From Octopus bimaculoides (lineage: Eukaryota), in NCBI RefSeq assembly GCF_001194135.2, contig NC_068982.1, forward strand, positions 15,788,595-15,852,594: a DNA stretch of 64,000 nucleotides. The letters are read 5' to 3'. Within the stretch, counting starts at the first letter, position 1. Each line of letters starts with the position of its first letter. Under the pieces are notes generated by a model that saw only the letters and a list, made by a program, of their open reading frames with translations, had not been told where the DNA came from and ran no database searches. A program made the position numbers and the translations under genes. Of this stretch, positions 1 to 64,000 are shown piece by piece.

Positions 1-256
1 TATACATATATATTTTATATTTATATATTGTATATATTTATATATATATATATTTTATATTTATATATATACATATATATATATATTTAATATTTATATA
101 TATATTTAATATTTCTATATATATATTTATGTATATACATATATGTATATGTTTATATTTATGTGTGTGTATATATATATATATATATATAAATTTCCTG
201 ATAAGTATGCACATAAATATACTTATGCATATACATGGATACATATCAATGTATTC

Positions 257-291
<35 letters not shown>

Positions 292-420
292 TATATACAC
301 ACATATATACACACATATATACACACATATATACATATATATATATATATCGCTATTTATGTATATTTAAATATATATATACATGCAAGTATGTGTATTT
401 GTGTGTGTGTGTATGGAAGC
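1..420. repeat. (TA)n/(CA)n/(TG)n microsatellite, representative of dozens in the window
   Basis: Direct inspection. Others at 4510-4810, 6620-6820, 8760-8940, 13185-13270, 16460-16555, 45995-46290, 49226-49263, 50740-51400 and 59910-60175. Confidence 0.95.
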
Positions 421-744
421 ATGGACGTATATATAGAATGTATGTGTAGATGTGCACATTTGGCTGTGTGGTTAATAATTTCAATTTGCAACCCTATGAT
501 TTTAGGTTCAGTTCTACTGCATGGTACCTTGAGTAAGTGTCNNNNNNNNNNGTCCAACCCATGCCAGCATGGAAAGCAGACATTAAAAGATGATGATGAC
601 TAATTGAAGCAAATTTGCCTTTAGAAGTTAAAATATGTCACAGACATATTTTAATTAACCTAAAGTTCATTTACTCCTAATTACTGCTTAGCATCGATGC
701 TACGACATGTAATATTCTTCCTAGTAATTATTAGTGTTAATAAG

Positions 745-1135
745 GGACTGGAATGACATCTAGATGCACCCTGGGATTGTGTAGTAGTATCCATAAGATG
801 AGTTGGGTGTAAAAACCAACTCAGATATACTCAGGTAGTTGCAGTAGTTTTAAGTAACTCACAGGTATCTGACAGGTACAAACCTGATTTTAGAATGTTC
901 CAATATGGACAGGAATCAACTGCACTGTATCATCAAGGGTAGTGCTAGTGTATTTCCAAGATGCGTGGCTATAGAAAGCAAAGGGTGTTAGCAACCTGCA
1001 AATTTATGATCTGAATAGCTAATCTTGATAGGAAGCAGAGATGGGGGCCTGCTTATTGGAAGCTGAATGCTGCATTTCCAGTGCAGAAAGCCAACAGAGA
1101 TTAGATTAATGGGCAAATCAAAGTTGACTTGTGGG
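745..1135 (+). mobile_element. Degraded L1/Tx1-clade endonuclease fragment
   Basis: gggcctgcttattggaagctgaatgct = GPAYWKLNA (the G-x-W-K-L-N motif ending L1/Tx1 APE domains), preceded by PIWT..SSR-like residues. Confidence 0.6.
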
Positions 1136-2571
1136 GTTAAATGAAAACAGCATCAATAATTCTTGCTACACATGCTAACTGTTACTCTGCTGCTATTTAT
1201 ATTTAAATATTCCTATTATACAAACAAAACATTATAAATAAAAAGAAAAAAAGAACACAGTAAAACATATAAAACAAAATTTAAATAAAAAAATTTATTG
1301 GAAAATTAAAAAAAAGAAACATGAAAAAAACAGCAAAAAAATATTAACAAAAGTAAAAAAGTTATGTTAATGGTACATTGTAATGGTATTAGACTTATCA
1401 TCTTTTATTACATTATTAAATACAAAAATAAACAAAAAGTGGTAATATTACTTGAACATGTTATTTAGAAAGGGTTAACACTTGCCATCTTAGATTACAT
1501 AAATGCTATTTCATTTCAGGCTATAACATTACAGGACTGTTTTCATAATCACATACACATTTTGCATCAATTTCCATTAAAATTCATATATATATATATA
1601 TATATANNNNNNNNNNNNNNNNNNNNNNNNNNNNNNNNNNNNNNNNNNNNNNNNNNNNNNNNNNNNNNNNNNNNNNNNNNNNNNNNNNNNNNNNNNNNNN
1701 NNNNNNNNNNNNNNNNNNNNNNNNNNNNNNNNNNNNNNNNNNNNNNNNNNNNNNNNNNNNNNNNNNNNNNNNNNNNNNNNNNNNNNNNNNNNNNNNNNNN
1801 NNNNNNNNNNNNNNNNNNNNNNNNNNNNNNNNNNNNNNNNNNNNNNNNNNNNNNNNNNNNNNNNNNNNNNNNNNNNNNNNNNNNNNNNNNNNNNNNNNNN
1901 NNNNNNNNNNNNNNNNNNNNNNNNNNNNNNNNNNNNNNNNNNNNNNNNNNNNNNNNNNNNNNNNNNNNNNNNNNNNNNNNNNNNNNNNNNNNNNNNNNNN
2001 NNNNNNNNNNNNNNNNNNNNNNNNNNNNNNNNNNNNNNNNNNNNNNNNNNNNNNNNNNNNNNNNNNNNNNNNNNNNNNNNNNNNNNNNNNNNNNNNNNNN
2101 NNNNNNNNNNNNNNNNNNNNNNNNNNNNNNNNNNNNNNNNNNNNNNNNNNNNNNNNNNNNNNNNNNNNNNNNNNNNNNNNNNNNNNNNNNNNNNNNNNNN
2201 NNNNNNNNNNNNNNNNNNNNNNNNNNNNNNNNNNNNNNNNNNNNNNNNNNNNNNNNNNNNNNNNNNNNNNNNNNNNNNNNNNNNNNNNNNNNNNNNNNNN
2301 NNNNNNNNNNNNNNNNNNNNNNNNNNNNNNNNNNNNNNNNNNNNNNNNNNNNNNNNNNNNNNNNNNNNNNNNNNNNNNNNNNNNNNNNNNNNNNNNNNNN
2401 NNNNNNNNNNNNNNNNNNNNNNNNNNNNNNNNNNNNNNNNNNNNNNNNNNNNNNNNNNNNNNNNNNNNNNNNNNNNNNNNNNNNNNNNNNNNNNNNNNNN
2501 NNNNNNNNNNNNNNNNNNNNNNNNNNNNNNNNNNNNNNNNNNNNNNNNNNNNNNNNNNNNNNNNNNNNNNN

Positions 2572-3125
2572 TCTACAGCTGGATGCCCTTCCTAACGCCA
2601 ACCACTCAAAGAGTGTAGTGGGTGCTTTTATGTGCCACTCTGGTGGTACTGGCAACGGCCATGCTCAAATGGTGTTTTTTACATGCCACCTGCACTCCTG
2701 GCAATGACCTCACTCGAATGTTGTCTTTCACGTGCCACCGGCATAAGTGCCAGTGAGGCAACACTGGTAACGATCACCCTCGAATGGTGCCTTTTACATG
2801 CCACCAGCACAGGAGCCAATCAGCAGCCCTGGCAACGTTCACACTTAGATGGTGCTCTTAATATTCTACTAGCACGAATGCCACTCAGGCTATGCTGTCA
2901 TCGTCCACGTCAGCGAATTTGATTTTGATTTCACTTGTCTCAACAGGTCTTTGCAAGCAGAGTTTAGTGTCCAATGAAAGGAAGGTATGCACAAGTGGAC
3001 TGGTTACACCACTGGCATAGGCCACAAGTTATGGTCTCACTTGGCTTGCCGGTTCTTCTTAAGGACAGCATATTTCCAAAGGTCTCAGTCACTTGTCATT
3101 GCCTCGGTTAGGCCTAATGTTCAAA
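2572..3125 (-). mobile_element. Long family C copy with ~5 internal units and LINE-like upstream part
   Basis: Same cores and 5' extension as 58010-58570. Confidence 0.75.
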
Positions 3126-3655
3126 GGTCGATATATATATGTAGAGACAGAATCTCTAGCTGGGGACTAGAGTAGAGAGGCTGTCCTCTCAACCAATATC
3201 TTGCTGTGGGTGCCACTGGATGATAGACACAGGTGATGATGTTATTCCATGCTTTCTGATCCATAGTGCTGGCTTTGGTATGCTCGAGGTCAAGGTGCTG
3301 TGACTTTGGGCCTTGCTCAATTTGTCCCACCCATGTTATCTTTGGTGCGCTGCACTGAATTGCCTGAGCATGGGTCATTGCTGTCACAAAAGTTGGTGTG
3401 GGTAGTCTTCTGATGCTCACCCTGCAGACGTTGCCATCAATAAAATTCTACTAAAACAGCTGTTTTAAATTTTGAACCCTATTTATGTTCTCGTTTTATA
3501 TCTATACCATACCCAGAAACCGTCGCTGAGACAAATCTACAGCGTAAGTTACATTTGGTACTTACGTACCTGTAGTATCCTTACCAACACCTGATACTTT
3601 CATGGTTGTCTTACCTCACTGTGCACCAAATATATGATGTATATGTGTGTGTGTA

Positions 3656-3687
<32 letters not shown>

Positions 3688-4508
3688 GTTTTAGGGAAAA
3701 TAACCTGTAATTTTGGATTTTGTCCCTAATATATATATATCATCATCATCATGTTCGTTTAATGTCTGCTTTCCATGCTGGTATGGGTTGAATGGTTTGA
3801 CTGAGATCTGACAAGCCGGGAGGCTGCACCAGGCTCCAGTCTGATTTGGCAAGGTTTCTACAGCTGGATGCCCTTCCTAATGCCAGCCTGAGCATGTAGT
3901 AGGTGCTTTTACATGCCACCAGTATGAAAGCCAGTCAGGCGGCACTGGCATAGGCCATGTTCAAATGGTGCTTAGATCTACACAAACATTTAATCACAGT
4001 AAACATCTGTGTGGTTGTTTGGTAAGGAATTGTTGAACCCTCATACGTTGTCTAATGACGGGAGAGTCCATCACACACACACACACACACACATATATAT
4101 ACCTGGGACGTGCTGCCTAGGTAGGCAAAGTAGGCACTGCCTACCTTGAATAAAATAGATCAATAGCAACATTTTCCTCTCATGGCCAAATATGCACCTA
4201 ATTCAGTGATATTATGAAGGTTACTCTGATTACTATGCATAAAATGCAAAATATTTTATGATTTTTGTAGATTAGGTAGGCATCATTCGCCCCTGCCTTT
4301 CTATCTCAGTAATTAAGCTATGCATAGTAATGCTGCAGTACACGTGCTGCGTATGCTCCAACAACACTGTTTTCTTTATGTGGTATAAAGGCAGATGTAA
4401 ATCAGCTTTCACTACAGTTGCGCACCTGTGATTCACTTATTGTTTAATGTGTTTTATTACATGAAGTTCACCAACAGCCGACCCTGAATAATTACTGACG
4501 GCACATGC

Positions 4509-4565
<57 letters not shown>

Positions 4566-4752
4566 ATGTATATATATATATGTGTATTTATGCATATATA
4601 TATATATATATGTATGNNNNNNNNNNNNNNNNNNNNNNNNNNNNNNNNNNNNNNNNNNNNNNNNNNNNNNNNNNNNNNNNNNNNNNNNNNNNNNNNNNNN
4701 NNNNNNNNNNNNNNNNNNNNNNNNNNNNNNNNNNNNNNNNNNNNNNNNNNNN

Positions 4753-4815
<63 letters not shown>

Positions 4816-5734
4816 ATATATCTCGGTGTGTATGTGCCTTTGTGTTTGTGCTTGTCTCCTATCATCACTTGTCAACCGGTGTAGGTGTGTTTGTATCCTT
4901 GTAACTTAGCAGTTCAGCAAAAGAGACCTATATATAAATAAGTACTAAGCTTTAAAAAAAAAGAGAACAAGTCCTGCAGTCGATTTGTTCAGCTAAAACC
5001 TTTCTAGTCGGTGCCCCAGCATTGCCACAGTCAAATGCCAAACAAGTATAAGATAAAAAAATTATATATATGTGTGTGTGTTTGTGTGTGTATGTGTATG
5101 TGTGTGTGTGTGTGTGTGTGTGTATACATATGATGCCAATTCCCCACCCTGTGCCAGTTCAACCGTTCAAAAAATATTAGAAGTAATTGTAATTTCTTCA
5201 TCTTAGAGAACCATCCACCTGTGGAATTCTCGTATTCTTTCATTTATTATAATATTTTTTTGTTTTCTTTTTTGCTCTATAGAGAAAAGAAATGTTATTT
5301 CATGTACAATTTTCAAAACCTGCCATGTATGGCACCCATACAGATATGTCAATGAAGGATGCTTCCTGGATTTACGACTGCGAACAAAAACTATACAATT
5401 TTTGTGTTGAGTAAAAAGGGGGGAAAAAAAGGTGCGGGGGGGGGGAGATTTTAATGTTTCAAAAGAGCATTTCTTATTTTAGCAGGGTGTTATTGATTTC
5501 TTTTAATTAGGCTGAGTTAAAATTAATGTAAAGTGCAACCTTTAAAGTTCTGAATATCAGACCTTGATATGGTAACAGTTTGTTCTTGGAGAAAAAAAAT
5601 ACAAAAATAGCTTGCATTAGTGAATGACTCATGAGTTCTATATTTAGCTGATCCTTTATATTAAGACATGGAGGGAGGAACGGTGCTGCTTTTCCTTTCC
5701 TTGAATAAAGTGATATCTTTCTTTTCTTTTTTTT

Positions 5735-6118
5735 TTTCTTGTTTCAGTCATTTGACTACGGCCATGCTGGGGCACTGCCATGAAGAATTCTTTAGATTGA
5801 TCCCAGTACTTATTTTTTTTAAAAAAAGGTACTGATATTTGTTCTATCAAGTTCTTTTATCAAACAGTTAAGTTACAAGAATTAAACACACCGACACCTA
5901 GTTGTTAATTACTGGTGAGTGACAAACACACGCACACAAACATATATATAAATATATCATGGGCTTCTTTCAGTTTCTGTCTACCAAATCCACTCACAAA
6001 GCCTTGGTCGGCCCAAGACTATAGTAGAAGATACTTGCCCAAGGTGCCACGCAGCGGGACTGAACCTAGAACCATGTGGTTGGGAAGCAAGCTTCTTACC
6101 ACACAGCCATGCCTGTGC
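5735..6118 (-). mobile_element. SINE family A copy
   Basis: Reverse complement matches 63506-63903 from head to tail. Confidence 0.85.
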
Positions 6119-6123
6119 CTCTA

Positions 6124-6154
<31 letters not shown>

Positions 6155-6388
6155 NNNNNNNNNNNNNNNNNNNNNNNNNNNNNNNNNNNNNNNNNNNNNN
6201 NNNNNNNNNNNNNNNNNNNNNNNNNNNNNNNNNNNNNNNNNNNNNNNNNNNNNNNNNNNNNNNNNNNNNNNNNNNNNNNNNNNNNNNNNNNNNNNNNNNN
6301 NNNNNNNNNNNNNNNNNNNNNNNNNNNNNNNNNNNNNNNNNNNNNNNNNNNNNNNNNNNNNNNNNNNNNNNNNNNNNNNNNNNNNNNN

Positions 6389-6564
6389 GAAAAAAACTCA
6401 TCTTTTTTTCCCATAAATATATATAATTTATATAAGGGCATTAACTATATAGTAATGCCTCACACTTAGAGGGACTAGTCCCTCTAAGCGTGAGGCATTA
6501 CTATATAGTTAATGCCCTTATATAAATTATATATATTTATGGGAAAAAAAGATGAGTTTTTTTC
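6389..6564. repeat. 176-bp spacerless palindrome
   Basis: Centre gggact|agtccc at 6476/6477; 88-bp arms with one mismatch; left arm ends at an N gap. Confidence 0.95.
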
Positions 6565-6660
6565 CTTATGGGTTTTTTTTCACGCTGACTACTTGATAAA
6601 TTCTTATAAAGATTTTATCCTATATTATATATGTATGTATATATATATATGTATGTATGC

Positions 6661-6722
<62 letters not shown>

Positions 6723-6755
6723 ATATATACATATATATACACATGCATACATATA

Positions 6756-6794
<39 letters not shown>

Positions 6795-8904
6795 GCATAC
6801 ATACACACACACACACACACATGGCAGTCTTCATTCAGTTTCCATCTACCAAATCCCCTCACAAGGCTTTGTTTGGCTTAAGGCTATAGTAGAAGGCTTT
6901 TGCCCAAGGTGCCATACAGTGAGACTGAACCTGGAACCATGTGGTTGGGAAGCAAGCTTCTTACCATACAGCCACGCCTGCACCTAATATCTTACATTTT
7001 AGTGACATTAGACATCATCAGACTACCGAGACCCCTACTAGGGAATATGTTGAAGGTCCCTTAAGACAAGGAAAAGGAGTAAATGTCTGCCTTAAACAAC
7101 TGATGTTAGCATTGGGCGAAGTATTTGATTGAAACAACGCCAGGGAATAAGGATTTGTATCACCTGAGTGGAGACTACATTATAGATTGGTGGCAGGCTG
7201 GTGACGGAGATGATTGTCAGAATGGGTTAGTGATGATGTGTAGAGTGCGTAGAACGGAGTGGAGAAAGAACAAGGGAATGAGGATGAGTGATGAGTAGAA
7301 GAGACTTGGAAAAAAAAAAAAAAAAAAAAAAAAAAAANNNNNNNNNNNNNNNNNNNNNNNNNNNNNNNNNNNNNNNNNNAAAAAAAAAAAAAAAAAAAAA
7401 TGATGGTATTATTGATTTTCCTGTTAGTCTAGTCAGCATGAGAGAATCTTAATTCTCTGAGAGTTGCTATTGAGAAGGTACAAATACATTTTTAAATTTG
7501 AATTCTCGAAATAATTGACTAACATTTGGTGCAATTTCTTTCTGCTTCAATCGTTATTTTCCTGGTATTACTACTTTCTCTTTCAATGACATATTGTAGC
7601 AACTTAATGCTTTCATAGTGAAATACAGATATTATTGATACAATAGTTTTGCTGTTGCTTGTTGTTACTTGTTGGTTCTGGTTCACGTAAGCTGTTTATA
7701 GCAGATTACATGTCTAATCTCTATTTGCTACATGCGAGCATTGCTATAATGAATTTATATCCGAGGATCTTTAATGCAACCTGGTGATTCAATATCTTAG
7801 AACTTGGCGAGCGATAAGATCAGTGCCTGCCCCATGTGAGTTTCATCTGTTGAATTAATAACCTTCCATTTCTCCCTGCAAAAAAAAATATCCCAGAATA
7901 TTGATGAATATAACTAAGTGAAACTGTCTATTATATAATTCTGCTATGATGGTATTCCCACCTACTGCTGCACTGCTAAAAATACCATCTATTCTTCTTT
8001 CACCTTCATTATTATCATAACCTTCAATAACATCTCTCACTAAAATCCCTTCACTTACTCTCTCGTTCTCACTTTCTCTCCTTCCTTTCTTTCTCACTTC
8101 TCTCTCTCTCTCTCTCTCTCAGAATTCCTAATTATGAGTAGCTGCAATTGATTGATCATTCCTTGTGTGCTGGAACTTCAAAAAAGTCATATCATTTACT
8201 TTATTGCATCTAGCTTTTCTTTTTCTTTTCACTATGCAACTAATACAAGATGCTGGTATTTCAAATAAAAATAAAAGGGAAAGAAAAAAGGCTTGTTGCT
8301 TTAGATTTGAGGTAAAAAAAAAAAGTAAATAAATGCACTACTAACAACATACATAGTCTAATAATTAATTTTTGAAGTAAACAAATTTGAAATAAAACAA
8401 CAATAATAATAACAACACCAAAAAGAAAAGCAAAATATATTTTTGCCTGTGGACTTATGGAAAGGCAGGAATCCTTTAATTTTCCTGGAACAAGCTTGGA
8501 GAAATATCTTCATTTACAACGTGACTCTGATATCCCCTCTGGCAGTAAATGGTCGTTAATAACTCCAGGAACGGAATGCTTTATAGAAATGACTAATAAG
8601 AGCTTGATTGTATCTCTCTGTCTCTACCTCTATCTGTCTGTCTGTCTGTCTTTTTTATTTTTTTGCTTTGTTCAGTCGTTCATTTGTGTCCTATATTCTG
8701 TACACTATCTTTTCTTTATTTTGTTCTTCAGTCATATGTGACTTAAATGCGCATAATCCATTATTATTATTATTATTATTATTATTCTCCTCCTCCTCCA
8801 CAATCTCATCATCACCACCACGACAGCTGCCGCCACCACCAATACCACCACTATCATCATAATCGTCATCACTATTATTACAATTATTACAATTATTATT
8901 ATTA

Positions 8905-8942
<38 letters not shown>

Positions 8943-9698
8943 GTCCATATATAATCAATAGATGCATAAACATCGTTCCATATGCAACAACAATAACGGA
9001 ATTACTTCCAAAATACCATTCTTCCTTTGGTCCTGTAGAATAGTGACTGATATAAATTTCAACAATACTTTAAGAAAAAGCAAAAAATCAAAATCAAAAA
9101 AAGAAATATATATCCAAAAAAAAAAAAATAATAAATATATAGCTATCGATTATTTGTTTTCNNNNNNNNNNNNNNNNNNNNNNNNNNNNNNNNNNNNNNN
9201 NNNNNNNNNNNNNNNNNNNNNNNNNNGATATAAATTTCAACAATACTTTAAGAAAAAGCAAAAAATCAAAATCAAAAAAAGAAATATATATCCAAAAAAA
9301 AAAAAATAATAAATATATAGCTATCGATTATTTGTTTTCATTCCTGCTATTTACATTTCTCGTATTTCTTGCAGTCTGTTTTCTTCTTACCCATTGAAGA
9401 AATCTGGGAGGGAGTTCTAAGATGCTTCTACACACCGTACACACTTGCATGGCATTCTTACTTTTAAACGAAGGTTTATCAATGTAGTTTCACCTATGCT
9501 TGCAAATATATACACAACACATGATCATGCATGTATATATACTGTGTGTATGTGTATGCATGGTTGTGTGGTAAGAAGTAAGCTTCCCAGACATATGGTT
9601 CTGGGTTCAGTCCCACTGCGTGGCACTTTCAGCAAGTATCATTTAAAACAGCCTCAGGCTGACCAAACCTTTGTATAGATGGAATCGGAAAGAAGCTC

Positions 9699-9732
<34 letters not shown>

Positions 9733-9735
<3 letters not shown>

Positions 9736-10500
9736 GATGTGGTGAATAAACTGTCGTCTAAATTATGCAAAAATGAAAATTGCACTGACATCTCATTTCA
9801 ACAGATATATTTACCAAAATCACATAAAAATATCTTGAAATACTAAAGAGTAAATTTATTCAATAAAATCACCATTGGCTTCAACCACGGCTGCCAGATG
9901 GCTTCAGAATCTCCTGCAACTCTTCTGGCTGGTCTCCTTGTTTAAGTTAGTGAATGCTGCCATAATCCTTGCTTTCGGTTCATCTTTGGTATTACAAGAA
10001 GTTTTGTTGGTCTTTCGCTCAATGCACTCCACACATAATAACAGAAGGGGTTGCATTCTGGGGAGTTAGGTGGCCAGATGTTAGGGGTGGTGTGGTCACA
10101 AAAATTGTCTGACAGCCATGATTGGATTCTTTTGCCAGACATAGGGTCTTCTAGCAGCCACCCTCTTGACCCAGGGCAGCACTACCTCCTCCAGGCACTT
10201 GATATAGTCCTGCATGTTGAGCCTGAAGCCATGTAGGAAGATGAATGGAGGCATAACGTCACAAGCATTAGCGATCACTCCAAACACCATGATGTTGACT
10301 GGATGTTTGATCTTTATCACTCTCAGTACATGTCTTCTGATTGCACTGTCTTCTTCAGACTGACATCCAAGCTCTCTGAAATGTTCGTTTTGGAGCACCT
10401 GGTGTGAATGCCAAGCAGTACAGCATATTGCTTCCAAACTTCTGGCAGAGTGAATTGTGTCATGGTGTTGTTTTTCTCAGACAGTGCCCAACTGACCCTA
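9733..10500 (-). mobile_element. Truncated Tc1/mariner-superfamily element (maT/DD37D-like)
   Basis: One terminus ta|caggatgtggtgaataaa. Peptides KHPVNIMVFGVI, YIKCLEEVVLPWV, RPYVWQ, WPPNSPECNPFCYYVW. Confidence 0.8.
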
Positions 10501-10689
10501 CTATACTGTGAAGTGTATGTATGTATAGAAATGTATGAATGAAGTCTTTAAAGTTTACGATTCAAATTAAGGAAGTGCAATAATAATGTTTAGCAGTTAA
10601 AAACTGTGAGTAGTGAAATGCAGAATTAGGTTGGCTCATCGTGAGAATCAAATATTGATCGTTTCGCTAAAAACTGCAGGTGGTATGGG

Positions 10690-10837
10690 TTATTTCCCTT
10701 GGGTTATTTAAATAGAATATTAGTAATATGTAGTAGATCCATTGGAAAAAATAGTTCCAACTCATGAGTCAAACCACTCACCAGATTATTTGGTTGGTGA
10801 TTGTGCTGCGCGCGCGCACGCACTATTATACGTGTTC
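10690..10837 (+). promoter_or_regulatory. Candidate promoter-proximal region
   Basis: Non-repetitive, with a local CpG run tgcgcgcgcgcacgcac (~10807-10823) and an AP-1-like TGAGTCA, beside the gap before the candidate first exon. Confidence 0.25.
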
Positions 10838-11235
10838 NNNNNNNNNNNNNNNNNNNNNNNNNNNNNNNNNNNNNNNNNNNNNNNNNNNNNNNNNNNNNNN
10901 NNNNNNNNNNNNNNNNNNNNNNNNNNNNNNNNNNNNNNNNNNNNNNNNNNNNNNNNNNNNNNNNNNNNNNNNNNNNNNNNNNNNNNNNNNNNNNNNNNNN
11001 NNNNNNNNNNNNNNNNNNNNNNNNNNNNNNNNNNNNNNNNNNNNNNNNNNNNNNNNNNNNNNNNNNNNNNNNNNNNNNNNNNNNNNNNNNNNNNNNNNNN
11101 NNNNNNNNNNNNNNNNNNNNNNNNNNNNNNNNNNNNNNNNNNNNNNNNNNNNNNNNNNNNNNNNNNNNNNNNNNNNNNNNNNNNNNNNNNNNNNNNNNNN
11201 NNNNNNNNNNNNNNNNNNNNNNNNNNNNNNNNNTA

Positions 11236-11248
11236 ATGCAATCTACAG
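11236..11248 (+). CDS. Candidate upstream exon end (MQST-G|gtaata)
   Basis: Just after an N gap. The phase-1 donor matches the phase-1 acceptor at 16583, giving MQST-D-NKIEALKTMAAVK. A phase match occurs 1 time in 3 by chance. Confidence 0.3.
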
Positions 11249-11992
11249 GTAATAAACATTGGTAACAGACTGAAACTTCATATTCAATTTATGTTTTACA
11301 GGTGTTTGGTTTGGGCCAAGATAAACATTTCTAAACATTTGGTTATAATGATGTAGAATATTTGGTTAGTAATATGATCCTTGAAAACATCACTAACTAA
11401 AGCCATTGAAAGTAAACTGCTCTCCCTATGACTGCTACGTCTGCTGAATAACATGCTTTCTATTTTAGGTATTTGTCTTCAATAAACCAGTGTAGTTTTT
11501 TTGCGTATATACATATACACACACATATAGCTAAATACACACACACACACATACATCTATGTATGTGTGTGTTTATGAAGTATTTATGTTTATATACATA
11601 CAGATATATATATACGACAGGCTTCTTTCAATTTCCATCTACAAAATCCACTCACAAGGCTTTGGTCAGCTGAAGGTGCCATGCAGTGAAACTGTATCTG
11701 GGACCATGTTATTGGGAAGCAAGTTTCTTACCACACAGACATATATAAATGTGTGTGTGTGCTTAAATATACACATACATACACACACACACACATTTGT
11801 ATATAGGATCATGTGTGTGTATGTAAGAACGTGTAAGAGTTATTTGTATTAGAAGTCTACTTGTTATTTTTCTCTGCATTCACATATTCACTCTCAGCAT
11901 GATTGAAAAGCAAAGGAAACAGACAAACAACAAAGTGGAAAAGTCATGCGTACATGTATGTGTGTGTGTGTATACATAAACAAGAATATATC

Positions 11993-12031
<39 letters not shown>

Positions 12032-12689
12032 AAATATATATAGAAAGGAAATGTTATGTTCGTACAGAAAAGAGCACTCAACACATTTAATAGAGTATAA
12101 TATATCTAAGTGTGTGTGTTGATGTATATGGATATATATATATATATATAATATCTTACTATATAAATATGGGTAAGGTGATGCAAACAGGAAAATAAAA
12201 ACGCAAAATATGAGTATATATATTTTATTCTTTTACACGTTTCAATCATTTGACTGTGGCCATGCTGGAGCACTGCCTTTTGTCGAAGAAATCAACCCTA
12301 GGACTTATTATTTGTAAGCCTAGTACTTATTCCATCCATCCCTTCTGCTGAACTGTTAGTGTTTCAGGGATATAAACACACCAGCATCAGTTGTCAAGAC
12401 ACACACAGACAAACATATAAATATATAAACATATATATATATATAACAAAGTAACGATAAACTTCTTGCAGTTTCTGTTTACCAAATCCACTCAAGGCTA
12501 TAGTAGAAGACACTTTCCCAAGGTGCCACACAGTGGAACTGAACTTGGAACCAGGTGGTTGGGAAGCAAGCTTCTTACCACACAGCCACACATATATATA
12601 CATTTATTTATATTTAGCTAAAGCGACAGTGTGACTCAAGTGCTGAGAGTTTTCTGCATTCGTATTTATCAAGATATATATATATGTGT

Positions 12690-13085
12690 GCCATGGCCAC
12701 CTGACTGGCTCCCGTGCTGGTGCCATGTAAAATATACCATCCAAACATGGTTGATGCCAGTGTCCCCTGACTGACTCGTGTGCCAGTGGCATGTAAAAAG
12801 CACCATTCGAGTGTGGTCATTGCCAGTGTCACCTGACTGGCTCCTGTGCTGGTAGCGTGTAAAAAGCACTATCCGAATGTGATCGATGCCAGGCCCGCCT
12901 GAGTGGCTCCTGCGCCGGTGGCACATAAGAAGCACCTACTACACTCTTGGGTTGGTGTTAGGAAGGGCATCAAGCTGTAGAAACATTGTCAGATCAGATT
13001 GGAGCCTTGTGCAGCTGCTGGCTGTCCAGACCTCAGTCAAACCGTCCGACCCATGCCAGCATGGAAAATGGACGTTAAACGACGA
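12690..13085 (+). mobile_element. Family C copy with four ~66-bp internal tandem units
   Basis: Core gc(a/g)tgtaaaaagcacc at 12722, 12789, 12855 and 12921, then the family C 3' module. Confidence 0.85.
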
Positions 13086-13227
13086 TGCTGCTGCAGATGG
13101 GAGCCTGGTGTTGCCATCCGGTTTCACCAGTCCTCAGTCAAGTCGTCCAACCCATGCTAGCATGGAAAGCAGACGTTAAACGATGATGATGATGATATAT
13201 ATATATATATATATATANNNNNNNNNN

Positions 13228-13276
<49 letters not shown>

Positions 13277-13919
13277 CGTACCTTTGCTTTATGGATGTTG
13301 ACCAAGGGTGACCCCATAGACCGACCATATCTATCTTTATATATACATATATATATCAGGTGTGTATATGTTAATAAAGTTCTGGGGTAGATTCTTCTGT
13401 TTCTCTCTGTCTGTCTATCTGTCTGTCTCTCTTTCTCCCTCCATCTCTGGGTCACCTATGTTGTTCTGCATGTATCCCAGTTTCTAGACTATGTGTTTTG
13501 TATCTCTTCATCTAATAACTGATGACTAAAATGGTTTCCACCAGTAAAGATGTTTCACTGCAAAACAATGCTGCAGAAAGCAGAAAAAAAAATAAGAAAC
13601 ACAAAAAAAGAGTAAAAAGGAAAAAGAAGACCCATCCACCCATGGTGTTGACAGAATAACAATGTAAAACAACAATGATGTTGAGGATGAAGATGAGAAT
13701 TATGTCTATCATCCTACCTACATATGTATGTATNNNNNNNNNNNNNNNNNNNNNNNNNNNNNNNNNNNNNNNNNNNNNNNNNNNNNNNNNNNNNNNNNNN
13801 NNNNNNNNNNNNNNNNNNNNNNNNNNNNNNNNNTAAATATGAACTTCTGTCCTCTATGTTTTCTAGCAATTTGAATCACAGCTTCTTTCTCTGTATCACC
13901 AGCATTACTAGATGTCATT

Positions 13920-14660
13920 AAACACTCCTCTTCCTCCTTCTTCTCTCCCATCCTCTCCTTCCCTTCCTCTTCCTCCTCCTCCTCTTCTCTCCCATCCTTG
14001 CTCACCTTATTCTTCTCTTCCTCCTCCTCCTCCCCTTCTTTTTCTTCTCCTCCCCATCTTCTCCCTCCTTATACTTCCCTTTCTTCTTCTTCTTCTTCTT
14101 CCCTTATCCTCCTCCCCATCCTCTCCTTCCTTATTATTCACTTCGTCCTCCTCCTTCTACTTCCCCTCCTCCTCCTCCTTCTACTTCCCATCCTCCTCCT
14201 CCTTCTACTTCCCATCCTCCTCCTTCTCTCTATCCTTTCCCTCCTTATTCTTCACTTCCTCCTCCTCCCTATCCTCTCACTTCCTCCTCCTTCTTTTTCT
14301 TCTTCTTCTCCTTTTTCCCATCCTTCTCCTTCTCCCTATCCTCTCCCTCCTTATTCTTCACATCCTCCTTCTCCCCATCCTCTCCCTCCTCCTCCTCTTC
14401 CTCCAATTCTCCCCATCCTCTCCCTCCTTATTCTTCACTTCCTCCTACTCTTCCTCTTCTTCTCTCCCATCCTCTCCCACCTTATCCAGCTCTTCCTCCT
14501 CCTCGTCTCTCCCATCCTCATTCTCATCTTCTCCCCTTCTCCACCTTCCACCCCTCTTTATCCTTCTCCTTCTCATCCTCCTTCCATCTCACCACCGCCA
14601 CCACAATTGTCAGCATCACCGCCACCACAATTGTCAGCATCACCGCCACCACCATTGTTA
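13920..14660. repeat. Polypyrimidine low-complexity tract ((CCT/CTT)n with ctccccatcctctccctcct units)
   Basis: Nearly pure C/T on +; long Ser/Pro/Leu ORFs in several frames are compositional. Confidence 0.9.
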
Positions 14661-15234
14661 CAACCACCCTCATTTGCATTGCTGAAGGATCCCTTTCCTC
14701 TCACAAGGGAACAGATGTCACTAACAGAAAATCTGAATCCAGTTCAAAGAGCAACAGTCTTAGTTAACGCTTTTAAAAGTTATCTCCAGAGATTTTCCAT
14801 AGAAATTAAAGCCGGCACCAAAAATTACATTTCATATACAAATATGTCTATGTAAAAAATTGAAGAAAGAAGAATCGGTAACGGACATTAAGACACCAGC
14901 AATTAATGGTGTTAGATATATCAATTAATGGTGTTAGATATTGTCCACCTCACAGTACTGCTTGTGTATGTTTGGTGCTAATTTCCTTGTTATGTTACAG
15001 GTTGCAGAGAGATACAGCACCAACAGTTTTTGTATTGGTGTAAAAACACACACACGCACATTTAGCTGACACTCCATTGGTTCTGCTGTTGAGGGGTTCC
15101 ATTTGATCCAGTTACCAGAATAGCCTGCACATGAGCTTAACTTGCAAGTGCCAGAACACTCTACAGACACACATCCTCCACCTCCTCCTCCCCCATCCTC
15201 TCCCGCCTCCTCTTTTGTGGCATAGTTCCCAGGG

Positions 15235-15435
15235 AGATTCAGCATGACACAGAACATAACAAGACTGGCCCCTTTGAATTACAGGTGCAACTCATTTTTG
15301 CCAGCTGAGTGGACTGGAGCAAAGTGAAATAAAGTGTCTTGCTCAAGGACACAATGCACAGCTGGGTATTGAACCTGTAACCTCATGATCGTGAGCTGAG
15401 TACCCTAACCACTAAGCCACGCAACTTCACACACA
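15235..15435 (-). mobile_element. tRNA-derived SINE (family E here)
   Basis: Reverse head gcgtggcttagtggttaggg, body gtccttgagcaagacactttatttcac..ccactcagctggcaaaaatgagt. Other copies at 48010-48170(+) and 59413-59586(-). Confidence 0.75.
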
Positions 15436-15913
15436 TAAACAAACTCATATAACGTAGTAACTCAGGTTATCCTTAGTCATGTGACCAAGGGTCACCTTGC
15501 TGCTAAAACATGCCCTGCTTATTATTTATTTCAGTTTTATTATCAAGTTATTAGAAAATTAGTTGATAAATCAAATTAATGAATAAATTAGCTATTTTGT
15601 TAAAAGTTCTTTAGACCCAGCCTCTGTGACCTTATTAATAAAGATGTGCCCCGCATTGGCAGCATGACCCTTCCAAAGAATAACGATATCAGTTTCAAAA
15701 CATATGATTCTACATCAAGAATCTTGCAAAACAGGCAAAACCGAAACCAGCACCACCAGCACCACCATTAAAATCATCACCATCATCATTATTATTTTCT
15801 CTTTATCACAGGTTTTGTTGGGGTTCCTGGAGTCTTGCATGCATAGAAGGCTTCCTACCTGCAGCCTACGGTACCATGCTAGCCATTCTTTGCAGCTATC
15901 TAATGCATTCCTG

Positions 15914-16255
15914 ATTATTATTATTATTATTCAGTAGTCTTATTTTTATCACGTGCTTTCACTTCACTACCGAGCGCAGCTCTGTGCGCCTTGGGTATGT
16001 GCTGTGGTTTGTTGTGATGCTCTTATTTTTACTGTACTGAAAGTGTTTTACGCAGGATGTGTACGGTGCCTAGTAGTGTTATTTTCTGTCTGTTATATAT
16101 ATTTGTAAGTCCTGGTGTTTTTGTTATGTATTTGTCTGAATATTTTTTATCATACCTAATGCACCTACTATGATAGGAATTGTTTCTGTTTTTAGAGTCC
16201 ACATTCGAATTACCTCCATTTCCAGGTCTTTGTATTTTGAAACTTTGGTGGGAAG
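15914..16255 (-). mobile_element. 3' end of an RLE-type (R4/Dong/NeSL-like) non-LTR element
   Basis: KYKDLEMEVIRMWTLKTETIPIIVGALG...ITLLGTVHILRKTLS*, short 3' UTR, (AAT)n tail. Confidence 0.8.
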
Positions 16256-16470
16256 CTTGCAGAACTGTTAGCACGCCAGCAAAATGCTTAGCAGCATTTT
16301 ATCTGTCTTCAGTTTCTGAGTTCAAATTCCACTGGGGTTAATTTTGCCTTACATCCTTTCAGGGTCGATAAAATAAGTACCAGTTGCATACTGGGGTCGA
16401 TCTAATTGACCTATCCCCTCCCCTGAAATTGCTGGCCTTATGCATATAGCAGAAAAGATTATTATTATTA

Positions 16471-16508
<38 letters not shown>

Positions 16509-16608
16509 GTTGTTGTTGTTGTTGTTGTTGTTGCTGTTGTTGTTATAATTATTGTTATGTTCCACTTTTGTTGTTTTTGCAGATAACAAGATAGAGGCTC
16601 TTAAAACT

Positions 16609-16710
16609 ATGGCAGCTGTCAAACGGATTAAGGTTTATATCACAATTCTAAAGAGTGGATATTTAACCAAAGTGAACCAGGGGAATCTGAGTTCCTTAAA
16701 TCTTATGTCA
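16609..16710 (+). CDS. Coding exon: PH domain beta1 (MAAVKRIKVYITILKSGYLTKVNQGNLSSLNLMS)
   Basis: Acceptor ttttgcag ends 16582; ATG in strong context aaaactATGG at 16609; ILKSGYLTK is a typical PH start; donor gtaagt at 16711, phase 0. The exon begins at 16583 and may be coding from there. Confidence 0.8.
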
Positions 16711-17449
16711 GTAAGTAAACTTGTCGAATCTTTCTTCCCCAAATTTTTAACAAATTTCACNNNNNNNNNNNNNNNNNNNNNNNNNNNNNNNNNNNNNNNN
16801 NNNNNNNNNNNNNNNNNNNNNNNNNNNNNNNNNNNNNNNNNNNNNNNNNNNNNNNNNNNNNNNNNNNNNNNNNNNNNNNNNNNNNNNNNNNNNNNNNNNN
16901 NNNNNNNNNNNNNNNNNNNNNNNNNNNNNNNNNNNNNNNNNNNNNNNNNNNNNNNNNNNNNNNNNNNNNNNNNNNNNNNNNNNNNNNNNNNNNNNNNNNN
17001 NNNNNNNNNNNNNNNNNNNNNNNNNNNNNNNNNNNNNNNNNNNGGGGGGAGAAGAATTGACCTCAGTGCTTGAATGACACTGTATTTGTTGTTCCAACAT
17101 AATCATCATCATCATTATTATCATCATCATCGTTATCATCATCAGTTTAACGCTCACTTTTCCATGCTTGTATGGCTCAGATGGAATGTGTTGAGACAGA
17201 GTTTTCTTTGGCTGGATGCTCTTCTTGTTGCCAACCCTCACCTTTTTCCAAATAAGGTAATATTTCCCAATGGCCAGACTTGTTTAACATGAAAGAGTGG
17301 AAATGAAGGACACCACTTCCCTAAAGATAACACTCATTTACAACTCTCACAAGATGAAAATTAAAACTAACCTCCGTAGGATTTGATCCGTTACACAGAA
17401 ACCTAGAACAAATATCACAAGCCATTCTACTCTCCTCAACTAATTTTTT

Positions 17450-17910
17450 CATAAAAAGGACCCATACCAATTCCACATAAAAGGCACCTGTGCCAGTGCT
17501 ATGTATAGAGCACCTGGGCTGGTGCCACGTAAAAGGCACCTGCGCCAGTGCTATGTATGGAGCCCCTAGGCTGGTGCCACATAAAAGGCACAGAGCACCT
17601 GGGCTGGTGTCACATAAAAAGCACAGAGCACTTGGGCTAATGCCACATAAAAGGCACCCGTGCCAGTGCTGTGTAAGGAGTACTTGCAATGATGCCACAT
17701 AAAAAGCACCCATCCTGGTGCCATGTAAAAAGCAGATGGAGTGGGGCCACTTAAGAACACCTATGCTAGTGCTACGTTTAAATGTCCCCAGTACACCCTG
17801 TAAAATGGTTGGCATTAGAAAGGGCATCCACCTATAGAAACCATGCCAAAATAGATTCAAGTCATACCATCATGGAAAATGAATGTTAAATGATGATGAT
17901 GATGATGATG
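17450..17910 (+). mobile_element. Family C copy with ~7 irregular internal repeats
   Basis: ccac(a/g)taaaaggcacc core at ~17477, 17524, 17577, 17608, 17644, 17695 and 17721; (GAT)n tail at ~17890. Confidence 0.8.
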
Positions 17911-18542
17911 TGATCAATACACAGAGTATAAAAGTACATTCCAAGAATTTTTCTGATAACAAACATATATTTCTTTATTTTCAATCTGTGATAACCTTAT
18001 TGAGTATTAGAATTATGGTATTTTGGAGTATAGGACAGATGTTTAGTGTATACAGTAATTGAATATGAGAGAATTTACTATTTTAAACCAAAGAAATGTA
18101 TTTCTTACATTTTATGAAAATGTGATTCTGTGGAATTAAATTTCTGGTTTGTTAATTTAGATGGAATGGTAGATATGTGTTTATATTTCAAACAAAATAA
18201 AACGGCCAAAAATGAAAAAAAGAAATACAAAGATTTATGAGGCAATGGGATTCCGTTGAGGATATTCTTCGTATTATTGTCATTAAACTGAGATATCAGA
18301 AAACAGACTTTTCGTTCTTTCCCCAGATTTCTTAAATCACACCCTATTGTCTTTAAAAGAAAACAAAAATAAAGAATAGGCATTATTGGATAATGAGATA
18401 TTCAAGTATTTTGCTCCAACCCTATTCTTGATATTCATCATCAGCATCACAATATCTTCTCTCCCTCCTCTGTGTGTGTATGTGTGTGTAATGTTAACGT
18501 TTGTTTTTGTGTGCAGTTATAATGATTTCTTTATTTATTCTT

Positions 18543-19215
18543 TGTGGAGGCACAATGGCCCAGTGGTTAGGGCGGCAGGCTTGCGGTCGTAGGATTGCAG
18601 TTTCGATTCCCAGACCGGGTGTTGTGAGCGTTTATTGAATGAAAACACCTAAAGCTCCACGAGGCTCTGGCAGGGGATGGTGGCGAACCTTGCGGTACTC
18701 TTTCGCGACAACTTTCTCTCAATCTTTCTTCCTGTTTCTGTTGTACCTGTAATTCAAAGAGCCAGCCTTGTTACACTGTGTCATGTTGAATCTCTCTGAG
18801 AGCTATGTTAAGGGTACACGTGTCTGTGGGCTGCTCAGCCATTTGCACGTTAATTTCACGAGCAGGCTGTTCCTTTGATCATATCAGCTGGGACCCTCAT
18901 TGTCATAACTGATAGAGTGCTCCTTTGTGGAGACCCAATGGCCCAGTGGTTAGGGTCGTGGACTCGCGGTCATAGGATCGTGGTTTCGATTCCCAGAATG
19001 GGTGTTGTGAGTGTTTAACGAAAACACTTGAATGCTCCATGAGGCTCCGGCAGGGGATGGTGGTGAACCCTGCTGTACTCTTTCACCACAACTTTCTCTC
19101 ACTCTTTCTTCCTGTTTCTGTTGTGCCTGTATTTCAAAGGGCCAGCCTTGTCACACTTTGTATCACACTGAATCTCCCGAGAACTACGTTAAGGGTACAT
19201 GTGTCTCTAATGGAG
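18543..19215 (+). mobile_element. Tandem pair of tRNA-derived SINEs (family D here)
   Basis: Heads tgtggaggcacaatggcccagtggttaggg (18543) and tgtggagacccaatggcccagtggttaggg (18926), with B box gtttcgattccc and collinear bodies; the second is 3'-truncated. Confidence 0.85.
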
Positions 19216-20628
19216 AAACCAGTAAACTAGGAATCAAAGGGGTGTATAGGTAAAAAATGGATTAAATGATCACAGTTGGAGATTTCCTCTGTACCTGATT
19301 TTCTATGTTGACCTGAGGTCACACATTGTAGAAGGGAAGGGTTTGAGATCAGTTTTAATCAATTCCAATTAATGATTGACATTAATGAAAATTATTGTTA
19401 ACATTGGCAGGATTTGAATTCCAAATGTAGGCAAAAATGGAGTTTAACTGTATAAGGTTTTCTTCACTTCCATTTTTTTTTAGTACAAGAATCAATGATT
19501 TAAGTGAAGATCGTTCTCTTCATTAAGCATTTTATTTTAATTAATTACCGCTTTACTATTAATTCCTCTTGCAACCGGAATGCCAGGGTACATTTTTATA
19601 GTTGTTCTTTTAAGTTAATAGAACACGGCTTTGAGTTCATTCACAAAATCTTTACCATTGTAGTTGTTCTAAGATTTAGCACTCATAATTGTCACTCTTA
19701 CCGTTTTTCTTTATATTTATATCTTTATTAACAGAAGCAGTCATTAAGATAATAATTGTTTTAATCAATAAAGGTGTAATTTTAATTAATTAGAATTTCT
19801 TAGCTTTTTACATTGATTATGTTAGCACCCACTTTTATCAAACAGTGTACGACATTTAACTTAGCACATTCTATCACTTTTGCATCTAATTCCATATGCT
19901 GTTAGTTATTCTAGTATTAAAGCATAAAAGAATATATAATTCTTTTACTCTTTTACTTGTTTCAGTCATTTGACTGTGGCCATGCTGGAGCACTGCCTTG
20001 TTGTGTTTTAGTCAAACGAATTGACCCCAGGACTTATTTTTTGAGCCTGGTACTTATTCTCTCAGTTTCATTTGTTAAGTTACGGAGACATAAACATATC
20101 AACGCCAGTTATCAAGTGGTGATGATGGTCAAGTGTCAGATGATGACAGGTTAGAGAGTGACCAAGGGACAGAGAAGCAAGACACCTATTTCTGCCTGTC
20201 TGTCTGTCTGTCACACTCTGACCTTTCATCATCAGACACAAGATCCCCTTCCTCCAATGCCCCGTCCCTCTCAAAATTCCTTGTCTTGCGAGTTACTTGG
20301 TGACTCTGCCAGTGCTGATGCCACGTAAAAAGGCATCTAGTCCACACTGTAAAGTGGTCGGCATTTGGAAGGGCATCCAATGGTGAAAATCATACCAAAA
20401 TGGACCTTGCCTGTGCTAGTGCCACGTAAGAAGCACTCTGTCCACTCTGCGGAGTGGTTGGTGTTAGGAAGGGCATCCTGCCATAAAAACCCTGCCAGAA
20501 CAGACACAGTAGCCTGGTGCAGTGTTCTGCCTAGTCAGCTCTTGTCCACTGTCCTACCCATGCAAGCATGGAAGCAGAATGTTAAATGATGATGAGGAGG
20601 AGGATGGGGAGGGGGAACACAGACACAA

Positions 20629-20664
<36 letters not shown>

Positions 20665-23439
20665 CTGGCTTCTTTTACAGTTTCCATCTACCAAATCCAC
20701 CTACAAGGCTTTAGTCAGCTTGAGGCTATAGTAGAAAACACTTGCCCGAGGTGCCATGCAGTGGGACTGAACCCAGAACCATGTGGTTGGGAATAACTGA
20801 AGAAAGCATAAATATTGGTTTCAAAGTTTGGCACAAGGCCAGCAATTGTGGAGATGGATGCAAGTTGATTAAATCAACCCCAATACACAGCTGGTACTTG
20901 TTTTATCAACCCTGAAAAGATGAAGGGCAAAAGTCTACTTCTGTAGTATTTGAACTCAGAATGTAAAGCCATGAGAAATACCACTAAGCATTTTTTTCCA
21001 GCACTGTAATGATTCTGCTAGTTTGCAGCCCTCAGTTGCAAATATTGAAACAAGGCCAGCAATTTCAAGCCCAATGTTTTTGTGGTTCTTATTTTATGAG
21101 CCCCAAATGGATGAAAGGTAAAGTAGACCTTGGTGGAATTTGAACTCAGAATGTAGAGACAAACGAAATGCTGCCAAGTATTTTTGCCCAGCATGTTAAC
21201 AATTCCGCCATTTTGCTGCCATATAGAAAGCATCATGATGATCATCATCATCGTGTAACGTCCGCTTTCCATGCTAGTATGGGTTGGACTATTTGACTGA
21301 GGACTGGTGAAACCAGATGGCTACCCCAGGCTCCAATCTGATTTGGCTGAGTTTCTACAGCTGGATGCCCTTCCTAACGCCAACCACTCAGAGAGTGTAG
21401 TGGGTACTTTTACGTGCCACCTGCACAAAATAATGATAATCATTATGGTAGTCTCTTGTTGTCCAAACAAAGACGGTTCTGAAATTTCTTACCAAACAAC
21501 CTTCATGAATGTTTATTTTTTTAGGGATCAAATTTTTGTGCCATACTTCACCTCAATCCCTCCATCAAATTGATAGGTGCATGGTGTGCCACATGTCAAG
21601 TTAGCTACATGAATTGAAGCGTTTTGCTCAAGAAAACAACACACCGCCTGGTCCAGGAATTGAAACCACAATCCCTTGATTGTGAGTGCAACACCCAAAC
21701 AATGCATCCTCATACTGATAATCATATTGCTTACATGATTACATGCCATGTAAACATAAAATGACCGTGGTACACATTCATAAAAAGCCAGATTAGAAAC
21801 TACAAGGAAGCCTGCCTGACCTTCTAACCAATTTCCTAATTCAACATCCTGGATTGGCACTTTTTTATTGACCCCCATCCCCACCCCCAAAAGAATGAAA
21901 AGCTAACTTGATCTCAGAATAAATATTCTTTTCCTACACTAGGCACAAGGCCCAAAATTTTTTGGGGAGGGGGCCAGTCGATTACATCGACTCCAGTGCA
22001 TAACTGGTACTTAATTTATCGACCCCCGAAAGGATGAAAGGCAAAGTCGACCTTAGCAGAGTTTGAACTTAGAACATAAAGACAGACGAAATACCATTAA
22101 ACATTTCACCCAGCGTGCTAATGTTTCTGCTAGCTTGTCACCTTAGAATCAAAATAAATATTGCATGATATTCTGTCCAACACTTTGCCAATTCTAATGG
22201 TGCATGTCATGTTTATATTTGACCCTTATAAACTCTTATTTAAGGAGTGTCAGTTTACAATTTTGTTAAAGGATACCCAGTATGTACTTTTGTTTTTCAA
22301 GCTGATCTAGCATGTGGATACTAGTTTGCTTCACGCAATATACCAAGAATTTTTAATTAGAAATATATCTTTAGTGCTGCGTTACCATACTGAAGTACTT
22401 GCGGTGGATTACACTGTTTTGCAGGATTACATATTACTATTTTTTGTTAATTTGGCCGGCTGGTTACATTTCGGGTTACTTTTAAAAGTATTTGGGCTAC
22501 TTATCCACAACTTTTATGTTTTAGTTCAAATTTTATGTTAGTGATATTTTAAAATTCATAAACAAATGAAATTAAATCTGATTAGCCATATTCTTGAATA
22601 CTTTGATCTGTATTGTATTTTGAATATAAAGTTTTGGAAAAACAAATTATAGATGTGCTATAATTATTATGTAATTAAATTACCTAATGCAGTAATTTAT
22701 AAAGGTAGTTCATAGAAGTAATGCATAAATTGGATAGCGCCAGTAATGAGAAATTTCCATTGAAATATATTGCTAATTAGATCATACAATAGCTGCTACA
22801 GCACTACCTGTTTCATTCCGTCTTCTGCAAAAAAAAAAAAAGAATTGCTCAAAAAAATCATTACTTATGCATGTTAATAGTTTTAAATATTTCATTACAA
22901 ACGCAATGTAAAATGTCTATGTTGCTTGAAATGAATTTTGAATGCAAAGAATCTTGACAATTAGAAAAACAATAATAAATTATAATGACGTTTGCATCTG
23001 TTATAGAATGATTCAATTGTGGTTTGAAACTGTTGTGGGCAAGTACTTTTGGTAAATACTGTACAGCAACAGTTCGTGATTCCTTAGAAGCAAATTACTT
23101 GGCTACAGTATACTAAAAAGTTGAGACAATAATAGCGTGACAGGTGTCCATTAATGAATTTATATTGGCACCAACAGGTTATCTTAGATATCAGAATGAT
23201 CCAATGTTTTCAGTATATCCCTCTTTATTTATTTGGTGATATTTCACTTCTATATGGAGACTCTTTGGTTATAAAGTGAACCAGAAGTTGTTGGCAGTTG
23301 TTTGTCTGTCACATGGTATAAGACAGAACAACAAACTATTTTTTAATGAATCTTGATAATGTCAAAACTATACACATTATACAATGAGCATGTAGTCAAA
23401 GTGTGATAAAAAGTCTGAAAAGTCCTGCTTAATAGATCC

Positions 23440-24400
23440 ACAATTTTTAAATTAAGCAACTGAACTAAAACATCAAAGCAATAAAGCTTTGCTATAAAGT
23501 GTGTAATTTTGAAATATGATCTCACAAAACCAGATCAACAAAGCATGCTTCTTCAGCTAGACATAAAATGATAGAACTGTAATAAACTCGTATTCACCAC
23601 AGACTATCAAAGCAATATTTTTTTTTTTCCTGCAGCAAAATAACAAAATTTACACTATAGTTAGCAGAATTTGTCACTTGTCATTCAAGTATTTGTGGCA
23701 TCAATCATTTAGGAGGACTTATTAATAAAGAAATTTCTTCATTATCAATTGCAGCTGATTTGAAACTGCGCAGGATAAAATATATGGCACTAATAAGGCA
23801 AAAAAAAAAAATGTTATTACTGTGTCCTTTCTGAAAGAACAAATTAGACAGGAAATCGTCAGTTTTTGATTTTGGATAAATCAACCGACATCACTTATGA
23901 AGAGCATTGATGTGTGTGTGTGTGTGTGTGTTTGTGTGCATGCGCACATGTGTGTGTGTTAGATATTCTTATAAACAACAAAATAAATGTGTATCACAGT
24001 TTTTCTGATTAATTCCTGTTCCGAAATTCCTGTCACTGAAATGCTGCACCAAGCTGTGGAAAAGTTTGAGTAATGTTGGAATTATTATTAAAAACTGTTT
24101 TGCTATTGCAACAAATGGAATTTTAAACCTTTGTGACAGTAATAATTCTTTCTATGCATTAATGAAATTAGATAATCTAAACTTGATTCTCATAAAATGC
24201 ATTTGTCACTCTCTCTATTTTGCATGTTGCCATACTGTTGAAGAATTGCCTTTGAGCATTGACTGTCTGTTAAGAGGTGCTTACAACTTTTACTACAGAC
24301 AAGTATTGTGAAGATGATTTTGTATGGAAATGTAAGAATTAATCAATGATGGCATCAGGCCATTGGAAATGGTTTAGCATTCAGTCACAAATGGTAACTA
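23440..24400 (+). mobile_element. Fossil hAT transposase (ZNF862/ZBED-like)
   Basis: Frameshifted motifs in order: KHASSARHK, IAADLKLRR, FLILDKSTDIT (first catalytic D motif), CFAIATNG (TDG), LILIKCICHSL (CxxH). Interrupted by (TG)n at ~23910-23960. Confidence 0.8.
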
Positions 24401-24499
24401 TGGAACGGTTTCTGTGTAAAAAGAAATGTTATTTATTTTATTTGTTATGTCTTCATGAAAAGGGTATTTCTCATGGACCTTGACAGCCTTCTGGGACCA

Positions 24500-24770
24500 G
24501 TGAGATTAATGCTGTTAATAAAAGTTGGCAACAGCAAGAAAGAAAGACATGTGCAAGGGGAGAATTCAAGAGGACTGAGGTTCTGAGGTGGTTGAACTGG
24601 CCTTAATAGTTAGAGCAGGAGCTTAGAGTTGGAATCAATATATAGGATATGCGGGGGAGGAGGAGGAGAAATTAGTAGTTAAGAGGGCTTGAGTAGTGAT
24701 AGCATGAGGTTTGCCCACTCCAAGAAGCAGAGGCCATTGTAGTCACAGGATGAAATTGAGACTGAATTTT
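24500..24770 (-). mobile_element. Possible CR1/L2-type LINE 3' fragment
   Basis: Reverse gives YNGLC..E.ANLM and (L)NSPL.HVF-like residues; heavily decayed. Confidence 0.4.
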
Positions 24771-24779
24771 CAAATGCTA

Positions 24780-24958
24780 CAGGTCGCCTTCAAATACCCT
24801 GACACCATGTAAAGAACATCCGTGTTGGTGCCAACCCCTTTTGTTTAAATGAGGTTTCTCATGGACCCCTTTTAATATGCTAATCCTTATATATATATAT
24901 ATATANNNNNNNNNNGAGCACCAGGGTTCCGTGGAGCCCAGGTTGGGAACTACCGACA
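24780..24958 (-). mobile_element. hAT-type non-autonomous element end
   Basis: Reverse strand reads cggtagttcccaacctgggctccacggaaccc, like CAGTGGTTCCCAACCT hAT MITE termini. Confidence 0.5.
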
Positions 24959-25222
24959 TATGTACTTAAATTAAACAAGGTATGAATAATGGTCATTACA
25001 TATTTTGCCTTTAGTGGAGCAAATTTGGCTTACAACTGTTTCCAGTAATCATTATTGGTTCGTTACTAACAGGCTTACTCAATTGGTCTATTGATCAGTT
25101 GAGAAAAATTGAATGACCCCTAAAAATTAACGCTATTTTTGTCAGAGGCATTTCTAGTTATAAACAAAGCAACAATTATTTCTAAACTATTGTGATTTCT
25201 GGCTATTATAAGTATTGTTTAA

Positions 25223-25439
25223 CCCCTTTTGTTAACTACAAGACTTGACTATCCTTGTTCCAATGTTACAAACCTTCATGTTTTAAAGAGATCTAAATTT
25301 AAACTTTTCATTAAAATTTTACATTAATTTGCTTCAAATACATGTTTAATAGCGACGATATCATTTTATTAAATTCTTCGTTATTTTCAAAATTAATTGA
25401 GACAAAGTGCATTTCAATAGAGATTTGGTAACAAAAGGG
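25223..25439. mobile_element. piggyBac-type MITE
   Basis: TTAA|ccccttttgttaac ... ggtaacaaaaggg|TTAA. Related pieces at ~30075-30362, ~42560-42670, ~48520-49030 and ~63362-63448. Confidence 0.7.
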
Positions 25440-26682
25440 TTAAATTTAGTCTTCACAATTATTTCCTTCATTATATCATGTTTGTAGTTTAGGCTGGAAG
25501 GGGGTCTTTAAACTATTAGTAAACTGACGCATAATTATAGGTATCTGTACCCTGTTCATAGTAACAAAAAAAAAAGGGAGAAAAAGGTTGTAATGGGTTA
25601 AGTTTTCTCAGATTATATTGAATATCAATTAGAGAAAGAAAAACTTTTGAAATTTCAGTAATTTTGATAAGATACTTCAAAACTGTACCTTACATTTTGC
25701 AGTATAATATTGACAAATCATCAATTAAATATTGTTCTAATTAAAATTACAAGATTTATTAAAAAATTCAATATGTAATTTTGTGTTTTTTTTTGTTTTT
25801 GTTTTTGTGTTTACAAGATCAAAAAAATAAATAAATTCTTTGTGATTCTCAAAGAAAAAGACAATTCAATAGAACTGTCAAACAATGCTTGATTAATAAA
25901 ATAAGATTATTTCCTTTATGTGTTTCCTTTCATTGGATAATTTCCATAGAAATAAATTNNNNNNNNNNNNNNNNNNNNNNNNNNNNNNNNNNNNNNNNNN
26001 NNNNNNNNNNNNNNNNNNNNNNNNNNNNNNNNNNNNNNNNNNNNNNNNNNNNNNNNNNNNNNNNNNNNNNNNNNNNNNNNNNNNNNNNNNNNNNNNNNNN
26101 NNNNNNNNNNNNNNNNNNNNNNNNNNNNNNNNNNNNNNNNNNNNNNNNNNNNNNNNNNNNNNNNNNNNNNNNNNNNNNNNNNNNNNNNNNNNNNNNNNNN
26201 NNNNNNNNNNNNNNNNNNNNNNNNNNNNNNNNNNNNNNNNNNNNNNNNNNNNNNNNNNNNNNNNNNNNNNNNNNNNNNNNNNNNNNNNNNNNNNNNNNNN
26301 NNNNNNNNNNNNNNNNNNNNNNNNNNNNNNNNNNNNNNNNNNNNNNNNNNNNNNNNNNNNNNNNNNNNNNNNNNNNNNNNNNNNNNNNNNNNNNNNNNNN
26401 NNNNNNNNNNNNNNNNNNNNNNNNNNNNNNNNNNNNNNNNNNNNNNNNNNNNNNNNNNNNNNNNNNNNNNNNNNNNNNNNNNNNNNNNNNNNNNNNNNNN
26501 NNNNNNNNNNNNNNNNNNNNNNNNNNNNNNNNNNNNNNNNNNNNNNNNNNNNNNNNNNNNNNNNNNNNNNNNNNNNNNNNNNNNNNNNNNNNNNNNNNNN
26601 NNNNNNNNNNNNNNNNNNNNNNNNNNNNNNNNNNNNNNNNNNNNNNNNNATTTATTTATTTATTTATTATTTGTAATGGTGA

Positions 26683-27330
26683 TAGTGGCAGGCTGGCAGA
26701 ATCGTTAGCACACTGGACAAAATGCTACAAAGCAATTCGTCTGGTTTTTATGTTCTGAGTTCAAATTCTGCTGAGGTCATCTTTGCCTTTCATCCTTTTA
26801 GGGTTGACGAAATCAGTACTAGTTGACTACTGGGGGATGATGTAATCGGTCATTCTCTTCCCTCAAAATTTCAGGTCTTGTGCCAACAATAGAAAGAATT
26901 ATATTATCATTATAATTAAGGTAGCGAGCTGGCAGAATCGTTAGCACACCAGACAAAATGCTAAGTGGCATTTCACCCATCGCTACGTTCTGAGTTCAAA
27001 TTCTGCCGAGGTTGACTTTACCTTTTATACTTTCGGAGTTTATAAAATAAATACCAGTTGAATACTGGGTCGATGTAATTGAGCCATCCCTGCCTTCTGC
27101 AAGCTACCCTTGTAGCAAAGATTTGAAATAATAATTATTATTATTAAGGTGGTGAGCTGGCAGACTCATAAGCGCACCAGACGAAATGAGTTCAAATTCC
27201 GCCGAGGTCGACTTTACCTTTCATCCTTTTGGGGGTCAATAAAATAAGTACCAGTTGAACACTGGGGTCAATGTAAGCGACTTATCTCCTCCCCAAAAAT
27301 TTCTACCCTTGTGGCAAAATTTGAAACTAT
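26683..27330 (+). mobile_element. Three head-to-tail SINE family B copies
   Basis: Heads at ~26683, ~26919 and ~27146, each after the (ATT)-rich tail of the previous copy. Confidence 0.85.
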
Positions 27331-27359
27331 TAATATTATTATTATTATTATTATTATTC

Positions 27360-27690
27360 CGTGAGTTGGAGTGGGCACTTGCTCTTGAGATTTCAGGGAA
27401 ATCTCAGACAGCGGAGTCCCTTGATTATCCCTAGAGGCCTTCCTGTATCAGGAGGGCCACATCTCTCTCATCCTCCCCACCACTTTTGTTTTTAAGACCC
27501 TTGTATGCTTGAATATGTCCCTTGTTTTTCAGTGTGTACCGTGTATACTTTCTTTCCTTCATTTTTTTTTTATCATTCCATTATATGTAAACCCCCCACA
27601 CTTTACGTCTCTCTTCATATTGTCCCCCTCATCCTTCGCCCTTGTGGCAAATAAAATGAAACCATTATTATTATTATTATTTTTATTATG
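27360..27690 (+). mobile_element. Probable Tx1/L1-type LINE 3' UTR end
   Basis: Pyrimidine-rich 3' segment ending gcccttgtggcaaataaaatgaa then (ATT)n. Clade assignment is from memory. Confidence 0.5.
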
Positions 27691-28844
27691 AAAACAAAGA
27701 TAGTGATCTGGCAGTCCCACTGTGTGGCACATTGGGCAAGTGTCTGCTACTATAGCCTCGGGCCAACCAAAGCCTTGTGAGCGGATTTGGTAGATGGAAA
27801 CTGAAAGAAGCCCGTCGTATATATATATATGTATATATATGTGTGTCTGTGTTTGTCTGCCCTACATTGCTTGACAACCAATGCCGGTGTATTTACATAC
27901 CCATAACTTAGCAGTTCAGCAATAGAGACCGATAGAATAAGTACTAAGCTTACAAAGAATAAGTCCTGGGGTTGATTTGTTTGACTAAAGGTGGTGCTCC
28001 AGCATGGCCACAGTCAAAGACTGAAACAAGTAAAAGAGTATGCCGGACAAACTGTTTGGTAACATGTCATGTCTCTATGTTCTGAGATTAAATTCTACCA
28101 AGATTGACTGTGCATTTGTCTCTTTTGGGTTCAATGTAATAAGTACCAGTTAACTTCTGGGGTCAATGTAACTGACTCTCCCCTTCCTTCAAAATTTCAG
28201 GCTTTGTATCTATAGCAGAAAGAATTATTTGTATTGGTGAAGACAGGGAATTGCCAGAATTGTTAACATGCCACACAAAATGCTGCCAAGCATTTCGTCT
28301 GTCTTTATGTTCTGAGTTCAAATTTCACTAAGGCGGACTTTGGTTTTCATCCTTCCAGGGTCAATGAAATAAGTACCAGTTGAACACTTGGGTTGATGTA
28401 ATTAACTAACAATATCTCATGCAATATCTCAGGCCTTGTACCTAAAGTAGAAAGAATTATTTGTAATGGTTATAATCAGAAGAATAAGACCTCTACTCAT
28501 AATCTTTTGTTGTACCTGTGTCTGAAAATGATTGCATGAAATTCCTCTAGACCTGAGACCTGTCCCCAAAGTTTGCAACAAAGACATTCAAAGGTCAAGT
28601 CTTGCTTTGGCATGATTTTTACAGCTGGATGCTCTTCCTGATGCCAAACATTTTCACAGAGCAGAATGGGTGCTTTTAACACGATATCAACACTTCGCTC
28701 CAATATAGTTTTAGATATTCTTATTTAAGGTAATTTCGGCTGCTATTCCTCCCAGATCAAATGGAAAAAAAAAAAAAAAAAAAAAAATCCTTTTTTTATT
28801 CCTTCAGAGAAATATTCCTTTTTCTACATTAATCATCCTCTAGA

Positions 28845-29290
28845 TATCATCCACCCTTCACAGGCTGACTAGCATGGATTACTATCTCAAATTTTTTATC
28901 CTCTCCTTATACATTCTCTGTATTTCAAGTCTGTCCAAATTTGATAATCTCCCGATGTAATTCTTGGATTTCCTCTTCCTCTTTACAAATTCCATTTTGG
29001 CTTCTATTGCCTTCTATTAATGGTCTCTATAAACCATTTTTTCTAATTTAGTGTCCATAACATTTTTAGTTTTACCTCTTTGGTGACTAATAAAATATTC
29101 TTAGTTTCTGCCATTCTTAGTTCTTCATTATTATTTTTGTATTTTGTCCATAATGTTCTGAAAGATCTTTTATGCAACCACATTTCAAACACTTTGAATA
29201 TAATTTATAATTCTGTAATACTTTAATGTCTATGTTTCAGCTAAATGGACCATGTGTGACATTTTAATAATTCTTTTCTAGTTTCAATAT
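28845..29290 (-). mobile_element. RTE-clade LINE 3' fragment
   Basis: Reverse frames give AET(W)TLK, VFEMWLH, YGH, LIEG.IE and RGRG, typical of RTE ORF C-termini. Confidence 0.7.
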
Positions 29291-30430
29291 ATTAAGGCGT
29301 TTTAGTATCGATAAGTCTGACCTAGAATAAGGCAGCATTCTCTCAGAATTGTTACCATGTTGGATAAAATGCTTGGTGGTGTTTTTCTCGACTTTACGTT
29401 CTGAGTTCAAATCCCACTGAGGTCGACTTTGTCTTTCATCCTTTCAAGGTCAATAAAACAAGTACCAGTTGAGCGCTGGGATTAATGTAATCGACTGACC
29501 TCTCCTACCCTCAAAATTGCTGGCCTTGTGCCGAAATTTGAAATCAATATGCTTGGTTTAAGCCTTTAGCATTCAGATTACTCTGTTGAATGTAACGCTT
29601 ATTTTGTTCTTTTACATGTTTCAGTCATTTGACTGTGGCCATGCTGGAGCACTGCCTTTAGTCGAACAAATTGACCCCCAGAACTTATTCTTTGTAAGCT
29701 TAGTNNNNNNNNNNTGCCTTTAGTCGAACAAATTGACCCCCAGAACTTATTCTTTGTAAGCTTAGTACTTATTCTATTGGTCTCTTTTGCTGAACTGCTA
29801 AGTTACAGGGACGCAAACACACCAACATCGGTTGTCAAGCGACGGTGGAGGAGGGGACAAACACATATATATATATTCGATGGGGGCTTCTTTCAGTTTC
29901 CGTCTACCAAATCCACTCACAAAGCTTTGGTCGGCCCGAGGCTATAAGAAGACACTTGCCAAGGTGCGACACAGTGGGACTGAACCTGGAACCATGTGGT
30001 TGGTAAACAAGCTACTTACAACTCAGCCACTCATTTATATTGTTTTGAATTTATCCTGCGTTGTCTTGTAGCTTTGAAATTTTGATGAAGTGATTATTTA
30101 TTTTTAGAATGACATTGTAGAGTAAGTGTGAGAGGTCAGATCTGGCCAGTTTGAACATATAACAAGTAGAATATTTTGGCCAGAGATCATCATCATCATC
30201 GTTTAACGTCTGCTTTCCATGCTAGCATGGGTTGGACGATTTGACTGAGGACTGGTGAAACCGGATGGCAACACCAGGCTCCAATCTAATTTGGCAGAGT
30301 TTCTACAGCTGGATGCCCTTCCTAACGCCAACCACTGGCGAGTTTAAATGTAACAGGGTTAAAAGAATAACTTGAATATCGTCTCACAAATAATATATTC
30401 ATTTTGCTTCTTTTTTTCATTTAATTCCAG

Positions 30431-30654
30431 AACCGAAATGTTGTCCGATGGTTTATATTTGGTTTACGGAACAAAGTATTACCATTTCTTGAAACTTATG
30501 ACACATCTGAGAATTGGAAGAAGAAAAAGCCTCTTCATTATTATGACTTAGCGGAATGTAAGCAAATCACATACAACGCAGGGAGTCACCTTACGAATTA
30601 TTCATTTTGTTTGTTGTTACCTGACAAGGTTTTAGAGCTGAAAGCAAAAAATAG
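30431..30654 (+). CDS. Coding exon: PH domain core (NRNVVRWFIFGLRNKVLPFLETYD...DLAECKQITY...YSFCLLLPDKVLELKAKN)
   Basis: ttccag acceptor, gtaaat donor, 224 nt open (phase 0 to 2). RWF, LETY and FCL..LELKA match PH strands beta2-beta7. Missed by the ORF track (no Met). Confidence 0.88.
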
Positions 30655-31177
30655 GTAAATATATTTAATTTTCTGCTGTTTCATAAACTCTGGTATTTTT
30701 GTTTCTTGTTTTACATGCTGGTACCATGTAAAAAAAAGCCCCATGTGCCAGCCAAAAGCATGTGCATTGGGAGTGTGCGAACACACACATGAAACACGCA
30801 TGAACACACACACACACACACACACACATGAATGCACAAGAGACACATGAACACACACACATACACGACTGGCTTCTTTAAAGTTTCTGTCTCACGAATT
30901 CCATTCACAAAACATTGGCCAACCCAAAGATATCATAGATCGCACTTGGCCCAGGTGTCACACAACAAAATTGAACCTGAAGCTGTATCATTATGAAACT
31001 AACTTCGTAACCACACAGGCATCTCTGTATCTTACATTTATCATTTTGTAACAATTCCTTCACAAAGCAATACAAAAACAAATGTAACAGTACATGTGTG
31101 TTTTAAATGGCTTGGGTGACTCAACCTGGATGCAAATGCTTCAGTTTCAACACAATCTCAAATGAATTCATTTACAA

Positions 31178-31485
31178 AACAAGAGCACTCAGAGAGCGCA
31201 AACCTCCGCCAAGGCAACATCAACACCCTCTCAATGATTAGTTAGAGATTATTTTTAAAGTGAGAATATCTGAAATGAACCCGACTGCTCTCAAAAATTA
31301 AGTAAAAATACCAAAAAAAAAATTAATACAGAATCCTTGTCCGGTACTGGGTCGATTCCAAAATCTAATCAGTTCATGCCAGTCGCGAGGCCAAACATCC
31401 CTGAAAATTTCATCCATATCCATCCAGCAGTTCTTGAGATATTTTGTCCCCGGACAAACAAACAAACACGACTGCAAACAATACA
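31178..31485 (+). mobile_element. Probable Helentron-associated non-autonomous element (HINE/DINE-like), 3'-truncated
   Basis: Starts aacaagagcactcagagagcgcaaacctccgccaaggc; body ccaaaatctaatcagttc...aaatttcatccatatccatcc...gagatatttt..acaaacaaacaaac. Family recognition is from memory. Confidence 0.55.
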
Positions 31486-32832
31486 CTGGGGTCAATGTCA
31501 TCGACTTAACCCCTCCCCTGAATTTGCTGGCCTTGTGTCAAAATTTGATACCAATATTTTATTATTGTTCTCTGGTAACTTTTAAAGAAAGGTGGTGGGC
31601 AGACAGAATTGTTATAATGCTGGGTAGAATGTTTAGCAGGATTCTTTTCTGTCTTTAGGTTCTGAGTTCAAACGCTGCTGAGGTTGACTTTGCCTTTCAT
31701 CCTTTCTGGGTCAATAAAATAAATACCAGTCGAACATTGCAATCTATGTAATCAACTTATCCAATTCACTTGAAATTGTTGGCCTTGTGCTAAAATTTGA
31801 AATCAATATCTTGTTATTGTGTTGGAACTTCTCTTTGGAAATCAGAAGACATATTGGCCCATAATGCTACTGGAGTAGAACTTTTACCCACTCACAGAAC
31901 ATTCTAAACAATGCCACACAATGTTTTGGAAGAAGTTGACATTCAATTACTTAAATTCTTTCATATATGTGATATTTATTTGTATTGAACTCAGAAGAAT
32001 GAAAGACGAAATCGAATCCAAAATTATTTGGTTACCGAACGCTAACAGCAGTTGCTAAATACTATAATGCACTCTGTGAAGTGCTCTCTTAGCTGTACTG
32101 ATTCTGTTCATCCGCTAATCTCGAAAATATAAGAAACAATAAAAATTACCCAAATCTAATATCAATCCGTATAAGCAATTCAAACAAAACTGTTTATTAT
32201 CCTCCGACAATCCTGTTTCAATCTAAAGCATTGTAATTCTGTTACCATGACTGTTGCTTTTAAGATTTCCAATATATACTTTGGTAACTAACCATCAATC
32301 TGTCATATGTTCAGAATTTACCACGTACGTTTACTGAAATCTTCACAAGTTATAGGCTCTGCTATTTTATTACATTGATTTCTTCTCCATAAATGCACAC
32401 CACGGCCATTTTGTATATTTTTATGACTTTTATAAGTTTTAGTAAATAAAGGGCAGCATCAGTGATATTTAAGCTCCCCTTAATGCTTTTGTTTTTTTGT
32501 TTTATTATTTATTTATCTCTTCAATAATGGAGCAACCAACAATTATAGAGAGGCTGGACTGGTAGAGTGTGTAAGGCTAGACGTCTTATACTATTCAATA
32601 AAAGTGGATGCTAGCCTAATTGATGAAGTAAACCATGAAATTTTCATCAATTAAAAATCAATAACGGACAAGAAAAATACACATATCATGAATTTCTTCC
32701 TAAGTAATTGTTTCTTTGTCTATAAGAAATGTCTTGGTTCAGAAAATGTTAAATTAATAAACCTCGGGTTATGTCTTGTTGATGATTTCTAAAGAAGAGT
32801 GAAATAGTGCCTCACATGATTACCACTAACTA

Positions 32833-34033
32833 TTAGGTTGTTTCACGTGAAATGTCACATTTTTAATTACTTGTTATTTGTCATTTAAAAACTCAATTAT
32901 GTATACCTTGCATTTAATCTTGACTCTTTTTCTTTCCCAACAATATTGGTATACAAAATTCGTACCCACAGACCTTATGAAAATTATAACAACCAATCTA
33001 TGTTGAGTGATTTTCTCGTATGAGTACGAACTGGGTCACTCTGCCGCAGAAGCTCTACAGAATATCAAGCGGGACTTTGTTAATGGTTTTGTTGACATAA
33101 GAACTGTTCAGAGATGATTCCAAAGCTCTCGTCCAGGAGATGATAGCCTTGAAAATAAATCAGTTATTTGGCATGATGGATTAAATGCTTTGGTTGAACA
33201 AAATCCGAGAATAAAGGTTTGAAAACTTTCTCCAGAACTCCAGACATCTTTGCACAACTGTCTTTGGACATCTGTGAAGACAGATAGGTTTGTTCCGTGT
33301 CATTTGAACGAGATTCAAAAAACAGATGCCTTGAAGTGAGCTCCTTATTGTTTTCCCAACTGGAAAAAGATCATATTTGCATCAAGTCATTACTTGTGAT
33401 GAGAAATGGATACTCTTTGACAACAGCAAGAGAACAGGACAGTGATTAGATGCAGGGGAGTCACCTAAACCCACCATTGCACCCTAAAAAGTTAGTGGTC
33501 ACTGTATAGTGGGTCTGCAAAGAGAGTTATTCATTATTCATTTTTGCAACAAGGAAAAACGGTAACAGCAACATCGTATTGCCAAGAAATTGATTGTATG
33601 CATGAGAATTTGAAAAAGAAGCAACTCAGACTAGTGAATAGAGATGGCCCAATTTTGCTCCATGACAATGCATGTCCTCACACTCTTCCAGCTACGGTCC
33701 AAAAGTTGCAAAGCCTGAATTATGAGAGTTTGCAACATCCTCCAAATTCTTCTGATATCTCTCCTACTGATCATCACTTATTTAAGCATTTTGAGCTTTT
33801 CACAAGCAATAAAACATTCTTAAATAGAGAAGAGGTAATTGAAGCATTCGGACAGTTTATCACAGCAAAAGATGAATTTTTTTTAAAGATGGAATATATG
33901 GCATAGAGAAACGTTGGGTAAGCGTCATAAATGAATATGGATCATACTTTGATTAAATAAATCAGTTCTCTAAGACTTCTGAAACATTTTATTGTTACCT
34001 TTCAAATATGACATTTCATGTGAAACAACCTAA
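32833..34033 (+). mobile_element. Near full-length mariner transposon, transposase disrupted
   Basis: TIRs ttaggttgtttcacgtgaaatgtca / tgacatttcatgtgaaacaacctaa flanked by TA. Motifs YELGHSAAEA, WILFDN, LLHDNACPH, SPTDHHLF (mariner D,D34D type), with stops and frameshifts. Confidence 0.93.
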
Positions 34034-35904
34034 TAGAAGTTTTAAGAACTTCATAATAAGAAAGCAGTAAAATAAAAACATTAAATATGTACATTTTGTG
34101 AAATTTCACATTTAAGCTTCTACTCCTTCCAAATACTATGAAAGAATGATTATCTCCGTTGTATTAACTGTCCACTAGGCTACACCATGTGTTTAAAAAT
34201 GATATGGATCATGATTAAAATAATCATTCTGATAGCAGGGGAAACAACACCAAAATTTAAATTAATTATAATTAATTAAACATGGAATGTAATGGGGGAG
34301 TGAATCTTATCATTAGCAATACAGTAGACAACTTCAGACATGTTTCAGTATTATTGGATTTCATCAGACTTGGATGGCATTATCTTAGAATGACAAAAGA
34401 GATTTAGGACTTTTGTGAATGAACTCAGAGTTTGTTTATTTGTTTCAACATCTGTTTATCTCTGCTAACAAGGGTTTGGTCAGTGAGATATTTTCTCTTT
34501 TCACTTTTATTCATTTCAGTCATTAAGCTATCGCCATGCTGGAGCACTATCTTGGAGAACTTTAATCGAATGAATCTATCTCAGTACTTTTTTTTTAAAG
34601 CCTAGTACATCTTCTATTGGGGACATAAACACGCTAACACAGGTTGTCAACCAGGGTTTGGTACAAACAGAGACACAAAGACACACACATCTATACTCTT
34701 TTACTCTTTTACTTGTTTCAGTCATTTGACTGCAGCCATGCTGGAGCACTGCCTTTAGTTGAGCAAATCGACCCCAGGACTTATTCTTTGTAAGCCTAGT
34801 ACTTATTCTTATTTCTTTATTGCCCACAAGGGGCTAAACATAAAGGGATTACATCGACCCCAGTGCGTAACTGGTACTCCAAAAGGATGAAAGGCAAAGT
34901 CGACCTTGGCAGAATTTGAACTCAGAACGTAGCGGCAAGCGAAATACTGCTAAGCATTTCACCCAGCTTGCTAACGTTTCTGCCAGCTCGCTGCCCTAGT
35001 ACTTATTCTATCAAGCGATGTTGGGGGAACAAACACAGACACACACATATACACATACGACAGGCTTCTTTCAGTTTCCGTCTACCAAATGCACTCACAA
35101 GGCTTTGGTCGGCCTGAGGCTATAGTAGAAGACACTTGTCCAAGATGCCACACAGTGGGACTAAACCCGGAACCATGTGGTTCGTAAGCAAGCCACACAG
35201 CCACTCCTACGCTTATATATATATATATACATATATATTTATATAGAATATACACCCACATGTCATCGCCACTGATGGCAATGGTGATGGTGGTGGTGGA
35301 AAGGATAATGACATACATATACGACCGACTCATGCTGTTTTTGTGTGTCTACAAAATTCCATTTATAAAGATTTGGTGCTATAATACAAGACATTGGCCT
35401 AAGGTACTGGAACCATGCTGCTGTAAAAAAGAACTTCACCACCAAATGGTTCTGCCTACATCTAACACCAATTAGAGAGCTAATATCTGCCATGATATTT
35501 ATCACAAGGTCCACCCCAGATATTAGTTAAATATAAAGGAAAATACTGAATTACAGAAATAAAAAAAAGAAACAATTCTGTCTTTTCACTTATTGTTATA
35601 CCATTTTCTCATGGTGCCATTTCATAGACAGAAACTTGTCTACATGAAACAGCCATTTATCCAAGATCTATCTATCTGTTTGTCTATCTATCTATCTATC
35701 TGTCTACAGGCACAGGCATGGCTGTGTGGTAAGAAGCTTTCTTCTCAACTACATGGTTCTAAGTTCAGTCCCACTGTGTGGCACCTTGGACAAATGTCTT
35801 CTTCTGTAGCCTCAGGCCAGCCAAAGCTTTGCAAGTGGGTTTGGTAGATGGAAACGAAAGAAGCCCATCATATAAGTAGATAAATAAATAAATATGTGTG
35901 TGTA

Positions 35905-35935
<31 letters not shown>

Positions 35936-36165
35936 GAATGTATACATATATATATATATATATGAATGTATACATATATATATGTAGTAGAATAAAAGAT
36001 AGAAAGTCTTTTGTACAGTATTATATGTTTGAGAAAATAAATAGAAATGGTGTTTCCAATAATTTTTCCACCTAATAACCTATAATTACTAAAATGGAAA
36101 AATTATCAGAAAAGTCATTTCTATTCATCTTTTACAAATAGGTATGTGTATACATACATACATAC

Positions 36166-36203
<38 letters not shown>

Positions 36204-36523
36204 AGGGGCAAAACTACAAGGACTTACTGGACTCTGAATGAGGAGGACATCGGCTGCGAATGATCCATGTATCTTGCTTTTGTCCTGTTTGACATTTGTC
36301 GTACTATCGTCTATTTTTCCACATCATGTGTTTTGTTGGTTTCCATTTGTTGTGTTCTTTCTGTCCTACCTTTGCTTCATACATACATACATACATACAT
36401 ACATACAACTTCTATGCTGAAGTTGAGACATGTTCTTTGTCTATCTCCTTAACTTCTTGGAGATTTTAGGTATAATTATACTAATGTGTCCATCTGTTCT
36501 AATTTAATTAAATTCTATGTCTC

Positions 36524-36613
36524 TGTGCAACTGAGGATTGCTCTGCATTTTAAATTGATGTAACAATTGCATTGTTTAATTAAATGGAGTTGCATGAAAC
36601 GATTGTACTGCAT
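36524..36613 (+). ncRNA. Degenerate Penelope-type minimal hammerhead ribozyme motif
   Basis: CTGAGGA 36531-37, long imperfect stem II, GAAA 36596-99, near-palindromic stem III cgattg, GTA triplet 36605-07, stem I tgcaa/ctgca. Confidence 0.5.
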
Positions 36614-36726
36614 TACCTCTGGATATCCTTGTTGCTTATTTTGATATATACAGTGTAAGACATAAATTAGAGGTATTTATAAGATATATGGTAGTAGGTA
36701 ATTTAAAGGTAAAACTGTGGTTTAAT

Positions 36727-36873
36727 ATATATAAAGATGATAAGAAATGGAGCAATAATTAACAATGAGAAGTGGATCGTTGATGTTATAATTAATTAAA
36801 TAATGACTTTATAACACCAGTGATCCACTTCTCACTGTTATTTATTGCTCCATTTCTTATCGTCTATATATAT
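36727..36873. repeat. Fold-back element or MITE, ~65-bp arms
   Basis: gatgataagaaatggagcaataattaacaatgagaagtggatc / gatccacttctcactgttatttattgctccatttcttatcgtc; ~17-nt spacer; TA-rich flanks. Confidence 0.85.
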
Positions 36874-37384
36874 ATATATATATATGTATAAATGTATCTA
36901 TATATATATATGTGTGTGTTTGTGTGTCTGTTTGTCCCCTCACCATCGCTTAACAACTGATGCTGGTGTGTTTACGTCCCCGTAACTTTGCAGTTTGGCA
37001 AAAAAGACCGATAGAATAAGTATCCGGCTTACAAAGAATAAATTCTGGGGTTGATTTGTTCGACTAAAGTGGGGTGCTCCAGCATGGCCACAGTCAAATG
37101 ACTGAAACAAATAAAGGAATCAAAGAATAACAGAATAAAATGTAGAACCACACAAAACAGGCAAATAAATAAATTGGTCCCAAATTTGTTTGGCATCTTT
37201 GAATCCTGAAGAAAGAGAAGCTGTTTGTAATGTATATATATTCTTATATAGACTTTTATCAACATATGTAACTCATCATTGCATTAGCCATTGTGGAAAA
37301 CAACAAAACAAAAACAAAAAAAAATTTGTTTTTTTTAATGTTTTTGTTTGTTTTGTTGTTTATCACTATCATCAACATCAGGGT

Positions 37385-37800
37385 CTCCACCACCACTACT
37401 AGTAGTACTACTACTACTAATGCTGCTGCTACTGGTGTTGCTGTTGTTACTACCACCACCACCACTACTGCAACTACTACCACCACCACCACCACTACTG
37501 CAACTACTACCACCACCACCACTACTGCAACTACTACAATTACAACAACAGTTACTACTACCACCTCCATAATTAACAAACAAATACTACTACTGCTGCT
37601 ACTGCAACTACTACTACAAAAGCAACCACAGTTGCTACCACCACCACCACTAGCACCATTACTACTACTACTACAAAAGCAACCACAGTTACTACCACCA
37701 CCTCCAAAACCATCATCACCACTAGCACTACTACTGCTGTTACTACTACCACTTCCACCACCACCACTATTATTGCCACTACTGTTGTTGTTGTTTGTTA
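37385..37800. repeat. (ACT/ACC/GCT)n trinucleotide tract
   Basis: Stop-poor in several frames on both strands, giving poly-T/V/L/P/G ORFs. Confidence 0.9.
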
Positions 37801-38069
37801 GTAGTTTAGTTCCCGAATGAATTCTTGTCTTTTATCAACAGAACCACAACTAAAATGAGCTGAGTTTTCACCTCATGCAACTGAAACAAAAAACAAAAAA
37901 AAAAAAGAAATTTCTCTTTACAGAGAAAAAAAAAAAAGTTGGTCTTCGTTTACATTTGACGATGCAGCAGTTTTTCTCTCTGAAATGAAGAGGAACTATT
38001 TCTGTAGTCAGAACTCTTCTCTCTCTCGTTCAGTCTTTTTGTTGTCTGACTTGGTAAAATGTAGTAGAA

Positions 38070-39300
38070 TATCTCTCTCTCTCTCTCTGTCTCTTCCTCT
38101 CTCTCTCCCTCTCTCAAACACACTCACAAATATTACCTCTCTCTCTGTCTCACTCACAAATATAGTCGTCCCTCTCTCTCTCACACACACACTTCTCTGT
38201 CTCTCCCTCTCTCATACACACACTTCTCTGTCTCTCCCTCTCTCATACACACACACACACACAAATATTACCTCTCTCTGTCTCTCCCTCTCTCAGACGC
38301 ACTCACAAATATTACCTCTCTCTCTCTCTCTCACTTACAAATATAGTCGTCCCTCTCTCTCTCACACACACTTCTCTATCTCTCCCTCTCTCAGATACAC
38401 TCACAACTATAGTCGTCCCTCTCTCTCTCACACACACACTTCTCTGTCTTTCCCTCTCTCATACACACACACACACAAATATTACCTCTCTCTCTCTGTC
38501 TCTCCCTCTCTCAGACGCACTCACAAATATTACCTCTCTCTCTCTCTCACTTACAAATATAATCGTCCCCCTCTCTCTCACACACACTTCCGTCTCTCCC
38601 TCTCTCATACACACACACACACACACAAATATTACCTCTCTCTCTCACTCATACAAATATAGTCGTCCTTCTCTCTCTCTCACACACACTTCTCTCTGTC
38701 TCTGTCTCACCCTCTCTCATACACACACACACAAATATTATCTCTCTCTCTCACTCATACAAATATTGTCCTCCCCCCCTCTCTCTCACACACACTTCTC
38801 TTTGTCTCTCCCTCTCTCATATACACACATTCACAAATATTACCTCTCTCTCTCTCACTCACACAAATATAGTCCCCCTCTCTCTGTCTTTCACACACCT
38901 CTCTCAGACATACTCACAAATATTACCTCTCACACATACAAATACAGTCTCTCTCTCTCTCTCTTTTTCATACTCATACACAAATATAGTCTTTCCCTGT
39001 CTCTCACACACAAAAATACTCTCATTTCCTCTCTCTATTTCACTTGCTCTCTCTCTCTCTCTCTCTCTCTCNNNNNNNNNNTCTCACACACACACACACA
39101 CTCACTTACAGATGTAGTAAATGTACTCTCCCCACTCACTCTCATACACACACATACAAATCTAGTAAACCCCTCTCTCACATACATACAGTCATAAATG
39201 TGGTCTCTCTCTCTCTCTCTCTCTCTCTCTTTCACACTTTATTTCTCCTACAAACATACTCACACAGGGAAACACATACAGTCTATCTCTCACTTTCTCT
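38070..39300. repeat. Compound (CT)n/(CA)n minisatellite
   Basis: Recurring linkers acaaatattacc and acaaatatagtcgtccc between (CT)n and (CA)n runs. Confidence 0.85.
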
Positions 39301-40556
39301 TCCTTTCTTTTTTTTTTTCAATTTGGTATATTTACAGTTTTAGAAGAACATTACCAAAGTATGCTTTCTTCCTCAATAAACAAAAAAGTGCTACTCAACT
39401 ATCTACTATTTTTTGTATTTGGAGACCACACACACACAAACACATAAGCATGCATGCACATACAGAATACACTTGCATTCATAGATACACACATCAAAGC
39501 ATTGATGTATATATGCACATACATGTTGAATATAGACTGGATGTGAATATTTGCATCTTCAGTGCAAAAGAGTTCTACTCTAGTTAATCATGTCTGATAG
39601 ATGTTTGGTTCTGCTTATGGCAGAGAGAAGTTAGACCTTGCACAAAACTGTTTAGCAACTTAGTTTGGCCAAAACCTGGTCCTTAATCATGATATTCTAA
39701 TTATCCTCATCTTGTTATTATTATATTAATTGTGCTCTTCTTATTTTGACTTATGAGCCCCTTCTGACTTTTGTGGTAAGTAGCTTGCTTACCAACCACA
39801 TGGTTCCGGGTTCAGTCCCACTGTGTGGCACCTTGGGCAAGTGTCTTCTACTATAGCCTCGTCAGTGGATTTGGTAGATGGAAACTGCCCAAGGTGCCAC
39901 GCCGTGGGACTGAACTTGGAACCACACAGCCATTCCTGTGCCTACATATATATGTATATATATATATCATTTTCAATACACAATTATAAAAGTGCAACTT
40001 ATCCTGTCATGCTTTAAAATACATTAAATTGACTAACTTATATAACATGTCAAGTATCTCCAAGCAATCTGTCAGATACAGTTCATAACGTTAGATGTAG
40101 TTTTTGCATTGGAGTAGGTATATTTTTGGGGTTTTCTACTACACACATACATACACACACACAAACACATATATAAGAGAGGTTAATAACACAGTATTCA
40201 ATGTTTTAATAAGATGTCCATGTTAAGTTGGATACACAGATTACCTTTTAGCATTAATAGTGCTTCCATCACTAATAATTAAATTTTATTAGTCAGCTGG
40301 ATATTTGTAACTTCGTTATCTGAAAAGATGGTGTTGTTCTTTATATCATAACAGTGAGATTTGACTGGCATGTGGTGACTGGATGCCTCCAACTGATGAT
40401 TTTCAGTAGAATGAAATCACGATATGGGAATTGCAGCACCCACGACAGACAATTCTCGTCTGCTATGATCTGTGTGTGAGAGGGTCTCTCGAGGCTAATA
40501 ATGCAGTATATGCTGTTCTAATAAGACATCCATGTTGTGTAGGATATAAAGATTAC

Positions 40557-40610
<54 letters not shown>

Positions 40611-40669
40611 TATATACACACGTGCGTGTGTATTTATATATGCTGATGGACAAGGACACCTGTATAAAG

Positions 40670-41280
40670 AAATGCTTATTACTTTGTAACTTAAGATTAA
40701 TCATAAGCTTTCAATGAGTTATTATTTTGCTGTTTTGTATTTTAAGAATAATGTAAAGCATTATTATTATTATTATTATTAGTTATTACATTGTACATTG
40801 AGATTAATTTTAAGCATTGATATAAGTTATTACTGTGTAGCTTAAGATTAAGCTACAATTATTAGTTCTTACTTTACCTGTTATGATCAGTCTTAAGGTT
40901 TGATATTAGGCATAACTTCATAACTTAAAATGAATCTAAAGCTTTAATATTTATTGCTACTTTGTATCTTATGATCAGTATTAAGGGATTGATATTACTT
41001 ATTACTTTGTAATTTAAGATTGATCTTAAACTTTCATATGATTAAAATAAAGTGAAACACTATTATTAGTTGTTACTTAGTACATTTAGATTTATTTTAA
41101 GCTTTGATATAAGTTATTAATTTGTAGCTTAAGAGTAAGCTACATATATTAGTTTTTACTTTACCTGTTATGATCAGTCTTAAGATTTGATATTGCTTTG
41201 TAGCTTAGGATTAATCTTAACCACAGATATTAGTTATTACCTTGTATCTTATGATTAACATTGTATCCTATGAGTAATAT
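40670..41280. repeat. Degenerate AT-rich tandem repeat with a higher-order duplication
   Basis: Unit like ttattactttgtaNcttaagattaatcNtaagcttt; a ~115-bp block at ~40790 recurs ~290 bp later at ~41080. Confidence 0.7.
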
Positions 41281-41996
41281 TTATTTCTTTATTGCCCATT
41301 GGGAGCTAAACATAGATGGGACAAACAAGGGCAGACAAAAGGATTAAGTCAATTACATCGACCCCAGTATGTAACTGGTACTTATTTAATCAACCCCGAA
41401 AGGATGAAAGGCAAAGTCGACCTTGGCGGAATTTGAACTCAGAACGTAATGGCAAACGAAATACCTCTAAGCATTTTGCCTAGTTAACGATTCTGCCAGC
41501 TCGCCGCCCTTAGAATATTAACGAAGGAAATATTGGTTTCCAATTTTGGCACAAGGCCAGCAAGGTGGAACAGCATAAAGTTGATTACATCAAGCCTAGT
41601 GCTTAAACTTGTTCATATTTTATTGACCCCCGAAAGGGATGAAACGCAAAGTCAATCTCAGCAGAATTTGAACTCAGAACGAAAAATCAGAAGAAGTACT
41701 GCTGAGCTTTTTATCTGGCACAATAATGCTTCTGCTAGCTTACCACCTTTATATTAGCTTATATAATAAGATTATCAAGCTTTGACAATGGTTATTAATT
41801 TACGTCTTAAGTTTTAACAAAATGCTATAAGTACTTTGTCTTGACATTCTACCTATTCTGTTTGGCCACTATCTTCATGGCACATCTTATTTATATATCA
41901 AAGTTTTCTCTTGAACATTTATAGCTTGGTCATTCTGTATCTCTAACAGAATGAAATATCTTTAATCACGATGTAAATGTATATATATTTATGTCC

Positions 41997-42046
41997 TTCA
42001 AAACAAATCTAGATAGCATAAATATGCTATCTAGATTTGCTTTGAA
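41997..42046. repeat. Short hairpin, 24-bp arms, 2-nt loop
   Basis: ttcaaaacaaatctagatagcata-aa-tatgctatctagatttgctttgaa, one mismatch. Confidence 0.85.
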
Positions 42047-42879
42047 GTAGTTTTAGCAGTTAGAAACTTAAAGAAATCCAAAGGAATGGATAGAGCACAA
42101 GATCAGCATTTGGCAGATTAAAATTTTAGATTCCAAATTTAATCTGATGTGACTGAAACTACATAAGTCTGTTATTTATACAAACAATTTACGGATTTTT
42201 TCAAGTGCTGACTGTGAAGAACTGATAACAGATAATTGATTGAAACTTGGAAGTACATCACACAACAGAATTGTGTATATGTATTCTGTATTTAAGAGCA
42301 AATTCAGGATTGTTACTTCAAACTAGAACTTAGAGAATGTCGACAAGAATCTAATTTGAATATGCTTTGTCCCTTCTTAATCCCTACAATATTTGTTGTC
42401 TTCTATAATTTTTCTAGCTTACTTATTGCCAAATCCTGATCCACTTACAATACTTTAAAAAAATATTTAATGCTAAATCATTCAGATTTCTCTCTCAAAT
42501 ATAATGTTTATTTATTCACATTGTTTTTAATTTATCTCATAGTTTTGAGATTTTGATCATATGATTGTTTATTTTTAGAACAACATTGTAGGATAGGTAT
42601 GAGAGGCTGGATCTGGTTTGGCTGGTTTGAACAGAGAACAAGCTAAATATGGCCAGTTTAAATATTAAAGGGCTGAGAGGTTCATGACTAATGAATATCA
42701 CATTAATTGAAATCCATGATTTTGGATTGCTAGTTAAATGGTTTCTCTTTAAATTGGACTTATAACCCATATATACCCCTGGTTGTGTTTTCACAATGCA
42801 AAACCTGCTCCTACTTACTTAAACATGAACTCGCCGGGAAGCATTTGGCTGAGCATACGAAATGTTCAGTAGGTAGCTA

Positions 42880-43100
42880 TTTCTTTATTGCCCACAAGAG
42901 GCTAAACATAGAGGGGACAAACAAATGGATTAAGTCGATTACATTGACCCCAGTGTGTAACTGGTACCTAATTTATCGACCCCAAAAGGATGAAAGGCAA
43001 AGTCGACCTCGGCGGAATTTGAACTCAGAATGTAGCGGCAGACGAAATACCGCTAAGCATTTCGCCCGGCGTGCTAACGTTTCTGCCAGCTCGCCGCCTT
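42880..43100 (-). mobile_element. SINE family B, young-looking copy
   Basis: Reverse reads ggcggcgagctggcagaaacgttagcacgccgggcgaaatgc...gagttcaaattccgcc (B box)...cttgtgggcaataaagaaa. About 20 copies, e.g. 16260-16470, 21925-22140, 29330-29550, 34820-34995, 41280-41750, 57495-57720. Confidence 0.85.
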
Positions 43101-44002
43101 GTTCAGTAGGTAGTCGACACCCATAGCTAACAGATTCATACTGTCTTTTTCTTCCAAACTGTGAAAGCCTACCATAACGTTTAATCTAAATACCGTGAAA
43201 TTTTTAGATTTCATTTTTGTTATCGGCATATATGGGATAATGTAAAAAAATCTTCAAACAAAACTAGATATTGTTTCACATATTGAGGTTAATATTGTAT
43301 TTGCTCTATGGCATTTTTCATCATGTTCATCAGTCATCAATCATGAACTACACATCATAAAGCATAAGATATAGACCAGGGGTTTTCAACCAGGTTCCAC
43401 ATGATCCTTGGGGGTTCATATGACATTGTTGTTATAATTTTTATGTAATAAACTGGTTATATTCCTTCAATATACAAAATATATTACCATTTTAAAAAAT
43501 TACTATCCCTAATATCATCATCATCGTTTAATGTCCGCTTTCCATGTCACCATGGGTTGGATGGTTTGACTGAGGGCTGGTGAGCCAGAAGGCTGCACCA
43601 GGCTCCAGTCTGATCTGGCAAAGTTTCTACAGCTGGATGCCCTTCCTAATGACAACCACTCTGAGAATGTAGTGGATGCTTTTTACGTGCCACCAGCATG
43701 AGGGCCAGTCAGGCAATACTGGCATAAACCATTCTCAAATGGTGCTTTTTATGTTCCAAACACCTGGTTAAAATGGCAAAGTTCTTTTATGAAATTCTTC
43801 ATAGGTGCAAGCGTGGCTGTATGGTAAGAAGCTTGCTTCCCAACCACATGCTTCTGGGTTCAGTCCCACTGCATGGTACCTTGGGCAAGTGTCTTCTACT
43901 ATAGCTTCAAGTTGACCAAAGTCTTGTGAGTGGATTTAATAAATGAAAACTGAAAGAAACCCATCATGTATGTCTGTGTGTGTGTATAAATACAGAAAAA
44001 TA

Positions 44003-44160
44003 GCATTCAGTGAACACATTGACATTTGTGCCAATAACAAACAACCCAGCTTCAGAATTTTTCCCCTCTATCAATTCAGGGACAATGCATCCTGTAGTCA
44101 GTGCATTAGAAAAGAGGCATACTTTATCATAAAATATAAACCCCTTTTGAAAGCGTCCAC
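44003..44160 (+). mobile_element. Penelope-like element GIY-YIG endonuclease C-terminal fragment
   Basis: SEHIDICANNKQPSFRIFPLYQF...IRKEAYFIIKYKPLL, matching the H...R..KE..FI..(L)KP.LN end of PLE GIY-YIG domains. Confidence 0.7.
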
Positions 44161-45284
44161 CACAAATGACAATATTACAAGGGCCTTGCAAATATTAAAA
44201 ACAATATATTCAGAACAGTCACTACCCATGAATTTATTCAGAACAATTCCAATCACTACTATTACAACCACAACAGCTCACTTTTAGGTCACTTGACCAT
44301 TTAAGAGGATTCCACCAACATCCTACTACTGTCATACCACTCCTGCATTTTTATTCTTTCACTTCTTCTTTGCTGCCTCCTTTCTCAACTACTACTGCTG
44401 CTTAAACAATCAAAAACAAGAATTCATATCAAATATTAGGACTACTACTACCTGTTGCCCACTACCTAGAATGCCCATGAGTGAGAGACAGAGACAGACA
44501 GAAAAAAAGAAAATATCCCTTGCATTTGAAAACTATGGAAATATTTTTTAAAAACATTTCATTTAATTTTTCCACAATTTAAGTTGGGAGTACAAATGTA
44601 CAAATTTAAGTTGAAAAAGTCACAAAGACTGAAACCAGTACTATAATGTTCTTCATGATAAAATTATTTTAGAATTTTCTACCTTGTCTTATTTTCCTTA
44701 TACAAATCAACTCGTGTGTTCTTTTTCAACCTTCTACATATAAATATACATATATATTATATGTGTGTTTGTGCCTGTGTTCGTTGCACACCACTGCTTG
44801 ACAACCAGTCTTGGTGTTTACATACCTGTAACTTAGCGGTTCAGCAAAAGAGACTGATAAAAAAACAGAAATAAGTCCTGGGTCAATTTGTTCGACTAAA
44901 ACCCTTCAAGGCGGTGCTCCAGGGAGCTAACATGGGTCATGTGTCCTTCTGTTGTATGAGCAAAATATGTTCCTGGTTTTGGACCCCTTTCAAAGATTTG
45001 TTCAGACATTGGATTGATTGTTACGTAACAACCATTAAACCCCTTAACCAGAATAATCAGAATCAGAAGTGCTATAGAATGGTAAATTGATAGAATGAGA
45101 GTGATGGCAGGTGGGGAGGGGGATGAGAAAGAGAGAGCGAGAGAGAGAAATGGCAACAGACATGTTCCCAAATTTCCTGACTCTCCCACCATCATCTCTT
45201 GCTCATCGTTACCTCTTTCATTCTATATACTTTTATTCCTTCATTTTTTCTTGTATCTGAGTGTTTGTAGATATGTATATATAT

Positions 45285-45322
<38 letters not shown>

Positions 45323-46639
45323 NNNNNNNNNNNNNNNNNNNNNNNNNNNNNNNNNNNNNNNNNNNNNNNNNNNNNNNNNNNNNNNNNNNNNNNNNNNNNN
45401 NNNNNNNNNNNNNNNNNNNNNNNNNNNNNNNNNNNNNNNNNNNNNNNNNNNNNNNNNNNNNNNNNNNNNNNNNNNNNNNNNNNNNNNNNNNNNNNNNNNN
45501 NNNNNNNNNNNNNNNNNNNNNNNNNNNNNNNNNNNNNNNNNNNNNNNNNNNNNNNNNNNNNNNNNNNNNNNNNNNNNNNNNNNNNNNNNNNNNNNNNNNN
45601 NNNNNNNNNNNNNNNNNNNNNNNNNNNNNNNNNNNNNNNNNNNNNNNNNNNNNNNNNNNNNNNNNNNNNNNNNNNNNNNNNNNNNNNNNNNNNNNNNNNN
45701 NNNNNNNNNNNNNNNNNNNNNNNNNNNNNNNNNNNNNNNNNNNNNNNNNNNNNNNNNNNNNNNNNNNNNNNNNNNNNNNNNNNNNNNNNNNNNNNNNNNN
45801 NNNNNNNNNNNNNNNNNNNNNNNNNNNNNNNNNNNNNNNNNNNNNNNNNNNNNNNNNNNNNNNNNNNNNNNNNNNNNNNNNNNNNNNNNNNNNNNNNNNN
45901 NNNNNNNNNNNNNNNNNNNNNNNNNNNNNNNNNNNNNNNNNNNNNNNNNNNNNNNNNNNNNNNNNNNNNNNNNNNNNNNNNNNNNNNCTTAAATCCTACA
46001 CCGTCTCTTCTTACCTGCCATACCAAACACCCCACTGTCCCCTATTTCACCATCCACCACTTACCACCACTACCATCACCACCACCTCCATTAGCACAGT
46101 TACCACCATCACCACCGCCACTAGCATCACCTACGTTCCACCACCATCACAACAACCAGCATCACCACCACTATCACCTCCACCACCACCATCACCAGCA
46201 CCACTAACAACACCTACATTCCACCACTACTACACCCCCCCCACTGCCATCGACATCACCACCACTACCACCACCACCACCACCAGCATTATGGTAGAAG
46301 CCGCAATCTTAATGCTAGCAATCCCTTAATATTCTTATCTTTGGCACAGAAACATTTTTAAAGTGCTTCAACAACAAGAACAACAGGAGCAGAAGCTGCT
46401 ACTGCTGCTGCTACTAGTACTACTACTATTGTACCATGATAACCATGGGATGCTAGTGTGGATGTGTGGTTAAGAAATTTGCTTCACTGTCACAGTGTTC
46501 TGGGGGTTCAATTCCACTACACCTTACCTTGGGTGAATGTCTTGCACATGAGCCCACAGCATGGCCATGCCTGATTCATGCAAGTTTCTATTAACAAGAG
46601 GAGTGTCAAGAATCGAACAGGTACCTATATATTCTGTTC

Positions 46640-47770
46640 TACTCTAGGCACAAGGCCTGAAATTTTTGAGGAGGGGGGAGGCAGTCGTTTAGATCGACCC
46701 CAGTACACAACTGGTACTTAATTTATCACCCCAAAAGGATGAAAGGCAAAGTCAGGCTCAGTGGAATTTGAACTCAGAATATAAAGGCAGACGAAATACC
46801 AATTTCTTTAGTACCAAAAAAAAGGCTATACAAAGAGTTTTTATAGGACATCATAAAACAAAGACAATACAAAACGCAACAGACATAAAATCAGGGAACC
46901 AAAAATACAAAAGCAGATGATGATAGTAGAAGAAAAATTAAAATAAAATGATAATATGCAAGAGTGAAAAAATGAGGCACAATGTCCACTCGACCCCCGA
47001 AGTCGGGTGGTTACATTTATCCAGTTTTTCACTTTTACTTTAACAGTTTTACAACTCAAAAAATTGAAATACTCGTGTTATTTTTCTCCCATTAATCACT
47101 GTTACTTCCATCTTTATCAACTGTAAATAATCAGTTCTAGCGGGTGGTGTCTCCACCAACCAAACCCGTTTCATTCTTACATTCTCACCAAGTTCTTTTA
47201 TGTACTCCCAGTAGTTTTCCTCATGTATCAAAATGTATTTCTCAGGCATCTTCACTCTTATTATTTCCAGACGAAATACCTCTAAGCATTTTACCCGGCA
47301 TGCTAACGTTTCTACCAGCTTGCTGCCTTAATTAAAATCTTTTGAACTATAGGCACAAGGCCTGAAATTCGGTGGGAGGAGGCCAGTCAATTAGATCGAC
47401 CTCAGTACGTAACTGGTACTTAATTTATTGACCCCCGTAAGGATGAAAGGTAAAGTCAACCTCAGTGGAATTTGAACTCAGAATGTTAACAACAGAAGAA
47501 ATGCCGCTAAGCATTTCACCTGGCATGCTAATGTTTCTTATTTCTTTATTGCCCACAAGGGGTTACACACAGAGGGAACAAACAAGGACAGGCAAAGGGA
47601 TTAAGCCGATTAAATCGATCCCAGTGCGTAACTGGTACTTAATTTATTGACCCCGAAAGGATGAAAGGCAAAGTTGACCTCAGTGTAATTTGAACTCCGA
47701 ATGTAACGGCAGATCAAATACCGCTAAGCATTTCACCTGGCATGCTAACATTTCTGCCAGTTCGCTGCCT
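46640..47770 (-). mobile_element. Three tandem SINE family B copies, one split by an insertion
   Basis: Copies at ~46640-47330 (interrupted 46801-47267), ~47345-47530 and ~47540-47770. Confidence 0.85.
46801..47267 (-). mobile_element. 5'-truncated retro-insertion with 13-bp TSD and an open ~70-codon C-terminal frame
   Basis: cagacgaaatacc at 46788-46800 and 47268-47280. Minus frame EIIRVKMPEKYILIHEENYWEY...TRVFQFFEL*, then ~250 nt of UTR. Confidence 0.75.
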
Positions 47771-47789
47771 TACAGGTACCTATATATGA

Positions 47790-48010
47790 CATCTGCAGGC
47801 CTAAAACAAGGTCTTTGACACCATCAGCCATGAGGGGCCTTGGAAGATCATGGGAAAGTTCAAAGTCTGCCGGACAAATTCAACTGTTTGGTGCGACAGT
47901 TCTAGGACAGCATGCTTGCCTGAGTATAAAACAATGGAGATTCTTCCAATGCTTTCCCAGTCACTAATGGAATCGAGTAGATTTGTCTACTCACCCGTAT
48001 GTTGTTCAGT
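47790..48010 (+). mobile_element. RTE-clade LINE reverse transcriptase fragment
   Basis: KVFDTISHEG-WKIMGKF..PDKF..LVRQF.DSM...NNGDSSNAFPVTNGI, matching RTE KAFDTVSREGLW...F.V.NGV. Confidence 0.8.
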
Positions 48011-49863
48011 GTGAAGGCACGTGGCTTAGTGGTTAGGGTGTTGGACTCATGATCGTAAGATTGTGGTTTCAAATCCTGGACCAGGCAATGTGTTGTGTTG
48101 TTAAGCAAGACACTTCGTTTCACATTGCTCTGTCCACTCAGCTGGCTAAAATGAGTAATACTGCGACAGACCAGCATCTTGTTCAGGTGAGGAATATATA
48201 TGCCATGAGACATAGGCTTACAAAGAATAAGTCCTAGGGTCGATTTGCTTGACTAAAAGCGGTGCTCCAGCATGGCCACAGTCAAATGACTGAAACAAGT
48301 AAAAGAGTGGAAAGAGTAAAAGAGCCAAGACAGTAAGAATGTCAGACAGGATGCCTTGTGGTATTTCTTCTGGACTTTTGTATTCAAAGTTGAAATCCCA
48401 CTGCGCCCTATTTGGATGTCACCCAGTTTAATCTGTCTGATACCAACCTGCCTGACACTACCCCTGGAGGATCTATGACAGATAATTCATGTTTTATAAT
48501 AGTTTAACCGTTTAACATTTAAACTAGCCATATCCATTTCATATATTCTGCTTGTTTTATATCTAGACTGGCCAAATCTGGCCTCTCACACCTACCTTAC
48601 AATATCTATCTGCATGGGGTGGGGGTATGCACTGTAACAATGTCACTACGTTCATCATTTGTTGGTGATTCCCTCCTATTTCTGCCAGATGACACCTTTG
48701 CATCACTCAAGCAACAACCTTCCAACTCTTGGGTCTGTTTGGGTGGTCATTGTTGAAGAGGGTTTTACGAGGTTGGAGTGCAATGCCCACCACGACCTCT
48801 TTTAGCTGTATTTTATGACATCCAAGTCATGCCGGTCCCAACAATGTCATTCTCAAAATGATCAATCACACGAGAAAAATCTTGAAGTTACATGATAATG
48901 CATAATTAATTCAAAGTAATGTGAATAAATAAGAATTACCTTTGACAGACTAATCTGAACGCTGAAAGTTTAAATTAAAATCTTTCTTTAAAATCTCAAA
49001 TCAATTTATGTTTCAAGCACTCGCTTATTAACAACAAGCAGAGACTACTATCTTTTTCAAAAATCAAGCCAACATTGGGTAATGTAAACCTAGATACACG
49101 ATGTCTGGAAAATAGTAAAAAGCAAAAATAAAAAGCAAGAATAAAAGATAAAATGGGAACATCACAGCTGGAATATATTTGATCATCGATTTACTGAATT
49201 AGGGCTGACATGTGACTAAACAAAAATAATAATAATAATAACAATAATAATAATAATAATAATAACGAGCAGTAACCAATACAAGGAAGCGATTTTTGTA
49301 GAATAACTATAGGATTGCTGATTGCCTACATAATACCACAGACATGAAAATAGATTACAGCATATAATTTGGTAAAGGAATCAAAAACAAACAACCCCAA
49401 ACACCAGAAAAGAGAAAAAAACAAAATGGAGATTTTAATGTAAATTGTAATGATTTTTTTTTTTTCCACCCTCAGACAAAATACATATATATTGTATTGT
49501 TCAAAACCATTTTCCATTGGGATGGCATCTGGAGCCAAATATTTGAATTTTCTAACAGAGTAATATATGTAGATGAATGGTAGTTTTGAGAATGTTTAAG
49601 ACGTTGGAATCTGACTTATCAAAACTTATTAGACTTTCAGCTCATTACGTCAGTTTATATGTCACTTGAAGTTTTACTCACAAACTTCCATTTTCAATTT
49701 TTTCTTTTTCTTTCTAAAACACACACATATATATAAATGTATGTATATAAAAAAAATATATAAATATATGTACTTACACACACGTGTGCACACACACACA
49801 CACACACATACATATTATACATATACGTGGAGAGACAGAATCATTCTCTCTCTCTCTCTCTCT

Positions 49864-49912
<49 letters not shown>

Positions 49913-50518
49913 NNNNNNNNNNNNNNNNNNNNNNNNNNNNNNNNNNNNNNNNNNNNNNNNNNNNNNNNNNNNNNNNNNNNNNNNNNNNNNNNNNNNNNNN
50001 NNNNNNNNNNNNNNNNNNNNNNNNNNNNNNNNNNNNNNNNNNNNNNNNNNNNNNNNNNNNNNNNNNNNNNNNNNNNNNNNNNNNNNNNNNNNNNNNNNNN
50101 NNNNNNNNNNNNNNNNNNNNNNNNNNNNNNNNNNNNNNNNNNNNNNNNNNNNNNNNNNNNNNNNNNNNNNNNNNNNNNNNNNNNNNNNNNNNNNNNNNNN
50201 NNNNNNNNNNNNNNNNNNNNNNNNNNNNNNNNNNNNNNNNNNNNNNNNNNNNNNNNNNNNNNNNNNNNNNNNNNNNNNNNNNNNNNNNNNNNNNNNNNNN
50301 NNNNNNNNNNNNNNNNNNNNNNNNNNNNNNNNNNNNNNNNNNNNNNNNNNNNNNNNNNNNNNNNNNNNNNNNNNNNNNNNNNNNNNNNNNNNNNNNNNNN
50401 NNNNNNNNNNNNNNNNNNNNNNNNNNNNNNNNNNNNNNNNNNNNNNNNNNNNNNNNNNNNNNNNNNNNNNNNNNNNNNNNNNNNNNNNNNNNNNNNNNNN
50501 NNNNNNNNNNNNNNNNNN

Positions 50519-50740
50519 GGCACATGAAAGACACCATTTCGAGCGTGGCCGTTTTCGTGCGGGTGACACGTAAAAGCACCCACTACACTCTCTGAGTGGT
50601 TGGCGTTAGGAAGGGCATCCAGCTGTAGAAACTCTGCCAAATTAGACTGGAGCCTGGTGTTGCCATCTGGTTTCACCAGTCCTCAGTCAAATCGTCCAAC
50701 CCATGCTAGCATGGAAAGCGGACGTTAAACGATGATGATG
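50519..50740 (+). mobile_element. Interspersed retroposon 3' module with (GAT)n tail (family C here)
   Basis: gtaaaagcacccactacactc...ggaagggcatccagctgtagaaac...gcatggaaagcggacgttaaacgatgatgat. About 18 copies, e.g. 3738-3975(-), 21240-21420(-), 30186-30338(-), 43515-43760(-), 60470-60800(-), 61300-61480(+). Confidence 0.85.
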
Positions 50741-50786
<46 letters not shown>

Positions 50787-50850
50787 CTATGTGTACATGT
50801 GTGTATATTTGTATATATATATATATATATAAATGTATCTTTGCAGGTAC

Positions 50851-50892
<42 letters not shown>

Positions 50893-50962
50893 TCAAACAC
50901 TCATTTGCACACCCACTCACATTCTCTTGTAAATGCTTGTCTCCTTCTCTCTCTCTTTACAG

Positions 50963-51026
50963 ACAAGAAATGATGGAATGGGTACGAATATTGGAGAAGA
51001 CACTGAGTTCTTTGGGCTTAATTCAG
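50963..51026 (+). CDS. Coding exon: PH C-terminal helix (R-QEMMEWVRILEKTLSSLGLIQ)
   Basis: (CT)n-tttacag acceptor, gtgaga donor, 64 nt, phase 2 to 0. EMMEWV..L has the conserved PH helix Trp. Confidence 0.88.
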
Positions 51027-51258
51027 GTGAGACTCAATTGATATTACATACACACACACACACAAACACACATGCTTATACATATATATGTGCATACATA
51101 TACAAACATGCATTCACACACACACAGACATATATATATATATATATACATACATACACACGCATGCACTCTTACACATATTTTTTGCATTTATGCATAT
51201 AAACATGCCCACACACTCACAGATGAACAGGCATGTGCATACACTATTACATATATAT

Positions 51259-51301
<43 letters not shown>

Positions 51302-53289
51302 CATTCATACATACACACACATTAGCATATAACCGTGTTTATATAAACGTATGAATGTATACATGTATGATTCATACAGGTAGTAAACACATGCACATGC
51401 ATACATGCACACAGACACAGATGCGTACATGCATATCTGCATACAGACGAAAGCATTCTCTAGAGGACTCCGAAACTAAAGGTGTGTTCACTCAACTGTG
51501 AAAGAATTATATGTAAATGTAAATATTACAGTAAAAAGTCCATAGGTCAAACGAAAAATATTATTATTGGAACTGTAATTCGTTAAGTCAAGCGGATTAT
51601 ACAATTACTGTATAAGCATTAAAGAAGAGAGAGACAGAGGGAGAGTAGTGGGGGTTTACATGGACATAAATGTATGCAATTCAGAATAAATTCTTATATA
51701 TGAAACAGCATCAACATATTACACAGGTGGTGGTGTTGTAGAAGTCGGTCTATGATTCTGTAGTGTAGCAGTTTTTTGTTTTAGATTAGGCTTTTTTAGA
51801 TATATATTTATGTTGTTTTATCTGCTTTTGTGGTTGTTGTTGTTGTTGTTGTTTGGCATCAAGTCCACTTTCGAGTTCTTCGGATGTGTGGTAAGAAGCT
51901 TCCTTCATAACTACATGCTTCTGGGTTCAGTCCCACCTTGGGCAAGTGCCTTCTACTAGAGCCCCAGGCCATCCAAGGCCTTGTGAGTGGATTTGGTAGA
52001 CAGAAACTGAAAGAAGCCCGTTGTGTATATGTGTGTGTTTGTGTTTGTCCTCCACCACCACTGACAACCAGTGTTGGTCTGTTTATGTCCACAGAATGTA
52101 GCAGTTTAACAAAAGAACTGATAGAGGGAGTACCAGGTTTTAATAAAATAAGTACTGGCGTTGATAGCTTCAACTAAAAATTCTTCCAGGCAGTGCCCTA
52201 GCATGGCCACAGTCTATGAATGATTATCAAAATTCCGTAAATAGTTAACATTCAATTTTATTTATTCATTCCAATTATGAATGTTTAATAATTGAATGCT
52301 GTGAGGTCTCGGATAGAATAACTTTTTGTTTTAATCTTGGAATTAAATGGTTTTGATTTACAGCCAGGTGACTTTTGGTCAATCCTGTATATATATATAT
52401 ATACATATGACGGGGTCTTTCTGTTTCCGTCTACCAATTCCACTCACAAGGATTTGGTTGGCCCGAAACTATAATAGAATACATACACACACATATCCTC
52501 TGTGAGTATATGTGTGTATGTGTGTGCATGTACAAGGGAAGTATGCGAATGTTTGTAAGTGTGATTATTAAGTACTTTATTCATATATAAAACACTACAA
52601 TTAGCTGTCACTATTGATGGCACGTGGTCAGCTAGTACTAAATATTACTGTAAGATGTTTAGCTCAGTATTATAATATTTCTGTCAACCCATTGCCCTCA
52701 ATGATTTTAAAACATTAAACAATTCATTACCAAAATCACACAATGCAATCACCACATTTACATACAATATACAATGGAGATATATAACTTAGTCACAAGT
52801 TGGTGTCATGAATTTTGCGGATGGGAAAACTGAATTGATTAAGATTGACTCTCCAGTTTCTTGCTGGCACCTATTTTATGAATCCCAGAAAAACGAAAGG
52901 GTAAGTCAGTCTTGACAGAGTTCAAACTCATCTTGGAAAGAGAAAAAGATATGATTACACCCAGCAAAAGTAGTTCGGCCATCGCTCTATATTATCTCTA
53001 CACCTACCTTTGGAGTATAATATATTATTAGCATTGCATTCACTGACATCCTATAATTATGGAAAGCTACACTTAATATCTTAAGATAATTCAGATTCAA
53101 GCCATTATTCTGTTTCATCTGGGAGGCCAGCAGCTTAACCTTTCATTCTTTCAAGACCAATAAGAATGTATTCGATCGATTGATCGACCATATAACTCTT
53201 CTAAGTAAATAAATAAATAAATAAAAGAAAGAAAGAAAAAAAAAAGCAAAGGACATCTTTTGCCTTTTGAAAGAATTATTTTTGTCCGT

Positions 53290-53695
53290 TCTTTATCTCT
53301 TACTTGTTTTCAGTCATTAGTGTGTGGCTATGCTGGGGCATCGTCTTGAAGGATTTTTAGTTGAATGAATTGACCCCTTAGTATTTTTTAAAGCCTGGTA
53401 GTTATTCTATCAGTCTCTTTTGCTGAACTGTTAAGTATGGTGGATGTAAACACACCAACACCAGTTATCAAGTGGAGGGTGGGGGACAAACTCAGACGTA
53501 AATACGCACACACACACACACTCACACATGTACAATGGGTTTTTTTTCAGTTTCTGTCAACCAAATCCACTCACATGGCTTTGGTCATCCCAGGGCTATA
53601 GTAGAAGACACTTGCTCCATGTGCCACACAGTGGGACTGAACCCAGAACCACATGGTTTGGAAGCAAGCTTCTTACCACACAGCCAAGCCTGCAC
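53290..53695 (-). mobile_element. SINE family A copy
   Basis: Reverse complement matches the head (cttaccacacagcc) and tail (ttttcagtcatt) of family A. Confidence 0.8.
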
Positions 53696-54399
53696 CACTT
53701 TATATTTATCCAAGAATAAAGGCAGAAATAACAGAACGTTGGGTTCGATATTTTTTTATCTGAGTCCTACTTTACAAATATGGATACTAATCATAATAAA
53801 GTTAATATTACCTTTGATATTTCAGAGATTAATTAATCATATATTGGTAATATATCATAATTGATTCAAGTAATTAAGACACAGACAATAAAAAAAATCT
53901 ATCTTTAACTTCTGTTGTGTGTGCGGAGAGTCATTCTCTTTTAGTGCCTTATAATTTAACACATTCACCAGTCTGATTTCCACTCATTTACTTATTTATC
54001 CACTCACAAGGCTTTGGTCAGCCTGAGGCTATAGTAGAAGACACTTGCCCAAGCTGCCATGCAGTGGGACTGAACCCAGAACCATGTGGTTCGTAAGCAA
54101 GCTACTTACCACACACCCACTCCTACGCCTATACTGGCTGCCTTTTAAATGACACTGGCATATGTGCCACTGGCATGGGTGCCTTCTACGTGCCACCAGC
54201 ACTGGCCATGGCTATGATTTTTCACTGAGCCTTAACACCGACTAAAGGCGGTGCTCCAGCATGGCCACAGTCAAATGACTGAAACAAGTAAAAGAGTACA
54301 CTCTTGGAGCAGTTAGCATCAAGAATGACATCCAGCAATAGAAACCAAGCCAAAACGGACTGGTGCCTGGTGCAACTCTCTGGCTTACTATCTCCAACC

Positions 54400-54618
54400 A
54401 ATCTTTTAATTGACAATAAACCTATTTGTTAAATACTGTTAAATAAATAAATGTAAAAATATATGTTATTTTAAGCAAATATTTATGTATAAATTTCATA
54501 ANNNNNNNNNNATAAAAAGTATTTGCTGTCCACGGACCCCCGTCTTGTCCTTGCGGACCCCGTCTTGTCCTTGCGGACCCTCTGTGGTCTGCGGACCACA
54601 GTTTGAAAACTGCTGGTC
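54400..54618 (-). mobile_element. hAT-type MITE inserted in a SINE-like repeat
   Basis: Reverse terminus ccagcagttttcaaactgtggtccgc; internal ~20-bp tandem duplication (gtcttgtccttgcggacccc). Host repeat resumes at aacccatgccagcatgg. Confidence 0.55.
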
Positions 54619-54857
54619 TAACCCATGCCAGCATGGAAAAACAGATGAAGATGGTGACGATACTGATGACATCATTGGAATCTGAAAGCTATGATTAATT
54701 CAAACAATGTGAATAGACAAGAATTATATTTCACAAAGTATTTTGAAAGGCAAAGGGTTAAAAGTAAAGAATTCTCCAAACTTTATAAATTAGAGTTACC
54801 ATGTTTTTGCTTTCCTTTGTTTTTTTTTTCCTGATATTAATTTGGTTCAATTTTCAG

Positions 54858-56875
54858 GCTGATTCTAAGGAGCATATCTATGTCCTGGACCCTTTGCCAC
54901 CACCAACTCTGCGTAACAAGGAAGAGACACCTCCTTCATCCGTTTCATCCCCTAACAGATACAGCTCTTCCTCGTTGTCGTCCCTGGAACTAAACTTTCC
55001 CGAACACCAACCACCACCTCCGCCACGCCCCATCGAATTAATCATGGAGTCACTACCCGCAACCCCACCACGAACTTCCCCGCCTCCAATCTCCACCGTA
55101 CTAACACCGCCTCCACCTCCCCCACTCCTACCACCTACAGGTGCCCCTCCACCACTGCCACTAACAACACCTCCACCACTGACATCACCTCCGCCTCCAC
55201 TGCTGCCTACATCACCATCACCGTCATCATCAGTGCCACAGACTCTCTCTGCAGCTGCTGCGGCAGCAGTTGTCACAACCAAACTAGCTCCAGGACAACA
55301 TTTAGACACCAGCATCTCAACAGAATCCCCACCTATTCCATTACGGGAAAATAAACGCAATTTGATGAATAGAAACATTACACACCGGTTCTCCTTTTCT
55401 GATTTTGGTACAGTTCAAACTAACATTCCTTCTACGTCTCATTTGGCGGCATTACATCCTGAAATAAATAAAAGAGCTCTTCGGGTAAAATCTGAAGTTT
55501 ATCACAACACACCGCCATCATATCATTCTGTGGTGTCCCGAGAGAATTCAGAAAGCAATGAAATCGTATATGTCAGCGACAGAGACAATAATTTTCAATG
55601 CAGGGAACAAAATGACAAAACATTCGGTGGGTCAAGAGACAGTATAGAAAGCGAGCATTCTTGGGAAGGAGATAACATATATGGCTATACTTGTGATGGA
55701 CGTACTTTGATCCCCAATTCCAAGACCGATCTTGTTTATTCTTACCCAGCTAATTTCAAAGTTTGTGATTTTCAGAAGTATGTCATTCATAGATCTCAAG
55801 AATTAACCACTTCTGATGATAATACTTCATTTCATCAAAAGAAATATTTGAAAGATAGCGCCAGTGAAGAAACCAATGCTAATTCTGCTGTGTTACCATC
55901 TTCTACAAACTTTTTTCCAGATTCTTCACCTTTTAAATGTGCTAGTTCTCCCACGTCACCACAATCGAAAAAATATCATAAACTCTCTTCTCGGGAAATG
56001 AAAGAAATTGACTCACTGCCATGGTTTCCTGGTTTCGGTGCCAAACCAGACCAAAGCCGTCTTTCATCATCAATGTTTAATTCTTCAAGTTCTGGTGTAA
56101 GTTATGAACTTCAGTTAGAGAATGCTGAGCAAAATGCTACAAACATCATTAACAATAATGTGACGTGCACCTCATGCAAACATAGAAATTGTCTTTCTTC
56201 TGCCAATTTCCCAAAGAATGGTATTAATTCAATTGCTAAACCAGAACAAATACTTTACAATAGGGAATTCCTTTCAGAAAACCTTGATCGGTTGAGCTTA
56301 GCTCCAAATAATCAAAATTCAAGATATTCAAACAGTAATATCAGTTCAGATGACGACCTTCACATGCAAAACAGCCAACATATGCAAAACAGCCAACATA
56401 TGCAAAACAGCCAACATGTGCAAAACAGCCAACATGTGCAAAATAGCCAACATGTGCAAAATAGCCAACATGTGCAAAACACGCAACATTCAGCACCGGT
56501 AGCTTTACCTCCTCAACCCCAAATCCCTGCTAAACCACCTGTAAATATTCCTCCTGCGCAAGAAGAGCCTGAAGATGTTATGCCTCCTTTACCTCCTCCT
56601 CGAATACCCAGACGTAGTGATATCTTTCCTCCACGGAGACCACCCCGTCCTAACAGCTTTGTTCCTAAATCTCGCGATCAGCAAACTGAGAACGATTTAG
56701 AAACTGCTTCTTCGGATGAAAGCTTGGACAATGCTCCTCATTTTGTTACAAATCTAGCCATGAGTCAAGTTTTACAACTCAAAGAAGAGCTCAAAAAAAC
56801 AAATGGCTTGACAATTTCTGTATCTCGAACAGATATATATAACATTGCTTTCGTGGAATATGCTAAGAAAATTTG
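54858..56875 (+). CDS. 2018-nt coding exon: Pro/Ser-rich linker plus start of first PDZ-like domain
   Basis: Within the 692-aa ORF 54801-56879. Real start after ttttcag at 54858 (ADSKEHIY); donor TG|gtaag at 56876 precedes the ORF stop. Confidence 0.92.
56361..56486 (+). repeat. Coding minisatellite, 7 x 18 bp (H[M/V]QN[S/T]Q)
   Basis: ca(c/t)(a/g)tgcaaaa(c/t)agccaa repeated: 3 HMQNSQ, 3 HVQNSQ, 1 HVQNTQ. Confidence 0.95.
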
Positions 56876-57169
56876 GTAAGTTCTCATTCTTTATCATCTT
56901 TCAACGTTATATTTCAAAATTCTTTCAATAATTTCCATACAAAGTGATTAAATTTATCTCAAAATTAATTCTTGTGTTTCAAATAATTCTATCTATCAAT
57001 CGTTCTATCTATCTATTTGTCTGTCTAGCTATCTATCTCTCTCTCTATATATATATACATAGAGAGAGATATATAAACATACATACATAAACACAAATAC
57101 AGTGCACACACACACACACATGTATAAATGTAATCATGGCGATTTTGTTTTTCTCTTTTTTACTTCCAG

Positions 57170-57410
57170 GGTTGCTGGCTGGAATCAAAGAGAATGCCCT
57201 AATCTTTACCATATTTTACATGTTGGGGATGAACTTCTCTGCTTGAACAAAGTCACTGTTGATTCTATATCTTGGTTAAAATCCCTTATAAAAAAATCAA
57301 ACCAGTTTGATTTGGAAATAAAAAGAATACCAAAGGGTCAATTATATATAATCAAAAAAGAAGTTGAAGGACAGTCCCTTGGTATACAAAATGATTCCAA
57401 AACCGGAGAA
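57170..57410 (+). CDS. Coding exon: PDZ-like 1 C-half and PDZ-like 2 N-part (VAGW...LHVGDELLCLN...LEIKRIPKG...SLGIQ)
   Basis: ttccag acceptor, gtgagt donor, 241 nt, phase 2 to 0. LHVGDELLCLN matches the PDZ L-x-x-GD-x-I-x-x-x-N motif; SLGI is a GLGF-type loop. Confidence 0.9.
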
Positions 57411-58009
57411 GTGAGTAATAAGATAATTGTTTGCTTTCTTTAATTTTTGTTATTATCATTAATGTTATTTTTTTATCATTAATAAGATGGTGAGTAGAAT
57501 GGTGAGCTGGCTGAATTGTTAGCATGCTGGACGAAATTGCATAGCAATATTTCATCTGTTGTTACATTCCGAGTTCAAATTCCACTGTGGGAGACTTTCC
57601 CTTTCATCCTTTCAGGGTCGATAAATTAAGTACCAGTGACACACTGGAGTTGATATAATCGACTAGTCCCCTCCCCAAAAATTTCGGGCCTTGTGCCTTT
57701 AGTAGAAAAGATTATTATTATTATATAACATGCTTCTGGCATTATGAAGAGCATCCTGTTGTAGAAACCATGCCAAAACCAGACAGTAGATATAGATGCA
57801 GTCCTCTGGCTTGTCATCTCCTGTCAAAGCATCCAACACTTGGTAGCATAGAAAGCAGGCCTTAAATGATGATGATAAAGAAGAAGAGGATGATGATGTT
57901 AGTAGGGATGCTGTCTTGAGGTTTACTGACAAGTCTATGCAGATCTCAAGAACCTTTCTCTGGATTGCACTTTTCTTCAGGTTGACAATACAAGTCTCAA
58001 TTCCAATCA

Positions 58010-58570
58010 TCATCATCATCATCATTGTTTGACATCTGCTTTCCATGCTAGCATGGGTTGGACTATTTGACTGAGAACTGGTGAACCAGAAGGCTGCATC
58101 AGGCGCCAATCTGATTTGGCAGAGTTTCTACAGCTGGATGCCCTTCCTAATGCCAACCACTCCGAGAGTGTAGTGGGTGCTTTTACGTGCCACCGGCACG
58201 AGGGCCAGTCACATGGTACTGGCAACGGCCATGCTCAAAATGGTGTTTTTTACGTGCCACCTGCATGGGAGCCAGTCCAGCGGCACTGGCAGCGACCTCG
58301 CTCGAATGATTTTCTAACGTGCCACCAGCACAAGTGCTAGAAGGTGACACTGGTAATGATTACGCTCAAATGGTGCTATTTACGGGCCACTAGCATGGAA
58401 GCCAGACAGCTGCTATGGCAATGAACACGCTCGGACAGTAGTGTTAGTGCTTCACTGGCGCAGGTGCCAGTCAACGAGTATTGTTCAATTACGATTTCGA
58501 TTTCACTTGCTCCAACAGGTCTTCACAAGCAGAGTTTAGTGTTCAAAGAAGGAGAGGTTGGCATGGGTGC
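58010..58570 (-). mobile_element. Long family C copy with ~65-bp internal units
   Basis: ggtgcttttacgtgccac-type cores at ~58177, 58242, 58307 and 58372. Upstream part (gatttcacttg..caacaggtctt..gcagagtttagtgt) is shared with the copy at 2572-3125. Confidence 0.8.
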
Positions 58571-58604
58571 CAGTCGGTTCGATTACGATTTCAGATTTAA
58601 AATT

Positions 58605-58975
58605 TAAAATTCCAATATCCTTTAAATTTCTTAAGTAGCTGTTTGCACCAACTTTCACTGGAATAATTGTCATCTTAGTCTTCCACAACCTCTTCATCAT
58701 TCTGGTTAGGTCCTGTTATTCCTTAATTTCTTGCCATTTCATATCAACTCTGTTATCTACTGGTTCTCCAGAGTCTATGATTTTACTCTGTCAGTTTATT
58801 TTGTTCACCACAATCATATCTAGTTTTCTTGCTTCAATTGTATGGCAAGACTTATTGGGGAAGGCCTTTAAAATCCTATAATTATTTTTCTCCATCATAG
58901 CCTCTGATTTCTGTCCATACCACTTTGCTTTTGTTCTGAAACCATTCTGCTGGCACCATGTCAAAAGCACTGATG
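58605..58975 (-). mobile_element. RLE-type non-LTR endonuclease fragment
   Basis: KWY..K.E...E.NNYRIL...HTIEARKLDMIVVNK...KIIDS..PVD...QDL..MKRLWK..IIPV.VGA; contains stops. Confidence 0.78.
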
Positions 58976-59412
58976 CTTGTGTCATGCAAAAAACATACAT
59001 TACACTCTGCAAAAGTGGTTTTGCTTAAGGAAGGGTATCCAACCATACAAACCGTACTAAAACAGATGACTGAAGCCTGGTGCAGCCCTCCAGTTTGCCA
59101 GCTCCTCTCAAGCCATCCAACCCATGCCAGCATGGAAAACAGACGTTAAATGATGGTGATGATGGTAGCACTCATCTAACATCCCAATGTGGTCTTTACT
59201 GCATTTATACACTTTTTGCTATAGAAACCACTACATGCTACTTTATTCAAGAGAGATCATATTCTGAGGTTTGGTGCTAAAAAAGTCTTCTCAAATCTCA
59301 AGAATTTATTTTTAGGATTTTTCATGAAACTGTAAGGTAGAATAAAACTAAAATGTCCCTTACCTGAAAAAACCAATAAGGGTTTGCAGCAGAAAGGGCA
59401 TCTAGCTGTATA

Positions 59413-59586
59413 AAAAATAAATAAATGCGCCCTTTTTAAAGCCTAGCCAGGCTCATGGGCCCAGTTTCCCGGTTACAATGGCGTATGTGTTCCCCAGCTG
59501 GACGGGATGCCAGTCCATCGCAGCGTTACTCATTTTTGCCAGCTGAGTGGACTGGAACACCCTAACCACTCAACCACGTGCCTCCA
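59413..59586 (-). mobile_element. Internally deleted family E SINE with 14-bp target-site duplication
   Basis: catctagctgtata at both 59399-59412 and 59587-59600; (TTTA)-like tail. Confidence 0.8.
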
Positions 59587-59905
59587 CATCTAGCTGTATA
59601 ATGATACCTTAATAACAAGTATTCATCTGATCCATGCTAACATGAAAACCAGGCATAAAACAAACAAATTTAGCTTGGAATGTGTATGGCCATGCTGATA
59701 ATCTTTGATACTTAAACCAGATATTAAAAACATCAATAAAATCACTATCAAAAATATTCATCCTTACAGCATGTTTTTCTCCAGTGCTTAATTAATCAGC
59801 TTTTATGTTATTTTCAGTCTCCAAACATTATTCGTATTTTTTTTTTCAATCATTAACATTTTATCAAAATTGTTATTGTTAGTTTTTAAACCATTGTTAT
59901 TTTAT

Positions 59906-59940
<35 letters not shown>

Positions 59941-60128
59941 TAACTTCTAAGGTTACTTGTTGTAGCCTGATGTTAGGAATTTTTTTCTTTTCCAACAGTC
60001 TAATCTGTTGTGTGTATATGAATAATAATAATATCCAGGAGTTATGATAAAACCTGTGATAAAAAGAAAAATAATAATTATTATTATTGTTGTTATTATC
60101 AATATTATCATCATTACTATTATGGTTA

Positions 60129-60165
<37 letters not shown>

Positions 60166-60182
60166 CATTATTATATTTCTAG

Positions 60183-60326
60183 ATTCTTTCTGTTGAACCT
60201 TCGGGCTTAGCTGGCAGACAAGGCATGCAATCAACTCCAGGTAACAAGACGAAAGATAAACTGAATCACTGGGTATTCACAGAAATTAACAGTCGACCAT
60301 TAAATCTGTTTGCAAATTACACACAG
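60183..60326 (+). CDS. Coding exon: PDZ-like 2 (ILSVEPSGLAGRQGMQSTPGNKTKDKLNHWVFTEINSRPLNLFANYTQ)
   Basis: tttctag acceptor, gtaagg donor at 60327, 144 nt, phase 0 to 0. V-x-P-x-G-L-A-x-R-x-G is the PDZ betaC/alphaA motif. Not in the ORF track. Confidence 0.85.
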
Positions 60327-60819
60327 GTAAGGTTCTGAAATTTATTGCCAAATTCATCAAATTTAAAATTCAGGTAGTAAATTGGTGCAGAAGTGCAGTT
60401 GTTGCTTTGTGGTTAACAAGATTGCTTTGTGTCCATTTAGTACAGAAAATTGTATATATATATATATTGTCGTCATCAACGTCATTGTTTAACATCCATT
60501 TTCCATGCTGGCATGGGTTGGACAGTTTGACTGGGGACTGGCAAGCCAGGAGGCCGCACCTGACTCCAATCTGATCTGGCAATGTTTCTACAGATGGATG
60601 TCAACCTAATGGATGCTTCCTAATGCCAACCACTTCGAGAGTGTACTGGGTACTTTTTAGGTGGCACCGGCATGTAAGCCAGTCAGACGGTACTGGCATC
60701 AGCCACGTTCTGATGGTGCTTTTTACGTGCCATTGACACAGGATCCAGTCAGGGCAAGGGAGCTGGCATCGACCACGTTTGGATGGTGTTTTTTACGTGC
60801 CATATATATGTATATATAG

Positions 60820-61215
60820 CATGGCTGTGTGGTAAGAAGCTTGGTTCCCAACTACATGGTTGCAGGTTCAGTCCATTGCGTGGCACCTTGGGCAAGTGTC
60901 TCAGGTCAACCAAAACCTTGTGAGTGGATTTGGCAGATGGAAACTGAATGAAGCCTGTCATGTATATAAATATATATAGTCATATATATATATTTGTGTG
61001 TGTGTCTTTGTTCCCCCTCTCCCATCGCTACTTGACAACCAGTGTTGGTGTGTTGACATCCCTGTAACTAAGCAGTTTGGCAAAAAGACCTATAGAATAA
61101 ATACGAGTATTAAGAAATGAGTCCTGGGGTTGATTTGTTCAGCTAAAGCCCTTCAATGTGGTGCTCCAGCATGGCCAATGTCAAATGACTGAAACAAGTA
61201 AAAGAATAAAGGAAT
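60820..61215 (+). mobile_element. SINE family A copy
   Basis: gcatggctgtgtggtaagaagc ... aaatgactgaaacaagtaaaagaat. Confidence 0.85.
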
Positions 61216-61514
61216 AAAAGAATGTATGTATGTGTCTAGAACCTTTATGCTAGTCCATGTGAAATGACTCCGAGCTAGTCTTCATGAAAGGCTTGCTTGC
61301 TGGTCCATGTAAAAAGCACCCATTTCAGTGCCCCAAGAAAACTGACCAGCACACTCTGTAAAATGGTTGGCATTAGGAAGGGCATCCAGCTGTAGAAACC
61401 ATGCCAAAGCAAACTTAGCAGATCTGGTCAAACTGTCCAACCCATTCCAGCATGAAAACAGATGATAAATGACAACAAAGATGATATATATGTATGTATT
61501 GATAGACAGCGATG

Positions 61515-61745
61515 AGGAAATAATTTTATCATCAAACAAAGAGTGATGCTAATAATATAGCATGAACAGGATAAACTATTCAAATTTTGCAGAAAAATCT
61601 GTCTGTGGACACGTAATCACAAGGATGTGAGTTCATGTCTCCTCATGGCTGGCCATCAACAGATTTTTCTGCAAAATATGGATACTTTGTCCTATTCATG
61701 CTATATTATTAGCTTCACCCTGCGTTTGAGAAAAAATTTATTTCC
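61515..61745. repeat. Fold-back element or MITE, ~85-bp imperfect arms
   Basis: gctaataatatagcatgaacagga..ttttgcagaaaaatctg / cagatttttctgcaaaa..tcctattcatgctatattattagc, extending outward to ggaaataa / ttatttcc. Confidence 0.8.
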
Positions 61746-63450
61746 TTATCTGTAGTATCTTTCAATACATCTCAACGCAAACTTTTTTGACTTTCAATAT
61801 AAGCTGAATTTGTATGTATGTATACTTAAAGCTAAACATATCAAACACTAAACATAAAATTTTGATCTGTTTCTACACCTGCTGTTAAAATTTGAAGTAA
61901 TTTGAACAAGAACTGGCAAAGTTATCAGACTGCAAAATGATATCAAATTTTTTGAAATACCCTGTATATATGTATATATTTTTATCTAGAGGGAGAGAGA
62001 GAGACATATATTCTTTTATTCCTTTACTGGTTTCAGTCATTTGACTGTGGCCATGCTGGAGCACTGCCTTTAGTCAAACAAATTGACCCCAGAACTTATT
62101 CTTTGTAAGCTTAGTACTTATTTTATCAGTCACTTTTGCAGGACCACAAAGTTACGGGGACGTAAGCACATCGGTTGTCAAGTGATGGTGGGGGAACAAA
62201 CACAGACACACACATATATATGTGTGCGTGTGTATATATATATATATATACAACAGGCTTCTTTCAGTTTCCATCAACCAAATCTACTCANNNNNNNNNN
62301 NNNNNNNNNNNNNNNNNNNNNNNNNNNNNNNNNNNNNNNNNNNNNNNNNNNNNNNNNNNNNNNNNNNNNNNNNNNNNNNNNNNNNNNNNNNNNNNNNNNN
62401 NNNNNNNNNNNNNNNNNNNNNNNNNNNNNNNNNNNNNNNNNNNNNNNNNNNNNNNNNNNNNNNNNNNNNNNNNNNNNNNNNNNNNNNNNNNNNNNNNNNN
62501 NNNNNNNNNNNNNNNNNNNNNNNNNNNNNNNNNNNNNNNNNNNNNNNNNNNNNNNNNNNNNNNNATATATTATGAAATAAGCTAGATAGATACATAAGTA
62601 TTATATTGCCCGATGTATCTTTTCTTAAATGTTGAAGAAAACATTGAAACTTATAAAATAGTGAAATATGACCGACAAAAAAAGAAAATTAAATAACTTC
62701 TAGAATATATGAAAGACCAAAATAAATAATGAAATAACATTAAAATGTTCAATAACTTTTAAACATTTTATAATAAAAAAAATAATCAAAAGTTGTGAAA
62801 TGTGAAAACAATTTGTTGTTTTTGTTTCATATTTCTGAACATTTGTATAATTTCTATAAAATGATAATTACTATACCAATATCGTCATGACAACGAAAGT
62901 GATTGTAAGTTAAGATTGGTTGGTAACAGAAGTGACAATGAAATGAATATGTTTAATGATGGAGACAAGGAAAAAGAGAGAAGGTGATTGTTGCAGAGAG
63001 AGAGAGAGGGTGGGGGTGGGGGGTAGAGCTGTGGTATTCAAAACAGACAATAAAAGCGACAGTTTTATTCAAATATATTGAAATCAGAAATTTTAAGATT
63101 TTGTCATCGTTTCAGTTTGATCCAAAAGTTATTTAGAGTTTTTGATTTCATATATAAATAAATGCGATTTGTGTGACAATCATTCTAATATCTAATATGG
63201 AAGATGAAAATAGTAATATCACCTACAGGATACAAATGCTGTGCCTATTGTTAACCGTATAATCAACACTAGATTAACATTAAGCAAAATAAGCATGTAC
63301 TGAGGGAGACAACATAGATATGGTAAATGGTTTACGGCACAAAAGAAATTACTTTAATCCTTTAACCCTTCATTTTTGAACTGGCTATATCTGGCCAAAA
63401 TATTCTACCTGTTTCATGTTCAAACCAGCCAGATCTGGTCTCTTATTCTA

Positions 63451-63976
63451 CAGGGTGTCCACAAAGTCTGGGTACATGGAGTAAATAAAATCATAACATA
63501 AGCAATTAGGCGTAGGAGTGGCTGTGTGGTAAGTAGCTTGCTTACCAACCACATGGTTCCGGGTTCAGTCCCACTGCATGGCACCTTGGGCAAGTGTCTT
63601 CTACTATAGCCTCGGGCCAACCAAAGCCTTGTGAGTGGATTTGGTAGACGGAAACTGAAAGAAGCCCATCGTATATATGTATATATGTGTGTGTGTGTGT
63701 ATATGTTTATGTTTGTCCCCCCCAACATCGCTTGACAACCGATGCTGGTGTGTTTACATCCCCCGTCACTTAGCGGTTCGGCAAAAGAGACCGATAGAAT
63801 AAGTACTAGGCTTACAAAGAATAAGTCCTGGGGTCGACTTGCTTGACTAAAGGCGGTGCTCCAGCATCGCCGCAGTCAAATGACTGAAACAAGTAAAAGA
63901 GTAATTAAATATAAGAAATAATAATTTCTTAAAGTATGTGTTAATCTCCATGTACCCAGACTTTATGGACACCCTG
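63451..63976. mobile_element. Tc1/mariner MITE containing a full SINE
   Basis: ~31-bp TIRs cagggtgtccacaaagtctgggtacatggag / ctccatgtacccagactttatggacaccctg (1 mismatch) with TA on both sides. Confidence 0.88.
63506..63903 (+). mobile_element. Full-length tRNA-derived SINE (family A here)
   Basis: A-box-like tggctgtgtggt and B-box-like ggttcagtccc, central (TA/TG)n, tail gactgaaacaagtaaaagagt. Over 20 full or partial copies, e.g. 5735-6118(-), 12225-12590(-), 29610-30030(-), 51880-52215(+), 53290-53695(-), 60820-61215(+). Confidence 0.88.
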
Positions 63977-64000
63977 TAGAATTAAACATTGGCCTCTAAT

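What the first reader, a model, noticed from the sequence alone, without database searches (positions are those of the whole stretch)
16583..60326. Hidden six-exon gene for an unnamed PH - disordered linker - tandem PDZ scaffold
The ORF track shows only the 692-aa and 113-aa pieces. Hand splicing adds four more exons and gives a complete PH domain, spread over ~34 kb with introns of 13.7 and 20.3 kb. It is followed by a long docking-type linker and a PDZ pair. Seen: splice sites, phases and an open frame. Established: N-terminal PH plus a Pro/Tyr-rich tail is the Gab/Dos/IRS docking layout; those proteins lack PDZ domains, while CNK and syntrophins place PDZ before or inside the PH. Inference: a poorly characterised invertebrate adaptor linking phosphoinositide binding, SH3/WW/SH2 docking and PDZ cargo binding.
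Basis: partly seen in the sequence, partly recalled or inferred. Interest (0 to 1): 0.75.

Follow-up and report, generated by a model that had tools for sequence, protein, structure and literature searches.

The report
Octopus PH plus syntenin-like PDZ scaffold
The six hand-spliced exons are a real octopus gene for an adaptor protein with a membrane-lipid-binding PH domain, a long floppy proline-rich linker and a syntenin-like pair of PDZ domains. The family is found in many animal phyla but nobody has studied it, and the gene model itself is already predicted in a sister octopus.

Summary
All six exons have AG/GT borders and compatible phases, and none touches an N run. The Octopus sinensis RefSeq protein LOC115223138 (954 aa, "uncharacterized") matches every junction. 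The window is colinear with the gap-free O. sinensis locus across every assembly gap. Substitutions in the domain exons are almost all synonymous (pN/pS 0.01-0.03).

The PH domain passes Pfam's cutoff and folds as a PH domain. The PDZ pair fails Pfam, but a family profile finds syntenin-1 in the PDB (E 2.6e-10). A confident AlphaFold model superposes on the syntenin PDZ tandem (E 5e-11).

Three corrections:
- The gene is not complete in the window. A seventh coding exon (41 aa, the end of PDZ2 plus a C-terminal helix) lies about 1-3 kb past base 64000.
- The linker is Pro/Ser-rich, not Tyr-rich.
- The gene is not hidden from databases.

The family (663 representatives) runs from a sponge to amphioxus. 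Every name I could inspect is a placeholder or a composition-driven misnomer. I saw no vertebrate, fly or worm gene name, but I could not check that exhaustively.

Verdict: a real, ordinary gene of an uncharacterised but widespread scaffold family.

The parts
16583..16710 (+). Exon 1. It starts after an AG acceptor, so at least one non-coding exon probably lies upstream. ATG is at 16609. It encodes aa 1-34, PH strand beta1 (KSGYLTK).
   Evidence: Splice sites and frame. 100% nucleotide identity to O. sinensis over the CDS. tblastn.
30431..30654 (+). Exon 2, aa 35-109 (ends in phase 2). Core of the PH beta-sandwich (RWFIF...LETYD...FCLLL...LELKA).
   Evidence: Pfam PH aa 14-122.
50963..51026 (+). 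Exon 3, aa 109-130. C-terminal helix of the PH domain (EMMEWVRILEKTL).
   Evidence: helix 109-125 in the model.
54858..56875 (+). Exon 4, aa 131-803 (ends in phase 2). Disordered Pro/Ser-rich linker, then the helix preceding PDZ1 and the first strands of PDZ1.
   Evidence: pN/pS 0.14 against O. sinensis.
54870..54899 (+). Conserved post-PH motif EHIYVLDPLP. Y138 is kept in 83% and P142 in 97% of 29 aligned sequences (28 family members plus the window).
56365..56489 (+). Coding 18-nt tandem repeat, 6.9 copies (H[MV]QNSQ). It is 18 aa longer than in O. sinensis and is the only indel in the coding region.
56583..56612 (+). Conserved PPLPPPRIPRR, a class II SH3-ligand-type motif (PxxPxR). P706, P707 and R712 are kept in 69-86% of the family alignment.
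56754..56792 (+). Conserved helix (LAMSQVLQLKEEL) that precedes the PDZ tandem in the model.
   Evidence: H9-21, pLDDT 85-89..
57170..57410 (+). Exon 5, aa 803-883. Rest of PDZ1 (AGWNQ...HVGDELLCLN...), the short R-x-P linker, and the start of PDZ2 including its SLGI loop.
60183..60326 (+). Exon 6, aa 884-931. Middle of PDZ2 (GLAGRQG...WVFTEINSRPL). It ends in phase 0 at a GT donor, and the domain is cut here.
62037..62104 (+). Repeat-element copy at the position of the 69-nt cassette exon of O. sinensis isoform X1. AG and GT are kept, but this copy is 68 nt, one T shorter, so including it would break the frame.

Best explanation
The window holds the first six of seven coding exons of the octopus orthologue of O. 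sinensis LOC115223138.

The protein has these parts, in order:
- An N-terminal PH domain of the DAPP1/Akt-like type.
- A roughly 630-residue disordered Pro/Ser-rich linker. It carries a conserved Tyr motif just after the PH domain and a conserved PPLPPxR motif.
- A conserved helix.
- A C-terminal pair of PDZ domains joined by a short R-x-P linker. This pair is homologous to, and predicted to be packed like, the syntenin PDZ tandem.
- A C-terminal helix and a conserved tail, encoded by the missing seventh exon.

Shown here: the gene structure, the three modules, conservation of the architecture, and purifying selection.

Inferred mechanism: a membrane-proximal scaffold.
- The PH domain would hold it on phosphoinositide-containing membrane.
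- The PDZ tandem would capture C-terminal tails of transmembrane proteins, as syntenin does.
- The linker would recruit SH3-domain partners.
- Alternative promoters and 3' exons would give PH-less and PDZ2-truncated forms.
For: Gene model:
- Canonical splice sites and one open frame.
- Junction-for-junction match to the RefSeq orthologue.
- Colinearity with a gap-free locus.
- pN/pS of 0.026 (PH exons), 0.014 (PDZ exons) and 0.14 (linker).

PH domain:
- Pfam above the gathering score.
- Seven strands plus a helix, with core pLDDT above 93.
- Best structural match is the DAPP1 PH domain: E 7e-7, 28% identity, TM 0.77. phmmer to DAPP1 gives E 2e-5.

PDZ tandem:
- AlphaFold pLDDT 87, pTM 0.84.
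- Foldseek to the syntenin tandem: E 5e-11, 190 columns, rmsd 3.0, TM 0.66/0.74. Other PDZ tandems reach only TM 0.3-0.4.
- The family profile hits syntenin-1 at E 2.6e-10 across both PDZs and the linker, and X11/Mint1 at 8e-10.

One mRNA and a conserved architecture:
- cDNA contig L002.
- 84 of 102 long representatives carry the family-type PH domain.
- Pfam finds the PH domain at the N-terminus of brachiopod, amphioxus and hemichordate members at significant scores, and in dipteran members only below the gathering score.

Linker motifs.
Against: - No transcript data exist for the window's own species.
- No function has been tested in any family member.
- The octopus C-terminal region gives no Pfam PDZ hit at E<=10.
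- PDZ1 has Ala where the second Gly of the GLGF loop normally sits (NIAF, Ala in 90% of the family), so canonical peptide binding by PDZ1 is uncertain.
- The cephalopod PH domain reads NVVRWF where deuterostome members read K-K-R-W-F. It has lost a basic residue of the usual 3-phosphoinositide motif, so lipid binding may be weak or different.
- O. sinensis isoform X4 lacks most of the PH domain, so not all products couple the two modules.
Confidence: 0.8

Rival explanations
1. A Gab/DOS/IRS-type phosphotyrosine docking protein. An N-terminal PH domain would be followed by a tail whose phosphorylated tyrosines recruit SH2 proteins, with the PDZ pair as a lineage-specific add-on.
For: - The layout is an N-terminal PH domain plus a long disordered Pro-rich tail.
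- IRS-1 and DOK2 PH domains appear among the structural matches (ranks 28-30 and 42).
- One tyrosine, Y138, is conserved across phyla.
Against: - There is no PTB/IRS domain at E<=1.
- There is no YxxM and no Gab PxxxRxxKP motif. Only two YxN and one YxxP are present.
- Tyrosine is 2.4% of the linker, so it is not enriched.
- Only Y138 is conserved.
- The PH domain is closer to DAPP1 and Akt than to IRS or DOK.
- The most conserved part of the family is the PDZ tandem, not the tail.
Confidence: 0.1
2. The PH exons and the linker/PDZ exons belong to different genes or transcripts and were joined by coincidence of phase.
For: - Exons 1-3 are spread over 34 kb, with 13.7- and 20.3-kb introns full of repeats and gaps.
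- O. sinensis isoform X4 starts inside exon 3 and lacks most of the PH domain.
Against: - The cuttlefish-type cDNA contig has both modules in one ORF.
- Three of the four RefSeq isoforms join them.
- 84 of 102 long family representatives from many phyla have both.
Confidence: 0.03
3. It is the octopus syntenin (SDCBP) orthologue with an extended N-terminus.
For: Syntenin is the best structural and best PDB-sequence match of the tandem. The match includes the short inter-PDZ linker and a C-terminal helix.
Against: - Identity to syntenin is only 16-18%. The profile scores 43 bits against syntenin but 110-330 bits against listed family members.
- There are no LYPxL or YPx(n)L ALIX-binding motifs.
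- The protein is about 950 aa with a PH domain, whereas syntenin is about 300 aa.
- PDZ2 has an 11-residue insertion relative to syntenin.
- I did not test whether a separate syntenin gene exists in octopus.
Confidence: 0.03
4. A decaying or non-functional locus whose open frame survives by chance.
For: Draft assembly, repeat-rich introns, and a low-complexity linker with a variable coding repeat.
Against: - 931 codons are open across six exons.
- 90 synonymous against 31 non-synonymous differences from O. sinensis, with pN/pS 0.01-0.14.
- The family is conserved from a sponge to amphioxus.
Confidence: 0.01

Closest known systems
Syntenin-1 / SDCBP (MDA-9)
   Same: - Two PDZ domains joined by a very short linker (R-x-P-[FH]) and predicted to pack in the same mutual orientation.
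- A C-terminal helix follows PDZ2.
- It is the best structural match (E 5e-11, TM 0.66/0.74) and the best PDB sequence match (E 2.6e-10).
   Different: - Only 16-18% identity.
- An N-terminal PH domain and a 630-aa linker replace syntenin's roughly 110-aa N-terminal region.
- No LYPxL motifs.
- An 11-residue insertion in PDZ2.
- An extra conserved helix before PDZ1.
- PDZ1 has Ala in place of the second loop Gly.
X11/Mint (APBA1-3)
   Same: - A PH-superfold module upstream of a C-terminal PDZ tandem.
- The tandem is detectably homologous (E 8e-10).
- The family also has a conserved extreme C-terminus (mostly ...Y-K-D-Y-I-V-Q). This recalls the Mint1 tail, which folds back into PDZ1 according to the title of PDB entry 1u3b.
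   Different: - The upstream module here is a true PH domain at the N-terminus, not a PTB domain next to the PDZs.
- There are no Munc18- or CASK-interacting regions.
- The predicted packing of the tandem resembles syntenin, not Mint1 (TM 0.36).
- The tail ends in Q or G, which is not a canonical PDZ ligand.
DAPP1/Bam32 PH domain, with Akt and TAPP1 PH domains as further neighbours
   Same: - Closest PH domain by sequence (E 2e-5) and by structure (E 7e-7, 28% identity).
- Both share the GYLTK beta1 motif and the RWF beta2 motif.
   Different: - The octopus domain has V-V-R where DAPP1 has K-T-R before the Trp.
- The rest of DAPP1 (an SH2 domain) is absent.
Gab/DOS and IRS/DOK docking proteins
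   Same: An N-terminal PH domain followed by a long disordered Pro-rich region with SH3-ligand motifs.
   Different: No PTB domain, no YxxM, no Grb2-SH3C motif, few and unconserved tyrosines, and a C-terminal PDZ tandem.
Other PH+PDZ proteins (syntrophins, CNK, ARHGAP21/23, Tiam/Sif, P-Rex)
   Same: They combine PH and PDZ modules in membrane-associated scaffolds or regulators. These were the only kinds of PH+PDZ protein the literature search returned.
   Different: - The domain order and companion domains differ.
- Pfam at E<=1 finds no SAM, CRIC, DH, RhoGAP or DEP domain and no split PH.
- The PDZ here is a syntenin-type tandem at the extreme C-terminus.

Membership tests
PH domain (Pfam PF00169) | Score above the Pfam gathering cutoff. 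| tested here: met
   32.1 bits against a cutoff of 25.1, E 1.8e-7, aa 14-122 covering profile positions 2-103 of 105.
PH domain (Pfam PF00169) | Seven-stranded beta-sandwich capped by a C-terminal helix. | tested here: met
   AlphaFold model of the window's own exon 1-3 product: strands 11-22, 38-47, 51-57, 70-73, 79-83, 92-96 and 101-105, helix 109-125, core pLDDT 93-97. 65 PDB PH-type matches at E<=1e-3.
PH domain (Pfam PF00169) | Basic K-Xn-[KR]-X-R motif for 3-phosphoinositide binding in beta1-beta2. | tested here: inconclusive
   K15, K21 and R40 are present, but the [KR] two residues before R40 is Val in cephalopods. Deuterostome members have KKRWF or TKRWF. The motif definition is from my own knowledge. 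Binding was not tested.
PDZ domain (Pfam PF00595 / PF17820) | Score above the Pfam gathering cutoff. | tested here: not met
   No hit at E<=10 for the octopus C-terminal region. Relatives give 12-20 bits against cutoffs of 23-27.
PDZ domain (Pfam PF00595 / PF17820) | PDZ fold, present twice. | tested here: met
   Model pLDDT 87. Foldseek hits tandem-PDZ structures over 178-191 columns at E down to 5e-11, and single PDZ domains at E about 1e-3. The family profile hits syntenin-1 at E 2.6e-10.
PDZ domain (Pfam PF00595 / PF17820) | Carboxylate-binding loop x-Phi-G-Phi. | tested here: inconclusive
   PDZ2 has S-L-G-I (G874 invariant, L873 83%). PDZ1 has N-I-A-F, with Ala in 90% of the family where Gly is usual. 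Peptide binding was not tested.
Syntenin (SDCBP) family | PDZ1-PDZ2 tandem with a linker of a few residues, packed as one unit. | tested here: met
   The profile consensus rRlPhgkvvairr aligns with syntenin's RDRPFERTVTMHK.
Syntenin (SDCBP) family | Short N-terminal region with LYPxL-type ALIX-binding motifs, in a protein of about 300 aa. | tested here: not met
   No LYPxL or YPx(1-3)L in the window product or in the O. sinensis and cuttlefish orthologues. The protein is about 950 aa with a PH domain. The feature definition is from my own knowledge and the abstract of PMC6360254.
Gab/DOS/IRS docking proteins | N-terminal PH domain. | tested here: met
Gab/DOS/IRS docking proteins | Multiple SH2-docking tyrosine motifs (YxxM, YxN, YxxP). 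For IRS/DOK, also a PTB domain. For Gab, also the PxxxRxxKP motif. | tested here: not met
   No YxxM, two YxN, one YxxP. No PTB or IRS domain at E<=1. No PxxxRxxKP.
X11/Mint (APBA) | PTB domain immediately before the PDZ tandem. | tested here: not met
   Pfam finds only a PH domain, at the N-terminus.
Unnamed PH / syntenin-like-PDZ family (O. sinensis LOC115223138 and relatives) | C-terminal roughly 215-aa module (helix, PDZ1 with AGWNQK...HxGD, R-x-P, PDZ2 with W..TEIN, QPxD helix) plus an N-terminal family-type PH domain. | tested here: met
   The window product matches through exon 6 at 93-100% identity to the orthologue. O. sinensis scores 329 bits against the family profile, the top hit. 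The last about 40 aa of the module are outside the window.

The most novel reading that the evidence does not exclude
This would be a pan-metazoan scaffold family that has never been studied and is a distant sister of syntenin.
- In it, a phosphoinositide-reading PH domain and an SH3-docking linker were fused to a syntenin-type PDZ tandem.
- It may have been lost in vertebrates.
- Its conserved C-terminal tail (...YKDYIVQ in most members) and flanking helices could regulate the tandem within the molecule, as the Mint1 tail does.
- If so, it would link lipid signalling to sorting of receptor tails in most animal phyla by a route absent from the standard vertebrate models.
Probability: 0.3. Interest if true: 0.55.

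Novelty: new variant of a known kind. Interest (0 to 1): 0.35.

Why it matters
- For genome annotation, a bacterial-style ORF track sees only two of seven coding exons of a 50-60-kb gene. Splice-aware reading recovered the rest correctly.
- For biology, the find points to a conserved protein family seen in a sponge, flatworm, nematodes, molluscs, a brachiopod, an annelid, insects, echinoderms, hemichordates and amphioxus.
- The family joins a PH domain to a syntenin-like PDZ tandem. Public records name its members only with placeholders or with misleading composition-driven names (FLO11, mucin-19, mucin-5AC).
- Syntenin is central to syndecan recycling and exosome biogenesis. A PH-anchored relative is therefore a reasonable candidate for receptor-tail sorting in invertebrates, including cephalopod neurons. 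That role is inference only.

Tried and rejected
- Pfam on the C-terminal 210-218 aa of three molluscan proteins gave nothing at threshold. Pfam alone would have wrongly rejected the PDZ call.
- A three-sequence profile against PDB sequences gave only E 0.08 to Mint1. A nine-sequence, multi-phylum profile was needed.
- A search of the window for the last exon (41 aa) found only chance matches, best E 0.32. The gap at 62291-62564 cannot hold it, because the exon lies downstream of sequence that aligns to window 63909.
- The look-up of encoding contigs with isoform X2 found nothing, because only the longest isoform is on record. Isoform X1 worked.
- The third homology search returned mostly short fragments and no informative names.
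- Literature searches found no description of this architecture. The terms were LOC115223138, Pdzph1, 'PH and PDZ domain(s)', 'two PDZ domains', CG43707, and the Drosophila PDZ-gene RNAi screen PMC3484668 with its supplements.
- My recollection that Drosophila CG43707 or mouse Pdzph1 might be relatives could not be tested, and I do not rely on it.
- Considered and rejected as family assignments: syntenin orthologue, Gab/IRS member, Mint member, CNK/syntrophin (see the membership tests).

Full report
**What the window is.** The sequence is AT-rich (GC 0.22-0.44), full of microsatellites and interspersed repeats, and broken by 18 N runs. It is colinear over about 58 kb with a chromosome-scale, gap-free Octopus sinensis locus at 77-95% nucleotide identity. 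It is therefore an octopus genome from a species other than O. sinensis.

**Checking the observation.**
The exons are 16583-16710 (ATG at 16609), 30431-30654, 50963-51026, 54858-56875, 57170-57410 and 60183-60326.
- All borders are AG|...|GT.
- Exon 1 begins at an acceptor, so at least one non-coding exon should lie upstream. I did not test this.

**Gap test.**
- No exon touches an N run. The nearest case is the run at 16761, which begins 50 nt after the exon 1 donor.
- Two N runs inside the span, 49913-50518 and 54502-54511, were missing from the scan program's list. Both are intronic.
- A 55-block colinear chain to the O. sinensis locus (0 N) brackets every gap.
- The O. sinensis intervals that correspond to the gaps contain none of its coding exons. 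The gaps therefore hide no coding exon of the main isoform, and order and orientation are sound.

**Independent support for the exons.**
- O. sinensis XP_029649425.1 (LOC115223138 isoform X2, 954 aa, 'uncharacterized protein') aligns to all six exons in order, switching exon at exactly the predicted residues, at 93-100% identity.
- Against O. sinensis, the PH exons carry 10 synonymous and 1 non-synonymous differences (pN/pS 0.026).
- The PDZ exons carry 19 and 1 (0.014), and the linker exon 61 and 29 (0.14).
- The only coding indel is three extra copies of an 18-nt repeat.
- A 4730-nt contig from run SRR31864759 carries an uninterrupted 916-aa ORF. It clusters at 90% identity or more with the Acanthosepion pharaonis protein and has both PH and PDZ regions. 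A gene that spans more than 44 kb in octopus can only appear this way as cDNA. PH and PDZ are therefore on one mRNA, at least in a related cephalopod.

**What is missing.**
- The orthologue continues for 41 aa (VTDRLNSVGMDISFVVQPSDFIKQLRKQLKKMSNFTDYCLG). That exon is not in the window.
- In O. sinensis it lies 1.16 kb downstream of the last block that aligns to window 63909. It should therefore sit roughly 1-3 kb past base 64000.
- In the window, PDZ2 stops at the start of its alphaB helix. It lacks the last strand, the C-terminal helix and the tail.

**Isoforms.**
- X1 (977 aa) includes a 23-aa cassette derived from an interspersed repeat.
- X3 (913 aa) ends right after exon 6.
- X4 (866 aa) starts at MMEWV in exon 3 and lacks most of the PH domain.
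- The window has a copy of the same repeat at the matching place (62037-62104) with AG and GT kept. It is one T shorter, 68 against 69 nt, so inclusion would shift the frame. A homopolymer error in a draft assembly cannot be excluded.

**The PH domain.**
- Pfam PF00169 scores 32.1 bits against a cutoff of 25.1, and the match is nearly full-length.
- An AlphaFold model of the window's own exon 1-3 product, built with a 16-sequence family alignment, gives the classic seven strands plus a helix. Core pLDDT is 93-97.
- The nearest solved structures are DAPP1 (E 7e-7, 28% identity), then Akt, STAP1, TAPP1 and others. IRS-1 and DOK2 rank lower. phmmer also picks DAPP1.
- Cephalopods read NVVRWF where hemichordate and some lophotrochozoan members read KKRWF. 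Lipid specificity is therefore uncertain.

**The linker.**
- It is 630 aa, 14.4% Ser and 13.8% Pro, with 15 Tyr (2.4%, not enriched).
- It has seven PxxPx[RK] motifs, one PPxY, two YxN, and no YxxM.
- Across 28 family members from many phyla, only two linker elements stand out. One is [ED]-H-[IV]-Y-x-x-x-P just after the PH domain. The other is PPLPPxR about 50 residues before the C-terminal module.
- There is no PTB domain, no Gab motif and no LYPxL.

**The PDZ pair.**
- Pfam does not call it. The octopus sequence gives no hit at E<=10, and relatives score 12-20 bits.
- A three-sequence profile reached only E 0.08 against Mint1.
- With a nine-sequence, multi-phylum profile, syntenin-1 is the top PDB hit (E 2.6e-10). 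The alignment runs from PDZ1 through the short R-x-P-[FH] linker to the end of PDZ2. Mint1 scores 8e-10.
- The AlphaFold model of the 218-aa module has pLDDT 87 and pTM 0.84.
- Its top 20 Foldseek hits are all the syntenin tandem (E 5e-11, 190 columns, rmsd 3.0, TM 0.66/0.74). Scribble PDZ34, Mint1 and PSD-95 PDZ12 reach only TM 0.3-0.4. Both the two folds and their mutual packing are therefore syntenin-like.
- A helix precedes PDZ1, and a helix plus a packed tail follow PDZ2.
- PDZ2 keeps an S-L-G-I loop. PDZ1 has N-I-A-F, with Ala conserved in place of Gly.

**The family.**
- An exhaustive profile search found 663 cluster representatives at E<=1e-3 and 122 at E<=1e-30. In most of them the module sits at the extreme C-terminus of a 500-1200-aa protein.
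- Named members come from Lingula, Babylonia, Batillaria, Lottia and Capitella.
- Insect members include Culex, Anopheles, Glossina, Molorchus and several Hemiptera.
- Nematode and flatworm members are Trichinella, Steinernema, Parascaris and Macrostomum.
- Deuterostome and sponge members are Branchiostoma, Saccoglossus, Glandiceps, Patiria, Antedon, Lytechinus, Amphiura and the sponge Sycon.
- Every name is 'uncharacterized', 'hypothetical', 'PH domain-containing' or 'PDZ domain-containing', or a composition artefact (FLO11, mucin-19, mucin-5AC, a golgin fusion).
- Of 102 long representatives, 84 carry the family-type N-terminal PH domain.
- I saw no vertebrate, D. melanogaster or C. elegans entry. 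However, only the top 150 hits are visible and only about 30 clusters could be named, so their absence is not shown.
- Most members end in ...Y-K-D-Y-[IL]-V-Q.

**Mechanism (inference).**
- By analogy with its parts, the protein is a membrane-proximal scaffold.
- The PH domain would anchor it to phosphoinositide-containing membrane.
- The syntenin-type tandem would bind C-terminal tails of transmembrane cargo.
- PPLPPxR would recruit SH3 proteins.
- The conserved tyrosine could be a regulatory or sorting site.
- Alternative promoters and 3' ends would tune which modules are coupled.
- None of this has been tested in any species. Literature searches found nothing on the gene or the architecture.

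**Verdict.**
These are the missing seventh exon, a linker that is not Tyr-rich, a Gab/IRS likeness that is only an analogy of layout, and a gene already predicted in a sister species.
- The gene is ordinary in kind. The family is a fair lead but not a surprise.

Noticed in passing
window 62037-62104 (+). Other copies include 12246-12308, 19966-20037, 27956-28018 (-), 29625-29675, 34722-34787, 48224-48289 (-), 54240-54278 (-) and 63818-63883 (-).: An interspersed repeat whose sequence reads SFDCGHAGA[LP]PLV[EK]QIDPRTYS in one frame occurs at least 10 times on both strands. In O. sinensis one copy is used as a 69-nt cassette exon (isoform X1). The copy at the matching place in the window is 68 nt, so it would break the frame if included.
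   Followed up: partly
window 56365-56489 (+): An 18-nt coding tandem repeat (6.9 copies, 95% matches) encodes H[MV]QNSQ units. The window has 18 aa more of it than O. sinensis, and this is the only length difference in the coding region.
   Followed up: yes
window 33496-33903 (+), in intron 2: Remnant of a mariner-type transposase ORF of 136 aa (Pfam Transposase_1 PF01359, E 6e-8, partial DDE domain).
   Followed up: partly
window 10096-10437 (-): A 113-aa ORF that looks like part of a transposase, but it has no Pfam hit at E<=0.01.
   Followed up: partly
window 49913-50518 and 54502-54511: Two N runs inside the finding's span were not in the scan program's list. Both are intronic (introns 2 and 3) and are bracketed by blocks colinear with O. 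sinensis.
   Followed up: yes
window 13900-15300 and 38000-39600: Strongly C-over-G-skewed low-complexity tracts (GC skew -0.45 and -0.57) give long spurious Pro/Ser/Leu-rich ORFs. These attract chance tblastn hits from the Pro-rich linker.
   Followed up: no
L001 (O. sinensis CM016860.1, 22173250-22255857): The orthologous gene spans 62.6 kb. RefSeq predicts four isoforms, including a PH-less one (X4, starting at MMEWV) and one that ends right after exon 6 (X3). Not all products would couple PH and PDZ or carry a complete PDZ2.
   Followed up: partly
Family members outside the window: Automatic names such as 'flocculation protein FLO11', 'mucin-19', 'mucin-5AC' and 'Golgin subfamily A member 4' are attached to orthologues. 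They appear to come from low-complexity similarity or fused gene models and are misleading.
   Followed up: partly
Family C-termini. The octopus equivalent is in the exon beyond the window.: The extreme C-terminus is conserved as ...Y-K-D-Y-[IL]-V-Q. Of 106 tails, 36 end in IVQ, 9 in LVQ and 4 in VVQ. Cephalopods end in CLG or LVG. This may be an intramolecular ligand or a structural cap of the PDZ tandem.
   Followed up: no
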